Assembly (NCBI RefSeq): GCF_036365525.1
Contig: NC_090382.1
Coordinates: forward strand, 80,491,223 to 80,555,222
DNA length: 64,000 nucleotides
Source of the DNA: Heterodontus francisci
Taxonomy: Eukaryota
Reading direction: 5' to 3'
Below, in pieces: positions 1 to 64,000 of the stretch. The translations under genes and the position numbers were made by a program. The notes beneath the pieces are model-generated. The model was not told the DNA's origin. It worked only from the letters and a program-made list of their open reading frames with translations, and made no database searches. The first letter of the stretch is position 1; the number at the start of each line of letters is the position of its first letter.

Positions 1-434
1 TCTTTAACTCCTCAGGCCCTGCATTTGTGCTAAGCTGAGTAGGGCTGTGTCTGTCCTAGGAGAACAGCCCACAGCCGCCTCTGCCTCTGGCACCTCCTCC
101 TGCACACTTGGGCTATGCTCCTCATCCAGTTCCACACTGTCTAAATGCACGCCAGGATCCACCAAGGTGAGTATCGGCCCTGGTGGCACTTGTCAGGTGT
201 GACGGTGCTTCCTCAGTTTCGTGAGGTTCCTCCGGGGTCACAAAGGGAGAGGGTGTTTTTGGGTGGATGCCTGAACCTGTGGGAGACACAAGAAGAGATC
301 ATGGGAACCAGCTGAGGACAGCAGAAACCACTGCAGTGTTGAGGCGAACCAATGCAACTCAGTGCTCGGCATGCTACCGGACAGGGTGACGTTCACTGCA
401 CCCTGCTAATTAGCCCCTCTTCCTTTGTATTCAC

Positions 435-658
435 TGTTAATCTGCTAATTGTGCATCAATTGTTTGATTATATGCAGGTGGAGGGTGTTAATTGGGGTCT
501 TACTTGAGCACTTATAAGCAAACACTTACTGAGACTGGTAGAGGATTTGAGTGGGGAGCTGCATGTTTGTAATTCTTTTACTCTATACAATAAATGTGTA
601 ACTGAGTAAAGATAGGCTCCAGCATTATCCTTCCATACAAGCTTCCTGGAGTTTAACA
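435..658 (+). mobile_element. Short solo LTR
   Basis: TGTTAA...TTAACA termini, AATAAA, and 5-bp TSD TTCAC at 430-434 and 659-663. A second copy is at 27889-28117. Confidence 0.8.
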
Positions 659-1088
659 TTCACCATCTGCCCATGCGTTCCCATCTCGCCAGGGCTGATT
701 TCCTCCTCATCCGGGATCCTGGCTGCCTCCATTGCATATTCTTCCATTGTCATTAGTCTCGAGTAATATGGTATCCTGACACTTGTCAGTGCCTTCTCCT
801 GGGCATTGTGTGCCCATTTCTCCTGCAAGGACGAAAGACAGTGAGATAAGGCACTGCTGTCCTCTATGGCCGATGTCATCTTCCCTTATGTATTAAAAAA
901 CTGTTAGCTTCAGTGGTGTCAGATCCTCAGCAGCACGATGACTATGAGCCATTCTGAGCGTGAGTAAGTTCCCTGGGCACACAGACCTCCCATGTCCAGG
1001 AGGCGCATCCATCCTCAGGCTCCTCAAGTGGGGTGTCTGCTGGAGGGGCCCAGAGACCTGTCCTGAAGGTTAGAAGGGTTACACTCAC

Positions 1089-1306
1089 CTTTCCAGAGCA
1101 AATAAGATCATTGAAACTTTTACAGCACTGAATCCAGGTTCGTCTGATTACACTTCTGCTGCAGCTATCTCAGCCCAGGCCTATTTAGTCTGGGTGGGTG
1201 GCCTCCGCCTGACACTCTCCAGGAGGATGATCACCTTCCTCTCTCTCACGGCCTCAAGCATCACCTCCAGGTCATTATCTGAGAACAGGGGGCTTGCCCT
1301 GCCCTG
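1089..1306 (-). mobile_element. Decayed PIF/Harbinger Myb/SANT-like DNA-binding gene exon (element relic about 1-1640)
   Basis: Translates as FSDNDLEVMLEAVRERK...AWAEIAA...RTWIQCCKSFNDL with a stop and frameshift, followed by a GTGAGT donor. Confidence 0.6.
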
Positions 1307-1668
1307 AGTGCCAGGCCTCAGGCTTTCCAATGACATCACTGCACACTGCAGTCCATTCCAAGGCTCAAAGAACTCTTCTGCTTGTTTCCTCAGGATTCAA
1401 ATGGAAGTCACATTAATGGCTGCCATGGGTGGCTTAAATTGGGCCTGCACTTCATCTGACACCACCCGTTCCTGCCCCCGTGGCCTCTAATTGGCCGCCG
1501 ACCCATACTCCAATCCAATTAAGAGGTTGCACCCCTCGCAAAAATCATGACTTTAATCAACATTCCCCCCGGGGGCGGGTATGGGACCCAGAAACTGTCC
1601 TGACCCCTGTTTCTAGCCCCCAAAGTGGAAATTCAATGCAAGATTTTTACTATATTACTAACAGATCT

Positions 1669-3204
1669 TATTACGGTCAAGTGAGGAGTCGTCGAAGGGC
1701 TTTCCTCTTTTCCCTCTCCTTGTTTGAACACAACAGGTTTAATTCTTTCTTAAAGTGAATGCACTGGCCAATTCAGTAGATTTTTGATGACTTACTTGCT
1801 ATGATCATAACAAGAACCAATTGGACAGGTTTTTTTGAGTTAACAAAGAGGTTAACTTTATTGTACCTAAGCGAACTAAAAAATAATAAACATCGTGCCA
1901 ACTTTCACTCTCACACACACAGACTAGAGATTTATACATACACTAGAGATTTATACACACACATAAATAGGTTACCGAGTGGGGAAAGGTAGATTGGTTG
2001 AGTTAAAGTCCATAAAAAAAGGTATACGTTCTGTGAGGTTTGGTGATTCAGCTGGCTTCTAGTTGAATTCAGTGGTCCTAAGGCTTTTAGTTTGAAGAGG
2101 TAGATGACTGGTTCGGTGAGTCTTGTGGAAATAGCGAGGCGGATGATTTCCTCCAATGGGGTTTCTGATTATAGCCAAAGTATGCAAAAGTGGTCAGTCA
2201 ACAAACAGGATTTGAAAGCTGGAGTGAGAGAGAGAGCGGGATCCAGACTTAGTGTCTGCTCATGTCACAGTCCAGTTGCTTCTCCTCTGCGCAGAGAAAG
2301 AAACCAGCTTAAAACCACAGATGGAGAGGGGCTTGTCACGATAGTCACTCAGTCATTCAAACATAGCAGTTAGCAGCATCTCATTTACCGATTAGGCACA
2401 CTACAGTCTGCCAGACTGAACATTGAGTTCAATAATTTCAGAGCATGATGGGCTCCCCATTTTACTTTTATTTTTCCTTTTTTTCTTCTTTACATTTTTT
2501 ATTTTGTTTATTTCATTTCATCTTAGTTTGTTCAGTTTGCTTACCCACTGTTTTTTTTCATGTTTGTACATGCTGCTGTTCAATCTTCAGTCCGTTAACA
2601 CCCTATCTGTACTAATGCTTTGTCTTTCAACACATCATTAACATATTGTTTGCCTTTGCTCCATGACCTTTTGGTCAGCTATGTGGCCTTATCCAATCTA
2701 CACCTTCTCCTTTGTTATCTCTTGCCCCACCCCGCCTCACTTGCTTATAACCTTTGACATTTCTAATATTTGATAGTTCCGAAGAAGTGTCACTGACCCA
2801 AAACGTTAACTCTGCTTCTCTTTCCACAGATGCTGCCAGACCTGATGAGTGGTTCCAGCATTTCTTGTTTTTATTTCAGATTTCCAGCATCCGCAGTATT
2901 TTGCTTTTATTATAGCAGTTAGCAGTATTTCTCTGCTTGCTGAGAGAACAGGTGCTTCCTTTAAACTTCCTGGGTCTTGGTTCTTGCTGGGATATTAGCT
3001 GACATTTCGTCTCTCTCCTCACAGTCCTTTGCAATGTAGGATACAGTATTGCAAACTAGGTGATCATCTTAAACTGAAAGGATGACTTTGCTGGCAGCTT
3101 GTCTTTTTAAAAATGTTCATTTTAAATTTCTTCAAAAACTATGAAGTCAGATCTCCAGTCAGTGGACCAAAGATTATCATTCAACAAAACACATTGGCAT
3201 AACA
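1669..3204 (-). mobile_element. Long solo LTR containing a nested Penelope fragment
   Basis: Termini T(A)TTAC...TAACA with 4-bp TSD ATCT at 1665-1668 and 3205-3208. End resembles those at 49873 and 52745. Confidence 0.7.
2377..2911 (+). mobile_element. Penelope-like element 3' end (family A)
   Basis: HLIYRLGTLQ..LNIEFNNFRA* plus the 3' UTR shared with 60736-61260. 14-bp TSD ATAGCAGTTAGCAG at 2363-2376 and 2912-2925. Confidence 0.85.
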
Positions 3205-4344
3205 ATCTCCTGTGTCACTGCACTTCAGAAGTTGGAGGACACTGTTGATACGGGAGTGAATCTGATGTAGCATTATGATCAATTAGCAGATACATTGCTT
3301 GGGAAAGAGGGGTTGATTTGTAAGGATTCAAGAGTGGATTCAAGATGAGTCAAAGAGAGCAGTGTGGGTAATAGTGCATATTTTTGGAATGTTGAGGACT
3401 GTTTAAGGGTTTGGGAGAAGTGGTTATTTACAGCAGATAAGTGAGCAGTAAAGATGCAGGAAAGCACACTGAGTAATATAAGTACAGCATATTGGTGTGG
3501 GGAGGGGGTGGTATTGTGAGTACTTGGAGTGGGGTGTGGTTTGCTGAAGTTGGGCTCATGGGTAGGGCAAGTGAACATTTGTAGCATTAACAGTAACTGG
3601 GAGGGGAGTACTTGGGGAAGTTAATGAGCATGGGGGTATTAAGAAATTAGTTAGAGCTGGAGCAGTTGAGAACTGAGTAAATAGTGTGAAGGGTGGATAA
3701 AGGGCACATCCAGAGTAGTTGACAGTCAGAAATGTGAAAAGTTGGGCAATGGGCAATTAAAAAACCTTTAGAATGCAAGAGGCAGATCGTTTTTGCTAAC
3801 CTACTACATGCTGATAGATAGTACAGAAGCAACTAACTGAAATGTTCACATTATCTACCAAGGAAACATAGACTGTAGTAATTAAAGCCTTTTGTGTTTA
3901 CCTGGGAAGATTTCAAAATTGCTTCATTGAAATAAATTAATTTGTTCTTGTTTGGAGAAACAAAAGTTAAGACAAATAAATATCATGGGTTCTTTCTGTC
4001 TGTTTCTCTGAGCTAAACAAATAACTGAAAACTTACCTGAAAAATTAACTCTACAGCTAGCTTTCAATTCATTTAGAAAGAAACTGAAAATTTCTTTCCT
4101 GCACTGAGAAAATTTAGCCTTTCAGCAAGTAAACAAAATGCCAGTTATTCCACTGACCCATGATGGGAAGTTCTTCACATGCTCAGACTGCCACCTCCCT
4201 GAAGCTGACAGAAGTGATAGTCCAGGGCAAAATATCAACTTCAAGCCTAAGCTTTTGAGAGCTGCTAAGACCCTGAAACAAAAACGTTAATGAAGCTATT
4301 AAAAGGCTCAAAATACATCTACATAGGTAAGTTTAATTATTCTG

Positions 4345-4515
4345 AAGTGTGCCTTTTTAAGAAGTATTTAGATGAGCACTTAAAACGCCATAGCATACAA
4401 GGCTACAGGCCAAGTGCTGAAAAATGGGAGTAGAATAGAAAGGTGCTTGACGGCCGGCATGGACACGATGGGCCGAAGGGCCTGTTTCTGTGCTGTATAA
4501 CTCTATGACTCTATA
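4345..4515 (+). mobile_element. CR1-type LINE 3' end
   Basis: gggccgaagggcctgtttctgtgctgtat followed by a short actctatg-type tail. Confidence 0.65.
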
Positions 4516-5067
4516 TCTTATATTAAACATTTTATTTTGGACATTAGAAATTCCTACAAGAAAACTTGCCTTGCTGGGTCCTCTTTTTGCCCACGATCCA
4601 TCACCTGGCCAGTCTGGCCTCCAACTAAATTTGCAAATCAGGTCCTGATGACATCATCAGATCCAATCTGCATACTTAAATAAGTACCCTGCTGCCTTCC
4701 AGCAGGAGTGTCCTGCTTGCCTGCTCAAAGGAGCAGGTTAATATGGGATCATGGTGGGGAGGCAGCAGGATCAGAATGGGTATGCCACCACCCTCACTTA
4801 AACTGCTAACCCCCATTTTCCACTGTTGGGGGCAGAGTTTAGAATTGGGGCCAGACAGTGAGAGAGACAGTCATTCTTGTAATCATTTTGCACGTGTCTA
4901 GTCGGTTTTCGTCAGATTAATAATGTAAAAGTGTGGCAAATAGAACATAATTTGGTTAAGTCTGCCCCTATTTGAACATAAAATATAGTAGCTCTTTCAT
5001 GAATATCTCCAGCAGCACATTTTTGAGCCTTCCTGTAAAATAATTGCTAATTTGGCAGCACCCTTAC

Positions 5068-5229
5068 CAACTGTTTCTGATGCCATATGTGGAATGGCAA
5101 GAGGAACCACCGTGGTCATCCGCTGAATTTCCATTATTGTTGCTCCCGTGAAAGGCATGTGAAGTTTGTCTTTGATAGAAGGAGGTCGAGACTCACCAAC
5201 AATAGCACTGATCTCTCTGTGAACCTTTT
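5068..5229 (-). CDS. CYP2U1: Cytochrome P450 2U1-like, coding exon 3
   Basis: Acceptor tttgtag|AA and donor GTTG|GTAAG, 162 nt, phase 1-1. Encodes EKVHREI...[23 protein letters not shown] with the K-helix ExxR. Confidence 0.93.
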
Positions 5230-5497
5230 CTACAAAAAGAGGAAATAAGGGCTTGCTTACAGAATGTTCGATCACGCCTTGCATTAGAATACCTAGCTAC
5301 AGACAGTCTGGGAGCAGACTTTTTGTGTATGATGTCATAAAGCTCTGTTCCAGTCAGATTATGAATGGGAGTAGATTGGGAACAGTATTTAATAATTCAT
5401 GACATTACTGGAGCAGAATGTCATGATGACATGATGATTTAAGAATAGGTTCTACACAAAATAACTGATTCTAACAGCTAAAAGGGTTTTTACAAAC

Positions 5498-5838
5498 AGT
5501 TAGTTAGAGATACAGCACTGAAACAGGCCCTTCGGCCCACCGAGTCTGTGCCGACCATCAACCACCCATTTACACTAATCCTACACTAATTCCATATTCG
5601 TACCACATCCCCACCTGTCCCTATATTGCCCTACCACCTACCTATACTAGGGGCAATTTATAATGGCCAATTTACCTATCAACCTGAAAGTCTTTTGGCA
5701 TGTGGGAGGAAACCGGAGCACCCGGAGGAAACCCACGCAGACACAGGGAGAACTTGCAAACTCCACACAGGCAGTACCCAGAATTGAACCCGGGTCACTG
5801 GAGCTGTGAGGCTGCGGTGCTAACAACTGCGCCGCCCA
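5498..5838 (-). mobile_element. tRNA-derived HE1/V-SINE-type SINE
   Basis: A/B boxes, V-type core (GGAGTTTGCAAGTTCTCCCTGTGTCTGCGTGGG) and CR1-like tail. Five near-identical copies in the window. Confidence 0.85.
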
Positions 5839-6653
5839 AGTTCTAGAGTTTAATTAAGGACAACCAACTATGTTTGTTATTTTTGGGTATAACATTCGGG
5901 ATTGTATGGAAATTGTTCAGTTGTCATGACCTAGTTGTCAGCATTGTCCCATTACATGAGTATCCAAAACCTGTCAGGTCTATCAGTTCTCTTTTATCAA
6001 TTTGCTTCTCAAAGATTCCCTTCATCAATCTCAACAAAATATTTCCTTAAATGCTGGGCCCCTGCAAGTCTTGTATATGTTGTTTTGGAAGGAAGAAATT
6101 AACATTGCTACAATTCTTGGAGTAAATTTAAAGTTTAGGTCAGAGTCATAAATTGCTCAAATTGGCCAAATCTTAAATGAGATCCCTCGTAACGCCCAAT
6201 GATTTCTTTCCTATCTTTTAAAATATATTGTTTTCTCCTATTCTATAAGGCTTCCCTCCCCACATTAATCCCTCAAAATGGGTGGTGTTGACCTCTGGAC
6301 TCCATTATTGCCACTTTTAAGTAAGCCAATAGCAAAGCTTGAGCAGTCAGTATCTGGTTCATTCCCTCACTGTCCCCCTCTCTCCATGGGGAAACACCAA
6401 ATATCGATTTTAAGATCTCTGCTCTAGAGTTTGAAAACAATTTGTGGGGAAATTAGCAAGCGTTCATGTAGTTCATGACGCAGAGGAGTATCAATGCACT
6501 CTGCCACCTTTAGAGTTGAGCAAGTGTTCATATGAATTGAAAAGCATCACTGTGTTACTTGCACATAATAAATAGGATCTTTCCAACCATGCCAATATTT
6601 ACAAACCCTACCCAATGATCACTTGATTTAAGCATGTTGAATCAGTTATGTAC

Positions 6654-7289
6654 CTTGAATTTCTGGATATGCAGCCATGAAGAGAATAGCCCACAACACA
6701 GTATTGGATGTCGTGTCTGACCCTGCTACAAAGAGATCCCCAATTATATAAAATAAATAATCTTCACTGAAGCTTGTATTTTGGTTTCTTTGTATTTCAT
6801 GGTCTACTTCTTTCAGATAAAAATCAATAAAATCACGTGGGTTTTCAGGGTCCATAGTCTTTCGGTGCTGAGAAATTATGTTTTTCAGGAAGGTGGTTAC
6901 CTCTTTTACTGTTTGGCCAATCTCCTTGAAAGGCCCAAAAGGTAAATACTGAAGTAAAGGAATTACATTGATGAGCATTGCAGGGCTGTTTGATGCTAAT
7001 TTCATCCCTCGGACAATTAGACTCAGCATGGTTCTAAATTCCTCATCATCGTAGTCAAACCGTTTCCCAAAGCACATTGAGCAAATGATGTTAGACACAG
7101 CATTGTTAATGACATGAAATGGAGAGAAGGCTGTACCCACTGATTTGGAAAACTCTGACTTCACAAACTGCAGTTCCTCTATGATTTTAGGCTCTAAATC
7201 AAGCTTCCCGAAACCAAAGTGTCTTAGTGTCGAGAGGCAAAATCTTCTTTGTTGCTTCCAGACCAAGCCATATGGTGCAAAGACTATTC
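6654..7289 (-). CDS. CYP2U1: Cytochrome P450 2U1-like, coding exon 2
   Basis: Acceptor ttttcag|GA and donor CAAG|GTAC, 636 nt, phase 1-1. Encodes GIVFAPYGLVWKQQRRF (WxxxR) and I-helix YLFYIIGDLFVAGSDTTSN. Large exon 2 matches the recalled 5-exon CYP2U1 structure. Confidence 0.93.
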
Positions 7290-7308
7290 CTGAAAATAAT
7301 CACACGAG

Positions 7309-7666
7309 TAGATTAGATTAGATTAGAGATACAGCACTGAAACAGGCCCTTCGGCCCACCGAGTCTGTGCCGACCATCAACCACCCATTTATACTAATCC
7401 TACACTAATCCCATATTCCTACCAAACATCCCCACCTGTCCCTATATTTCCCTACCACCTACCTATACTAGTGACAATTTATAATGGCCAATTTACCTAC
7501 CAACCTGAAAGTCTTTTGGCTTGTGGGAGGAAACCGGAGCACCCGGAGAAAACCCACGCAGACACAGGGAGAACTTGCAAACTCCACACAGGCAGTACCC
7601 AGAATCGAACCCGGGTCCCTGGAGCTGTGAGGCTGCAGTGCTAACCACTGCGCCACTGTGCCGCCC
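7309..7666 (-). mobile_element. HE1/V-SINE-type SINE next to the CYP2U1 exon 2 acceptor
   Basis: Full head GGGCGGCACAGTGGCGCAGTGG, B box GGTTCGATTC and (TCTAA)n tail. Confidence 0.88.
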
Positions 7667-7917
7667 AGTACCTATTTATTACTTTAAAGAGAATCTGTAT
7701 TGTTCTAAATGGTTACATCATCTTAATTGTTCTGAAGCCAGATGCCTATGCACTGATCCATATCGCTCAGTTGCACTTCATGTTGTTTTATAACTGCAGT
7801 TTAAGGGAAACTTGGGAACAGATATTTTGTGAAAAAGTCCTTCTTTAATGACATTATGCATGAGGTTGTCCCCAGCAATCGACAATCATTACTCGAACGG
7901 GACGTTACATTAGGTAT

Positions 7918-8100
7918 AAAAACAAGAAATGCTGGAACCACTCAGCAGGTCTGGCAGCATCTGTGGAAAGAGAAGCAGAGTTAACGTTTCGGGTCACTGA
8001 CCCTTCATCGGAACTGACAAATATTAGAAAAGTCACCGGTTATAAGCAAGTGAGGTGGGGGTGGGGCAAGAGATTAGAAAAGTCACAGGTATTCACAGAC
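7918..8100 (-). mobile_element. Short Penelope family A 3' UTR insertion
   Basis: Matches 60780-60930. 12-bp TSD TACATTAGGTAT at 7906-7917 and 8101-8112. Confidence 0.8.
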
Positions 8101-8472
8101 TACATTAGGTATGTCCTGCCCAAAATGATAACACCGAGCTCTAACAAACAAGGGCTGACTGAGTCCATTAAATATACACATACCTCCCCCCCTTTACAAC
8201 ATTTGATAATGTGATTCTTCTTTTCACTTCCTCTTTAATATTTAAAGAATTGCTAACCAACAGGACTTGAGAAAACATTCACTAATGATTTAGGAAGAGA
8301 CAATTCACAAACTGGAAAGACAAGCAAGTTACAAGCTTCCTGACATCATGAATCATGAACTGTTTTCCAGGATCACATCAGGCAGCTGTTAACATTTCCA
8401 TTATAGTGTGTTTTTTTGGTACACTTACAGCTCCAGATCCATTAAAATTCCAGTCATAGACAGAGTACTGAG

Positions 8473-10348
8473 TGGATGATCTCTCATGGCCTCCTCTTGA
8501 GGCCCCCACCATCACAGAAGCCAGCCTTCAGTCAATTTGATTCATTCCACATAATATCAAAAATCAATGAGTGCACTGGATACAGAAAAGGCTGTGGGCC
8601 CCAACAACATCCTGGCTGTATTACCGAAGACATTTGCTCCAGAGCTAGCTGCGCCTCTAGCCAAGCTGTTCCAGTACAGCTGCAACACAGGTATGTCCAG
8701 GTATGTACTGGTCACAAAAAGCAGAACAAATGCAATCCAGTCAATAAGTCTACTCTCAATCATCAACAAAATGTTGGAAGGGCTATCAAGTAGCAATTAC
8801 TCACCAATACCGTTCACTGATGCTCAGTTTGGGTTCTGTCAGGACCACTTGACTCCAGGCCTCATAACAGCCTTGGAACTGCCAGAGGTAAGCGTGACTG
8901 CCCTTGACATCAAAGCAGCATTTGACTGTGGCAAAAAGAAGCCCTTGTAAAACTGAAGTCTATGGGAATCAGGGGGAAACCCCTGCACTGGTTAGAGACA
9001 TACCTAGCACAATGAAAGATGGTTGTTGGAGGCCAGTCATTTCAGCCCCAGTACACTGCTACAGGAGTTCCTCAGGGCAGTATCCTAGGCCCAACCACCT
9101 TCAGCTGCTTCATCAATTATCTTCCGTCCATCTTAAGGTCAGAAGTGTGATGTTCGCTGATGGTTGAACAGTGTTCAGTTCTATTTGCAACTCCTCAGAT
9201 AACGAAGCAGTCTGTGCCCACATGCAGAAAGAGCAGGATAACATTCAAACTTGGGCTGTTTAAGTGGAACATAAATTAAAATGTCCAACAAGGAGTCTAG
9301 CCACCTTCCGTAAACATTTAGTGGCATTACCATAACCAAATTCTCCACTATTAACTTCCTAGGTGTCACCACTGACCAGAAACTTAAGTGGACCAGCCAA
9401 ATAACTACTGTGGCTACAAAAGCAGGTCAAAGATTGGTTATTATACAGCAAGTGACTCACCTCTTCACTTCTCAAAGCCCTTCGACCATCTATGGGCGGC
9501 GCAGTGGTTAGCACTGCAGCCTCACAGCTCCAGCGACCCGGGTTCAATTCTGGGTACTGCCTGTGTGGAGTTTGCAAGTTCTCCCTGTGTGTGCGTGGGT
9601 TTTCACCGGGTGCTCCGGTTTCCTCCCACAGCCAAAAGACTTGCAGGTTGATAGGTAAATTGGCCATTATAAATTTCCCCTAGTATAGGTAGGTGGTAGG
9701 GTAATATAGGGACAGGTGGGGATGTGGTAGGAATATGGGATTAGTATAAATGGGTGGTTGATGGTCGGCACAGACTCGGTGGGCTGAAGGGCCTGTTTCA
9801 GTGCTGTATCTCTAAATAAAAAATAAAAATAACTAAAAATCTACAAGGCTCAAGTCAGGAATGTGATGGAATACTCTCCATTTGCTGAGATGAATGCCAC
9901 TCCAACAAAGCTCAAAGCACCTAACACCAGGACAAAGCAGCCCACTAGACTGGAATCCCATCCACCACCTTCAACATTCACTCCCTCCACCACCTGCACA
10001 CCGTGGCTGTAGTGTGCATCATCTACAAGATGCACTGCAGCAAATTGCCAAGGCTCTTCAACAGTACTTCCCAAACCAGTGACCTTTAGTGCCTAGTAGG
10101 GCAGCAGGTGCACGGGAACACCATGACCTGCAATTTTCCCTCCAAGTCACACACAATCCTGACTTGGAAACATATCATCATTCCTTCATCGTCTATGGGC
10201 AAAATTCCTGGAAATTCCTGCCTAACAGCACTGTGGGAGTACCTACATCACACGACTGCCGTGGTTCAAGAAGGCGGCTCCCCACAACCTTCTCAAGGGC
10301 AATAAATGCTGGCCTTACCACATCCCATGAATGAATTTTTTAAAAATC
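8473..10348 (+). mobile_element. 5'-truncated, decayed CR1-group LINE (same family as 24110-27326), interrupted by a SINE
   Basis: RT fragments (GPNNILAVLPKTFAPELAAPLAKLF, DAQFGF, TALDIKAAFD) and the shared 3' tail catcccatgaatgaa. Confidence 0.85.
9494..9838 (+). mobile_element. HE1/V-SINE-type SINE nested in the LINE
   Basis: Same family as 7309-7666, flanked by an ATCTA duplication. Confidence 0.85.
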
Positions 10349-10549
10349 ATGATACCATGTGAAAGGAGATCATGGGGCATGATCAGTATTATTTTCATCT
10401 AATACAACAGCACCAAACAACTGCATATACCTCAGATTCCAAAGTATGTCAAAGCTAAAAGTAACTGTTCATAGCTCACCGCACATTTTATAACTGCAAA
10501 CCCATAGCATCTTATGAACTAGTATCACTAGACTGCCTGCTTTCAACTT

Positions 10550-11340
10550 TGTTGTCTCATCCATCTGCTGTTGTAACCCTCATCCATGTCCTTATTACCT
10601 TTAAACACTACTATTCTAATATTCTCCTGGTCAGCCTCCCACCTTACTCCCTCTGTAAACTTCTGTTTTGGTTGTGTCAACATCATGGATTAACATCCAT
10701 ATTCTGCCAACAGGGGTAGGGCAAAGAGGCAGGTCCCCAAGTTTACCTCAGCTGGAGCAGGGATCGAACCCACACTGTTGGTGTTATTCTGAACCACACG
10801 CTAGCCACATAGCCAACTGAGCTAACCAGCCTTGAGTTCATCCAAAATCCTAACTCGCACCAAGTCCCATTCACCAATCACCCCTGCACTCAGCAGACTA
10901 TCTCAGTAGAAGTAGACTACAACTGGTTCCAGCCTGGCAATGCCTCAATTTAAAAATTCTCATCTTTGGTTTCAAATCCCTCTGTGACCTTGTTCCTCCC
11001 TATCTCTGTAACTTCTTCCTAGCCTCTGAGATCTCCGCGCTCCTCCAATTCTGTCATCTTGGGCATCCATGATTTTCTTTGTTCCAGCAGTTATGGCTAT
11101 GCATTCAGCTGTCCAGACCCTAAACTCTGGAATTACCTCCCTAAAGCTCTCTGGATATCTACCTCTCTCTCTCTGCCTTTAAGATGCTCCTTAAAACCTA
11201 AATCTTTCATCAAGCTTTTGGTAACCTGTCCTAATCTTGCTAAGTGGCTCAGTGTCAAGTTGTGTTTTGATAATCACTGCTGTGAAGTGCTTTGGGACAT
11301 TTTACTATGTTAAAGGTACTGTACAAATGCAAGTTGTTAA
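10550..11340 (+). mobile_element. L2-type LINE 3' end with a nested tRNA-headed SINE (about 10662-10831, minus strand)
   Basis: L2-like ORF2 C-terminal region and tail tgtgaagtgctttgggac...aaatgcaagttgtt. The insert has TAGCTCAGTTGG and GGTTCGATCCC boxes. Confidence 0.6.
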
Positions 11341-11673
11341 TAATCTATTTTCTCATCTCCTTTCTCGCTATACTTGCTTTGCACTGAACAAGAAGGTGGG
11401 CATGGAAGTTGCTCTCGAGCCATCTACAGTACAGCCTTGAAATTTGCTGGGAGGTGCATAACGGTAGCTATGGGTGATTATTTACAATTCACTCTCCCAT
11501 TTTAAAAGGAAGGGTATTTTATTTGCTCATCATCTCTGTGATGAAGATCTTTGCATTTGGAGGTTTCAAGGGCTCAAAATTGCAAGGATTCAGAGGGTTC
11601 CCTACAAAATATCTCACAGAGTACAAGTGATCAAGAGTTCTGACGAAAGGCCATCGACCAGAAACATTAACTC

Positions 11674-12793
11674 ATAAGAAACAGGAGCTGCAGTAGGCCA
11701 TTTGGCCCTTCGAGCCTGCTCCGTCATTCAACAAGATCATCGCTGATCTTCTATCTTAACTCCACCTTCTCACGCTCTCCCCATATCCCTTAATTCCCTT
11801 AATATTCAAAAATCTATTTTCCTGTCTTGAATATACTTAGCCGCTGAGCATCCACAGCTCTCTCAGGTGGAGAATTCCAAAGATTCACAACTGTTTGGAA
11901 AAATAAATTTCTCCTCATCGCAGTGCTAAATGGCTGACCCCTTATTCGGAGACTGTGACCCCATGTTCTAAATTCCCCATCCAAAGAAAACATTTTCTTT
12001 GCACATACCCTGTCAAGTCGCTTAAGGACTGTTTCAATTAGATCATCCTCATTCTTCTAAACTCCAGAGAAATGCAGGCCTGGTCTATTCAATCTTTTAT
12101 CACAGGTCAATCCCCTCATCCTAGGAACCAGTCTAGTGAACCTTTGCTCCACACCCTCTAGGGCAACTATGTCCTTCCTTAAGTAAGTGTTCAAAACTGC
12201 ACACAGTACTCTAGCTGTGGCCTCACCAATACCCGGTATAATTGTTCTAATACTTTACCTTTATACTCCAATCTCTTTGTTACAAAAGTTAACATACAAC
12301 TTGCCCTCTTAATTGCTTAACTTTCTGTGATTCATGTACAAGGACACCCAGGTCCCTCTGAATGCAAACATTTCCCAGTCTCTCACCTTTCAAAAAATAT
12401 TGTTTTATCTTTCCTACCAAAGTGGATAACTTCACACTTTGCCACATTGTATTCCATCTGCCATTTTCCCATTGCCCACTCACCCAACCTGTGTATATCT
12501 TTCTGAAGCTTGTGTCCTCCTCACCACTTACTTCCCCATCTAACATTGCACCGTCAGCAAACTTGGATACATTACTCAGTCCAGTTATCTAAGTAAAAAT
12601 AGATTGTAAATAGCTGAAGCCCAAGTACTGATCCTTGAGGTCCACTGCTATTTGCAGCCTGCCAACCCAAAATGTCCCGTTTATTCCTACTCTCTGCTTT
12701 CTATACATTAATGAATCCACAATCCATGCTAATCTGTTACCCCCAATCCCATGACTCCTAATTTTGTGTAATAACCTCTTGTGTGGCACCTTA
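11674..12793 (-). mobile_element. CR1 LINE 3' part inserted into a Penelope 3' UTR fragment (11635-11673 plus about 12795-12882)
   Basis: DKVPHKRLLHKIRSHGIGG and QRDLGVLVHES. The Penelope UTR resumes after the insertion. Confidence 0.8.
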
Positions 12794-13549
12794 TCTTCAC
12801 AGTTGCTGCCTGACTTACTGAGTATCTCAAGCATTTTCTGTTTTTTATTTCATATTTCCAACATCTGTAGTATTTTGCTTTTGATCAAAGAATTCTGTCT
12901 AGTGTGAACTGCACTGAACTAGCTAAAGCTCAGGGAACTCACGTCACACCAGACAACACGTGAGTTCAGATACAAGTGATTCACAAACTGATGGACAGGA
13001 ACTGAAAGTGTTCCAACAAAAGCAGTTATCTCAATAATGACACCATAAGAGTTGATTGTTGCAAAACTATTACCTGATTATCTTTTAAAAGTGTCTTCAT
13101 GGATATAATTTGCCCCTTGCATGTTGGAAACAAATTAGGGAAATAGTGGGGATGAAATTGGTCTTGTCACCCCATTATTTTAAACAAAAATATTTCTTGT
13201 ATCCAAATCCTATCCAGAACTACACAGGCTTCCAAACTGGAAGCCAGCGACTTCCAAGTGTTCAGGGCATCTGCCTGAAATCGGTGTTATGCACCTTGAA
13301 AGTGCAAATTAAGGTCCTATTGCCTGTTTTAGAACCCTGCTTGAAATACGTTATCAGCTGGGAACAGCATGCACCACTCAGTTTTTTGGGGTCCACAGCA
13401 GTCTAACCAGCAGACCATAAAGGAACAACTGGAGATGGCCTATGAAGTTGTAACTAACTTATTTATAGTTTTGTTTCTGTGGAATAAGGAGCAATAGTGC
13501 TCCCCTTGACTCCACTAAAATACTGCAAAAGTCGATATTGAAAAATATA

Positions 13550-13677
13550 TCTGATGAAATGTTATTGTTCTGAAACGTTAACTCTGTTTCTCTCTCCTTA
13601 GCAGATGCCTGACCTGCTGAATATTTCCACTAATTTCTGTTTATATTTCAGATTTCCAGCATCCACTGTATGCTGCC
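13550..13677 (+). mobile_element. Penelope 3' UTR fragment
   Basis: CTGATGA...GAAACGTTAACTC...gatttccagcatc, homologous to the other copies. Confidence 0.65.
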
Positions 13678-13684
13678 TAAAGAA

Positions 13685-13860
13685 ATATAGGCCTGGACAC
13701 CAGGACACCTTCCTGCTCTTCTTCACATCACTCCATGAAACCTTTATAAATGCACATGGGCAGGCTGATACAACTTCAGTTGAACATCTCAACCAAAAGA
13801 TGGCACCTCCCTCAGTACGGTCCAAAAGTGTCAGCCAAAATTATATAATCAAGTCCCATG
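13685..13860 (-). mobile_element. Deu-domain SINE fragment
   Basis: Reverse-complement similarity to 28120-28260. Confidence 0.45.
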
Positions 13861-15535
13861 CCATGCTATCCATAGATAATGGAAAAGATTTTGATTTGTA
13901 GGATACTCAGTCTGCTTATGAAAAGGGCCATTTTGTTATGAGTTAAAGTTAGGAGCTAGCCCAAACTATAACTTTATGACTTAACACTTCACTGTGTAGC
14001 ATGTTCGTGCATTATGCTGTCCCACCAAACCACAAAACAATTCTACAGATAGCACAATGTTACGCCCTTTATTTCCAACATGCCTTTGCATCATCCCTAC
14101 ACCTTGACTCTCTTCCAATTGTCCATTTGTTCAAAGCCACAGTGCTGTGTGACATGCCACTTTCAGCCCTTTTTTCAACCACACAGGGAGAGGTAGCCTT
14201 TATCAAATACCACGCTTAGCAACCAGGCTGAGCAGTGACATGGCTCGTGACTCGTATGTCTACTGGATGAAGAAACAGTTCTAGCTATGACTGGAATCTG
14301 CCCCCACAATACTGTGAAACTAAATGTCTTCTAACTATTATTACATCGAGTCATTACAGAATTGGTTTCACAAGAAATTGATTCTAATCTGTTCTGTAAA
14401 TTACCCTGTGATTTTATACAGCACTAGTCTTTATCAATTTTGATTTTTCAGGAACCAGTCAATATTTTTGAGGCAGGAGGTGGGTGAGGGCAACTTTTTT
14501 CCCTTAAGGTTTATGTGGGGAAGCCACTGGAGTTTTTTTTTCTTATTTTTACGTTTTGGGTTTTTTGGTTGGGGGGGAAGGGGCTTTTGCTGTGTTTTTT
14601 TGTCCCTTTGAGGACCTTTCCTTGTGTTGTCTCTCTACCTCCCAGTTTTTTATGTCTTCTTAAGTGAACATTGCTCACTGTTCTCGCCTTTTGTGGTTTC
14701 AATTTAATTGAAGCGTACAGTATTTTCTGCTGCAACCATTTTAGAACTGGCAAGCTGACTGTGTTTCTGGCAATTTCTGCTTTCATTTCAGTTCTCCTGC
14801 ATAGACAGGAGCAGAGGTACAGAAATGCCACTAGCAATGACCCTTCTTTCTAGTTTCTGCCTTTCCAGGTTAGGAAATCCTTGGACTTCCACTTGGTACC
14901 TTCTCATGGTTACAAAGCTGAGATGAAAAGCTTGTCTTGCAGAGAAAATCAAGTAATGCAACATTTGTCACTTATTGTTTCTCCCTCAGCTTCCTTTGTT
15001 GTTTTTAAGTCACTTTTTGTTTCTGTTCTGTTTCACTCTTTCTTTTCTTAAGTATTCCCTAAAGAGTGACAGCATACTGTACAAAAAGGAATGCACAATC
15101 ATCTGCTAGAACTGTTAGAAGTCAGCTGGCAATGTAGATGTTAACAATTTGGAAAACATTAATCCCTTGTTTGTATTTGGAATATGGAATGATGTACAAG
15201 ATTCATGACTAACTTTATTAAAATTACATACTGACTGTGGGGTGAAATTCTCCTTTGTAAGAGAATTTTTCTCCAATTACAAACCACTAACAAAATCCAG
15301 AGACCCTTCCCTCTTCAAGGTTTTTTGAGAATGCAATTTTGTTAACAAGTCAGTAATTGCAGAGGAAAATGGACAATTGCAGTTTTTTGTTGAGAAATTT
15401 CACTTCTTATCATGTCTATCTAAATACATATTATTTTGTAACAGTCCATTGTATTTATTTCATCCACAAGCAATGTCAAACATTCAACATATCCTCATTA
15501 GGGACAGCTTCCCCAAACCGTATAAACACCATAAT

Positions 15536-17931
15536 AAAGGCAAAATACTGCGGATGCTGGAGATCTGAAATAAAAACAAGAAATGCTGGAATAACAGAGA
15601 ATAACCGCTCAGAAGGTCATGGAGCAAAGGCAAACAATATGTTAATGGTACGTTGAAAGACAAAGCAATAGTAAAAATGGGGTGTTAATGGACTGAAAAC
15701 TGAACAGCCACAAACACAAACATGAAAAAAGTGGGTAGGCAAACTGAACAGACAAAGATAAAATAAAATAAACACAAAAAAATAAAAAATAAATAAAAAA
15801 TAACTAAAAGCATAAGTAAAATGGGGGGTCCGTCATGCTCTGAAATTATTGAACTCAATGTTCAGTCCAGCAGGCTGTAGTGTGCCTAATCGGTAAATGA
15901 GATGCCATTCCTCAAGCTTGTGTTGATGATCACTGGAACACTGCAGCAATCCCAGATCAGAGATGAGAGCAGGGGGGAGTGTTGCAATGGCAAGCAACCG
16001 GAAGCTCGGGGTCATGCTTTCGGACTGAGTGGAGGTGTTCCGCAAAGCGGTCAGCCAGTCTGCGTTTGGTCTCCCCAATGTAGAGGAGACCACATTGTGA
16101 GCAACAAATACAGCATACTACATTGAAAGTAGTACAAGTAAATCACTGCTTCACCTGAAAGGAATGTTTGGGGCCTGGGATAATGAAGAGAGAGGAGGTA
16201 AATGGGCAGGTATTACACCTCCTGTGATTGCAGGGGAAGGGGACGAGGTGGTGGGGGTAATGTAAGAGTGGACCAGGGTGTCGCAGAGGAAACGATCCCT
16301 TCGGAATGCTGACAGGGGAAGGGAGGGGAAGATGCGTTTGGTAGTGGCATCACGCTGGAGATGGTGGAAATGGCAGATGACGATCCTTTAGATATGGAGG
16401 CTGATGGGGTGGAAAGTGAGGACAAGGGGAACCCTGTCACGGTTCTGGGAGGGAGGGGAAGGGGCAAGGGTAGAGGTGCGGGAAATGGGCCGGACAGGGT
16501 TGAGGGCCCTGTCAACCACAGTGAGGGGGGGGGAATCCTCGGTTGAGGAAAAAGGAAGACACATCAGAAGCGCTGTCATGGAAGGTAGCACTATCAGAAC
16601 AGATGCATCGGAAACGGAGAAACTGGGAGAATGGAATGGAGTCCTGACATGGGGCAGGGTGTGAAGATGTGTAGTCAAGGTAGCTGTGGGAGTCGGTGGG
16701 CTTATAATAGATATTAGTAGACAGCCTATCCCCAGAGATGGAAACAGAGAAGTCGAGGAAGGGAAGAGAACTGTCGGAGATGGATCATATAAAGGTGAGA
16801 GAAGGGTGGAAATTAGAAGCAAAGTTGATAAAGTTTTCCAATTCGGGGTGGGAGCAGTAAACGGCACTGATACAGTCATCAATGTACTGGAAAAAGAGCT
16901 GGGGGAGGGGGCCTGAGTAGGACTGGAACAAGGAATGTTCGACATGTCCCACAAAAAGACAGGCATAACTAGGACCCATGCGGGTACCCATAGCAACACC
17001 TTTTACTTGAAGGAAGTGAGTGGAGTTGAAGGAGAATTTGTTCAATGTGAGAACAAGTTCAGCCAGGCAGAGGAGGGTGGCGATGGATGGGGACTGGTTG
17101 GACCGCTGTTCAAGGAAGAAGCGGAGAGCCCTCAAACTGTCCTGGTGGGGGATGGAGGTGTAGAGAGATTGGACGTCCATAGTGAAAAGAAGGCGATTGG
17201 GGCCAAGAAACCTGAAATTGTCAAAATGGCATAGGGTGTCAGAACAGTCACGGATCTAGGTAGGAAGAGACTGGACCAGCGGAGAAAAGATAGGGTCAAG
17301 ATAGGAAGAAATAAGTTCAGTGGGGCAGGAGCAGGCTGACAAAATGGGTCTGCCGGGACAGTCCTTTTTGTGGATTTTGGGAAGGAGGGAGAAACGGGCT
17401 GTTCGGGGTTGCGGGACTGTGAGGTTGGAAGCTGTAGAGGGAAGATCTCCAGAGAAGATGAGGTCAGTGACAGTCCTGTGGACAGTCACTTGATATACGG
17501 TGGTGGGGTCACGGTCCAGGGGGAGGTAGGAAGAAGTGTCAAAGTTGGCGCTGAGCCTCTACAAGGTAGAGGTCGGTACGCCAGACAACCACAGCACCAC
17601 CCTTATCTGCAGGTGTGATGACAATGTCGGGATTAGACCTGAGAGGACGGATTATCTTTACTAATGCTTTGTCTTTCAACACACCACTAACATATTGTTT
17701 GCCTTTGCTCCATGACCTTCTGGTCGGTTAATCTCCGTGACCTTGTCCTATCTACACCTTCCTCTTTGTTATCTCTTGCCCCACCCCCGCTTTACTTGCT
17801 TAAAACCTTTCACATTTCTAATATCTGCTAGTTCTGAAGAAGGGTCACTGACCTGAAACATTAACTCTGCTTCACTCTCCACAGCGGCTGCCAGACCTGC
17901 TGAGTATTTCCAGCATTTCTTGTTTTTATTT
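15536..17931 (-). mobile_element. Penelope family A element (RT + GIY-YIG, frameshifted) with an inverted 3' UTR arm at about 17651-17931
   Basis: GVAMGTRMGPSYA, YIDD and GIY-YIG region. Imperfect 17-bp TSD CGTATA(A/C)ACACCAT(A/G)AT at 15519-15535 and 17932-17948. Confidence 0.9.
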
Positions 17932-18249
17932 CGTATACACACCATGATGGGTACTCAACGTTTATGTGTGCTTATGTCTATTATAAGGCTTCTGTGTGGA
18001 CATAGTTCTACCACTTGTACACATACTAGTCCATATACGAAGATACTGAAGAGGTGGACGTGTATTGCAAAACTGCCATTCAATCAATTTCGGGTTCAAA
18101 TATCCTATGGCACAAAAGTGGGTTTGTTAAGTCGTCTGAACCATACACTGTATTACTTTCTAAATTCAACTATTTATTACTCTCATCCATTGCATTATCT
18201 TAATATTTAGCCAGTTGGTACTTTATCCACTGGCATTTTATTTAATTTG

Positions 18250-19080
18250 GTTAGCAGGGCCCTCGACCCAGTTTGCCCCATTCCCTGCACTTCTGTTCTT
18301 GACCCTTCCCCTTGCTTCCAGAATTATATATTCCCTTGTCTTCACCTTCCATCCCAACCGCCTCCACATTCAACATGCCAGACGAACCAGCAATTTACTT
18401 GTACGTCTTTCAATTTAGTATACTGTATTCGTTGCTCACAATGCAGTTTCCTCTACACTGGGGAGACCAAACGCAGGTTGGGTGATTGCTTTGCAGAACA
18501 CTTCAGCTTAGTCCGCAAGCATAACCCTGATCTTCCAATTGCCTGTCATTTTAATTCCCCGTCTCACTCCCACTCTGACCTTTCTGTCCTTGACCTGCTA
18601 CACTGTTCTAATGGAACTCAACAGAGCTCGAGGAATAGAATATAATCTTTTGATTAAGCACTTTACAGCCTTCCAAAGACTGAGTTCAACAATTTCTGAT
18701 CACAACCATTGCTCCCTTTTTTGGACAGCCGCTGTTGGCAATGATTATGCCATTCACAGCTCCGCTAGACCAACCTTTTGTGTCTTTACTTGTCCCATAC
18801 CACCGCCTTTGCCTTGCACTATCATTTCTTTGTCATTTAGTCTCTCTTGCCTTTCACCCTCTCAGACCTTCTGTTTTGTTCTTTCCTCCCCCTCTCCTTT
18901 CTTTGCATCTGTACTTGCTTAAAATTCGTTACATTCCTAACTTTTTCCACTTCTGATAATAGATCATTTACCTGAAACGTCAACTTCCCTTCTCTCTCCA
19001 CAGATGCTGCGTGACTTAGAGTATTTCCAGCATTTTCTGTTTTTATTTCAGAAGTCCAGCATCTACAGTATTTTGCTTTT
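18250..19080 (+). mobile_element. Older Penelope 3' fragment (GIY-YIG plus UTR)
   Basis: FTCTSFNLVYCIRCSQCSFLYTGETKRRLGDCFAEH. Confidence 0.85.
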
Positions 19081-19089
19081 CTCGATTTA

Positions 19090-19754
19090 ATCGACTGGTA
19101 CCGAATCATCCACTGGAACACTCTTTCTTTAACCAAGTAGTACTATGTCATCTATGGCGTCTCTCTCTATTTAACTGGCTGGTACACTGTCATCCACTAC
19201 TACAATCTTGAATTGGCTGGTACTATCATTGACTGGCATGCTCTCTATTTAACTGGTTGATACCCTGTCATCCACTGCCATTGTCTAGATACTTAATCAG
19301 TTGGTACTGTGTCACCCACTGGCAGTCTGTTTAATCAGCTGGTACTGTCACCCACTGGCACTCCATTTAATCAGCTGGTACACTGTCACCCACTGGCACT
19401 CCATTTAATCAGCTGGTATACTGTCACCCACTGGCAGTCTGTTTAATCAGTTGGTACAGTCACCCACTGGCAGTCTATTTAATCAGCTGGTACACTGTCA
19501 CCCACTGGCACTCCATTTAGTCAGTTGGTACAGTCACCCACTGGCACTCCATTTAGTCAGTTGGTACACTGTCACCCATTGGCACTCCGTTTAATCAGCT
19601 GGTACACTGTCACCCACTGGCAGTCTGTGTAATCAGCTGCTACACTGTCACCCACTGGCACTCCATTTAATCAGTTGGTACAGTCACCCACTGGCACTCC
19701 ATTTAGTCAGTTGGTACAGTCACCCACTGGCACTCCATTTAGTCAGTTGGTACT
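19090..19754. repeat. 36-38 bp minisatellite at the start of CYP2U1 intron 1
   Basis: Roughly 18 tandem units of CA(CT/)GTCACCCACTGGCACTCCATTTA(A/G)TCAG(C/T)TGGTA. Homogeneous near the exon and degenerate toward 19090. Confidence 0.92.
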
Positions 19755-19759
19755 CTAAC

Positions 19760-20132
19760 CTTTGCGCTGGGTTATGATGGTGATCAGAGGGATGGTGGGT
19801 CTGTCGGAAAACACCTCCGCGTTGTGCTGAAGCGCATCTTTGACCGTTTGGAAGCCATTGAGCACGACCAGGAGCCGGCTGCCCAGGTACAAGCTGCAAA
19901 TGTCGCCATACGCCTTGCCCAGGGCGGTGAGCTGCAGATGCGGCGGGAGCTGGGCCCCGGAGCCCGGCCTCCAGGCCAAGGTGGGCAGCGAACCGATCAG
20001 GGGCCAGCAGGGCGGGCCGGCGGGGATCCGGCCCCGGCTTTTTCGGTTCATGAAGTAGCGGGTCAGGAAGAGAGCAGCGAGCATTATCAGGGTGACCACT
20101 AGGCAGTCACCGGCCTCCCCAGCCGCCTCCAT
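19760..20132 (-). CDS. CYP2U1: Cytochrome P450 2U1-like, coding exon 1
   Basis: ATG at 20132. N-terminal membrane anchor, basic stretch, proline-rich hinge (IPAGPPCWPLIG) and VFSDRP motif. Ends AAAG|GTTAG, phase 1, 373 nt. GC/CpG-rich. Confidence 0.9.
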
Positions 20133-20156
20133 GTCGCCGACGCCTGGCTCCGCTCG

Positions 20157-20187
20157 TGACGTCAGCGCAGGCCGAGGTCAAAGTGCA
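20157..20187. promoter_or_regulatory. CYP2U1 proximal CRE and DR1 nuclear-receptor element at the edge of a CpG island
   Basis: Perfect TGACGTCA at 20157-20164 and AGGTCA-A-AGTGCA at 20175-20187, 25-55 bp upstream of the ATG. Confidence 0.5.
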
Positions 20188-20333
20188 AAGATGCCTTTCC
20201 TCCATCAGGAGACACTGGGGTTATCCCCACAGTATCAACAAACAACAACTAAGTGGGCACAATTGACGAAGAACTAATTTACAAAAAGTAAACCTACCAA
20301 AGTAAAATAACTTGGACTATATGTGGAGTAAAT

Positions 20334-21268
20334 TAAAGCAAAATACTGCAGATGCTGGAAATCTGAAATAAAAACAAGAAATGCTGGAACCACTCAGCAG
20401 GTCTGGCAGCATCTGTGGAAAGAGAAGCAGAGTTAACGTTTCGAGTCAGTGACCCTTCTTCTTCTGAACTGACAAATATTAGAAATGTCAAAGGTTATAA
20501 ACAAGTGAGGTGGGGGTGGGGCAAGAGATAACAAAGGAGGTCGAGATTGGACCAGGCCACATAGCTGACCAAAAGGTCACGGAGCAAAGGCAAACAATAT
20601 GTTAATGGTGTGTTGAAAGACAAAACATTAGCACAGATTAGGTGTTAATACAGTGAATATTGAACAGCAGCAAGTGCAAACCTGAAAAAAAGAGGGTAAG
20701 CAAACTGAACAAACTAAGATGAAATGAAATAAATGCAAAAAAAAGATTGTAAAAAAGAATGTAAAAAAAAAGGAAGAAAAAATAACTAAAAATGAAAGTA
20801 AAATGGGGGGCTGTCATGCTCTGAAATTATTGAACTCAATGTTCAGTCCGGCAGGCTGTGGTGTGCCTAATCGGTAGATGAGATGCTGTTCCTCGAGCTT
20901 GCGTTGATGTTCACTGGAACACTGCAGCAATCCCAGGACAGAGATGTGAGCAAGAGAGCAGGGGTGGGGGAGTGTTGAAATGGCAAGCAACCGGAAGCTC
21001 AGGGTCCTGCTTGCAGACTGAGTGGAGATGTTCTGCAAAGCGGTCACCCAGTCTGCGCTTGGTCTCCCTAATGTAAAGGAGACCACACTGTGAGCAGCGA
21101 ATACAGTATACTACATTGAAAGAAGTACAAGTAAATCGCTGCTTCACCTGAAAGGAGTGTTTGGGGCCTGGGATAGTGAGGAGAGAGGAGGTAAATGGGC
21201 AGGTATTACACCTGCGATTGCAGGGAAAGGTGCCATGGGACGGGGACGAGGTGGTGGGGGTAATGGAG
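20334..21268 (-). mobile_element. Penelope family A 3' fragment just upstream of CYP2U1
   Basis: Closely similar to 60736-61690. GIY-YIG region VYCIRCSQCGLLYIRETKRRL. Confidence 0.9.
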
Positions 21269-22204
21269 TCCTGGTTGCCACACACCAGCAGAGCCTCCTT
21301 ACATTCGAGAGGGCACAGTGAGGAAAGATTGGAGAAACATGAACTCTGCAGCCTAGTGATGTGCATATGATGTATTAAAGTATGCGAAGCTTGAATATCA
21401 CTTTAAGGTTTGTCAGGCTAGTAGAACGAGAGAACAGAAATTTAAATTAGTGTAAAGTAAACTTGAAACAGAACTGGAGAAAAAAATGTTTATTCAAAAA
21501 GGACGAATCTTTGGAATTATCTACTAATGGAATCAAAGACATTAAATTGGTTCAAGATGCATTTAAGCACTAAGCATCATGAGATGCTAGAAAAATCAAA
21601 CAACAGTTTATAATATCAAACCTTATATCTTGAACTCAAATCTGACCAGTTGTTATCCTTTATATAATTGCCTGGATTCTCCTTGCTGAATTCTCCATTT
21701 TTCTGGTGTTATAAAGGCAGTCTTGCAAATAAAATGGACAGAGAGACCTTCCACTGAAACTACTCTCTAAAATTGGCCAGCTCGACTTCCTTCCCATGAT
21801 CCCACTATAGCCATGATCTGCCTGTCTCAATGCATGCAATGAAGATGGGGAGAACATAGCTTAGTTATCCACAGAATTTCCACAATATACCTTGGTGGCC
21901 ACTGACTAAACAGTACATGAAAAAAAATCATAATAGTAGCACAACACTCCGATGGCAATGTGACCATTAAAGGTTCACAGAATAAAAGAAAAAAATAGGT
22001 TTTGGAACTATTAATATTTTCCTTTGATCTGTTTAATGTGCAAGTGTATCTCATTGGGCTATAAGCAATGATTTGTTGGAGATGGTTGTCATCTGGCCTT
22101 TAGGTAGTATGAATATACCCTGCCACTTGTGAGCCCAAGTCTGGACCGTATTCAGATCCTGCTGTAGGTTGCCATGGGGTGTTCCATAATCAGAAGAGTT
22201 GTGA

Positions 22205-22525
22205 ATTTCTCTTTATTTGTTCATGGGATGTGGGTGTCACTAGCTTGGCTAGCATTTATTGCCCATCCTTAATTGCCCTTGAACTGAGTGGCTTGCTAGA
22301 CTATTTCAGAGGGCAGTTTAGAGTCAACCACACATGTAGGCCAGACCAGGTGAGGATGGCAGATTTCCCTCCCTAAAGGACATTAGTGAGCCAGATGAAT
22401 TTTTGCAACAATAAAATTCCAGATTTATTAATTCAAATCTCACCATCTGTCATGGTCTCCAGAGTACTAGTCTGGGCTACTGGATTACTAGGCTAGTGAC
22501 ATCACCACTATGCCACTGCTTCCCC
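22205..22525 (-). mobile_element. SINE-like element made of the 5' head and 3' tail of the 24110-27326 LINE
   Basis: Head homologous to 24110-24432, joined directly to a tail homologous to 27251-27326. Confidence 0.8.
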
Positions 22526-22599
22526 AGAATGGAACTAGATGTCACAGAATTGTCAAAAAAACACAGCCCCATTCCTGACCATGTGACAAAGGGAGGGTC

Positions 22600-22890
22600 A
22601 TGAAGGAAGCAGCTGAAGAACATTAGGCCAAGTTAATGTTGCTGATCGCTGTATAGTGATTCTGGCTGGAAAACATTTGTGTTTGAGAACAGAATCTAGC
22701 TCTCTAGTAATGCCCTCAGTGGTCAAATAGCCTTCTAACATTTCACTGTATGGGCTTACATGCAAAGGATGATGAATGGATTTGCTGCCATTGATCGCAG
22801 AAGCAAGCCCCAGCACGAGAAACAAGGCAAGGAGAGGTGAAAAATTGAAAACAACTGTGCTTCCAATCATCCACGAAATAGTCACTGGTT
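22600..22890 (-). mobile_element. Possible very old L1/Tx1-like RT relic
   Basis: FSPLLALFLVLGLASAINGSKSIH loosely resembles the L1 motif SPLLFALxxEPLAxAIR. Weak. Confidence 0.25.
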
Positions 22891-24109
22891 GAAATGTTTA
22901 CAGTAAGTTACTAGAAGTACAAAAAGTGACTAACCTATTCAGTGGATTTTCCAAAAATACAAGTAATTAAGGAATAGGTTTTGTATATTCAGATCGATAC
23001 AATCAAATATGTGATTACTTTGACAGACATTCTGTATCATTAGAGTGAATGGGGAAAGGTCCATTTACAATTGAATTTTGTTTTTATTGTTGTTCTGAAA
23101 TTAACTGTAGCACTGTTAGGCCAAAGTTCCAAGTAACTGGAACAGTTAATATATCAGATAGTTTTCTCTTTTTTGACAAAGTTATGGAAGAGAACATCTT
23201 TATATGTATAAATAAATAATCAGGTCTTGGAATAGTAAACATTTGTTTTCTGGTTAATCCTGTCCTTGTTGCAACCAAATGATTTTTCTTTTAAACTCTT
23301 TGATGTGTAGCCTTGGCAGTGAATTGCGACTATTGTGTGAAGTGGAAAAATGTCTGAAAGTAGGGACGGTATTTTGAATATATATAATTTTCTCCCTTTG
23401 CATGTTGTGATTATTGCATGTTTTGGCTTTAAATTTCTATTCATAGTAGAGGGAGGAGGAAATTGATGGGTGCAGTCCCAGCACTGATCTAGTCTAGTCC
23501 ATGATGTCGTATGACTCACATTCTTGTCTCAGCAGGAGAAAGGCCACATGTATGATTGTAGACTATATCCTGTATGTTTCCTTCATAAAAAACAGAAGAT
23601 TTGAAACCATCACACCTAGGATAAATGATTAGGTGGGTAAGCTGTTCTAAGAACCTGTTTATTTTGAAAATGAGGAACTCTATTCACATCTATAAAATTA
23701 TTCATAACCTGATTGGCTGCTGACTGTTCAAAACAAAAATGTTCTTACTTAAATTCCAATTAATACCAGCAAATTAGCTCAATTTAAGGCCCCACTTAGG
23801 GGCCATTTTCAGATGCCGACAGCATTTCCCCAGCCATCAGTGCCTCCTCTCACTGGCCCAATGAATGAACTGCAAGTGTGAAAAGGTCACAGGTGCAGCC
23901 AAAACAATTCTTGTGGAGGGATTTCCCCTCCACACTTATGGCCATAACAAATGTGGGCCTTCTTTAATTTTTAATTTTCAACAGGTTTTTGAGAGTGCCT
24001 TCATTCTCATCTTTCTGCCTCAGCAGAGCCCACATCTCCTGGTGGGGCTGCCAACCGTCCAGGGCTGTGGGCCTTTTAATTGGGCCTCCCCGCAAGGAAC
24101 CCACCAGGC

Positions 24110-27100
24110 GGGGAGGTGGTGGCGTAGTGGTATTATCACTGGACTAGTAACCCAGAGACCCGGGGTATTGATCTGGAGACATGGGTTTGAATCCCACCAC
24201 ATCAGAAGGTGGAATTGGAATTTATAATTAATACATCTGGAATTAAAAGCTAGTCTAATGATGGCCATGAAACCATTGTCGATTGTTGTAAAAACCCATC
24301 TGGTTCACTGACGTCCTTTAGGGAAGGAAATCTGCTGTCCCTACCTGGTCTGGCCTACATGTGACTCCAGACCCACAGCAATGTGGTGAACTCTTACATG
24401 CCCTCTGAAATGGCCTAGTAAGCCACTCAGTTGTGCCTAACTGCTACGAAGTCAATAAAAAGGAATGAAACCGGACAGACCACCCAGTATCGACCAAGGC
24501 ACCGGAAACGACAATGGCAAACCCAGCCCTGTCGACCCTGCAAAGTCCTCCTTACTAACATCTGGGGCTTGTGCCAAAGTTGGGAGAGCTGTCCCACAGA
24601 CGAGTCAAGCAACAGCCTGATTCTGTGAGTATGACTGTCGCAGACACTGCAATCGTTATCCCTGGATGTGACCTGTCCCACCGGCAGGACAGACCCAGCA
24701 GAGGTGGCGGGATAGTGGTGTACAGTAGGGAGGGAGTTGCCCTGGGAGTCCTCAACATCAACTCCGGAATCCATGAAGTCTCATGGCATCAGGTCAAACA
24801 TGGGCAAGGTAACCTCCTACTGATTACCACCTACCGCCCTCCCTCAGCTGATGAGTCAGTACTCCTCCATGTTGGACATCACTTGGAGAAAGCACTGAGG
24901 GTGGCAAGGGCACAAAATGTACTCTGGGTGGGGGACTTCAATGTCCATCACCAAGAGTGGCTTGGCAGCACCACTACTGACCGAGCACTAAAAGGGACAT
25001 ATCTGCTAGACTGGGTCTGCAGCAGGTGGTGGGGGAACCAATACGAGGGAAAAACATACTTGACCTTGTCCTCACCAATCTGCCTGCCGCAGATGCTTCT
25101 GTCCATGACTGTATTGGTGGGAGTGACCACCGCACAGTCCTTGTGGAAACGAAGTCCCGCCTTCACATTGAGGATACTGTCCATCGTGTTGTGTGGCACT
25201 ATCACCGTGCTAAATGGGATAGATTTCAAACAGATCTAGCAATGCAAAACTGGGCATCCATGAGGCACTGTGGGCCATCAGCAGCAGCAGAATTGTACTC
25301 AACCACAATCTGTAACCTCATGGCCCGACATATCCCCCACTCTACTATTACCATCAAGCCAGGAGACCAACCCTGGTTCAATGAAGAGTGCAGGAGGGCA
25401 TGCCAGGAGCAGCACCAGGCACCTCAAAATGAGGTGTCAACTTGGTGAAGCTACAACCCAGGACTATATACTTGTATGCCAAACTGCATAAGCAGCATGC
25501 AATAGAGAGAGCTAAGCGATCCCATAACCAACGGATCAGATCTAAGCTCTGCAGTCCTGCCACATCCAGTCGTGAATGGTGGTGGACAATTAAACAACTA
25601 ACTGGAGGAGGTAGCTCCACAAATATCCCCATCCTCAATGATGAGGGAGCCCAGCACGTCAGTACGAAAGATAAGGCAGAAGCATTTGCAACAATCTTCA
25701 GCCAGAAGTGCTGAGTTGAAGATCCAGACTTCAGCCAATTCAATTCACTCCGCGTGATATCAAGGAACGACTGAAGGCACTGGATACTGCAAAGGCTATG
25801 GGCCCTGACAATATTCCGGCAATAGTACTGATGACCTGTGCTCCAGAACCTGCCACATGCCTAGCCAAGCTGTTCCAGTATAACTACAACACTGGCATCT
25901 ACCTGGCAATGTGGAAAATTGCCCAGGTATGTCCTGTACACAAAAATCAGGACAAGTCCAACCCGGCCAATTACTGCCCCATCAGTCTACTCGCAATCAT
26001 CAGTAAAGTGATGGAAGGTGTCATCAACAGTGCCATCAAGCGGCACTTGCTTAGCAATAATCTGCTCAGTGATGCTCAGTTTGGGTTCTGCCAGGGCCAC
26101 TCAGCTCCTGACCTCATTACAGCCTTGGTTCAAACTTGGACAAAAGAGCTGAACACAAGAGGTGAGGCGAGAGTGACTGCCCTTGACATCAAGGCAGTAT
26201 TTGACAGAGTATGGCATCAAGGAGCCCTAGCAAAACTGGAGTTATTGGAAATCAGGGGGAAAACTCTCTGCTGGTTGGAGTCATACCTAGCACAAAGGTA
26301 TGTGGTTGTTGGAGGTCAATCATCTGAGCTCCAGGACATCACTGCAGGAGTTCCTCAGGGTAGTGTCCTCGGCCCAACCATCTTCAGCTGCTTCATCAAT
26401 GACCTTCCTTCAATCATAAGGTCTGAAGTGGGGATGTTTGCTAATGATTGCACAATGTTCCGCACCATTTGCGACTCCTCAAATACTGAAGTAGTCCGTG
26501 TAGAAATGCAGCAAGACCTGAACAATATCCAGGCTTGGGCTGATAAGTGGCAAGTAACATTTGCGCCACACAAGTGCCAGGCAATGACTATCTCCAACAA
26601 GAGAGAATCTAACCATCTCCCCTTGACATTCAACGGTATTACCATTGCTGAATCCTCCACTATCAACATCCTAGGGGCTACCATTGAGCAGAAACTGAAC
26701 TGCAGTAGCCATATAAATACCGTGACTACAAGAGCCGGTCAGAGGCTAGGAATCCTACGTAGAGTAACTCACCTCCTGACTTCCCAAAGCCTGTCCACCA
26801 TCTACAAGGCACAAATCAGGAGTGTGATGGAATACTCTCCACTTGCCTGGATGGGTGCAGCTCCAACAACACTCAGGAAGTTTGACACCATCCAAGACAA
26901 AGCAGACCGCTTGATTGGCACACCATGCACAAACATTCACTCCCTCCACTACCGATGCACAGTGGCAGCAGTGTGTACCATCTACAAGATGCACTGCAGC
27001 AATGCACCAAGGCTCCTTAGACAGCACCTTCCAAACCCGTGACCTCTACCACCTCGAAGGACAAGAGCAGCAGATGCATTTGAACACCACCACCTGCAAG

Positions 27101-27326
27101 TTCCCCTCCAAGTCACACACCATCCTGATTTGAAACTATATCGCCACTCATTCACTGTCGTCAAAATCCTGGAACTCCCAAACAGCACTTGGGTGTACCT
27201 ACCTCACATGGACTGCAGCGGTTCAAGAAGGCAGCTCACCACCACCTTCTCAAGGGCAATTAGAGATGGGCAATAAATACTGGCATAGCCAGTGACATCC
27301 ACATCTCATGAATGAATAAAAAAAAA
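24110..27326 (+). mobile_element. Near full-length CR1-group LINE (APE + RT, frameshifted) with tRNA-like 5' head and no apparent ORF1
   Basis: A box 24120-24130 and B box 24184-24194. APE motifs (LLTNIWGL, GDFNVHH, GSDH) and RT motifs (GVPQGSVLGP, FAND in place of FADD). A-rich tail. Confidence 0.9.
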
Positions 27327-27769
27327 CTCCCACTGTTCTTAATTGGACAGCGAACGTGGAGGCAGCCAATTAGAGCCTACCTCACGTAAAGTTACACCGA
27401 TGCGTGCCTTGATGACAAGCCCAAGCTCGAGACCCACATATGGTTCCGACATCGGGTTCCCAACGCCTGCAGGAAAATTCAGCCCAATATGTGCAAGTTG
27501 GAAACTGGATACAGCTGAACTTAATTTAAACAGTTGCACTTTGATGAACTTTGGTAGAGGTGTTATGTTTTGTTTTTATGATGGCAATTAATCTCGAAAC
27601 AACCATTTGACAGCTCATGTTGTGATTGACTATGAATGATCTGTCAAGCTTGCATAAAAGTAAGAAAACAGTATGAATAGACAAACGAGGTTTGTAATGA
27701 CTTACTTTATAAGCATGTTTGTGCGCTTGACCTTGCAATATACTCTATTCTTAAAACAGTATCACAATT

Positions 27770-28450
27770 ATGGCAAAGTGACAACTGGTAGCACTCTCAC
27801 ATTTAGGATAGTAAGATGTCGGTTCAAATCCCACCCCAGATATAAACACAAAAATCTAGGTTGACAGTACAGTACCGAGAGAGTCCAGTGTTATTCTCCA
27901 GAAAGCTTGTTATGGAAGGATAATGCTGGAGCCTCTCTTTACTTAGTTTCACATTTATTGTACAGAATAAAAGGGATTACAAACAGAATAAAGAGATCAC
28001 TCAAAACCCTCCACCAGGCTCAGTAAGTGTCTACTTCTCAGTGCTCAAGTAAGACCCCAATTAACACCCTCCACCTGCATATAATCAAACAATTGATACA
28101 CAATTAACAGATTAACATGTTGCACCATCAGAGATGCTGTCTTTTGGATGAGAAGTTAAACCAAAACCCTGTCTGACCTCTCTGGTGGATGTAAAAGAGT
28201 CCTTGATACTCGTTAAAAGAGCAGGGGACTTCCCGCCGGAGTCCTGGCCAACATTTATCCCTCAATCAACATCATTGTCAAACAGCTTATCTGATTATCA
28301 CATTGCTGTTTGTGGGACCTGCTGTGCGCGAATTGGCTGTTGTGTTTCCTACATTACAACAGTGACTACACTTCAAAAGTACTTCATTGGTTGTAATTTG
28401 CTTTGGGACTGAGGTTGTGAAAGATGCTATATAAATGCAAATCTTTCTTG
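27770..28450 (+). mobile_element. Deu-domain SINE (SacSINE1/AmnSINE1-like) split by a solo LTR
   Basis: B box GGTTCAAATCC, Deu core (cacattgctgtttgtgggaccttgctgtgcg) and L2-like tail ending aaatgcaaatctttctt. Confidence 0.75.
27889..28117 (-). mobile_element. Short solo LTR, same family as 435-658
   Basis: TGTTA...TTAACA termini. Reverse-complement homology to 435-658. Confidence 0.78.
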
Positions 28451-29279
28451 TCCTTCTTTGATTCAATGGTAAAATGATCCACTACTTCTCTCTCATCAAA
28501 CAAAAATTTATCAAAGATTTTTCACAAAGATAATGACAAAAAATGAAGCATGCATTATTTTATTAATTGGATTACAGTATATGCAAGTTTAAATTTAGTT
28601 ATGTCTGTTGATTTCCTAAGCTGCAGAAAATATACATTACAATTTGGGTTGCAACAGGGTCACTTCAGAAGAAGCAATTTGTGCAGCCCATCTGCTTAGT
28701 GCCATTATATTCAATATGATCAGCTTGACAGGCTCCATAGGAGCCTCCTCCCATCTTTTTTCATCAAACCCTACCAGGATATCCTTCTATTCCTTTCTCC
28801 CATATGTGCTTATCTAGCTTCTTAAATGCATTTATGCTATTTACCTCAATTTTCCCTTGTGGTAGCGCTTTACAACAACTTTTTGAGTAGTTTCTCCTAA
28901 ATATCCTATTGGATTTATTAATGACTATCTTATATTTATGTCCTCACTTGTGAAAACATTTTTTCTATGTCTACCCTATCAACCCTTTCATTATCTTAAA
29001 GACTTCTATCAGGTTACCCCTCAGAATTCTCAGTTCTACACAAAAGAGCCCCAGCCTGTTCAGCCTTTCCTGATAAAGATATCCTCTCAGTTCTGGTATC
29101 ATCCCTGTGAATCATTTTTGCACCTTTCTCAATGCCTTTCTATCCTTTTTATACTAAAACTATTCACAGGACTCCAAACCTGGGATTTTATCCTGGCAAC
29201 GGGGGTCGCAGCATCCGGAAAAGGCGATGCTGGGAACCCCGCGCTGCCTCTGCTGTGGGAGGCCCACTGAATCTAGTGT

Positions 29280-29630
29280 CATGGGATGTGGGCATCGCTA
29301 GCAAGGCCAGCATTTCTTACCCATCCCTAATTTCCCTTGAGAAGGTGGTGGTAAGGTGCCTTCTTGAACCACTGCAACCCATCAGGTGTAGGTACACCCA
29401 CAGTGCTGTTAGGCATGTAGTTCCAAGTTTTTGACTCAGCACCAGTGAAGGTATGGTGATATAGTTCCAAGTCAGGATGCTGTGTGGCTTGGAGGGGAAC
29501 TTCCAGATGGTGGTGTTCCCATGCACCTTCCGTCCTGGTCCTTCTAGTTGGTAGAGGTCGTGGGTTTGGAAGGTGCTGTCGAAGGAGGCTTGGTGAGTTA
29601 CTGCAGCGCATCTTGTATATGGTATATGGC
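29280..29630 (-). mobile_element. 3' fragment of the 24110-family LINE
   Basis: Homologous to about 26975-27310. Confidence 0.75.
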
Positions 29631-29679
29631 TTGGTGGGGTAGATGCTGGGAGGACATTTCCCCTGGCTGTGGCTCCTAG

Positions 29680-29968
29680 AACTAAGTGTCACAGATTCAG
29701 AATAGGGGGTGGACTATTTAGGACAGAGATGTGGAGAAATTTCCTCACTCAAGGGGTTGTGGATCTTTGGAATTCCCAGAGAACTGTGAATGCTCAGTTG
29801 TTATTCAAGACAGATTGATAGCTTTTTAGATACTAAGAAAATTAAGGGAAATGGGGATAGTCCGGGATGGTGGAATGCAGGTAGAAGACGCCCCATCGTA
29901 CTGAATCTTGATCAGGTTTAAAAGGGCTGAATGGCCTCCTCATACTCCTGTTTCTTGTGTTCTCATGT
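29680..29968 (+). mobile_element. CR1 3' fragment
   Basis: ORF2 end plus tail tttcttgtgttctcatgttct. Confidence 0.6.
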
Positions 29969-30099
29969 TCTAAGCTTCAGCATGTCGATGGCTTATTCAA
30001 TAATACATCTGGAGGAGATATGGCATTCATTGTATATCTCCTGGGCCTTGTTCAAGTTTCTACGAGGTGTCACTCGCCACATTTTAAGTGGGCATTCCT

Positions 30100-30870
30100 A
30101 GTCTCTGAGCAGCCAGCTGGTAACTCTACTTCAAGGTGCAAGGAAATCAGGTAGGGTGGACTGCTGCAGGATGAAAGCATCATGGAGCTGCCCAGCAATC
30201 TTGCACCCACGAGCATAATTTATTTTGGTTACACACCAGCTGCACATTGATGAAGTGGAAGCCCTTGCAGTTGATCAATACTCCTGGGTGATCGAGGGTT
30301 GCATTATTTGCCACCTGCCTGCAGCTGATGGCGTCCTGCACATTTGGGAAGCCCACACAAGCTGAAAACCCAAGCGTCTGCTCATTCTGACTGGCATCAT
30401 CACAGGCAAAGTTCACACAATTGCTGGCCCTGGTAAACAAGCTAGCATTGAGCTGTCCTATGCATTTGCAACCCCCGACTGTGAGATCCTGCCAATGGCT
30501 TCAGAAAATCCCTGTAAGAATCCAGAAGCAAAAGGGAGGTGGTTACTTTGACAGCTAAAGCGTGGCCGCCAGGTCCAGTTGGCAGCAGGTCTTGTTCCAG
30601 CAGGCTGAAAATGTCTGCCACCACCTGACGTGACACCCTGAGCCGCCTTAGACTCTGGTGTTCCAACATGTTGAGGAAGCTTATTCTCTGCCTGTTGACC
30701 CTGTGTGTCGGGTATGGCTTCCTACAAGCTGCACCTCTCAGCTGATCCCTTCTCTGCTGTGTAGGTGCAGGTCTGTGAACAGCCAGTTACTGCTGCTGCT
30801 CCTGCTGCTGGTCAATTTAGCCCTCATCTGTGATCCAAACTAACATAGCATAAGCAGCACCCATGCTAAT
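30100..30870 (-). mobile_element. Decayed PIF/Harbinger transposase (HARBI1-like)
   Basis: LRRLRVSRQ...LLPTGPGGHALAVKVT, GFPNVQDAISC and INCKGFHFINVQLVC. Confidence 0.75.
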
Positions 30871-31399
30871 TTTGATAGATCAGACCTCCAAAGTGTAAAT
30901 GACGGCTCCAAAGAGTGTAAAGTAGCTTCCAAAGCGAGTAAAGTAACCTCTCAGCACAAGTACTATGTACAAATCCTTTCACTAGCATATAAGAAGGTAG
31001 TTGCGAGTACTCAGAACTTATTGTCATTCTTCCCTGCCAAGTCTTCAGCTCCCTCAACTGTCACAGTTTTCTTGCCTTGCTTTCACTGGTGAGTTCCAGG
31101 AAGCCCAAGAAACCCATAGACCCAAAATTAAAGTAGAAATCCCATGTTAATATCACTCTAATTGTGGGATTAGCATATGTCAATTGACAACCTGCTTCTC
31201 CCTAGGTGGTTGAGTGCATGCAGTCTGCATGAGTGAAATGCAGAAGTTGGCACGATGGTGCTGGTTTTCTCATGTGCTTTCATTTTCTCAATTTAACACT
31301 CCATTCATGCACTCTTCCAGTTTAAAATTCCCCCCAGGGTCTTATAACTGTCACATAATATAATTAAGAGCATTATACTCTAGTAATGGAGGTTATGCA

Positions 31400-32200
31400 A
31401 AGCAGGACAAGGAAGAGGGAGGGAGGAGGCAGGAGGCCATATCTGGCCAGGTTGTTCAGAGAGTAGTTCTCTTACCTGAACTTCAGTGAGGAACAATATG
31501 TGAGACATATGCACTTCAGTTAGGACCTCCACACTGAAATCTGCCAACTACTGCAGCTGCAACTGCAACCTCAGAGCAGGGCAAGATTTGCACTATGAAA
31601 ATGATCATGGCAATGGACTTTGCATTTGGCTCCTTCCAGGCTGGAGCTGGATATTTGCAACATCTCGGAGTTTGCCATCCACTGTTTTGAAAGGGTCTCT
31701 ACTGAGGCTCTCTACTCATTAAGGGCTAACTGCATTTCACTCTCTTGCTGGAGAGAAACAGGCAGAGCGAACACGTGGCTCCGCCAGAATTGCAAGCTTC
31801 CCCATGGTGCCGAGCGCCATTGACTGCATGCACATCACTTTTCAGGTGCCACTTTTCAACTCTGCCCTATACTGGATTCCTCTCCCTCAACTTCCAGCTG
31901 GTGTGTGACCATAAGCAGAGAATCATGGAAGTCAATGCCTGGTATCCTGGTAGCAGTCATAATGCCTCCATTGTGCAGCAGTACGCTGGGGCAGCTGCAT
32001 TTGAGCGACCATGAAAGTGTGGCTACTGAGTGGCAAGGGCATTCCACTGATAACTCCAGTGGGAAACCATGCACATGTACGCAGTGTGCATACAATGAAT
32101 GTCATGCTATCACATGAATTGTGATACATTCCCCCTATCTGGACTGCTGTGGAGGAGCCCTGCAGTACTCAGCAGAGTGGGTGTCAAGATTTACGGTGAG
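31400..32200 (+). mobile_element. Second decayed PIF/Harbinger transposase
   Basis: GFLSLNFQLVCDHKQRIMEVNAWYPGSSHNASI, the DDE_Tnp_4-type PGSxHD region. Confidence 0.75.
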
Positions 32201-32204
32201 TTTT

Positions 32205-32470
32205 AAAAAAAAATCGTAGATGGGATGTGTGCATCACTGGCAAGGCCAGCATTGATTGCACACCCTAATTTTTTTTAATTCATTCATGGGATGTGGGCGG
32301 CGCTGGCCAGGCCAGCATTTATTGCCCATCCCTAATTGCCCTTGAGAAGATGGTGGTGAGCCACCTTCTTGAACTGCTGCAGTGGGTGTGGTGAAGATAC
32401 TCCCACAGTGCTGTTCGGTAGCAAAAACTTGGATTTTGATCCAGCAACAATGAAGGAACAGTGCTATATT
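32205..32470 (-). mobile_element. Tandem 3' ends of the 24110-family LINE
   Basis: Two successive catgggatgtg...cagcatt(t/g)attgc tails. Confidence 0.7.
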
Positions 32471-33054
32471 TCGGCACCTGAAGCGAGAGAACCGTTAAGA
32501 TTGGCAACATGTACAATGTATAAAAACTTAATACTTCCATTTTGCTGCCATCGTTTGATGACCAGATAGGGATTTATTTATTCAGTGTAATGGGGGATAT
32601 TATAGTTTTAAAATACCGATAGGAAGGATGATGTGAGTTATTTACACTGAACTGTGGTCAAATAATTCAATTTAAAGGGCAGAAAGTAGTGTACTGTGCA
32701 GCATGTGCTCAAATTTCCAGTGTGTGCTTCCAGTGGGCAAGGCTACCTGCCTAAAGCTTAAAACTGGAAAATTACCCTTGTATTTAATTAACTAGCCACT
32801 AGCAAAATTATAGATAACTAGAATTATTTTCCTCAAAAGGACTGGTGGATATATGGACTTGATATCTAAAGAAATGCATAAGATGGCAACCAAATCCGTG
32901 AAAACAGATCTGGATCAATACCTGACTAGGACTGCGATTAAGGTTTGCAAGGATAAGTACAAAAAGGTTAATGAATGCAATATAGGACATGATGGTTCCT
33001 GAGATGCTGAATCCTTGGAAATGTATGTCATGAAAGGCAACTGATCTAGATGTA

Positions 33055-33410
33055 TAGAATCTTAGAATGGTTACAGCATAGAAGGGGGCCATTAGGCCCA
33101 TCGAGTCTATGCCACGTCTCTGCAAGAGCAATTTAACTAGTCCCACTCCCCATTTCTTTCCCCGTAGCCTACAAATGTTTTTCCTTAGGTGCTTATCCAA
33201 TTCACTTTTGAAAGGCCATGATTGAATCTGTCTCCACTACCCTTTCAGGCAGTGCATTCCAGACCCTAACCACTCCCTGTGTAAAAGCCTTTCCGCATGC
33301 TGCCTTTGGTTCTCTTGTCAATTACTTTAAAATCGGTGTTCTCTGGTTCTAAAACTCTCCAAAGAGAATAGTTTCTCCCTATCTTCCTTGTCTAAACCCC
33401 TCATGATTTT
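33055..33410 (-). mobile_element. CR1 3' fragment
   Basis: Starts with the tail tagaatcttagaatggttacagc and continues into CR1 3' UTR/ORF2 end. Confidence 0.65.
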
Positions 33411-34132
33411 GTTTCATTTACTTTTGGAGGAAAGGGCAACATTTGCTGAAATTTTTATAAGCAGTCTAAGAGTTTGCGATAGAACTGATTGTACATGGTT
33501 TCCCAGATGGAACAGACTTAATGGCTTTTCATGTTTTTTCCTTTTATATTGAAATGTAGGAAGAGGACTGTTTTAGTCAAACCAATTCAGTGAGATCTTT
33601 GGATTTTTATACAAAAGTAAAGTGAAGATGATTTTATACCTAAAGCCCTTTTGATACGAAATAACTAGGTAATGAGGATTTGTACTTTAATGGAATGTTA
33701 TCCTAAGATGGTCTGTCCAACATCTGTTTCTAAAACTGGATCAGATGGCACGCCATCGCAGTGTAAAGTTGATAGGTAATGTTTATAATTGTGCACACCC
33801 TGAGTTACTGGTCTCAACTGCGCTGTTGTGTGAAGGCAATGGATGTAGGCTTCAGTGTAAAAGAGTTGCCCATAGTTGATTCCACTTCCTGGAAGCAGCT
33901 GTGATACGTAGAGACACACATGATGGGCCGAATAGCCTCCTTCTATGCTGGAAATGACTGACAACATGTTGAAGAGGAAAATACTTTAAAAACAATTAAA
34001 AGGTACAAATAAACTACAAGAAAATCAGTTGATTTCCTGAGACAAATTATTTAATGAATGAGAAATAGCTGTGCTGGATCACCCGACTTTGGCAATTTGA
34101 AAATTTAGTGACATTTCTCTTTGAAGCAATGT

Positions 34133-34835
34133 TTTTTTTTTGTTCATTCATGGGATGTGGGCCTTGCTGGCTAGGCCAGCATTTATAGATATGACTCCAA
34201 CATGCTGCCTTGATGTCAAGGGCAGTCACTCTTACCTCACCTCTGGAGTTCATCTTTTTTGTCCATGTTTGGACAAAGGCTGGAATGTGATCAGGAGCTG
34301 AGTGGCCCTGGCAGAACCCAAACTGAGCGTCAGTGTGCAGGTTATTGCTGAGCAAGTACTGCTTGATAGCACTGTCAACAACCCTTCCATTGCTTTGCTG
34401 ATGGTAGAGAGTCGGCTGATAGGGCGGTAATTGATCAAGTTGGATTTATTCTGTTTTGTGTGTACAGGACATACTTGCGCAGTGGTTAGCACCGCAGCCT
34501 CACAGCTCCAGCAACCTAGATTCAGTTCTGGGTACTGCCTGTGTGGAGTTTGCAAGTTCTCCCCGTGTCTGCATGGGTTTTCGCCGGGTGCCCCAGTTTC
34601 CTCCCACAGCCAAAGACTTGCAGGTTGATAGGTAAATTGGGCATTGTAAATTGCCCCTAGTGTAGGTAGGTGGTAGGAGAATGGTGGGGATGTGGTAGAG
34701 AATATGGGGTTAATGTAGGATTAGTATAAATGGGTGGTTGTTGGTCGGCACAGACTCGGTGGGCCGAAGGGCCTGTTTCAGTGCTGTATCTCTAAATAAA
34801 ATTAAAAAATTTCCACATTGCCAGGTAGATGCAAA
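34133..34835 (-). mobile_element. Internally deleted 24110-family LINE fragment with a nested SINE
   Basis: DAQFGFCQGHSAPDH...TALDIKAA joined close to the 3' tail. Confidence 0.75.
34477..34808 (+). mobile_element. HE1/V-SINE-type SINE
   Basis: Same family as the other copies. Confidence 0.85.
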
Positions 34836-35494
34836 TTATCAAACTATCACGAAGTTTGCTCTCACACACTTTTTAATAAACAAATAGGTGATGATCCTTA
34901 TGGCCATATGCTCACTGTACGTACATGCATAATACATCTTAGTTTACCTGTTGACACTTCACCCACCAGTGGATATCAGCTTTAATACATGCTGAATGTA
35001 GGCAGAGTAGTTACCAAGCAGCTGGAAGGCGTAAAGGTACAATTAACAAACAAAAAGCAAGCCTTATAGGCAAAAAGAATGTATAATAAAGCATAGCAAG
35101 ATATTTGTACCCAATTCCAAATAAAACATGGACCAAACCAACTCTGGGACAATTGCCAAGTGCTGCCTGTTGTTTTAATGGCTGTGCCGTACTAAGACCG
35201 CCATCAAGTGGCAATGATATGTTAGTGACTAATTTTAAAATAGGTTTATAGTTGCTGAAAATGAGCCTAGCTATTTCCTACCTTTCCAAGTCATTCATAT
35301 TCCCATGGGGGAGCTCCATGCTTACGCTTTCAAGCTAAAAGCAACAAAACAGGTGCAAGATGCCCTGCAGCCCCAGCAGAATGTCTGAAGTGGAAGCAAA
35401 TGAAAACCAATTCACACAAAATCATTTTGCTGTCACACTGCAGTGTGCATCTTTAAGGGAAGTCTGAAATGTTGGCCACCCATCTTCAACAGAC

Positions 35495-36240
35495 GGTAAC
35501 AAAAGCAGCAAATGCTGGAAATACTCAGGTCAGGCAGCATCTGTGGAGAGAAAAACAGAGTTAACGTTTCAGGTCTGTAACTTTTCAGAGTTCTGATGAA
35601 AGGTCAGAAATATTAGAAGGGTTTGAGCAAGTGAAAGGTGGGAGGGGTGGGGGAATGAAGAACAAAAAGGAAGGTCTGTGATAGGGTGGAGGGCAGGAGA
35701 AATTAAATGACAAAAGGTTTCATGGTACAAAGCCAAAGGGAGTAGTAATGGGACATATAAAGAAACAAAAAAGATATGTCTGGATGAATTGTATATGGCG
35801 TGATTGCAGATATCTGAACACAAAGTAAAGGGATTAAGAACGAAGGAAGGGGAAAAATGAACTAGCAAAAGAAAAAAAATGGGTGCAGAGGTTATGATCT
35901 AAGATTATTGAACTCAATGTTGAGTCCGGAAGGCTGTAAAGTGCCCAGTCCAAAGATGAAGTGCTGTTCCTTGAGCTTGCGTTGAGCTTCATTGGATCAT
36001 CATAGCAGGCCAAGGACAAAATGGTCAGAGTGGGAGCAAGGTAAAGAATTGAAATGACAAGCAAAGCAGTTGACCTCCCAGCGTGGAGGAGATCACATCA
36101 TGAGCAGCGAATACAGTATACTAAATTGAAGTACAAGTAAATTGCTGTTTCACTTGGAATGAATGTTTGGGGTCTCGGACAGTAAGAAGGGAAGAGGTAA
36201 AAGGGCAAGTGTTGCATCTTCTGCGCTTGCATGGAAAAAC
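35495..36240 (-). mobile_element. Older Penelope 3' fragment
   Basis: FPCKRRRCNTCPFTSSL...FNLVYCIRCS plus 3' UTR. Confidence 0.8.
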
Positions 36241-36989
36241 AGGCAGTACCTGCACTGAGCATACCTTTGGTGGAAAAGTACAAGCGTTGCCTTCAGCAAC
36301 TCTGTTTTTTATCAAAATCAACATCTTGCCAGAATATTAACTTCAGACGCAACTGGAAGTGGTCAGTGGCCCATCTTTCACTGATACCTCTGGCCTCCAG
36401 TGCTGACTTTAAGTAGCAATTGCAAGCATAAACCAGGAAATTCTACACTATCAGATGACATGATGCTATTATTTCTTTAACAAATCACAGAATCACAATG
36501 TTACAACAATGGAGGAGGCCATTCAGCCCATCATGCCTGTGCCAACTCGCTGAACGAACTATCCACTTAGTCCTAGTCCCGTCTTTTCTGCATACCAGTT
36601 TCTGTGAAGGCACTCCAGGTTCTAATAATCCAGTAGACCATGTTTTGCTGGAGAGAGGGATCTTGCAGTGTGCTCCATGAGTTAGACTTGTTCATGCATG
36701 CTTAAGTTTTAAAATATTTTCTTGCAAAGTTGCTGGAAGTGTGAGCTGATATCAGTGCCGTGAGGGAAGCAGGTGGGACCTTGGTGGCCAATGGGGCAAA
36801 TAGTGTATCGCCTTAAACAATGAGATTAAAGAATTGAGTTCCGAGGGGAGGCACTGGCGGGGAGGGGGGAGAAGTGAAATTATCAGGGCGGGGCAGGGAA
36901 GAGGGGAAACCTTTTCTATTGGTTGTGCGGACGTTGGGAAGGGGTTGAGGGTTAAAATGTTCTGAAGGTGGGGGGATAGATGAGCGAGT

Positions 36990-39900
36990 GGCATGAATGA
37001 AAAGGTAAATGATCTAGATCTAATTGCCATTACTGAGACATAGTTAGAAGGAGATCAAGGTTGAGAAATAAATATTCCAGGATACACAATGTTTTGGACA
37101 GACAGACAGAATAGCAAAGGAGGAGGGGTAGTCCTGATAGTAAAGGATGGTATAAGGACATTAATAAGAAGGGATCTGGTCTCAGAAGATCATGAAGTAG
37201 AATCAGTTTGGGTCGAAATTAGGAATAGCAGGAGTCATAAAACACTGGTGGGAGTAATTTACAGGCCCCCTAACAGTAGTTGTATTATTGGACAGAACAT
37301 TAAATGGGAATTTATTGGAGCATGAAAAAAAGGTAATGTATTAATTGTGGGGGACTTCAATCCGCATATAGACTGGGACAATCAAATTGGCAACAGTGAT
37401 CTAGAAGATGAATTTGTAGAATGCTTTTGTGACAGTTTCTTGGAGCAATACGTTGTAGAACCGACTAGGGATAAAGCTATCTTAGATCTCTTATTGTGTA
37501 ATGAAGCAGGGTTAATAAGCAATGTCATAGTAAAAGATCCACTGGGAAATAATGATTATAATACCATTGAATTTCATGTTAAGTTTGAAAGTGACACATT
37601 TCAATCACAAACAAGAATCTTAAACTTAAAGCCAATTACGAAGGTATGAGGGGAGAACTGGCTAAGGTTAAGAACAAAGAACAAAGAACAAAGATAATTA
37701 CAGCACAGGAACAGGCCCTTCGGCCCTCCAAGCCTGCGCCGATCCAGATCCTCTCTCTAAACATGTCGCCTATTTTCTAAGGTTCTGTATCTCTTTTCTT
37801 CCTGCCCATTCATGTATCTGTCTAGATACATCTTAAAAGACTCCATCGTGCCCGCGTCTACCACCTCCGCTGGCAACGCGTTCCAGGTGCCCACCACCCT
37901 CTGCGTAAAGAACTTTCCACGCATATCCCCCCTAAACATTTCCCCTTTCACTTTGAACTCGTGTCCTCTAGTAATTGAAACCCCCACTCTGGGAAAAAGC
38001 CTCTTGCTGTCCACCCTGTCTATACCTCTCATGATTTTGTACACATTGTAATTGGGTTAATTGGGTAAATAGACTGGAAGGTATGGTGGTAAATGAACAG
38101 TGGGAAACATTTAAAGAAACAATTCAAAGGGTTCAACAAAAGTACATTCCGTTCAAAAACAAACATTCATCCAGAAAGACCTATCCGTGGATTACTCAGG
38201 AAGTTAAGGAGATTAGACTGAAAGAAGCTTACAATGTTGCAAAAAAATACTAGCAAGTCTGAGGATTGGAAGTGTTTAAGAAACCAGAAAAGGGCCACCA
38301 AAAAGTTGATAAAAAAGGAAAAAATTGAATTTGAGAATAAACTAGCCAGCAATCTCAAAACAGATTGTAAGAGCTTTTTTTTTAAGTACATAAGAAAAAA
38401 GAGAGTGGCTAAAGTAAATGTTGGTCCTTTAGAGGCAGAAACAGGAGAAATCATCATGGGGAATGAGGAAATGGCAGAGGCATTGAACAAATAGTTTGTG
38501 TTTGTCTTCACAGTAGAAGACACAAGTTCCATATCAGAATGGGCAGTAACCTAGGGGCTAAAAAGAATGAGGAAATTAAGGATATTGATATCAGTCAAGA
38601 AAAAGTATTGGAGAAGCTTGAGGGACTAAAATCTGACAAGTCCCCCGGACCAGATGGCCTACATCCTGGGCTTCTAAAAGAGATAGCTGCAGAGATAATG
38701 GATGTGCTGGCTATGATTTTCCAGAATTCCTCAGATTCAGGAATGGTCCCATCAGATTGGAAGTTGGCAAATGTGACATCACTTTTCAAGAAAGGAGGCA
38801 GAGAGAAAACAGGGAACTCCAGGCCAGTTAGCCTAACATCAGTCATTGGGAAGATGCTGGAAACTATTAAGAAAGTCTTAACATTGCACTTGGAAAAGCA
38901 CGGTATTAAAACAAGTCAACATGGTTTTACTGAAGGGAGATCCTGTTTGACAAATTCATTAGAGGTTTTGAGGATGCAACTAGTAGGGTAGATAAAGGGG
39001 AACCAGTAGATGTAGTATACCTGGATTTTCAAAAGGAATTCGATAAGGTGCCACATAAAAGATTAATAGGCAATGGCTCATGGTGTTGGGGTAATATATT
39101 AGCATGGATAGAGGATAGGTTAACAGACAGGAAACAGAGAGTGAGCATAAAGGGGGCATTTTCAAGTTGGCAGGCAGTGAATAGTGGGGTGCCGCAAGGA
39201 TCAGTGCTGGGGCCTTAGCTATTTACACTCTATATTAAAGAATTGGATGAAGAGACAGAGAGTAATGTATCGAAGTTTGCTGGTGATACAAAGCTCAGCG
39301 AAAAGGTAAGCTGCGAGGAGGATGTAGAGAGGCTGCAAAGAGATATCGACAGGTTAAGTGAGTGGGCAATAAGATGGCAAATGGAGTATAATGGAGGGAA
39401 GTGTGAAGTTGTTCACTTTGGTCATAAAAATAGAAAATAATGTTTTTTTTAAAAAAAGGTGTGAAACTGGTAAGTGTTGATGTTCAGAGAGACTTGGGGA
39501 TACTCGGGGATAACAAAGTTAACATGCAGGTGCAGCAGGCTATTAGGAAGGCAAATGGCATTTTGGTCTTTACTGCAAGGGGATTGGAGTACAGGAATAA
39601 AGAAGTCTTATTAAAATTGTACAGGGCTTTGGTGAGACTGCACCTGGAATATTGTATGCAGTTTTGGTCTCCACATTGAAGAAAGAATATACTTGCACTG
39701 GAGGCAGTGCAACGAAGATTTACTAAATTGGTCCGTGGGATGAGGGGGTTGTCCTATGACGAGAGGCTGAGTAAATTGGGCCTATATTCTCCGGAGGTTA
39801 GAAGAATGAGAGGTGATCTAACTGAAACATACAAGATTCTTAAAGGGCTTGATAGGGTAGAAGCTGAGAGATTGTTCCCACTGGTTGGGGAATCTAGAAC

Positions 39901-40200
39901 ACGGGGACACAGTCTCAGGATAAGGGGTCAATCATTCAGGACCGAGATGAGGAGAAATTACTTCACTTAAAGGATTGTGAATCTATGGACTGCTCTACCC
40001 CGGAGAGTTGTGCCTACTCCATTATTGAATAAATTTAAGGCTGGGATAGATAGATTTTACCTCCCGCAGGGAATCAAGGGATATAGGGAGCAGGCAGGAA
40101 AGTGGAATTGAAGCCCAAGATCAGCTATGATCGCATTGAATGGCAGAGCAGGCTCGATGGGCCATATGGCCTACTTCTGCTCCTATTTCTTGTGTTCTTA
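36990..40200 (+). mobile_element. CR1 LINE ORF2 (APE + RT), decayed, with a nested CR1 3' end
   Basis: GVIYRPPNS, GDFNPHIDW, KSPGPDGLHP, SQHGFTEGRSCLTN, KFAGDTKL and tail ctatttcttgtgttctt. Confidence 0.9.
37670..38045 (-). mobile_element. Younger CR1 3' end nested in the CR1
   Basis: YKIMRGIDRVDSKRLFPRVG...FFTQRVVGTWNALP and an (AAGAACA)n tail on the plus strand. Confidence 0.85.
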
Positions 40201-40729
40201 AAGTTAATTTTACAAATTGCTTTTTCAGTGGGAATTGTTTATTTTATTAATTGATAACTCAGTGGTGGGGGAGGAGATTGGAAGTGTTGCTGACATTTTG
40301 TTTGTTACATCTGGGCACAGGCACCTTTGAAAATTTTAATGAATCTGAAGGGTTTGATGCCCTTTAAAAATGGCACCAGCTCCTGCACGATGGCACAGGA
40401 CGCCACTGTGGGGATGCAGCAGCTGCCTCCTCTACGTCATCTTGGGCAACCACTCTGACCCCTCCATTTAAATGAGCCCCCACACAAAATATCGCGGGGG
40501 CTCAGCGGCGGTGCTTCCGTGTCTTATTTGAAACAATTTTTGTTTAGAAAAAAAAAAATCAATTTTAGCATGAATTTATTACAGGAGATCTATCTGAGCA
40601 ATGAGTCAATGAGTTTATCCAATAAGGCTAGATGGTCCTAGGTTACATTCCTGTTCTGTTTTGAGTTTTCTGATCTTAGCCTGAGTGTCAGTAAGGGCTT
40701 CATAATTGGCCTTAATGCCCTTTGGGTTA

Positions 40730-41640
40730 AGGGGACCCGAGGATTGGAGGTCTGTGAGCATTGTACCATTGTTTAAAAAGGGTGCGAAGGATAGGCCAAA
40801 TAATTATAGGCTGGTCAGTCTGACTTCAGTAGTGGGTAAATTATTAGAATCAATTCTGAGAGATTGGATAAACTGCCACCTAGAAAGGCACAGATTAATC
40901 AGGGATAGTCAGCATGGATTTGTTTAGGGAAGGTCGTGTCTTACTAACAATTAAATTTTTTGAGGAAGTAACAAGGAGGATTGATGAGGGTAATGCAGTG
41001 GATGTGGTCTACATGGATCTTAGTCAGGCATTTGACAAGGTTAGAAAAATAAAAGCCCATGGGATACAGGGGAATGTGGCAGGTTGGGTCCAAAATTGGC
41101 TCAGTGACAGGAAACAAAGGGTAGTGGTCAACGAATGTCTTTGCAAATGGAAAGTGGTTTCCAGTGGCGTTCCACAGGGCTCAGTGTTGAGTCCCTTGCT
41201 GTTTGTGATATATATCAATGATTTGGACTTAAATGTGGGAGGCTTGATTGGGAAATTTGCAAATGACACAAGAATTGGCCGTATAGTTGATAGTGAAGAG
41301 GATAGCCATAGACTCCAGGATGATATTGGTTTGGATCTGCTTCCCCTAGCAGAGACGTCAATTACCAGGGGGCACAGATTTAAGGTGATTGAAGGATTAG
41401 AAGGGACATGAAGAAAAGCTTTTTCACTCAGAGGGTGGTGGTTGTCTGGATCAATGGTGGAGGTAGAAACCCTCAATTCATTTAAAAGTTACCTGGACAT
41501 GCAGCAGAAGTGCTGCAACCAGCAAGGCTATACACCAGGTGCTGGAAGGTGGTATTAGATTGGGCGGCTGGTTTTTTTTCAGCTGTCACTGAATGGCCTC
41601 CTTCAGTGCTGTCACTTTTCTATGGTTCTTCTATGATTCG
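40730..41640 (+). mobile_element. CR1 RT fragment with internal deletion
   Basis: PEDWRSVSIVPLFKKG, GVPQGSVLSPLLF and KFANDT. Confidence 0.85.
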
Positions 41641-42664
41641 AGGGCAAGTAGGGGATATCAGTCAGGATTCCTAATCCTGATCACTGTTAAGTGTACCCGT
41701 GCAAGAAATTTACACGCATGAACATCATTGGAGAATGGGATAAAGCTCAACTGTGTTATCTCCCTGCAATCAAATAGGATGCTAACATTTGACTGTCACA
41801 ACACACATGAAAAATTCGAAAGTTATTTAGCCGGTTTGGATGGAAAACCAGAGGACGCCTAAACTTTGAAGAGAGTCATAGATTTATACAGCACAGAAAC
41901 AGGCCCTTCGGCCCATCGTGTCTGTGCCGACCATCAAACACCTAACTGTTCTAATCCCATTTTCCAGCACTTGGCCCGTAGCTTTGTATGCTATGGCATT
42001 TCAAATGCTCAGCTAAATACTTCTTAAATGTTGAGGGTTCCTGCCACCAATAAAAACCCAGCCACTTTGCCAGCACACTCAGGATCAGTAATACATTTTT
42101 TGAAATTTCTGCAAGTATTTTCTGTTGCTAATGTGTTTTTGTTTTCATTTTAATTACTTTGTGGAATGTGATGGTTGATAGTTGGTGAATTACAAGACAG
42201 TAATCCAGCAAGAACATTATATACTGAGAGAATCTTGATTATTTATTCATTACCGCCAGATTACTGTCCTGTGATTCACTGTAAAGTGACTTGTGTCATT
42301 AAAATATTAATCAGGACAGCAAATTTCTGATGGTTTTAAGGAACAGTGTTTATGGTGCTAGTTGCTTTGATATATGGGTGTTTTCAGTAGAAAGAAACGG
42401 CCTAGCATAGGTCTTTCAAGATGTCAAGTTATATTTAATAGTGAATTGGGTAGTTACTACTCTCAATCTATTACATACTGTGCAACAAGAGTTCCTATAA
42501 ATACCTAAAGTTGATATAAGAATAACATCTTACAAGGATATTTTGGGGTGTTGCTTATAGTAAGTCAGGTGTTATGCAGTTTTATTAGGAAAATAGGGTT
42601 ATACCATGTATTATTCTGCTACGATGCAGCTGTATTTAAGTTCCAAACAGTTTTATTATCTCCC

Positions 42665-43440
42665 CTCTGCTACCTTGGGTCCACGGTGACAGACAATCTG
42701 TCCCTTGATGCAGAGCTTGTTACACGCATTGGGAAAGCAGCTACCACCTTTGGCTGACTCGTGAAATGGGCATGGGATAAACCAAGCTGACCCTTAGGAC
42801 CAAGCTGATGGTTTATAAGGCCTGTGTTCTCAGCACCTTGCTGTATGGCTGTGAAACATGGGCAACCTACAGCAACCAGGAAAAGAAGCTCAACAATTTC
42901 CATCTTCACTGTCTGTGGCACAATATGGGTATATCCTAGCAGGACAAAAATCACAAATGCGGCAGTCCTCTCAAAAGGAAGAGCTCCCAAGTGTGTTGGC
43001 GCTAATCAAATAGAGTGGAACGGACACATCCACAGGTTGGAAGACGGTCACATATCCAAGGACCTTCTGTATGGTGAGGTAGCCGGGGCCAGACGACCAG
43101 TGGGGTGCCCAAAGCTGCGTTTCTGGGATGCTTGCTCACGTGACATGAAGGCTCTAAATGTCAACTATCGCACCTGGGAGTCACCAGCTGGAGAAACAGG
43201 GAAATGCGATACATCCTGTGAACTAGTATGCACTACCATGACTAGCAGCTAGGCCACAGGCGCCCATGTCAAAAACAACTCAGCGTCACTTGGCAGCTTC
43301 ATATGCAGCACTTGTGACAGAACCTGCCTCTCAAGGATTGGCTTCACAGCCAAAAGGTGCCCCAAGAGAAGACACCCCACCTAAATAGATTGTTTGCTGT
43401 GTATCCATCATCGTTCATAGATGGAAGGATGCCAACCTAC
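42665..43440 (+). mobile_element. RTE-clade LINE 3' fragment (old)
   Basis: YLGSTVTDNLSLDAELVTRIGKAATTFG and GHIHRLEDGHISKDLLYGE. Confidence 0.8.
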
Positions 43441-44369
43441 CGGATGACCCAACTGAGGTATAGTTCCGTGGGCACCCATAGCCGTCCAATACTTCAGCCA
43501 AGTAACTATTTTTATTTGTGAGCCTATACAGTAAGTCTTAGCAGGCAATTCAGTCAAAGTAGGAAACATTACTGAGGCAGGTTCTGTCTCAAGTTGATTG
43601 TCACACTTGAGAACAATGAAAAGCAGGAACCCTGGTTGATTTCTTTACCATAGCCTGAAACTAATTAATGTCCCAGCTGAACTCACTTGATAACACCGAC
43701 CAGGAAACAGATCAGGGATCTGGATTAATTAATCTGCTGACCCACATCTTTGAGTTATCCCTTGGCAATTGGAGAGCCCTTTAATTTTATTGATGGTCAA
43801 TGAAATCCTCCATCAGTCTCTAAAACTCCACTCCCCCCACCCAAACCTACTAAATTATGTAATGTTTCTTCATTTGTTATTATTCATAAACCACAGGGTT
43901 CTAATTCAGAAGCAGGTTAACTTAGATATTAAACCTGTAGCAAGGATGGATCGGCCAATGTTCATTTCCCTAATTTCTCTTGGTCTGATAAATCCAGATA
44001 AACATTTAGAAAAATTATGAGGATTACTGCAAGTGGCAGATTTGCACTTGTCTAAGGTCACCCTCCTAAAAGCTGATATAGGAAATGGTTGTAGTTCCAG
44101 CCAAATGGTCTTTGGCATAAAAATAGGTTGCCCCTGCTGGTTGGTAACAATATGGGATATTCTCAACAGATTGCTCAGCTATTGAGGGATGGAGTTGCCC
44201 AGTGCATATCTAACACATAATGGAAGCACTGCTTTAATTTATGAATAGGTATAGCTTTATCCCCAAAATGTGAAATCAAACTGTGCACAGCATTCTCATC
44301 TGTGGTCTATTTCAGAGGCATGTGGAGGATGAGAGAGTCCAAGAGCACTCTCCCCTTGGAAAGGTGAAT

Positions 44370-44714
44370 GGGTGGCACAGTGGTTAACACCGCAGCCTCA
44401 CAGCTCCAGCGACCCGGGTTCAATTCTGGGTACTGCCTGTGTGGAGTTTGCAAGTTCTCCCTGTGTCTGCGTGGGTTTTCTCCGGGTGCTCCGGTTTCCT
44501 CCCACAAGCCAAAAGACTTGCAGGTTGGCAGGTAAATTGGCCATTATAAATTGCCACTAGTATAGGTAGGTGGTAGGGAAATATAGGGACAGGTGGGGAT
44601 GTGGCAAGAATATGGGATTAGTGTAGGATTAGTATAAATGGGTGGTTGATGGTCGGCACAGACTCGGTGGGCCAAAGGGCCTGTTTCAGTGCTGTATCTC
44701 TAAACACTAAACAC
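44370..44714 (+). mobile_element. HE1/V-SINE-type SINE
   Basis: Same family as the other copies, with a short AATG duplication. Confidence 0.85.
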
Positions 44715-47129
44715 AATGATGACATTAGGTAGAAGGGACAGGATGTTAAGGAGAGGAAAATTTTCATGCTGCATATCAATGCATTTTTACTGGAAGGTGG
44801 TTTCCAATCACACTACTTTATTCTTTTACTGGGGATAATAAACAGTGAGCCTCGAATCACAGAGAAGATCATGAGAAGGGCCTGGATTAATTAATCTTCT
44901 GATTTTCCCTCCATAACTATGGGCAAGTGCCTAGCATCCATTCAGTATGAACAGGAGGACAAAGGTTCAATTGATATTATAAACTATGATAGTAAAAATT
45001 TAAGCAGTTTCCAAATGTTATCAAGACCCTGAAATAAAATAACAGCCTTGAAATCAATCCGATCTGTTCCTTTTCATTGCACATGTATACATTGCCCTGA
45101 AATTGCAGCATGAGATTTCTCTGCTATTTTAGTGAAGGTATTTTCCATTCATTTTAAATGGGTTAATACCATCTCTAAAATAGTGGAGAGGAATTTCAGA
45201 ATAGTTTTCTAAGCATTTATACATTAATATCACACAACATAATTTCAGGTCATACATATGTTTTGTTGGGGCCAATTTTATTTTGTTTGGATCTGGTGGA
45301 ATAATTGTAAATATTTCTCAACATTTTATTGGACTCAAGTTGTCCCATCACAAAATGATAAAATCAACTTTGATGTGAAGAGATTTTCAGATCAAAAAAG
45401 CCATGAATTGCGGTTTATGAATGAGTAAAGGCGAAAGTCAGAAACCCACAAAACAGACTTTATTCATTCATTCCAAAAATATGGAGAACAATTTTCATCA
45501 GCATATCACCCTATTTTACAGCATGAACAGCACAAAGGCAGATTAAATTATTAAAACGCCTCACACACCTTTACCTCCTGATGTCTGTTTTACTTGATTT
45601 TCAAGCAGGCCTTTAAGTAGATGACCATCACGCCACCTCCAACACCCCCCAAAACAGCCACCCGAGTCTTGACATATTTAAATCAGGACCCCGTGCTGTT
45701 GTTAGGACCCCAATACAATTTTGGTCTTCCACTGGGCAGGGTGTGGCTGAAGTAGCAGTCCTTGAAGGAGCAGCAAGCTGCTCAAAAATGTTCCTAAACA
45801 TATTTTTCCAATATATTTTTGCAGAGCCAGAAGGCACCACTGAATATTCTGTTCTCCCTCCCTGATCGGTGAGCTGTGCCAGTGCTCGTTCTGAGCTGGC
45901 AGCTCACTGATATTATCCAAATGAGACGCAACCACCATACAGTTGGACCCATGGAGTTTTGCTCCTGTGATTAGTGTAAATACTAACTATTGAGCTTGAT
46001 GAACCAAACAATTTCAGTCAGGATCTAGCAGTCAAAGGGGCAGGACTGTGGCAGAGACTTGTCCAAACTTTTTTTGTTCAGATACACTCCATAAAACATA
46101 ATTCATGTTAAACTGCATCATGCCACTTGTATGATGTTCTTATAAGAAAACTGGTAAATGGTTCTTCTGTCTCGTCAAATAAACAAAAGTATGTTGAACA
46201 TTTCGGTCATGAAAGCATTATCTCCTCGATTCATGTGCTGGAAAGAATTCAACTACACTGAACTAATCATAAAAAAAGTTTTATAGACTTATATCTGAGG
46301 GTCAACCACTGGATAGCCCAGAATCCCCAAAAAACTACAACTGTTGATCTTTGAAATGCAAAAAGTCTAGCTGGTTTGGTCAATATACAGAAGGGATTTA
46401 TCCGGTAAAAGGAAGATTTATCTCAATGGAAGGATCTTGCTCATTTACAATTGTTTGCATCAGACTTGTTAAAAGAAAAATAATGAAACCTGTAAAAACA
46501 CCTCCCGTCTTCTACCATTCAAACTGGAACTTGCTGCTCTTATCTGATAAGATGGTGTGGATATTTTCCTGCTGGCCGAGGTCTGTTCTTCGTGACTGAT
46601 ATCTGGATTTGGCTGAACTAGAGAACAAGCTGTTTTGCATTCATCCAATTTCTTGATTTTAATGCATTCAGAGATATCTTAAAATTAAAAAGCATATCTT
46701 AAATAGTATTTTTTTTAATGAATTGTTTAGTAGGCCATCACAAAGCATTTACTTTTTTAATTTAACTTTTTTAATTAGTATTTCAGGAAAGGCTGACAGA
46801 GAATATTTTTTTAAGGTTAAAATCAATTACTGGCTGTTTCTTTTGGAAATTTGCATGTTATACTTGACTCTTTTTCTTCACTGTTTTCCTGAAGGTGGAG
46901 ACTCTTGCTGGAGATCAGCTAACTCATCAAAAGATCATTTCTGTCCTAGTCTATGTGGCTCAACTACCTACTGGATATATTCACTGAATGATTGTAGCCA
47001 GCTTTTTTAAAAAGCAAACATTTGTACTCAATGAAATGAAGGATATTAGTGCTACAAAGTGAAACATTTTCCTATTTAAAGTAGCCAGTGTCAAAAGCAA
47101 GTATTCCTGGGTCAGGTCATAGCTCAGGT

Positions 47130-47555
47130 AGTTTTTTTTATTCATTTCTGGGTTTTGTGCATTTCTGGCAAGCCCAGCATTTATTGCCCATCCATAATTA
47201 CCGTTGAGAAGGTGTTGATGAGGCACCTTTTTGAATACTTGCTAAGCCATTTCAGAGGGCAGTTAAGAGTCAACCACATTTCTGTGTGTTTGGTGTCACA
47301 TGTAGGCCAGATCAGGTAAGGGCAGCAACTTTCTTTCCCTACAGGACATTAGTGAACCAGATGGACTTTTACAACAATCTGGTAGTTTAATAGTCACCTT
47401 TGCTGATTCATTAACTATGCTGGAATTACAAAGTTAGAATTACATTTAAATTCACCAGCTGCCATGCTGGGATTTGCAATATCATCCTCCAGATCATTAG
47501 TCCAGACGTCTGGATTACTAGTCCTGTAACATAACCACTATGCTACCATACCCAC
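47130..47555 (-). mobile_element. Second head+tail SINE-like derivative of the 24110 LINE
   Basis: tRNA-like head and central region as in 24110-24420. The tail is about 30 nt longer than in the 22205 copy. Confidence 0.72.
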
Positions 47556-47700
47556 TATTGGCTACAGAAACCAACTTCCTCTTTTACACCCCAACTTAAG
47601 AGCATATGCTTGCATACCATCTTGCTTTTTTAGTTCAAGCCTGAATGTTATCACCAGGTGAATATTTAATAGCTATATATTTGCTGAAAACAGAGACATT

Positions 47701-47736
47701 TTGTCGAAGCTTTTCATCTTGCACTCATCAGGACAA
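47701..47736 (-). ncRNA. Minimal type I hammerhead ribozyme motif
   Basis: TTGTC CTGATGA GTGCAAGAT GAAA AGCT TC GACAA: 5-bp stem I, canonical core, palindromic stem III, UUC site. Confidence 0.75.
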
Positions 47737-48883
47737 TCTGCAAGAATACCAATGTTAGCAAAAGCAACAAATGTATACTGTATTAGAGAGTGCGCTGATT
47801 GGTTGGCAAGTGGACTTTGGTAGAGGCATTGCCATGGAGAATGCACCAGTTTATGGTGACTGACAGTTAACTGCTAAGCCTTGTTCGAAATTTAAACCAG
47901 GCAGCTTGACTCCGATTGATCAAGGTATTGCCCTGAGGAATGAACCAGCGAATGGCTGTTGCTTATTTTGTTGAGCTGAAACAGATGCAATGTGTGTACA
48001 TGTTCTTTCTGTCTGCAAAGAACAGGGCCCTGTGTATTAATATATGTAGCTTTCAGTATGTGCAAATGTGCCACACTGAGCCTGACTGACAATCTTAAAT
48101 TGGTTGTCAGCGTAATTCTTAGCACAGAGGATTATTTAGCAAATGTTGTCCAATTGCAGAATTACATCTAAAATTGGACACTGTTGAGTTTTGCAAGCAC
48201 AGGCTGGTTGGATACGGCCCGTACCTTGCCCGTTGCGAACAGTGGAAGAGACATGTTTGATACAATCCGCCAGTCTTTGGGATGCACTGCCTATATACCT
48301 AGCATCACACTGGCATTGAAATTCTTATATCACATTACTCATTTGAGCAACAGGTGAAACTAGCTGTTTCACACTGCTACTATACAGTAGCAAAATCTAT
48401 GGTGTTCGCCACTAACAGGATACTGCTGTCAAGTTAAAGTTAAAAAGACGTCCTGCCTATCACACAAATGAGTAACAGGTTGTACCCAACCAGCCTGTGC
48501 TTCCAAAACTCTGAACAGTGTCCAACATTAGATGTGATTCCACGATTGGACAACATTTGCTAAATAACCCTCAGTGTGCTAAGAATTACGCTGACAACCA
48601 AATTTAAGCTGGTCAGTAGGGCTCGCAGTATGGCACATTTGCAAGTACTGGAGGCTACATATATTAATACTATACTAATACAGTATTCTTGCATACTGAA
48701 AGAATAGGGCCCTGTGTATTAAGAGAGTCAAGCTGCCCGATTTAAATTTCCAACAAAGCTTGACATTAACTGTCAGTCACCATAAACTGGTGCATTCTCC
48801 ATGGCAATGCCTGTACCAATCAGCACTCTCTTCTCATACAGTATAAAGTTGTTGCTTTCCCCTACAATGGTTATTCTTGCAGA

Positions 48884-48919
48884 TTGTCCTGATGAGTGCA
48901 AGGCAAAAAGCTTTGACAA
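48884..48919 (+). ncRNA. Mutated copy of the same hammerhead motif
   Basis: TTGTC CTGATGA GTGCAAGGC AAAA AGCT TT GACAA. G12 is lost, so probably inactive. Confidence 0.55.
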
Positions 48920-48947
48920 TACATCTCAATTTTCAACAATACTCAAA

Positions 48948-49873
48948 TGTTAAATTTTGGAGTTTTCAAAGGGGGTCATGTAAAGGCCACTTGAATTTGA
49001 AAGAGTGTCCCTGGAAATGTTTTTTTTTATAAAAGGGGCAGGCACTGAGAGATCTTGAGGAAAACAAGCCTTTCCGGGAAACCACCTGACTTTCAGCTCA
49101 ATAAACAACAGAGAACTTTGGACACCTGGAGAAATTGTTTACAAAGAAGTAACAGTCAAGATTGATGGAGGTCAACAGGATAACCTCCTGTTGTCGGGTT
49201 CACTTTTGAATTGTTTGGAGTTGGGGTTGAACTGTAAAAACAAAAGAGAGCTTCCAAGGCGAGAAGAGAATTCCCAAGGAAGGAGTAAATACCACAACCC
49301 AGCTCAGCTTTCCAGCACCCCTCTAAAAGACCCTGAGAAGTCCACTGTTTTAATTTATCTTATCCTGTTTTTGAAGAAAAGCCTGCTAAATTAATTCTCA
49401 ACGCCGCCTGAAAAGAACTGTTCCAAAAGATCCCAGTGACCCGTCTACATATACTCGGAGGCCAGACTGTATGCCAGTTTTGGAACACAACATATCTCAT
49501 CTGCTGTTTCTTCAAGGATGGGCAAGTATTCAGTCTGTGTTTTTTTTGTCTGTAATAGAGCTCTAAAAACAAAAATCCCTTTATTTTTCTGGTTAACCGG
49601 TATTTGTGTGTGTGAGCGTGAGGGACTAAGGTAAAAAGGGAACTTCAATATTTCAATCTATGTGTTTATGCTTTACTTCATTACTGGTTAAGACTGGTTT
49701 TATAATATGCTGATAATCTTGTTTATTAAAGAAACCTGTTGGTGTGTTTTATTCTGGGATAGAGTCTATGATTGTCCGTATCAATAAATGGGAAAACATT
49801 TAAATGTATGTTGTGACCCCTCGAGAATTGGAACTAGAATAAACAGTGCACTCCTCTCACCTCAGTCGTAACA
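48948..49873 (+). mobile_element. LTR-like sequence (5' boundary uncertain)
   Basis: Ends AATAAA...ctcctctcacctcagtcgtaaca, the reverse-complement analogue of the 1669 and 52745 termini. Confidence 0.55.
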
Positions 49874-50423
49874 CACTTGCAAAAGAAATTACTTACCATC
49901 TGCATGGCTCAAAAAGGTAGGTCCAAGTCAACTTCTCCAAGTTCAAGGCTTAAAACACAATTTGTCTGGTATTACTCCAAAGGGGCTTTAGGTTGGTGTT
50001 CTCAGAAAAAAAAGTGAGAAGTGGCACAGGAGGAGGATATTTGACCCATCAAGTCTATTATACCCATGCCACCTCTTGAATAGAAGGAATCTGTTTGTGC
50101 TTGATTTGGGCATAACCATTCCATTTACACCCATGTTCCAGAAACTTATACAATCCCCGGTAAACAGAGAAAAGAGCAGAGATTCAGTAAAATGGGTCTC
50201 CACCCCTTTTTTCCTTTGGATCACACCTGGGTTTGCACCCAGGAACTAAACATTCTCCAGGAACAGAGCAGAGGAAAATCAGCTCTGGTATCTTCAGTTT
50301 CTACTGCCATTAAGGACACAGAAATTATTAAGGCTTCATGCAATGTAATTGGGAGAGGAACTACTAAGATTAATGCACCTAATTTAACAATGATCTAATA
50401 ATAATAATGGTTAGGGATGAAAC

Positions 50424-51704
50424 GTCTTCTTTGGCCTCCTTATCTCGAGAGACAATGGGTAAGCGCCCGGAGGTGGTCAGTGGTGTGTGGAGCAGCGCCT
50501 GGAGTGGCTATAAAGGCCAATTCTAGAGTGACAGGCTCTTCCACAGGTGCTGCAGAAAGATTTGTTTGTCAGGGCTGTTACACAGTTGGCTCTCCCCTTG
50601 CGCTTTTGTCTTTTTTCCTGCCAACTGCTAAGTCTCTTCGACTCGCCACACTTTAGCCCCGACTTTGTGGCTGCCCGCCAGCTCTGGTGAACGCTGGCAA
50701 CTGACTCCCACGACTTGTGATCAATGTCACAGGACTTCATGTCGAGTTTGCAGACGTCTTTAAAGCGGAGACATGGATGGCCGGTGGGTCTGATACCAGT
50801 GGCGAGCTCGCTGTACAACGTGTCTTTGGGGATCCTGCCATCTTCCATGCGGCTCACATGGCCAAGCCATCTCAAGCGCTGCTGACTCAGTAGTGTGTAT
50901 AAGCTGGGGATGTTGGCCGCCTCGATGACTTCTGTGTTGGAGATACGGTCCTGCCACCTGATGCCAAGCATTCTCCGGAGGCAGCGAAGATGGAATGAAT
51001 TGAGACGTCGCTCTTGGCTGACATACGTTGTCCAGGCCTCACTGCCATAGAGCAAGGTACTGAGGCCACAGGCTTGATACACTTGGACTTTTGTGTTCCG
51101 TGTCAGTGCGCCATTTTCCCACACTCTCTTGGCCAGTCTGGACATAGCAGTGGAAGCCTTTCCCATGCACTTGTTGATTTCTGCATCTAGAGACAGGTTA
51201 CTGGTGATAGTTGAGCCTAGGTAGGTGAATTCTTGAACCACTTCCAGATCGTGGTCGCCACTATTGATGGATGGAGCATTTCTGACGTCCTGTCCCACGA
51301 TGTTAGTTTTCTTGAGGCTGATGGTTAGGACAAATTTGTTGCAGGCAGCTGCAAACCTGTCGATGAGACTCTGCAGACACTCTTCAGTGTGAGATGTTGA
51401 AGCAGCATCGTCAGCAAAGAGGAGTTCCCTGATGAGGACTTTCCGTACTTTGGACTTCGCTCTTAGACGGGCAAGGTTGAATAACCTGCCCCCTGATCTT
51501 ATGTGGAGGAAAATTCCTTCTTCTGAAGACTTGAACGCATGTGAGAGCAGCAGGGAGAAAAAAATCCCAAAAAGTGTGGGTGCGAGAACACAGCCCTGTT
51601 TCACGCCACTCAGGATAGGAAAGGGGTCTGATGAGGTGCCGCTATGTTGAATTGTGCCTTTCATATTGTCATGGAGTGAGATGATGATACTTAGTAGCTT
51701 AGTA
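50424..51704 (-). mobile_element. 5'-truncated RTE/BovB-like LINE with an open RT C-terminal half
   Basis: GVKQGCVLAPTLF, LFADD and C-terminal CSTC..H motif. 9-bp TSD GGATGAAAC at 50415-50423 and 51705-51713. Confidence 0.9.
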
Positions 51705-52440
51705 GGATGAAACACACATAGCATAATAAATTTCTTGCAATGAATTACAAAACAGTAATTAAATCACAAGACATTGATGACTGCAATCTGCATGCGTGAT
51801 AAACAACATTATGAATGGGAAGTGGCAACAGTCACTCAGGAGACATTGTCTCTTATGATGTCGCTGTAGGGATTCTTTTTACAACAGTCATCTGTTCTCC
51901 AGTGATGAGAGCATTTTAATTGCAGATTGGTACAGGCATGGCATTTCCAGTGTGATAACATACAGAAATGAAGCAAAGACTTTCCTCAACTCAAGATAAA
52001 AATGGCGCAGAAGATTCTGTCCTTCCTCTTCTCAACAGGAAAAAAATTAACATACTTTTTTCATATAGACTCAGGAGCTGAAATTCCTTGGATGGAGGAG
52101 TGTGCAAGTCAAATGATTGGCTGTGGGGGAGATGGAATATGAATTTTGGATGGAAACTGGATCTAACAAGTTTGTGCCCAATTTGTGGGGCATCAAATTC
52201 CAATCAAGAAGGATGAGCAAGTCTTCTGCCTCACTACACACCTCCCACTGCCAACATTCACATTAAACTTTGAGTTATGAATGAGGACATTCTCAGGTTA
52301 CTCCAGAAATACTACTCAGCAAACCCTCCTTCGGTCCAGCAGAAGCCAAACCTGTCAACAGTACGTGTGGCTTCTGTATTTGGCCCTTTGAAGGCCCCAA
52401 ACATCATAAGGAGCAAAGGTAATTGATTCCAGAAGACCTG

Positions 52441-52733
52441 TAGAGCATGGCTACCCGACCCGAATCCGGTGGGACTTGACGACATGTGTCGGGCTCAGGT
52501 CGGGCCAGGCACAGTTACAGCCAGGACGTCAAGGCGAGAAACACTCCGCACTAGTCTGCAGTGAGCGATTCCATCGAAGGTAGGACACAACCTCTTTAAA
52601 TAATCAACTTCATTCCGGTGGTCGGATTGGGTCGGGTCGGGCACGGGAAAAAGTGAAAGGGCTCGGGCCGAGGTCAGATGTGGTTCTATCGGGCTTGGGT
52701 CAGGTTTCATTTGCAGACCCGAGCAGGCCTTTA
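52441..52733. mobile_element. MITE-like DNA transposon relic
   Basis: TAGAG...CTTTA ends, repeated CCCGA/TCGGG motifs and flanking CTG duplication. Confidence 0.4.
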
Positions 52734-52744
52734 CTGTAGAGAGG

Positions 52745-53716
52745 TGTCACGACTGGGTGAGGAAGGGGTCTCAGGGTCCCCTCTTGCCCCTTCCTGGTTT
52801 GGCCGTAACAGGGCTTCTCTTTCAAAACAGTGATTTTTAGCTTACTACCTCAGAGTCTTGGTTCACTGCTCTCTAATTGCAATTGCAAATGAACCAGACA
52901 TGTTTTCTTAGGTTTAAGCAAGAAAGATGTAAGTTTATTAGCTATATCACTAACTTGATTAAAACAACTAAAATACACAACACAATCATGCTAGCATGCA
53001 TACAAAAGAAACACACACACAAATAGATATAGAGGGGAAGAAAGAATTGATGGGGGGGGGGTGCAGGGGTTGAAGTAGAGCTAGCAACAAATGGAATACA
53101 GTTACTGTCTTTTATCTTTGATGTAAAGTCCTTGGTTGATAAGGTCTTGAAGTTCTCGCTGGGGCCCACTGCACAATTTCAAGCTCACTTCTCTGGTACG
53201 AGAAGGCTGAAGAGGTGCTCTGTCTTGAGGCTTAAGCTGGGACCGTGCATCCCTGGGACTTTGCCTGAGAGAGAGGGAGACCTTCCTCCTTTGTTCTCAA
53301 CTTGCAGTCTGTTACCTTTCTGTGAGGCACTATTCAAACAGTCCCCAGTCTGCCTGGCAGGTAAGTCATGTGACCATCTCTGTTAGAGACAGCATCTTCT
53401 GGGAGGGTTGTTGATTTCAAAACTTCCCAAACACACTCGGTGGGGTGTGGAGTTCTGGCTCTCACACAGACAAAGAATGTTAATTATCATGATTGCCCAG
53501 ACCAATCTTGTTAATTGAATCAGGGAGCACTCCTATTATCTCTCTATTCAACTGTCTCTCAGAACGCAAATGTGCAACCATGTTTTCAGCTGGTTAGCTT
53601 TGTTGGGTTTTTTTTCCAAACAAGTTCTGTGCAATGTCCAGTAAAAAAAAGTTCCAGTAATGTCCCATATGACGAAATTAATATGTTTCCATTTGGCAGC
53701 TGTGATTTCTGTCACA
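52745..53716 (-). mobile_element. Long solo LTR
   Basis: TGTCAC...TCACA termini, flanks GAGG/GAAG and architecture similar to 1669-3204. Confidence 0.65.
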
Positions 53717-56294
53717 GAAGTAAAATATTTTCAACTTTAAACTTTGGCCCATTAAGGGCCCTGGCTTTCCCCAATGTGGCAGGTGGCAAGCTGCTTTCCT
53801 GGCATTTTTTCAGATCAAGCACTTCTGTTGTACTTCTTTAGTTGTGGCCTGCCTGCCCCAATTATTAAAATAACACTTTTTCCAGGACTTGGGACAAATT
53901 CAACATCCTGAGCAGTTGGCAGCTGAAAGTCCTCCCCCTCCCCACACTTCTGATGGCAGAGAAGGCACCCAGAAATGTCAGGTCTCTAGCTTGTTACCTT
54001 ATTTAATTTCCTCTTGGTTGGTCTCACAAGCACATTATGCTCTCCAACTAAAGGGAGGGAGGGTCGAGCAGCACACTCCGAGACCTCTGCTTAGTCAAAC
54101 TAAACCCCAAGGACTTATACACTTCTAACCTTGCAAACTGCACCTCACCCCAAGGCCCAAAGCCCCCACTAATTTGTTCAGTAACTCACTGTGCAGCCAT
54201 GAATGTGTATTCTAATAAACATCAATGTGCTGTACTAGAGATCCAATATACAGTACCACATTCTGATTGCTATTTTGGGGTTTATAATTATTTTCAAGGT
54301 TAACACTATTCATTATTTATAGTTAGAGAGAGATGATGAACAGTGGTAATAAGGCAGTGACTATTAGTTTCTTGAAATCCAGGAGTTGAGTGCAGGAAGA
54401 AGTTTAATGTACAAATCAGACTAGTTACGGTAAGCTGCCTGCACTCAATTACCCTTTCTTTCCCTATCTTTATATATGTCACATACCTTCATTCATTACC
54501 CTTCTTAAGCAGACCTTATCTGAGACATCAGCAAGGGAGCAATGTGATCTATGGACTCTGGGGAGCAATACCCTCTAGCTGGTCTGCTGCATTGCTCTGG
54601 CTTTACCCTGCTTGCCTACATCATTTCCTCTTCTCCCTTCTATTCTGCCAACATTGCAAAACCCATGCTAAGATCTCTGTGACAGAAGGAAGAAAAAGAT
54701 TTCTTGAAGCAGAAAAGAGGCTTTCTTCACAGCATAGCTACGAGAAGATTTTTCTAATTGTGCCAGTCATAACTGATATTTTAGACAAAGCTGGTGGACA
54801 CAAAAGACAGGAGCGGGTAAGTTCAGAAAGGCATGCGGAACCCAGAAATCAGGATTCCCCTGCATGTTGTGGCGTTTCGTTGGGGGACATCATTAATTGA
54901 CAGATTTGGCTTTTAGTCAGATGGGGAACTGGCTGGTGGAGACTTTATGAACGTGTTGAGCCACGTCGGGGAGGAGGATTGCAATCTCAGTGGGGGAGGG
55001 AAGGTGAATCAATCATGGGTGGGGGCAATCAAGAGGGAAGGGCATGTCAATGGGGCAACTAATTTGGGGGCGGCTGCCAATCCCATGGTCCAGGGGGGTG
55101 GTTGAAGTCTTGTGGAGGGGGAGAGAATCAAAGGCCTCTGGGGATGGGGATCGGAAGCCTTGAGGAGAGGTCACAGGTCTGACAGGAAAATAGGAGGCCT
55201 TAGGGGGAAGTGGGATGCCTGAGCGTGAAGGGATCGGCGGCCTTGTGGGGAAGGTTGGGGGACACGATGGATCCAGGAGGTAGATATAAGGGCACTCACC
55301 TCCTGGATCTGGCAACCCTTGTCTAGATGTAGCTGCCAGGTTAAATTTGAAAATTTGAATCATATTGAGGCTCACAGCCTCATTATCATATTTAAAGTAC
55401 CAACCTTCTCTTGAAGGGGGTTGGTTAGCCGCTCACCTTCCTGCCTCAGTTAAAGCCAGAAGTAGATGGGTGAAAGCAGGTTTGGATTGGGAATCTGATT
55501 TTTAAGACTTAAATCCCCTCATCTGACCTCAACCCGCCTGCTTTTCTTTTGGTTAAAATTCTCCCCAAAGTCTATGAACTCAACTACTTCCTGGTTTGAC
55601 ACCCAAGCAGCTAACGTACCTTCCTTTCTTCACCTTTACTTAGGTCAGGTGTAAATGGAATTAGTTCTAGTACAATGCTTTTGCCCTCAGTATTCTGTCA
55701 TTTCCATATCTGGTGGCAGGCTCATCTTACCTGCAGCCACTTCTACTGAAATTTAACATGCGTTAACTCAAGCATATCTGACTCGCACTCCAAATTCCAA
55801 TCCACGATACGAGAACTAGACCATTTTTGTCCCAAAAGTATTGGAATTTTGGGATCCAGGTTTCCAGCTTCTTGCAGGAATGATTAGTCACTTGGATGAA
55901 ATACTGGAGCCCTACTGCTATCCCAGAACTATACCCAAGCAGCCACTGCCTTAAGAAAAGGAGGAGAGAAAATTGGATAAGAAAGAAACAATGGGATAAG
56001 TATACTATCAGAAAAAGGATAAGCAAATTTTACAATATAAAAACTATAAATCCATTCCCACTCTCCAAAACATCGACTCTTATACAGGGGGGAAATTGTT
56101 GATCTGGTTTGCCTAGAATTGATTTTTATAATGGAATGAACCAGATTCCACAAGTTAGGATAGTCCACAATACAATTCAAATGCCATTGGAAGAAGCCCC
56201 AGAAACTGATGTCGTAGTGTTAGAGAGAAGCGGCTGTTGCTGTCTGTGATAGGACCTGGGTTAGCAAGTCACCAAGTTGGGAGGTACCACACAC

Positions 56295-56344
56295 TTCAAA
56301 GGGGCGGGAAGAAAAAGGACAGTTATGCCCCAACCCTATTTAAA
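56295..56344 (+). promoter_or_regulatory. Candidate DKK core promoter: TCF/LEF site, GC box, TATA-like box
   Basis: TTCAAAG 56295-56301, GGGGCGGGA 56301-56309 and TATTTAAA 56337-56344, about 180-230 bp upstream of the ATG. Confidence 0.55.
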
Positions 56345-56525
56345 AACTGAAATGGAAATAGGATATGGCAGATTTTAGGAACAGTAACTGACTGCGTAAC
56401 TGAAGTTGAACCGTGCTGCAACTAGATACAGAGGATCATTTCGGTTTATCAACTGGCACCTGTATTTTAAATTGCTTTATTTTAAATCATTTAGATCAAG
56501 ATTAAGAGAACGTAAAATTTTGAAA

Positions 56526-56720
56526 ATGATGCAGGTGAAAGATTGTTGCAAATATATAATATTTTATTTGCTGTTGAGCTCGTGCTGGGTGATGGGGGGA
56601 AATGCTTTAAATAGAAATTCCATCAAAAAGGCAGAAAGTGAAGGAATTCCATCGCTACATGTCAACACCTCGACAGGGATTCAGCAGGGACACAACAGCA
56701 ACAAAGCTGCTGACATCCAG
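56526..56720 (+). CDS. Dickkopf-related protein (DKK1/2/4 class, DKK2-like), coding exon 1 with signal peptide
   Basis: MMQVKDCCKYIIFYLLLSSCWVMGGNALNRNSIKK...NTSTGIQQGHNSNKAADIQ. Hydrophobic signal peptide, DKK-type NSIK motif and an N-x-S sequon. Donor CAG|GTACTT, phase 0, in frame with exon 2. Confidence 0.82.
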
Positions 56721-59700
56721 GTACTTCACTTTGGAGATTTGTCTTAAAAGATTATTTGTATATTTTATTCCCAACAACTTATTGATGGGTTGCTGCTTCT
56801 TTATTTAATTCCAAACCTGATCTGATTTAATTGGGTAGCGCACCATTAAAACACAAGATTAAATTATATCAAATCATCTTTGTATATATTTTAAAAATGC
56901 ATAATTCGTGTTTCGATTTTTTTTTCTACCATTAGATGGACTTGGTCAACCTATTATTTTCCTTGATGGAACAGCTTGCAATTCAATTTGAAAACTATAG
57001 TCCTTTAATAATTCTTTTATACCACTGTATGGAGTTTGCAAGAACTATCGCTAAGAAACTTACATTGTATAAGCTGTAGAGAATTCCAGGTTACTTATTA
57101 TTGCAACTATTTATACTTTGAGGAGTTTTCGATTGATATGTGATGATTATCGGGACGGAGAGCGGCACCAGTCCTGGGTCTTCAAATAATGAAATAGGTA
57201 TTTGGATTGAGTAGTTCGTTTCCCCCCAAACAGGCACAGATTTCCAGAATCGTAGTATTTTGCTCTTCTAATAGATCTGACTTTTTTCATAAAAATGGGT
57301 GCCTGCACACAGTCATTTTAAACCAAGTTTAAACTAATATTAGAGTGGAAAAATCATAAATGTTTTTAGATTTACAATGCATAGGTAACTGTTTTGTTAC
57401 CCAGTAGATTGATTTTTTTTTTAAATTCAGAAGTTGTACAAGACAGGAAGTAAAGCAGTTACAAAAATATCGATTTTTTTTTTTGTGCAAGTTTTTGTTC
57501 CTCGTTAACCGAACTGGATTGAGCAAGTTACTGAGCCCCGTGCGAGAGTAGAGATAATTAACAAACATCACGCAACTGAGCGGTCCCGGAGTTTGTACCA
57601 ATTTTACCACAGATGATTTAACTTTGCAATGTAGCCTCAGTCACATCTTCGAGTAGCCTGCCCCACAATTCATCGGTACTTACTGTTTAAAAAAAATATT
57701 CAAAAAAAGTTAGTGGAACAGAACACAAAAGACATTAAAGTTAATATAACTGACCATCTTAAATGATTTGGTGTGAGACTCTTTAAAAAGGTGAAGATTA
57801 CCATAGGAGACACTTGAAAAGCGAATTTTCACCCCATATAATAATCATTAAAGAACTCTCTCATAGTACAATCTTCGCTATACCCAGACAGATACCAGCT
57901 GTGTTAGCAGCTTCAGTGCTAAACAATTCAACAGCAGCCTGAGTGGTAATGAACTTTGGATCAGCAACAAGGTCTGAGAAAGGTGTCAATCCGTGCTATT
58001 TTTGCAGAGGCAGACACTGAAGTCAGCTTCAGGAGGCTGTCAGAAAGGGGATTAAAGGCAAAGAATTTTCCTAACAGTGAGAAGAAAACTATAATATTTT
58101 TCCTCTAACTATGGGAAATTACTTTCAACTCATCCCTTACTCACTGTAATGCTCTGTTGTAAGGAGCTGAGCCATAACTTCCAACCCAAAATCTCGGGCT
58201 GCCAACAAACTTTTAAAACGTGTACAAGCGTTCAGTCCCTTGAGCCTGTACTGCCATTCAATAAAACATGGCTGATCTGGACCCTGAATCCATTTACTCC
58301 CTTTGGTAATCTCTTTTACAAAACTTATCAAGTACCTTCTGGAAGCCTATGTAGAAAACAGTCATAGACACTTTACTATCCAATAAGGAAGTCCTCCAAA
58401 AAAAAAAATCATAGATGACCTACCTTTCACAAATTCGTGCTGCCTCTCTTTGATCTCTTCATTCTTGTCCAAGCGTTCCAGAAGCTTCCTCGAAAATGAT
58501 GTAAAACTGATAGGTCTACAATTAACTAAAAACTAAACAGAAAATGCTGGAAATACTCAGCAAGTCTGGCAGCACCTGTAGAGAAAGAACCAGAGTTAAC
58601 AGTAAAGTAGTTGACTGGAAAACTGGGGATAAACCCATTGCCATTGGGCCTGAAAGCCATACTGCTATCTTGCATGCACAGACACTTAATTGGCTTCAGT
58701 CGGGCTTCCACCCATCTGAGTCAGGAAATCCCGCCTTTAAGAGCTGCCAGCCAATCAGAGGGCTGGCAGCTCTTCAATCCCAGTAGCCTCACTGGGAGTG
58801 GTGGGACTGTTGGGATTGCACCCAGCTGGAAAAGAAACATGGAAATTGGTCTCAGAACAGGTAGGTGGGCATTGGGCCTTGCTGGGGACAATTGGCTAGG
58901 CCCTGTTGAGGTAGGGGCAGGGGGGTTAGGAGTGTACAGCAGGTTCTTATTTTATCGGGGGTGGCCTGTGCAGTGGGGGGCTTCCGTGGTGCTTGATCAG
59001 GAGGGGCCCCCATCCCACAAGGAGGCCACCTCCTCAGGTGCTGAACTGCCTGTCCACCATGGCACAATTACTGAATTTAGAGAATGTTGGGAAATTATGA
59101 CCAACATAGCTGCAATTTCCTTAACCCTTCAGGTTCTGGAGCTTTTCTTATCTGAAGTTCAATTATTTGCTCTGTAACTATGTTTTAAAAATGTATTTTA
59201 ATACACTAGGTTCTTCCACTTGACATTTTTAGATTCCTTGTACCACTGGCATTTGCTCATCATTCTCCACTGTGAAAATGGACATAACATACTCATTTAA
59301 CAAGTTTGCCATTTCCTTATTGGCAATTATAATCTTTGCTACATATTTCTTTAATGGGCACAAATTTATACTGCCTCCTCCTTTAAAAAAACCTGCTCCA
59401 CTGGATGATGTCTTGAGCAGAAAGACTAGTGCAGCTGGGGTTCAGCTCCTAATCCACAGTCTAATAGCCTGTTAAAATAGGACTATGAATTTGAATATGG
59501 AAGCAGAATTGAAGGTACATACTAAAGATTTTAATTAAAGGATAATATAGTTTTAACATTCCTCATTAGTGAAAATGTATTTCTTTTTTGTAAAGATTTT
59601 AGACTATTGTAAATAGAGAAGCAAAGGAAAAACTGATAATTCTCTTCTGTAAAAATAAATGTCAAGAACCAATTTAGTTCTTTAGTCAGAGGCAGAAATG

Positions 59701-59824
59701 TCACAACCAAATTGCAATTCATGAGTTTGAGAATCCAATGATTTCTGACAATGCTAGAGCAGCTGGGAACAACTAGGATTCTGTATTTCCTAGTTCCATT
59801 GTTCGGCAGCCATAAAGGCGGGGC

Positions 59825-60055
59825 TAAAGTTTGGCGAGTTGAAGAGACTTAGCAGTTGGCAGGAAAAAAGACAGAGGCGCAAGGGGAGAGCCAACTGTGT
59901 AACAGCCCCAACAAACAAATTTTTCTGCAGCACCTGTGGAAGAGCCTGTCACTCGAGAATTGGCCTTTATAGCCACACCAGGCGCTGCTCCACACACCAC
60001 TGACCACTTCCAGGCGCTTACCCATTGTCTCTTGAGATAAGGAGGCCAAAGAAGA
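59825..60055 (+). mobile_element. RTE 3' end in DKK intron 1
   Basis: Reverse complement of 50424-50655. Confidence 0.85.
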
Positions 60056-60558
60056 TTGTTCAGAATAGCCATCAAAATGAAATAAATTCTCAATTTTTTT
60101 CTGAATGCTTTTTACTTTGAGTAATGAAGAATCAGGCAGAGAATAAATGCAGGAAGAATCTCACAAAAAGTTGGCCATTTAAAACTTTGGTTTCTAAGTT
60201 TAGGATTTAAAAGAGTAATGTTACAAAGACATTTTGAAATAATCAAGGTTATCTGGATTTCTTGTTTACCCCTAGAGCAACTAAAAAGATAACTGCAGTT
60301 CTTTATTTTGTTTGTAATACAAGTGCAAGCAATTTGTACAATGACATTTGCTGTAAAGTAAGAAGTAGATACCTGTGTGAAACTTATTTTAGATAACATA
60401 GGCTTTGAAAATAAGCACTTCAGAGGGATGGAATGATCCTGAAACCTGGGAAGGATGAAAAAAACCTGATAATCTTTTTCTTCAGGGCATTGCTTGCAGA
60501 AGTGTTAAAATATGAGCCACTGTGACAGAGAGGTGACCCTCATTTCATTCCTGTTTAG

Positions 60559-60703
60559 GTGTGCACAGCAGATGAAGATTGTGGGACCAAGACATACTGC
60601 TCCACATCTCATCAGAGAAGACAAATATGTATTTCATGTAAAAAGCAAAAGAAACGTTGTCACAGAGATAGGATGTGCTGTCCTGGAAATCATTGCATTA
60701 ATG
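60559..60703 (+). CDS. Dickkopf-related protein, coding exon 2 (N-terminal cysteine-rich domain)
   Basis: Acceptor cctgtttag|GTG and donor AATG|GTAGG, 145 nt. Encodes VCTADEDCGTKTYCSTSHQRRQICISCKKQKKRCHRDRMCCPGNHCIN(G), the Dickkopf_N cysteine pattern. Confidence 0.93.
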
Positions 60704-60735
60704 GTAGGAATTAAAACCAAAGGGAGGACATCTCT

Positions 60736-63700
60736 ATAATAAAAGCAAAATACTGCGGATGCTGGAAATCTGAAACAAAAACAAGAAATGCTGGATTCAC
60801 TCAGCAGGTCTGGCAGCATCTGTGGAAAGAGAAGCAGAGTTAACGTTTCGGGTCAGTGACCCTTCTTCGGAACTGACAAATATTAGAAAAGTCACAGATT
60901 ATAAACAAGTGAGGTGGGGGTTGGGCAAGAGATAACAAAGGAGAAGGTGCAGATTGGACCAGGCCACATAGCTGACCAAAAGGTCACAGAGCAAAGGCAA
61001 ACAATATGTTAATGGTGTGTTGAAAGACAAAGCATTAGTACAGATTAGGTGTGAATATACTGAATATAGAACATCAGCAAGTGCAAACCTGAAGAAAAAC
61101 AACCTGAAAAAAACAGTGGGTAAGCAAACTGAACAAACTAAGATGAAATGAAATAAATGCAAAAAATGTAAAAAGGAATGCAAAAAAAAAAGGAAGAAAA
61201 AATAACTAAAAATGAAAGTAAAGTGGGGCGCTGTCATGCTCTGAAATGATTGAACTCAATGTTCAGTCCGGCAGGCTGTAGTGTGCCTAATCGGTAGATG
61301 AGATGCTGTTCCTCGAGCTTGCGTTGATGTTCACTGGAACACTGCAGCAATCCCAGGACAGAGATGTGAGCATGAGAGCAGGGGGGAGTGTTGAAATGGC
61401 AAGCAACCGGAAGCTCAGGGTCCTGCTTGCGGACTGAGCGGAGATGTTCCGCAAAGCGGTCACCCAGTCTGCGCTTGGTCTCCCCAATGTAGAGGAGACC
61501 ACACTGTGAGCAGCGAATACAGTATACTACATTGAAAGAAGTACAAGTAAATCGCTGCTTCACCTGAAAGGAGTGTTTGGGGCCTGGGATAGTGAGGAGA
61601 GAGGAGGTAAATGGGCAGGTATTACACCTCCTGCGATTGCAAGGGAAGGTGCCCTGGGACGGGGACGAGGTGGTGGGGGTAATGGAGGAGTGGACCAGGG
61701 TGTCGCGGAGGGAACGATCCCTTCGGAATGCTGACAGGGGAAGGGAGGGGAAGATGCGACTGGTAGTGGCATCACGCTGGAGGTGGCGAAAATGGCGGAG
61801 GATGATCCTTTGGATATGGAGGCTGGTGGGATGAAAAGTGAGGACAAGGGGAACCCTGTCACGGTTCTGGGAGGGAGGGGAAGGGGTGAGGGTAGAGGTG
61901 CGGGGAATAGGTCGGACACGGTTGAGGGCCCTGTCAACCACAGTGGGGGGAAATCCTCGGTTGAGGAAAAAGGAGGTCATATCAGAAGCACCGTCATGGA
62001 AGGTAGCATCATCAGAGCAGATGCGTCGGAGACGGAGAAACTGGGAGAATGGAATGGAGTCCTTACAGGAGGTAGGGTGTGAAGAAGTGTAGTCGAGGTA
62101 GCTGTGGGAGTCAGTGGGCTTATAATGGATATTGGTAGACAACCTATCCCCAGAGATGGAGACAGAGAAGTCGAGGAAGGGAAGGGAAGTGTCAGAGATG
62201 GACCATGTAAAGGTGAGAGAAGGGTGGAAATTGGAAGCAAAGTTGATAAAGTTTTCTAGTTCGGGGCGGGAGCAGGAAACGGCACCGATACAGTCATCAA
62301 TGTACCGGAAAAAGAGTTGGGGGAGGGGGCCTGAGTAGGACTGGAACAAAGAATGCTCGACATATCCCACAAAAAGACAGGCATAACTAGGACCCATGCG
62401 GGTACCCATAGCGACACCTTTTACTTGAAGGAAGTGCGTGGAGTTGAAGGAAAAGTTGTTCAATGTGAGAACAAGTTCAGCCAGGCGGAGGAGGGTGGTG
62501 GTGGATGGGGACTGGTTGGGCCTCTGTTCCAGGAAGAAGCGGAGAGCCCTCAAACCATCCTGGTGGGGGATGGAGGTGTAGAGCGATTGGACGTCCATAG
62601 TGAAGAGGAGGCGGTTGGGACCAGGAAACTGGAAATTGTCAAAATGACGTAGGGCGTCAGAAGAGTCACGGATGTAGGTGGGAAGAGACTGCACCAGCGG
62701 AGAAAAGATAGAGTCTAGATAGGAAGAAATAAGTTCAGTTGGGCAGGAGCAGGCTGACACAATGGGTCTGCCGGGACAGTCCCGTTTGTGGATTTTGGGA
62801 AGGAGATAGAAGCGGGCTGTCCGGGGTTGCGGGACTATGAGGTTGGAAGCTGTAGAGGGAAGATCTCCAGAGGAGATGAGGTCAGTGACAGTCCTTTGGA
62901 CGGTGGCTTGATGTTCGGTGGTGGGGTCATGGTCCAGAGGGAGGTAGGAAGAGGTGTCTGTGAGTTGGCGTTGAGCTTCTGCAAGGTAGAGGTCGGTACG
63001 CCATACAACAACAGCACCACCCTTGTCTGCAGGTTTGATGACCATGTCGGGGTTAGACCTGAGAGAACGGAGTGCCTCAAGTTCAGAGGGGGACAGGTTA
63101 GAGTGAGTGAGGGGGGCAGAGAAATTGAGACGACCAATGTCTCGCCGACAGTTTTCAATGAAGAGATCAAGAGCGGGTAAGAGGTCAGGGTGAGGGGTCC
63201 AGGTAGAGGGAGAATGCTGGAGGCGGGTGAATGGGTCTGCTGGTCGGGGGGAGGACTCCTGGTCAAAGAAGTGAGCCCGGAGGCAGAGGCGACGGAAGAA
63301 GAGCTCAACGTCATGCCGAGCACGAAATTCATTGAGGTGGGGGCGTAAGGGGATAAAACTGAGACCTTTGCTGAGTACAGAACGCTCAGCAGCAGAGAGG
63401 GGGAGGTCAGAGGGTATAGTGAATACACGGCAAGGGGTCAGATCAGAAGGGGTGGGGTCAGAGGGAAGTGAAGCGGAAGGAGGATCTGGAGGGGCATTAG
63501 TCCCCATCAGCTGCTGGAGCTTGCGTTCCTTAACACCTGAAAGGAAGAAAAAAAGTTTTTTGTTAATGCGTCGGATGAGACGTAAGATGAGATGAAACTG
63601 CGGAGTAGAACAGATTTGAGATAAGGTGAGACGGTGCTGCTGGAGAGAGAGGTCCAGTGTGTGCATATGGCGGCGCATAGCACTGAGTGTAGATCTCAGG

Positions 63701-64000
63701 ATGCGGCGAGAGTAGCAGTCCGAGGAACGTTGTATTTCTCGGAGATACCTGTGATCCTGGGTGGTTTCAAAGCATGATGGGTGAAACTGCAGTTGGAATC
63801 CACGTGGAATCAGTCGGAGTCGGATCCTCAACCGAGGATTTCCCCCCACTGTGGTTGACAGGGCCCTCAACCGTGTCCGACCTATTCCCCGCACCTCTAC
63901 CCTCACCCCTTCCCCTCCCTCCCAGAACCGTGACAGGGTTCCCCTTGTCCTCACTTTTCATCCCACCAGCCTCCATATCCAAAGGATCATCCTCCGCCAT
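60736..64000 (-). mobile_element. Young Penelope family A element in DKK intron 2, with an inverted arm from 63825 running off the window
   Basis: Uninterrupted frame from about 63824 to 61234 with KPADKGGAVVV, GVAMG, RYIDD and GIY-YIG (VYCIRC..LYIGET). 3' UTR 61233-60736. Confidence 0.95.
60838..60874 (-). ncRNA. Variant minimal hammerhead ribozyme motif in the family A 3' UTR
   Basis: AGTT CCGAAGA A GGGTC-ACT-GACCC GAAA CGTT AACT. Older copies have canonical CTGANGA (11635-11673, 17830-17866). Confidence 0.6.

Follow-up and report, generated by a model that had tools for sequence, protein, structure and literature searches.

The DNA analysed here (the window) is a stretch of 64,000 nucleotides from the horn shark Heterodontus francisci, and it carries parts of two genes in head-to-head arrangement: a CYP2U-type P450 on the minus strand, with its ATG at 20132, and a Dickkopf (DKK) gene on the plus strand, with its ATG at 56526. 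The 36,393 bp between them contain LINE remnants and three decayed exons of an SGMS gene (Table 1). A sequence-only reading of the locus had described a divergent P450-DKK pair about 36 kb apart, and both distance and orientation hold, DKK exons 1 and 2 running away from the P450. The pair is also adjacent in the catshark, where XP_038651834 (CYP2U1) and XP_038651835/836 (dkk2-like) are consecutive accessions on contigs of equal size; in the sevengill shark CYP2U1 and dkk2-like likewise lie on contigs of equal size. Both live genes of the window are already annotated, under other names. Atlas searches gave family-level matches only. Four sequencing runs compared with the window matched repeats only, and provide no evidence on expression either way.

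Table 1. Genes and gene remnants of the window, ordered by position
Feature	Position	Strand	Description
P450 exon 3	5068..5229	-	162 bp; K-helix ExxR; Pfam p450 E 5.4e-11
P450 exon 2	6654..7289	-	636 bp; I-helix motif; AG/GT ends; 100% to P0125
P450 exon 1	19760..20132	-	373 bp = 124 codons + 1 base; GT donor; identical to P0125 aa 1-124
SGMS relic, probable last exon	about 23488..23654	-	aa ~311-366; 3 stops, 3 frameshifts; weakest of the three
LINE remnant (endonuclease + reverse transcriptase)	24562..27339	+	Pfam Exo_endo_phos_2, RVT_1; self-repeat map; between last two SGMS remnants
SGMS relic, internal exon	34868..35021	-	aa ~201-252; 154 bp; 2 stops; pyrimidine tract + AG, GT ends
Broken LINE pieces	37329..41411	+	Pfam Exo_endo_phos_2, RVT_1 on three ORFs; between first two SGMS remnants
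SGMS relic, first coding exon	46289..46592	-	fish SGMS2 aa ~58-163; 2 stops, 2 frameshifts
LINE reverse-transcriptase remnant	50425..51763	-	Pfam RVT_1 E 5.2e-09; between SGMS relic and DKK start
Putative fourth DKK1/2/4-type gene, exon 1	56526..56720	+	65 codons; GT donor; hydrophobic N-terminus; N-x-I motif
Putative fourth DKK1/2/4-type gene, exon 2	60559..60703	+	first cysteine-rich domain; Dickkopf_N E 1.4e-15

The P450 gene and the DKK gene

Joined, P450 exons 1-3 form an open frame that corresponds letter for letter to the first 390 amino acids of P0125, the H. francisci protein named CYP2U1 by NCBI. The exons past exon 3 lie outside the window, beyond its start, and residues 391-505 of P0125 have no match within it. 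Exon 1 (Pfam p450, E 1.7e-09) is surrounded by a CpG-rich segment (19760-20260, GC 0.62, CpG o/e 0.72). P0125 has all four of the I-helix, ExxR, PxRF and haem cysteine motifs, of which PxRF and the haem cysteine are encoded outside the window. Exon 2 is 82-93% identical to 12 chondrichthyan proteins and 56-63% to bony-vertebrate CYP2U1; the full-length protein is 56.3-60.6% identical to gibbon, coelacanth and sturgeon CYP2U1. The chondrichthyan and bony groups thus share 56-61%, versus 65-70% among coelacanth, sturgeon and gibbon. Exon 1 had been suspected to be shorter than its human counterpart, and it is (124 aa versus 163 in two mammals); the segment that follows the proline motif measures 34-38 aa in 7/7 chondrichthyans versus 49-61 aa in 9/9 bony vertebrates measured.

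In a CYP2U tree with five other CYP2 rows (CYP2R1 left out), shark and bony CYP2U form one clade (100/100), composed of a chondrichthyan group (100/99, stem 0.27) and a bony group (90/98, stem 0.22), both on long stems. This monophyly, the intact P450 motifs and an identity to CYP2U1 above the 55% of the subfamily rule place the shark P450 in CYP2U. The tree mirrors the species phylogeny and by itself cannot separate orthologues from ohnologues. An assignment to CYP2R1 was rejected on the 56-61% identity to CYP2U1 and the undivided first exon. Of 22 chondrichthyan species, 18 have the gene in databases as 'CYP2U1' and 4 as '2U1-like'. Among the best 120 of 1025 matches there is one CYP2U type per chondrichthyan species, and neither a second CYP2U nor a true CYP2U1 in any of them. 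Bony-vertebrate CYP2U1 is described in PMC3012610 as a single-copy gene, syntenic between zebrafish and human, whose product is an omega and omega-1 fatty-acid hydroxylase. As sister group it shares with the shark P450 the P450 motifs and a long undivided exon 2, but it has another chromosome, another neighbour and the longer stretch after the proline motif. By analogy with the human enzyme, the shark protein is predicted to be a microsomal fatty-acid omega/omega-1 hydroxylase.

DKK exon 1 is 62-64% identical to the orthologues P0122/P0123, and exon 2 85-88% to catshark and smooth-hound 'dkk2-like'; the remaining exons lie past the window end. The features of a DKK1/2/4 protein, secretion and two cysteine-rich domains, are divided between the window, with the first domain and a signal peptide called by eye from the sequence, and P0122/P0123, which carry the DKK1/2/4 C-terminal subdomains PF04706, PF21479 and PF21481. 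A 35-row tree unites the window DKK with six 'dkk2-like' proteins (four chondrichthyans, coelacanth, lungfish) in one clade (100/99), apart from DKK2 (98/96), DKK4 (100/98) and DKK1 (72/90); a 19-row tree recovers the dkk2-like clade again (95/96). An identity as DKK2 is rejected: the clade is separate from tetrapod, lungfish and teleost DKK2, a topology in which the shark gene is shark DKK2 is excluded (p-AU 0.032), and in the lungfish dkk2-like coexists with both DKK2 and DKK4, three genes in all. Nor is it DKK4, whose clade excludes the window DKK and which the elephant shark and lungfish possess in addition to dkk2-like; as given in PMC10967326, the order POLB-DKK4-VDAC3 is kept in the whale shark. 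Judged by these trees, the window DKK is a fourth DKK1/2/4-type gene, a paralogue separate from DKK1, DKK2 and DKK4. A sister relation to DKK2 is weak (78/87, 19-row tree), and grouping with DKK1 or with DKK4 is not rejected (p-AU 0.20 and 0.24). The skate tables name Dkk1, Dkk2, Dkk3 and Dkk4, and no skate dkk2-like protein was retrieved. In the supplement of a catshark cartilage paper, DKK3 is the only DKK found.

Like DKK1, DKK2 and DKK4, the full-length orthologues combine Dickkopf_N with the C-terminal subdomains; the N-x-I motif is shared too, and the best solved-structure match is DKK2 CRD2 (E 3e-30). Unlike DKK1, DKK2 and DKK4, the dkk2-like proteins form a clade of their own with 45-48% identity to lungfish DKK2, lungfish DKK4 and mammalian-type DKK1, and 4/4 dkk2-like members examined have L for F in the CRD2 motif 'HFW' and Y for F in 'IFQRC'. 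Both phenylalanines are presumably LRP6-contact residues of DKK1. The fourth DKK is predicted to be a secreted LRP5/6-binding Wnt modulator.

Content of the interval

The description of the interval as repeat-dominated applies in part: repeats account for 23% by self-similarity, rising to 42% once segments that match transposon proteins of the window itself are counted in, both figures being lower bounds. None of 361 stop-to-stop ORFs (at least 33 unmasked codons) matches the PAPSS or SGMS Pfam families, in a scan that recovered 2/2 control exons and missed the SGMS relic, and is hence blind to decayed genes; the ORFs gave weak chance matches only (E at least 0.0037). The earlier statement that no PAPSS gene is recognised between the two genes therefore stands for intact genes. 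A Pfam search of 42 read-through frames (46.6-50.5 and 51.6-56.6 kb) detected no PAPSS remnant, but missed 2/2 relic-exon controls too, so that a PAPSS relic may still lie there. The HADH part of P0028 matched the window with a best E of 0.58, no better than shuffles.

For SGMS the same statement is right as to an intact gene and wrong as to its remains, which consist of three decayed exons on the minus strand. The remnant 46592-46289 is found by tblastn at E 8e-07 (versus a best E of 0.11 in 10 shuffled windows), with 36-42 identities per 96-102 aligned residues and a score of 154 versus a null maximum of 57 (30 shuffles). The remnant 35021-34868 gives tblastn E 1.6e-05 to 2.3e-04, an HMM i-E of 1.1e-07 and a score of 81 versus a null maximum of 49 (30 shuffles). 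For the remnant 23654-23488 the score is 53 versus a null maximum of 50 (30 shuffles) and the HMM i-E 0.073; a retest, whose range and penalties were chosen after the candidate was known, gave 63-66, reached by 0/60 shuffles for each of three queries. The best scores for exons 2 and 4 (of five coding exons) were matched by 9-19/40 and 14-38/40 shuffles, and the exon with the second catalytic motif was not found in the window. Two further candidate peaks, at 44533 and at 28406, were discarded for breaking the exon order or lying on the wrong strand.

The three pieces lie in gene order on the P450 strand, are about 40% identical to SGMS2 (only SGMS2 sequences were compared) and have accumulated 7 stops and 5 frameshifts in ~200 codons. 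With significant homology, a disabled frame and exon-intron structure, the relic is a unitary pseudogene, and its exon limits appear to agree with the SGMS2 intron positions. An origin as a retrocopy was rejected on the splice signals and the kilobase spacing; since strand, side and exon order are right and one exon has both splice signals, the relic is a genomic duplicate. In skate a Sgms2 model is still expressed. The sequence-only reading had expected SGMS exons in the interval to speak against a paralogous block. Exons are there, but because they are broken they strengthen that interpretation.

Chromosomal setting and origin of the locus

Human 4q25 has the order LEF1-HADH-CYP2U1-SGMS2-PAPSS1-DKK2 in the account of PMC10967326. 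The window shares the order CYP2U - SGMS - DKK, its SGMS running with the P450 and its DKK away from it, but SGMS is reduced to a pseudogene, PAPSS is not seen and the DKK is another paralogue. In humans DKK2 and CYP2U1 are likewise divergent, though far apart. In two sturgeons CYP2U1 and SGMS2 are consecutive accessions, and bony fishes keep the two genes side by side. A CYP2U1 orthologue is expected on the LEF1 chromosome, with SGMS2 on one side and HADH on the other; the shark P450 is instead flanked by a dead SGMS and a DKK other than DKK2, and its skate orthologue lies on Leri_11C. This placement is that of the skate orthologue and not of the window's own chromosome, and derives from a matching size: skate CYP2U1-like XP_055499230 is on a contig of 60,429,722 bp, the end coordinate of Leri_11C. 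Skate Vdac1 is on Leri_11C, whereas the Papss1 and Hadh baits map to Leri_1C (116.81 and 116.96 Mb). According to SI Table 3 of PMC10115646, LER1 (an assignment queried there as 'LER3?') is 2-alpha and LER11 (= GGA13) 2-beta of the same I/Q linkage group, and the skate orthologue is therefore on the segment paralogous by the second genome duplication (2R), LER11 2-beta versus LER1 2-alpha. The gene trees date the duplication to before the gnathostome radiation for DKK alone among the three genes, both DKK paralogues spanning cartilaginous or lobe-finned lineages.

We consider it likely, with a probability of roughly 0.8, that the window is the 2R-beta twin of the human LEF1-HADH-CYP2U1-SGMS2-PAPSS1-DKK2 block, in which a fourth DKK and a CYP2U ohnologue survived while SGMS decayed. 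Three independent lines support the earlier proposal of a paralogous block with different gene losses, namely the DKK paralogue, the 2R sister chromosome in skate and the dead SGMS copy upstream on the P450 strand. A literature search found no paper giving this reading of the shark locus. We infer an origin at 2R: an ancestral DKK-(PAPSS)-SGMS-CYP2U array would have been doubled in the second vertebrate genome duplication. Cartilaginous fishes would have kept DKK and CYP2U on the copy that was to become part of skate chromosome 11 (of the chicken 13 type), the fourth DKK ohnologue being retained in coelacanth and lungfish too. The SGMS copy would have decayed in place (a step seen in the H. 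francisci genome only) and the PAPSS copy been lost or eroded, and both events would have shortened the interval to 36 kb.

It follows from this scenario that the chondrichthyan 'CYP2U1' is probably a sister copy (ohnologue) of bony-vertebrate CYP2U1 and not its orthologue. The 'second CYP2U-type gene' of the sequence-only reading is accordingly supported as a paralogous copy and not as an extra one, as it may be the sole CYP2U in sharks, a different copy from the human one. That sharks lost the copy kept by bony vertebrates, a reciprocal loss, appears the better guess. One could instead suppose that the P450 is a true CYP2U1 orthologue, moved together with a piece of SGMS2 to the side of the fourth DKK in an early chondrichthyan; the one CYP2U type per chondrichthyan species in the matches listed, mostly named CYP2U1, and a gene tree that matches the species tree agree with this. 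Such a move would, however, have had to restore by chance, next to a DKK paralogue, both the gene order and the head-to-head arrangement of the ancestor, and the long P450 stems, the mere ~40% identity of the relic to fish SGMS2 and the expressed skate Sgms2 make it unlikely.

An old segmental duplication of DKK-SGMS-CYP2U before the split of sharks and bony fishes would account equally well for the relic, the gene order and a DKK clade of its own, and the trees allow more than one place for the fourth DKK among its paralogues. It is just as improbable. Its copy must have landed by chance on the single chromosome predicted by 2R; of four slots, precisely this one is vacant once DKK1, DKK4 and DKK2 are placed; and PMC9303524 describes the linkage group's four TCF/LEF genes as 2R ohnologues. 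A misassembly or local deletion in one genome that brought DKK2 beside CYP2U1 finds room in the repeat-only matches of the sequencing runs, but was rejected as hardly credible given the same adjacency in catshark, the same contig in sevengill shark, a DKK that is not DKK2 and ordered SGMS remnants across the interval.

Possible hidden paralogues among vertebrate inhibitors and P450s

Differential loss after genome duplication is a well-known process. Bmp16 and the Kazald quartet are reportedly cryptic vertebrate ohnologues or cases of hidden paralogy; as there, sharks and a few bony fishes appear to have retained a 2R copy that model species lack, but the shark block would unite three outcomes within a short distance: one gene kept, one dead, and one probably swapped under a wrong name. 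PMC13450315 reports 135 shark-only ohnologues. We hold it an even bet that all of the following is true together: jawed vertebrates began with four rather than three DKK1/2/4-type inhibitors and with two CYP2U genes; what goes by the name CYP2U1, a textbook one-to-one orthologue, is a hidden paralogue throughout the cartilaginous fishes, the chromosome-11-type copy kept and the bony copy lost; the fourth DKK has a changed LRP6-facing surface, persists in chondrichthyans, coelacanth and lungfish, and disappeared on two occasions, from ray-finned fishes and at the tetrapod origin; and the relic is the fossil of a third SGMS ohnologue, perhaps alive in other cartilaginous fishes.

If true, the number of genes with which a core family of Wnt inhibitors began has to be revised, and developmental biologists would gain a so far unstudied DKK that the fish ancestors of tetrapods possessed. 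The name 'CYP2U1' in cartilaginous fishes would be a probable error for a sister copy; this bears on P450 nomenclature, on dating and on the use of sharks as outgroup of the human gene. The SGMS relic indicates that a gene which has dropped out of a duplicated block can stay legible in a slow shark genome.

A divergent P450-Dickkopf pair and its chromosome

The sequence-only reading had described a Dickkopf (DKK) gene and a CYP2U-type P450 gene in divergent orientation about 36 kb apart, and had proposed a paralogous block with different losses. The pair is as described, with 36,393 bp between the two starts, and both genes are already annotated, as CYP2U1 and DKK2-like; their remaining exons lie beyond the window, where genomic context was drawn from public proteins and papers. 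The observation was confirmed in part (see the interval below), and the interpretation is supported and extended by a separate DKK clade, a sister chromosome in skate and a dead sphingomyelin synthase (SGMS) gene.

Features of the P450-DKK interval and its flanking genes (window coordinates)
Feature	Position	Strand	Evidence
CYP2U-type P450 exons	20132-19760, 7289-6654, 5229-5068	minus	canonical splice ends, open frame
DKK exons	56526-56720, 60559-60703	plus	encode Dickkopf protein start
SGMS relic piece 1	46592-46289	minus	36-42 identities in 96-102 residues, 2 stops, 2 frameshifts (frameshift-aware alignment)
SGMS relic piece 2	35021-34868	minus	exactly 154 bp, pyrimidine tract + AG to GT, 2 stops
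SGMS relic piece 3 (weaker)	about 23654-23488	minus	last-exon match

Other sharks share the pair, and the skate orthologue of the P450 places it on the sister chromosome of the one with Papss1 and Hadh. In catshark the accessions of CYP2U1 and dkk2-like follow one another and their contigs are of equal size (244,324,502), and in the sevengill shark both share a contig size of 73,985,925. The contig that carries the skate P450 orthologue measures 60,429,722 bp, the same figure at which Leri_11C ends in SI Table 8 of PMC10115646. The same source places the Papss1 and Hadh baits on Leri_1C (116.81 and 116.96 Mb), Vdac1 on Leri_11C, Tcf7l2 on Leri_15C and Tcf7l1 on Leri_35C. Its SI Table 3 assigns linkage group I/Q to LER15 (1-alpha), LER35 (1-beta), LER1 (2-alpha, queried in the source) and LER11 (2-beta, equal to chicken 13); the meaning of these labels follows its main text. 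In bony fishes CYP2U1 adjoins SGMS2, as judged from consecutive accessions in two sturgeons. In the human 4q25 block, our reference, DKK2 and CYP2U1 are likewise divergent. Its gene order was taken from PMC10967326, and the synteny of zebrafish CYP2U1 from PMC3012610.

The first 390 residues of P0125 (the NCBI CYP2U1 of Heterodontus francisci) are identical to the frame of the three joined P450 exons, and the catalytic motifs are intact. Among the 120 matches to exon 2 listed of 1025 are 12 chondrichthyan proteins (82-93%) and bony-vertebrate CYP2U1 (56-63%). A second chondrichthyan CYP2U type does not appear among these 120, from which teleost CYP2U1 is likewise missing, so the list is incomplete. 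The sources name the chondrichthyan protein CYP2U1 in 18 of 22 species and 2U1-like in 4. In a tree of 21 rows, computed without CYP2R1 and jawless sequences, the chondrichthyan sequences form the sister group of the bony ones, with stems of 0.27 and 0.22, comparable in order to the crown-to-tip lengths of both groups; such long stems would fit a split predating both crowns without proving it. The short exon 1 noted earlier also holds: 34-38 residues follow the proline motif in 7/7 chondrichthyans, against 49-61 in 9/9 bony vertebrates, and on these sequences the short exon is a trait of chondrichthyans as a group.

Three further features of the P450 are recorded here. The I-helix motif (aa 313-317 of P0125, encoded by exon 2) has S at its third position, where 7/7 other CYP2U proteins examined have T. 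Short tandem repeats precede the membrane anchor in catshark and carpet-shark CYP2U proteins (P0124, P0129, P0007, P0131 and P0136), so that exon 1 in chondrichthyans spans 121 to about 170 codons. Starting 6 bp past the donor of exon 1 is a minisatellite (19293-19753) with a 38-bp unit repeated about 12 times.

A fourth Dickkopf paralogue

The search with DKK exon 2 returned two candidates, both annotated 'dickkopf-related protein 2-like' (catshark and smooth-hound, 85-88%). Against 1.84 billion representatives the catshark protein had 197 matches; the closest of the 150 listed carry the name 'dkk2-like' and come from sevengill shark, elephant shark, coelacanth and lungfish. DKK4 exists as a gene of its own in both lungfish and elephant shark, and lungfish has a distinct DKK2 as well. 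A tree was built from 35 rows selected by length and spread; the listed matches that were not used are mostly single-domain fragments. Divergent sequences, P0235 and P0257 among them, do not enter this or the smaller tree below, and unnamed rows were labelled by best-hit similarity. In the 35-row tree the window protein and six 'dkk2-like' rows form a clade (100/99) apart from DKK2 (98/96), DKK4 (100/98) and DKK1 (72/90). With 19 fuller rows the clade is recovered at 95/96, and its sister relation to DKK2 at only 78/87. The AU test does not reject a position as sister of DKK1 (p 0.20) or DKK4 (p 0.24); it rejects (p 0.032) a tree in which the shark genes join DKK2 and leave their coelacanth and lungfish counterparts outside. 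These trees make the window's DKK a fourth paralogue. The 150 matches listed of 197 contained no recognisable member from ray-finned fishes or tetrapods, but 50% clusters can hide some.

Within DKK2, P0168, P0171, P0172 and P0205 form a divergent subgroup (100/98 in the 35-row tree), probably a teleost duplicate. In DKK intron 1, the stretch 57000-57700 is AT-rich yet CpG-retaining (CpG o/e 0.76), and low-depth contigs from all 4 sequencing runs touch 57336-57631; it is possibly a conserved regulatory element.

A decayed SGMS gene in the interval

That no PAPSS or SGMS gene lies between the pair holds at the level of Pfam, which found neither family in 361/361 ORFs tested, but not for relics: tblastn with fish SGMS2 detects two significant minus-strand pieces (E 8e-07 and E 1.6e-05 to 2.3e-04; best E 0.11 in 10 shuffled windows). 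Piece 1 scores 154 and piece 2 scores 81, where the maxima over 30 shuffles are 57 and 49, respectively. In the first test piece 3 scored 53, with 50 as the null maximum, and its HMM i-E is 0.073; 0/60 shuffles equalled its score with each of 3 queries, with range and penalties set post hoc, and its main support is its strand and its place in the exon order. Alignment against shuffles recovered neither exon 2 nor exon 4 in the interval. The relic exon limits coincide with what we take to be the SGMS2 intron positions, and the count of seven stops over some 200 codons suggests that the gene has been decaying for a long time. No PAPSS relic was seen, though the method also failed on the SGMS control. 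An SGMS pseudogene did not appear in the sources consulted. In skate, the label 'Sgms2-2' (SI Table 5 of PMC10115646) implies a second Sgms2-named model, which may reflect a split model, or survival in skate of the gene that has decayed in Heterodontus francisci.

Self-similarity covers 23% of the interval, and 42% once similarity to transposon proteins encoded in the window is counted too, so that its description as repeat-dominated is borne out only in part. The larger interval ORFs are remnants of LINE and transposase. Transposase remnants at 30180-32014 match DDE_Tnp_4, of Harbinger type (Pfam E 0.00073). DKK intron 2 contains an apparently intact Penelope-like element (61234-63957, minus), whose open frame of 906 aa encodes reverse transcriptase and GIY-YIG domains. 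Older copies occur near 15.5-17.9 kb and 20.3-21.3 kb.

Proposed origin and function

On the most likely account, the second vertebrate genome duplication (2R) duplicated an ancestral DKK-(PAPSS)-SGMS-CYP2U array. The alpha copy would have retained DKK2, PAPSS1, SGMS2 and HADH, and in bony vertebrates also CYP2U1; the beta copy would have retained a DKK, together with a CYP2U in cartilaginous fishes, and its SGMS died and was split up by LINE insertions. Searches of open-access literature showed no report of a fourth DKK1/2/4 gene or of shark CYP2U paralogy; subscription journals, P450 nomenclature files or the ohnologs.com tables, with 135 shark-only ohnologues (PMC13450315), may hold one.

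The fourth DKK has retained the N-x-I motif and the two domains, and its most likely role is that of a secreted LRP5/6 ligand dampening Wnt signalling. Two aromatic CRD2 positions, which we take to be LRP6 contacts, are changed in all 4 clade members examined, and its affinity or specificity may therefore differ. By analogy with CYP2U1 elsewhere, the shark P450 most likely performs fatty-acid omega-hydroxylation. We consider it fairly probable that sharks lost the alpha-copy CYP2U; if so, a single surviving copy would have been enough in each lineage.

Follow-up and report, generated by a model that had tools for sequence, protein, structure and literature searches.

A fourth DKK1/2/4-type Dickkopf gene in Heterodontus francisci, probably retained from the early vertebrate genome duplications

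The window analysed, a stretch of 64,000 nucleotides of contig C12 of the Heterodontus francisci genome, contains the first two coding exons of a Dickkopf gene and, head to head with it and 36 kb upstream, a cytochrome P450 gene of the CYP2U1 type (Table 1). Exons 1 and 2 lie where the initial annotation had placed them, with canonical splice sites and joined in frame. Exon 2 was noted there to be absent from the ORF track; the stop-free frame over this exon spans just 51 codons, which would account for such an omission. Exons 3 and 4 were both located to the right of the window and a complete Dickkopf frame results. Exon 3 was found by tblastn with orthologs, a de novo splice-pattern scan having missed it; it supplies the final cysteine of the first domain, followed by the linker. 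Exon 4 encodes the second cysteine-rich domain (10 cysteines), and an AATAAA is found approximately 190 nt past the stop codon.

Table 1. Features of the C12 Dickkopf gene and of the neighbouring cytochrome P450 gene (window numbering, continued past the window end for exons 3 and 4).
Feature	Position	Strand	Description
CYP2U1-type cytochrome P450, synteny marker	6664-20141	-	Two exons located: 19758-20141 and 6664-7299
Dickkopf exon 1, coding	56526-56720	+	195 nt; ATG start, phase-0 GT donor; signal-peptide-like N-terminus, NxI motif, N-terminal linker
Dickkopf intron 1	56721-60558	+	3838 nt; GT..AG; interspersed repeats inside
Dickkopf exon 2, coding	60559-60703	+	145 nt; AG acceptor, phase-1 GT donor; Dickkopf_N, 9/10 of the domain's cysteines
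Dickkopf intron 2	from 60704, past the window end at 64000	+	17407 nt in total; minus-strand retroelement inside
Dickkopf exon 3	78111-78245 (G000:C12:80569333-80569467)	+	AG..GT, phase 1-1
Dickkopf exon 4	82731-82981 (G000:C12:80573953-80574203)	+	TAG stop

The gene encodes 241 residues in an unbroken frame (no stop codon or frameshift), with three GT..AG introns and 20 domain cysteines. The arrangement of four coding exons with intron phases 0/1/1 is the same as at the DKK1 locus (L004). The Dickkopf_N assignment of exon 2 was borne out by Pfam (PF04706, E = 2.8e-15); the match scores 56.8 bits, the cut-off being 25, and is not due to chance. The cysteines of this first domain lie at residues 67-116. 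The second domain in exon 4 also exceeded the Pfam cut-offs for the DKK1/2/4-type colipase fold (PF21481, E = 5.4e-18; PF21479, E = 9.5e-15). The exon 1 N-terminus contains a hydrophobic stretch that was judged by eye to be signal-peptide-like and is conserved in orthologs. An NxI motif, which acts on LRP6 propeller 1, occupies residues 31-33 and was present in all five full-length orthologs checked. RNA reads from four low-share runs were inspected over 56300-60760; their cover was driven by intronic repeats, and with such cover the 56720-60559 joint was absent among the 15 joints listed of 23.

Jawed vertebrates possess DKK1, DKK2 and DKK4 from genome duplications. A search of the genome with the second cysteine domain (19 candidates scored) gave four matches, so that exactly four DKK1/2/4-type loci were counted: DKK2 on C1, DKK1 on C20, DKK4 on C47 and the present gene on C12. 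The canonical DKK2 on C1 groups with all other DKK2s and lies beside LEF1, HADH, SGMS and PAPSS, in a block (LEF1-HADH-SGMS2-PAPSS1) whose order we take to be that of the human genome; the C12 gene lies outside this block. In the first cysteine domain, the C12 gene is identical to DKK2, DKK1 and DKK4 of the same genome at 27/49, 24/51 and 23/52 positions, respectively, and DKK1 and DKK2 are identical to one another at 24/49. The domain that had been described as a DKK1/DKK2 mosaic thus shows ordinary divergence. In the second cysteine domain, 49 of 77 positions are identical to DKK2. The YP dipeptide before the first cysteine is missing, as had been noted, but its absence is not diagnostic, since all four cartilaginous-fish DKK2 rows of the alignment lack it as well.

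Orthologs of the C12 gene were identified in three other sharks, a chimaera, the coelacanth and a lungfish. Those of Scyliorhinus (XP_038651836), Mustelus (XP_078087579), Heptranchias (record P0023), Latimeria (XP_005989421) and Protopterus (XP_043925098) are named 'dickkopf-related protein 2-like', and that of Callorhinchus (XP_042195941) is named plain DKK2. These names are automatic, and none of the papers found assigns fourth-paralog status; the gene is not new to the databases, in which the orthologs are already modelled. Identity over the whole length is 73-74% to the catshark and smooth-hound proteins and 57-58% to the chimaera protein; for exon 1 alone, compared with the N-terminus of the first two, it is 62-64%. 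Both a canonical DKK2 and a C12-type gene are present in each of chimaera, smooth-hound, coelacanth and lungfish.

Trees were calculated from 138 columns with LG+G4 and with a mixture model. The C12 gene and its orthologs formed a clade of seven rows of their own (support 100/97 under either model), which lay outside the DKK2 clade in both trees and was sister to it at 97/93 and 98/93. Three rows with very long branches (P0244, P0249 and P0255) were omitted for the LG+G4 tree as well as for the AU tests; the mixture tree included them, and none of them joined the clade there. A duplication in the shark lineage was rejected (p-AU 8.7e-5). Forcing the clade together with DKK1 (p-AU 0.34) or DKK4 (p-AU 0.36) was not rejected; sequence alone does not fix its sister group. 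Placing the coelacanth and lungfish rows outside the clade gave a borderline p-AU of 0.07. The amphioxus record P0209 fell outside all four DKK clades and the seven-row clade spans chimaera, sharks, coelacanth and lungfish, which dates the duplication before the split of cartilaginous and bony fish and after the divergence of amphioxus. Teleost 'DKK2-like' records (Cyprinodon and Polymixia) and a Periophthalmus record without a name were further candidates for orthology, but were discarded because they fell inside the DKK2 clade. No member from ray-finned fish or tetrapods, amphibians included, was found among the proteins compared. The C12 gene is hence an intact four-exon gene, distinct from DKK1, DKK2 and DKK4, that is common to sharks, chimaera, coelacanth and lungfish.

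Synteny was examined in the H. francisci genome. On C12 a TCF/LEF gene lies 332 kb upstream of the Dickkopf gene and a VDAC gene 96 kb downstream; an exon of the latter scores 134 bits to VDAC1 versus 117 to VDAC2. By elimination and from human gene order, we take the TCF/LEF gene to be TCF7; look-ups in the PDB and Atlas gave no name for it. TCF/LEF loci are found on C1, C12, C20 and C47, loci with UNC5-type UPA domains on C1, C12, C42 and C47, and loci with EGR-type domains on C12, C20 and C47. There is one DKK per paralogous contig, and C12 completes, as the fourth chromosome, the paralogon in which the other three DKKs lie. The middle exons of the TCF/LEF genes, read directly, put C1 together with C12, and C20 together with C47; the same pairing is given for this linkage group by a chromosome table in the accessible part of the skate genome paper (PMC10115646). 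DKK4 also lies near a VDAC gene, at a distance of 55 kb, and this shared neighbour points to an ancestral DKK-VDAC link. The sole CYP2U1-type gene found in the genome is that beside the C12 Dickkopf gene; none was found in the LEF1-SGMS2 gap on C1.

The C12 gene is, in all likelihood, the fourth copy from the two early vertebrate genome duplications. The four loci on four paralogous contigs, the separate clade and the rejection of a shark-lineage duplication bear out the initial annotation in proposing a fourth ohnolog, although not one kept in cartilaginous fish only, as coelacanth and lungfish have members. An old segmental duplicate of the DKK2 region, formed before the cartilaginous/bony split without genome doubling and moved to C12 with the CYP2U1-type gene, would be compatible with the position of that gene on C12 and not on C1, where it could be a displaced piece of the DKK2 block, and the sister position to DKK2 fits equally. 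We nevertheless consider such an event improbable: it needs a chance landing between a LEF1 paralog and a VDAC gene on the sole paralogous chromosome otherwise without a DKK, and the VDAC gene near DKK4 suggests that the DKK-VDAC link is ancestral.

The other option of the initial annotation, a true DKK2 evolving fast, fails on the four loci with a separate DKK2 on C1 among its usual neighbours. The best non-ortholog matches are DKK2 proteins, in keeping with the database names, but that conserved C1 gene, the AU test and the coelacanth and lungfish orthologs make either this option or a DKK2 duplicate arisen within cartilaginous fish scarcely credible. A decaying or silent gene is very unlikely. 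The clade does evolve about twice as fast as DKK2 (0.57-0.68 versus 0.30-0.37 changes per column); however, the frame, the splice sites and all 20 domain cysteines are intact, and identity to the other cartilaginous-fish proteins extends over the whole length.

The residues that contact Kremen in DKK1 (R191, S192 and K226; PMC5014086) are all present in the C12 gene and are kept in 7/7, 6/7 and 7/7 rows of the clade; the same source mentions an N-terminal peptide but not the NxI motif itself. Of the LRP6 propeller-3 contacts (H204, F205, W206, S228, E232 and R236; PMC5325476), the C12 gene keeps H204, W206 and R236 (6/7, 6/7 and 7/7 in the clade) and carries the changes F205L, S228A and E232V. 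Residue 205 is leucine in all seven clade rows versus phenylalanine in all 32 DKK1 and DKK2 rows; none of the seven retains S228, and residue 232 is still glutamate in 4/7. At or beside the LRP6 contacts, F234Y occurs in 7/7 and Q235E in 6/7 rows, and the histidine of the C-terminal RLHxCQ motif is lost in 7/7. The sites changed across the clade are mostly fixed in the 32 DKK1 and DKK2 rows. The best PDB match of the catshark ortholog was a DKK2 chain (2jtk_A, E = 3.2e-30), the PDB matches being CRD2 of DKK2 and DKK1. An AlphaFold2 model of this ortholog from a ten-row alignment had a mean pLDDT of 48.6, and only portions of its second domain were usable.

From its homology with DKK1, the predicted protein would be secreted and would hold the LRP5/6 co-receptor by means of the NxI motif and the second cysteine domain; the opposite face of that domain would recruit Kremen, after which the co-receptor would be blocked or removed from the cell surface. 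The protein probably still inhibits Wnt through LRP5/6 and Kremen, and its binding to LRP6 may be weaker or shifted. A gene of the same origin with a changed job, a weak or Kremen-biased modulator, is suggested by the conserved Kremen face, the clade-wide changes on the third-propeller face and the doubled rate, but we think this unlikely. The changes are mostly conservative and three LRP6 contacts remain. In DKK4, a working Wnt inhibitor, the tail histidine is likewise missing, as is S228, and L205 and Y234 occur in gar DKK4. Faster evolution is, moreover, expected of beta-subgenome copies according to the accessible part of the skate genome paper (PMC10115646). Taken whole, a fourth genome-duplication copy with a predicted role as a secreted Wnt/beta-catenin inhibitor is very likely the best explanation.

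The gene resembles DKK2 in being its nearest paralog in the tree and in its two cysteine-rich domains, its NxI motif and its LEF1/TCF7-type neighbour, and differs in locus, clade, rate, F205L, F234Y, Q235E and the missing tail histidine. With DKK1 and DKK4 it shares the subfamily, the four-exon plan (DKK1) and the VDAC neighbour (DKK4), but these have their own loci and clades. A literature search, from which most subscription papers were out of reach, returned no description of a fourth DKK1/2/4 paralog. The Xenopus gene 'dkkx', reportedly named in the frog genome papers as an extra DKK1/2/4-type gene, could be the amphibian ortholog; the same search gave nothing relevant on it. The accessible part of a shark tooth preprint names dkk1 as the sole dkk, dkk is not mentioned in PMC8851675 and 'dkk' does not occur in the accessible main text of the skate genome paper (PMC10115646). 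Retention in cartilaginous and lobe-finned fish with absence from ray-finned fish and tetrapods is already known from other gene families, which makes the C12 gene less surprising: as far as the accessible parts of the sources state, Pdx2, a copy that stems from genome duplication, survives in cartilaginous fish and coelacanth (PMC2944030), and 17 differentially retained ohnologues are kept in chondrichthyans and coelacanth (PMC10115646).

More speculatively, jawed vertebrates may have had four DKK1/2/4 genes, the fourth persisting without having been recognised, next to TCF7 and VDAC1, in sharks, chimaeras, coelacanth and lungfish, whereas tetrapods and ray-finned fish each lost it; with its LRP6 face remodelled and its Kremen face kept, it might modulate Wnt with a receptor bias unlike that of the other DKKs, and the shark 'CYP2U1' might be a hidden paralog, and not the ortholog, of human CYP2U1.

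To our knowledge, DKK1, DKK2 and DKK4 are regarded as the complete vertebrate set of LRP5/6-binding Wnt antagonists, and a fourth paralog would complete a quartet. 'DKK2-like' labels, which can confuse developmental work on shark and lungfish teeth, fins and skin organs, would be corrected, and the gene offers a naturally varied LRP6-binding surface for direct assay. If it is gone from tetrapods yet present in lungfish, a Wnt regulator would have been lost near the water-to-land transition.

The positions, GT/AG ends and in-frame join proposed in the initial annotation for exons 1 and 2 of the extra Dickkopf gene on contig C12 (NC_090382.1) were confirmed on the window DNA. Exons 3 and 4 were sought in the 200 kb to the right of the window; both were found, and the frame was unbroken. 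The gene model encodes 241 residues with no internal stops and with 10 + 10 domain cysteines. Its introns measure 3838, 17407 and 4485 nt, have GT..AG ends (3/3) and show the phases 0/1/1 of the DKK1 locus. Intron 2 also holds a retroelement, which we take to be Penelope-like.

Features of the gene, its surroundings and the related blocks of the Heterodontus francisci genome (G000). Bare coordinates are in window numbering, the window spanning C12:80491223-80555222; C numbers are contigs; decimal positions are in Mb.
Feature	Position	Strand	Remarks
Exon 1	56526-56720	+	195 nt, GT end
Exon 2	60559-60703	+	145 nt, AG end; Dickkopf_N, E 2.8e-15
Exon 3	C12:80569333-80569467	+	135 nt; located by tblastn with orthologs
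Exon 4	C12:80573953-80574203	+	251 nt; tblastn with DKK1 exon 4 of the same genome, E 5e-29
Dickkopf gene	C12 80.548-80.574	+	
TCF/LEF gene	C12 80.03-80.22	-	
CYP2U1-type P450	C12 80.50-80.51; 6664-20141	-	large exon; Atlas name CYP2U1; upstream of the Dickkopf gene
VDAC	C12 from 80.67	+	
Intron 2 retroelement	about 60730-64000 and beyond	-	onset just past exon 2; long frame; GIY-YIG match at its end weak (E 5e-4, below cut-off)
Copies similar to the intron 2 element	near 16000-17900 and 20800-21400		
LINE-type reverse transcriptase remnant	24559-27039	+	RVT_1, E 4e-30; between P450 and Dickkopf gene
DDE transposase fragment	about 30400-32000		DDE_Tnp_4, E 7e-4, weak, below cut-off; between P450 and Dickkopf gene
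L005, fifth Dickkopf_N match	G000:C33:50055823-50055963	-	E 8.7e-13
C1 block	TCF/LEF 274.08-274.17, HADH-type 274.28, SGMS 274.36, PAPSS 274.49, DKK2 274.71		
C47 block	VDAC 2.54, DKK4 2.60, TCF/LEF 19.3		
C20 block	DKK1 30.12, SGMS 31.35, PAPSS 31.87, TCF/LEF 62.1		
Sphingomyelin-synthase-type gene	C42 15.81-15.85		adjoins VDAC
UNC5-type gene	C42 6.0		

A Dickkopf_N profile matched five places in the genome (142 candidates scored), none of which was a clear DKK3 locus. The exon 4 protein of the gene matched four of 19 candidates scored, on C12, C1, C20 and C47, the last three being identified in the tree as DKK2, DKK1 and DKK4, respectively. This gave four DKK1/2/4 loci, so that the nearest paralog has a separate locus of its own. 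The remaining Dickkopf_N match (L005) differs in cysteine spacing and lacks a match to the DKK1/2/4 second domain.

Searches identified the 'DKK2-like' records of Scyliorhinus, Mustelus, Heptranchias and Callorhinchus as orthologs, with full-length identities of 73-74% for Scyliorhinus and Mustelus and 57-58% for the chimaera. A profile of four of these records was run against 1.84 billion cluster representatives; among the best 150 of 201 hits, 'DKK2-like' proteins of coelacanth and lungfish ranked next. Canonical DKK2 records are also present for chimaera, Mustelus, coelacanth and lungfish. The earlier suggestion of a gene kept in cartilaginous fish thus held for sharks and chimaera, but not as a confinement to them, since coelacanth and lungfish orthologs exist. 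The profile of the whole clade was the top scorer for 21 of 343 proteins: 15 strong matches (155-265 bits), all records of cartilaginous fish, coelacanth or lungfish or their clusters, and six weak, non-specific ones (59-85 bits). Ray-finned fishes, tetrapods and rays contributed no member to the clade among the best 150 of 201 and the best 120 of 794 matches; this is absence from limited lists, where clustering can hide members, and no proof of loss. A Xenopus gene, 'dkkx', could be the same paralog.

The name 'DKK2-like' spans unrelated paralogs. Teleost records so called were rejected as orthologs owing to their position within the DKK2 clade, and are likely to be teleost-duplication copies; a catfish 'DKK2/4-like' group was very divergent and took no firm place in the tree (protein records P0185, P0186, P0188 and P0249 for both sets). 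The chimaera model P0006 (UniRef A0A4W3HAR7) is an annotation error: its exon 2 is read in the wrong frame, aligning with a shifted frame of the C12 exon 2, and the first cysteine domain is therefore missing.

The alignment of both cysteine domains used for the trees had 138 columns and was rooted on rows from amphioxus and other presumed invertebrates (3/7 named); the C1, C20 and C47 loci entered by exons 2 and 4 only. The LG+G4 tree contained 53 rows, three long-branch rows being omitted, and the LG+C20 tree all 56. The C12 gene and its six orthologs formed one clade in both (100/97), with DKK2 as its sister (97/93 and 98/93, respectively). The clade accumulated 0.57-0.68 changes per column since this split, compared with 0.30-0.37 for DKK2. 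A fast-evolving DKK2, one of two readings initially offered, is contradicted by the separate clade, by the DKK2 locus on C1 and by the AU test, which rejected grouping with shark DKK2 (p = 8.7e-5). Grouping with DKK1 (p = 0.34) or DKK4 (p = 0.36) was not rejected, and exclusion of coelacanth and lungfish from the clade was borderline (p = 0.07). These results lend good support to the independence and age of the clade and moderate support to the sister position of DKK2.

Against VDAC1 chains the C12 VDAC exon reached 134 bits, against VDAC2 chains 117; none of the 11 hits was a VDAC3. UNC5-type loci were located on C1, C12, C42 and C47, those of EGR type on C12, C20 and C47; in the TCF/LEF middle exons C1 pairs with C12 and C20 with C47. 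By human gene order, these blocks are those of chromosomes 4, 5q, 8p/2 and 10; human TCF7 and VDAC1 adjoin each other head to head, and no DKK is known to separate them. Human CYP2U1 sits in the LEF1-SGMS gap. Genome searches with two P450 exons listed no match near LEF1 on C1, and no P450 was found in its LEF1-SGMS gap (G000:C1:274170001-274370000; 200 kb, N-free, HADH inside). The shark may have kept the other CYP2U1 ohnolog, with possible reciprocal loss and hidden paralogy.

In a chromosome table for skate (PMC10115646, supplementary table 3), the linkage group comprises 1-alpha LER15 + LER34 (GGA6), 1-beta LER35 (GGA22), 2-alpha LER1 and 2-beta LER11 (GGA13); the same paper describes beta segments as evolving faster. 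We infer that C12 is the 2-beta member, consistent with the DKK2 sister position and with that faster rate. One paralogon arm seems to be split over C20 and C42, as LER15 + LER34 in that table.

According to PMC5014086, the second domain of DKK1 lies between LRP6 propeller 3 and Kremen1, facing the latter with R191, S192 and K226; an N-terminal peptide of DKK1 binds propeller 1, and the ternary complex sets off internalization. LRP6-side contacts cited in PMC5325476 are F205, W206, H204, R236, E232 and S228. The DKK1 numbering was transferred via the squirrel DKK1 row, whose residues agree with all named contacts. The C12 protein retains R191, S192, K226, H204, W206, R236 and the NxI motif, carries F205L, S228A, E232V, F234Y and Q235E, and lacks the histidine of the C-terminal motif. 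All 32 of the 32 DKK1 and DKK2 rows have F205, F234 and Q235, but 7/7, 7/7 and 6/7 clade rows, respectively, differ at these sites. A shifted receptor bias, the main rival to a plain inhibitor, would accommodate these changes but is considered unlikely. Because the Kremen contacts, part of the LRP6 contacts and NxI are kept, and DKK4 rows share some of the departures, the protein is rather likely to act as a plain inhibitor: it is predicted to be secreted and would inhibit Wnt via LRP5/6 and Kremen.

Orthologs of the gene are already in databases as automatic 'DKK2-like' models. A search of the accessible literature found no paper defining a fourth DKK1/2/4 paralog; the list of retained ohnologues belonging to PMC10115646 may bear on novelty. 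That the gene is a distinct ancient paralog is well supported, and the four loci, the separate clade and the paralogous contigs favour the fourth-ohnolog reading of the initial annotation. It is probably the fourth genome-duplication copy, with the retention pattern described for Pdx2 (PMC2944030) and for 17 ohnologues retained in chondrichthyans and coelacanth (PMC10115646).
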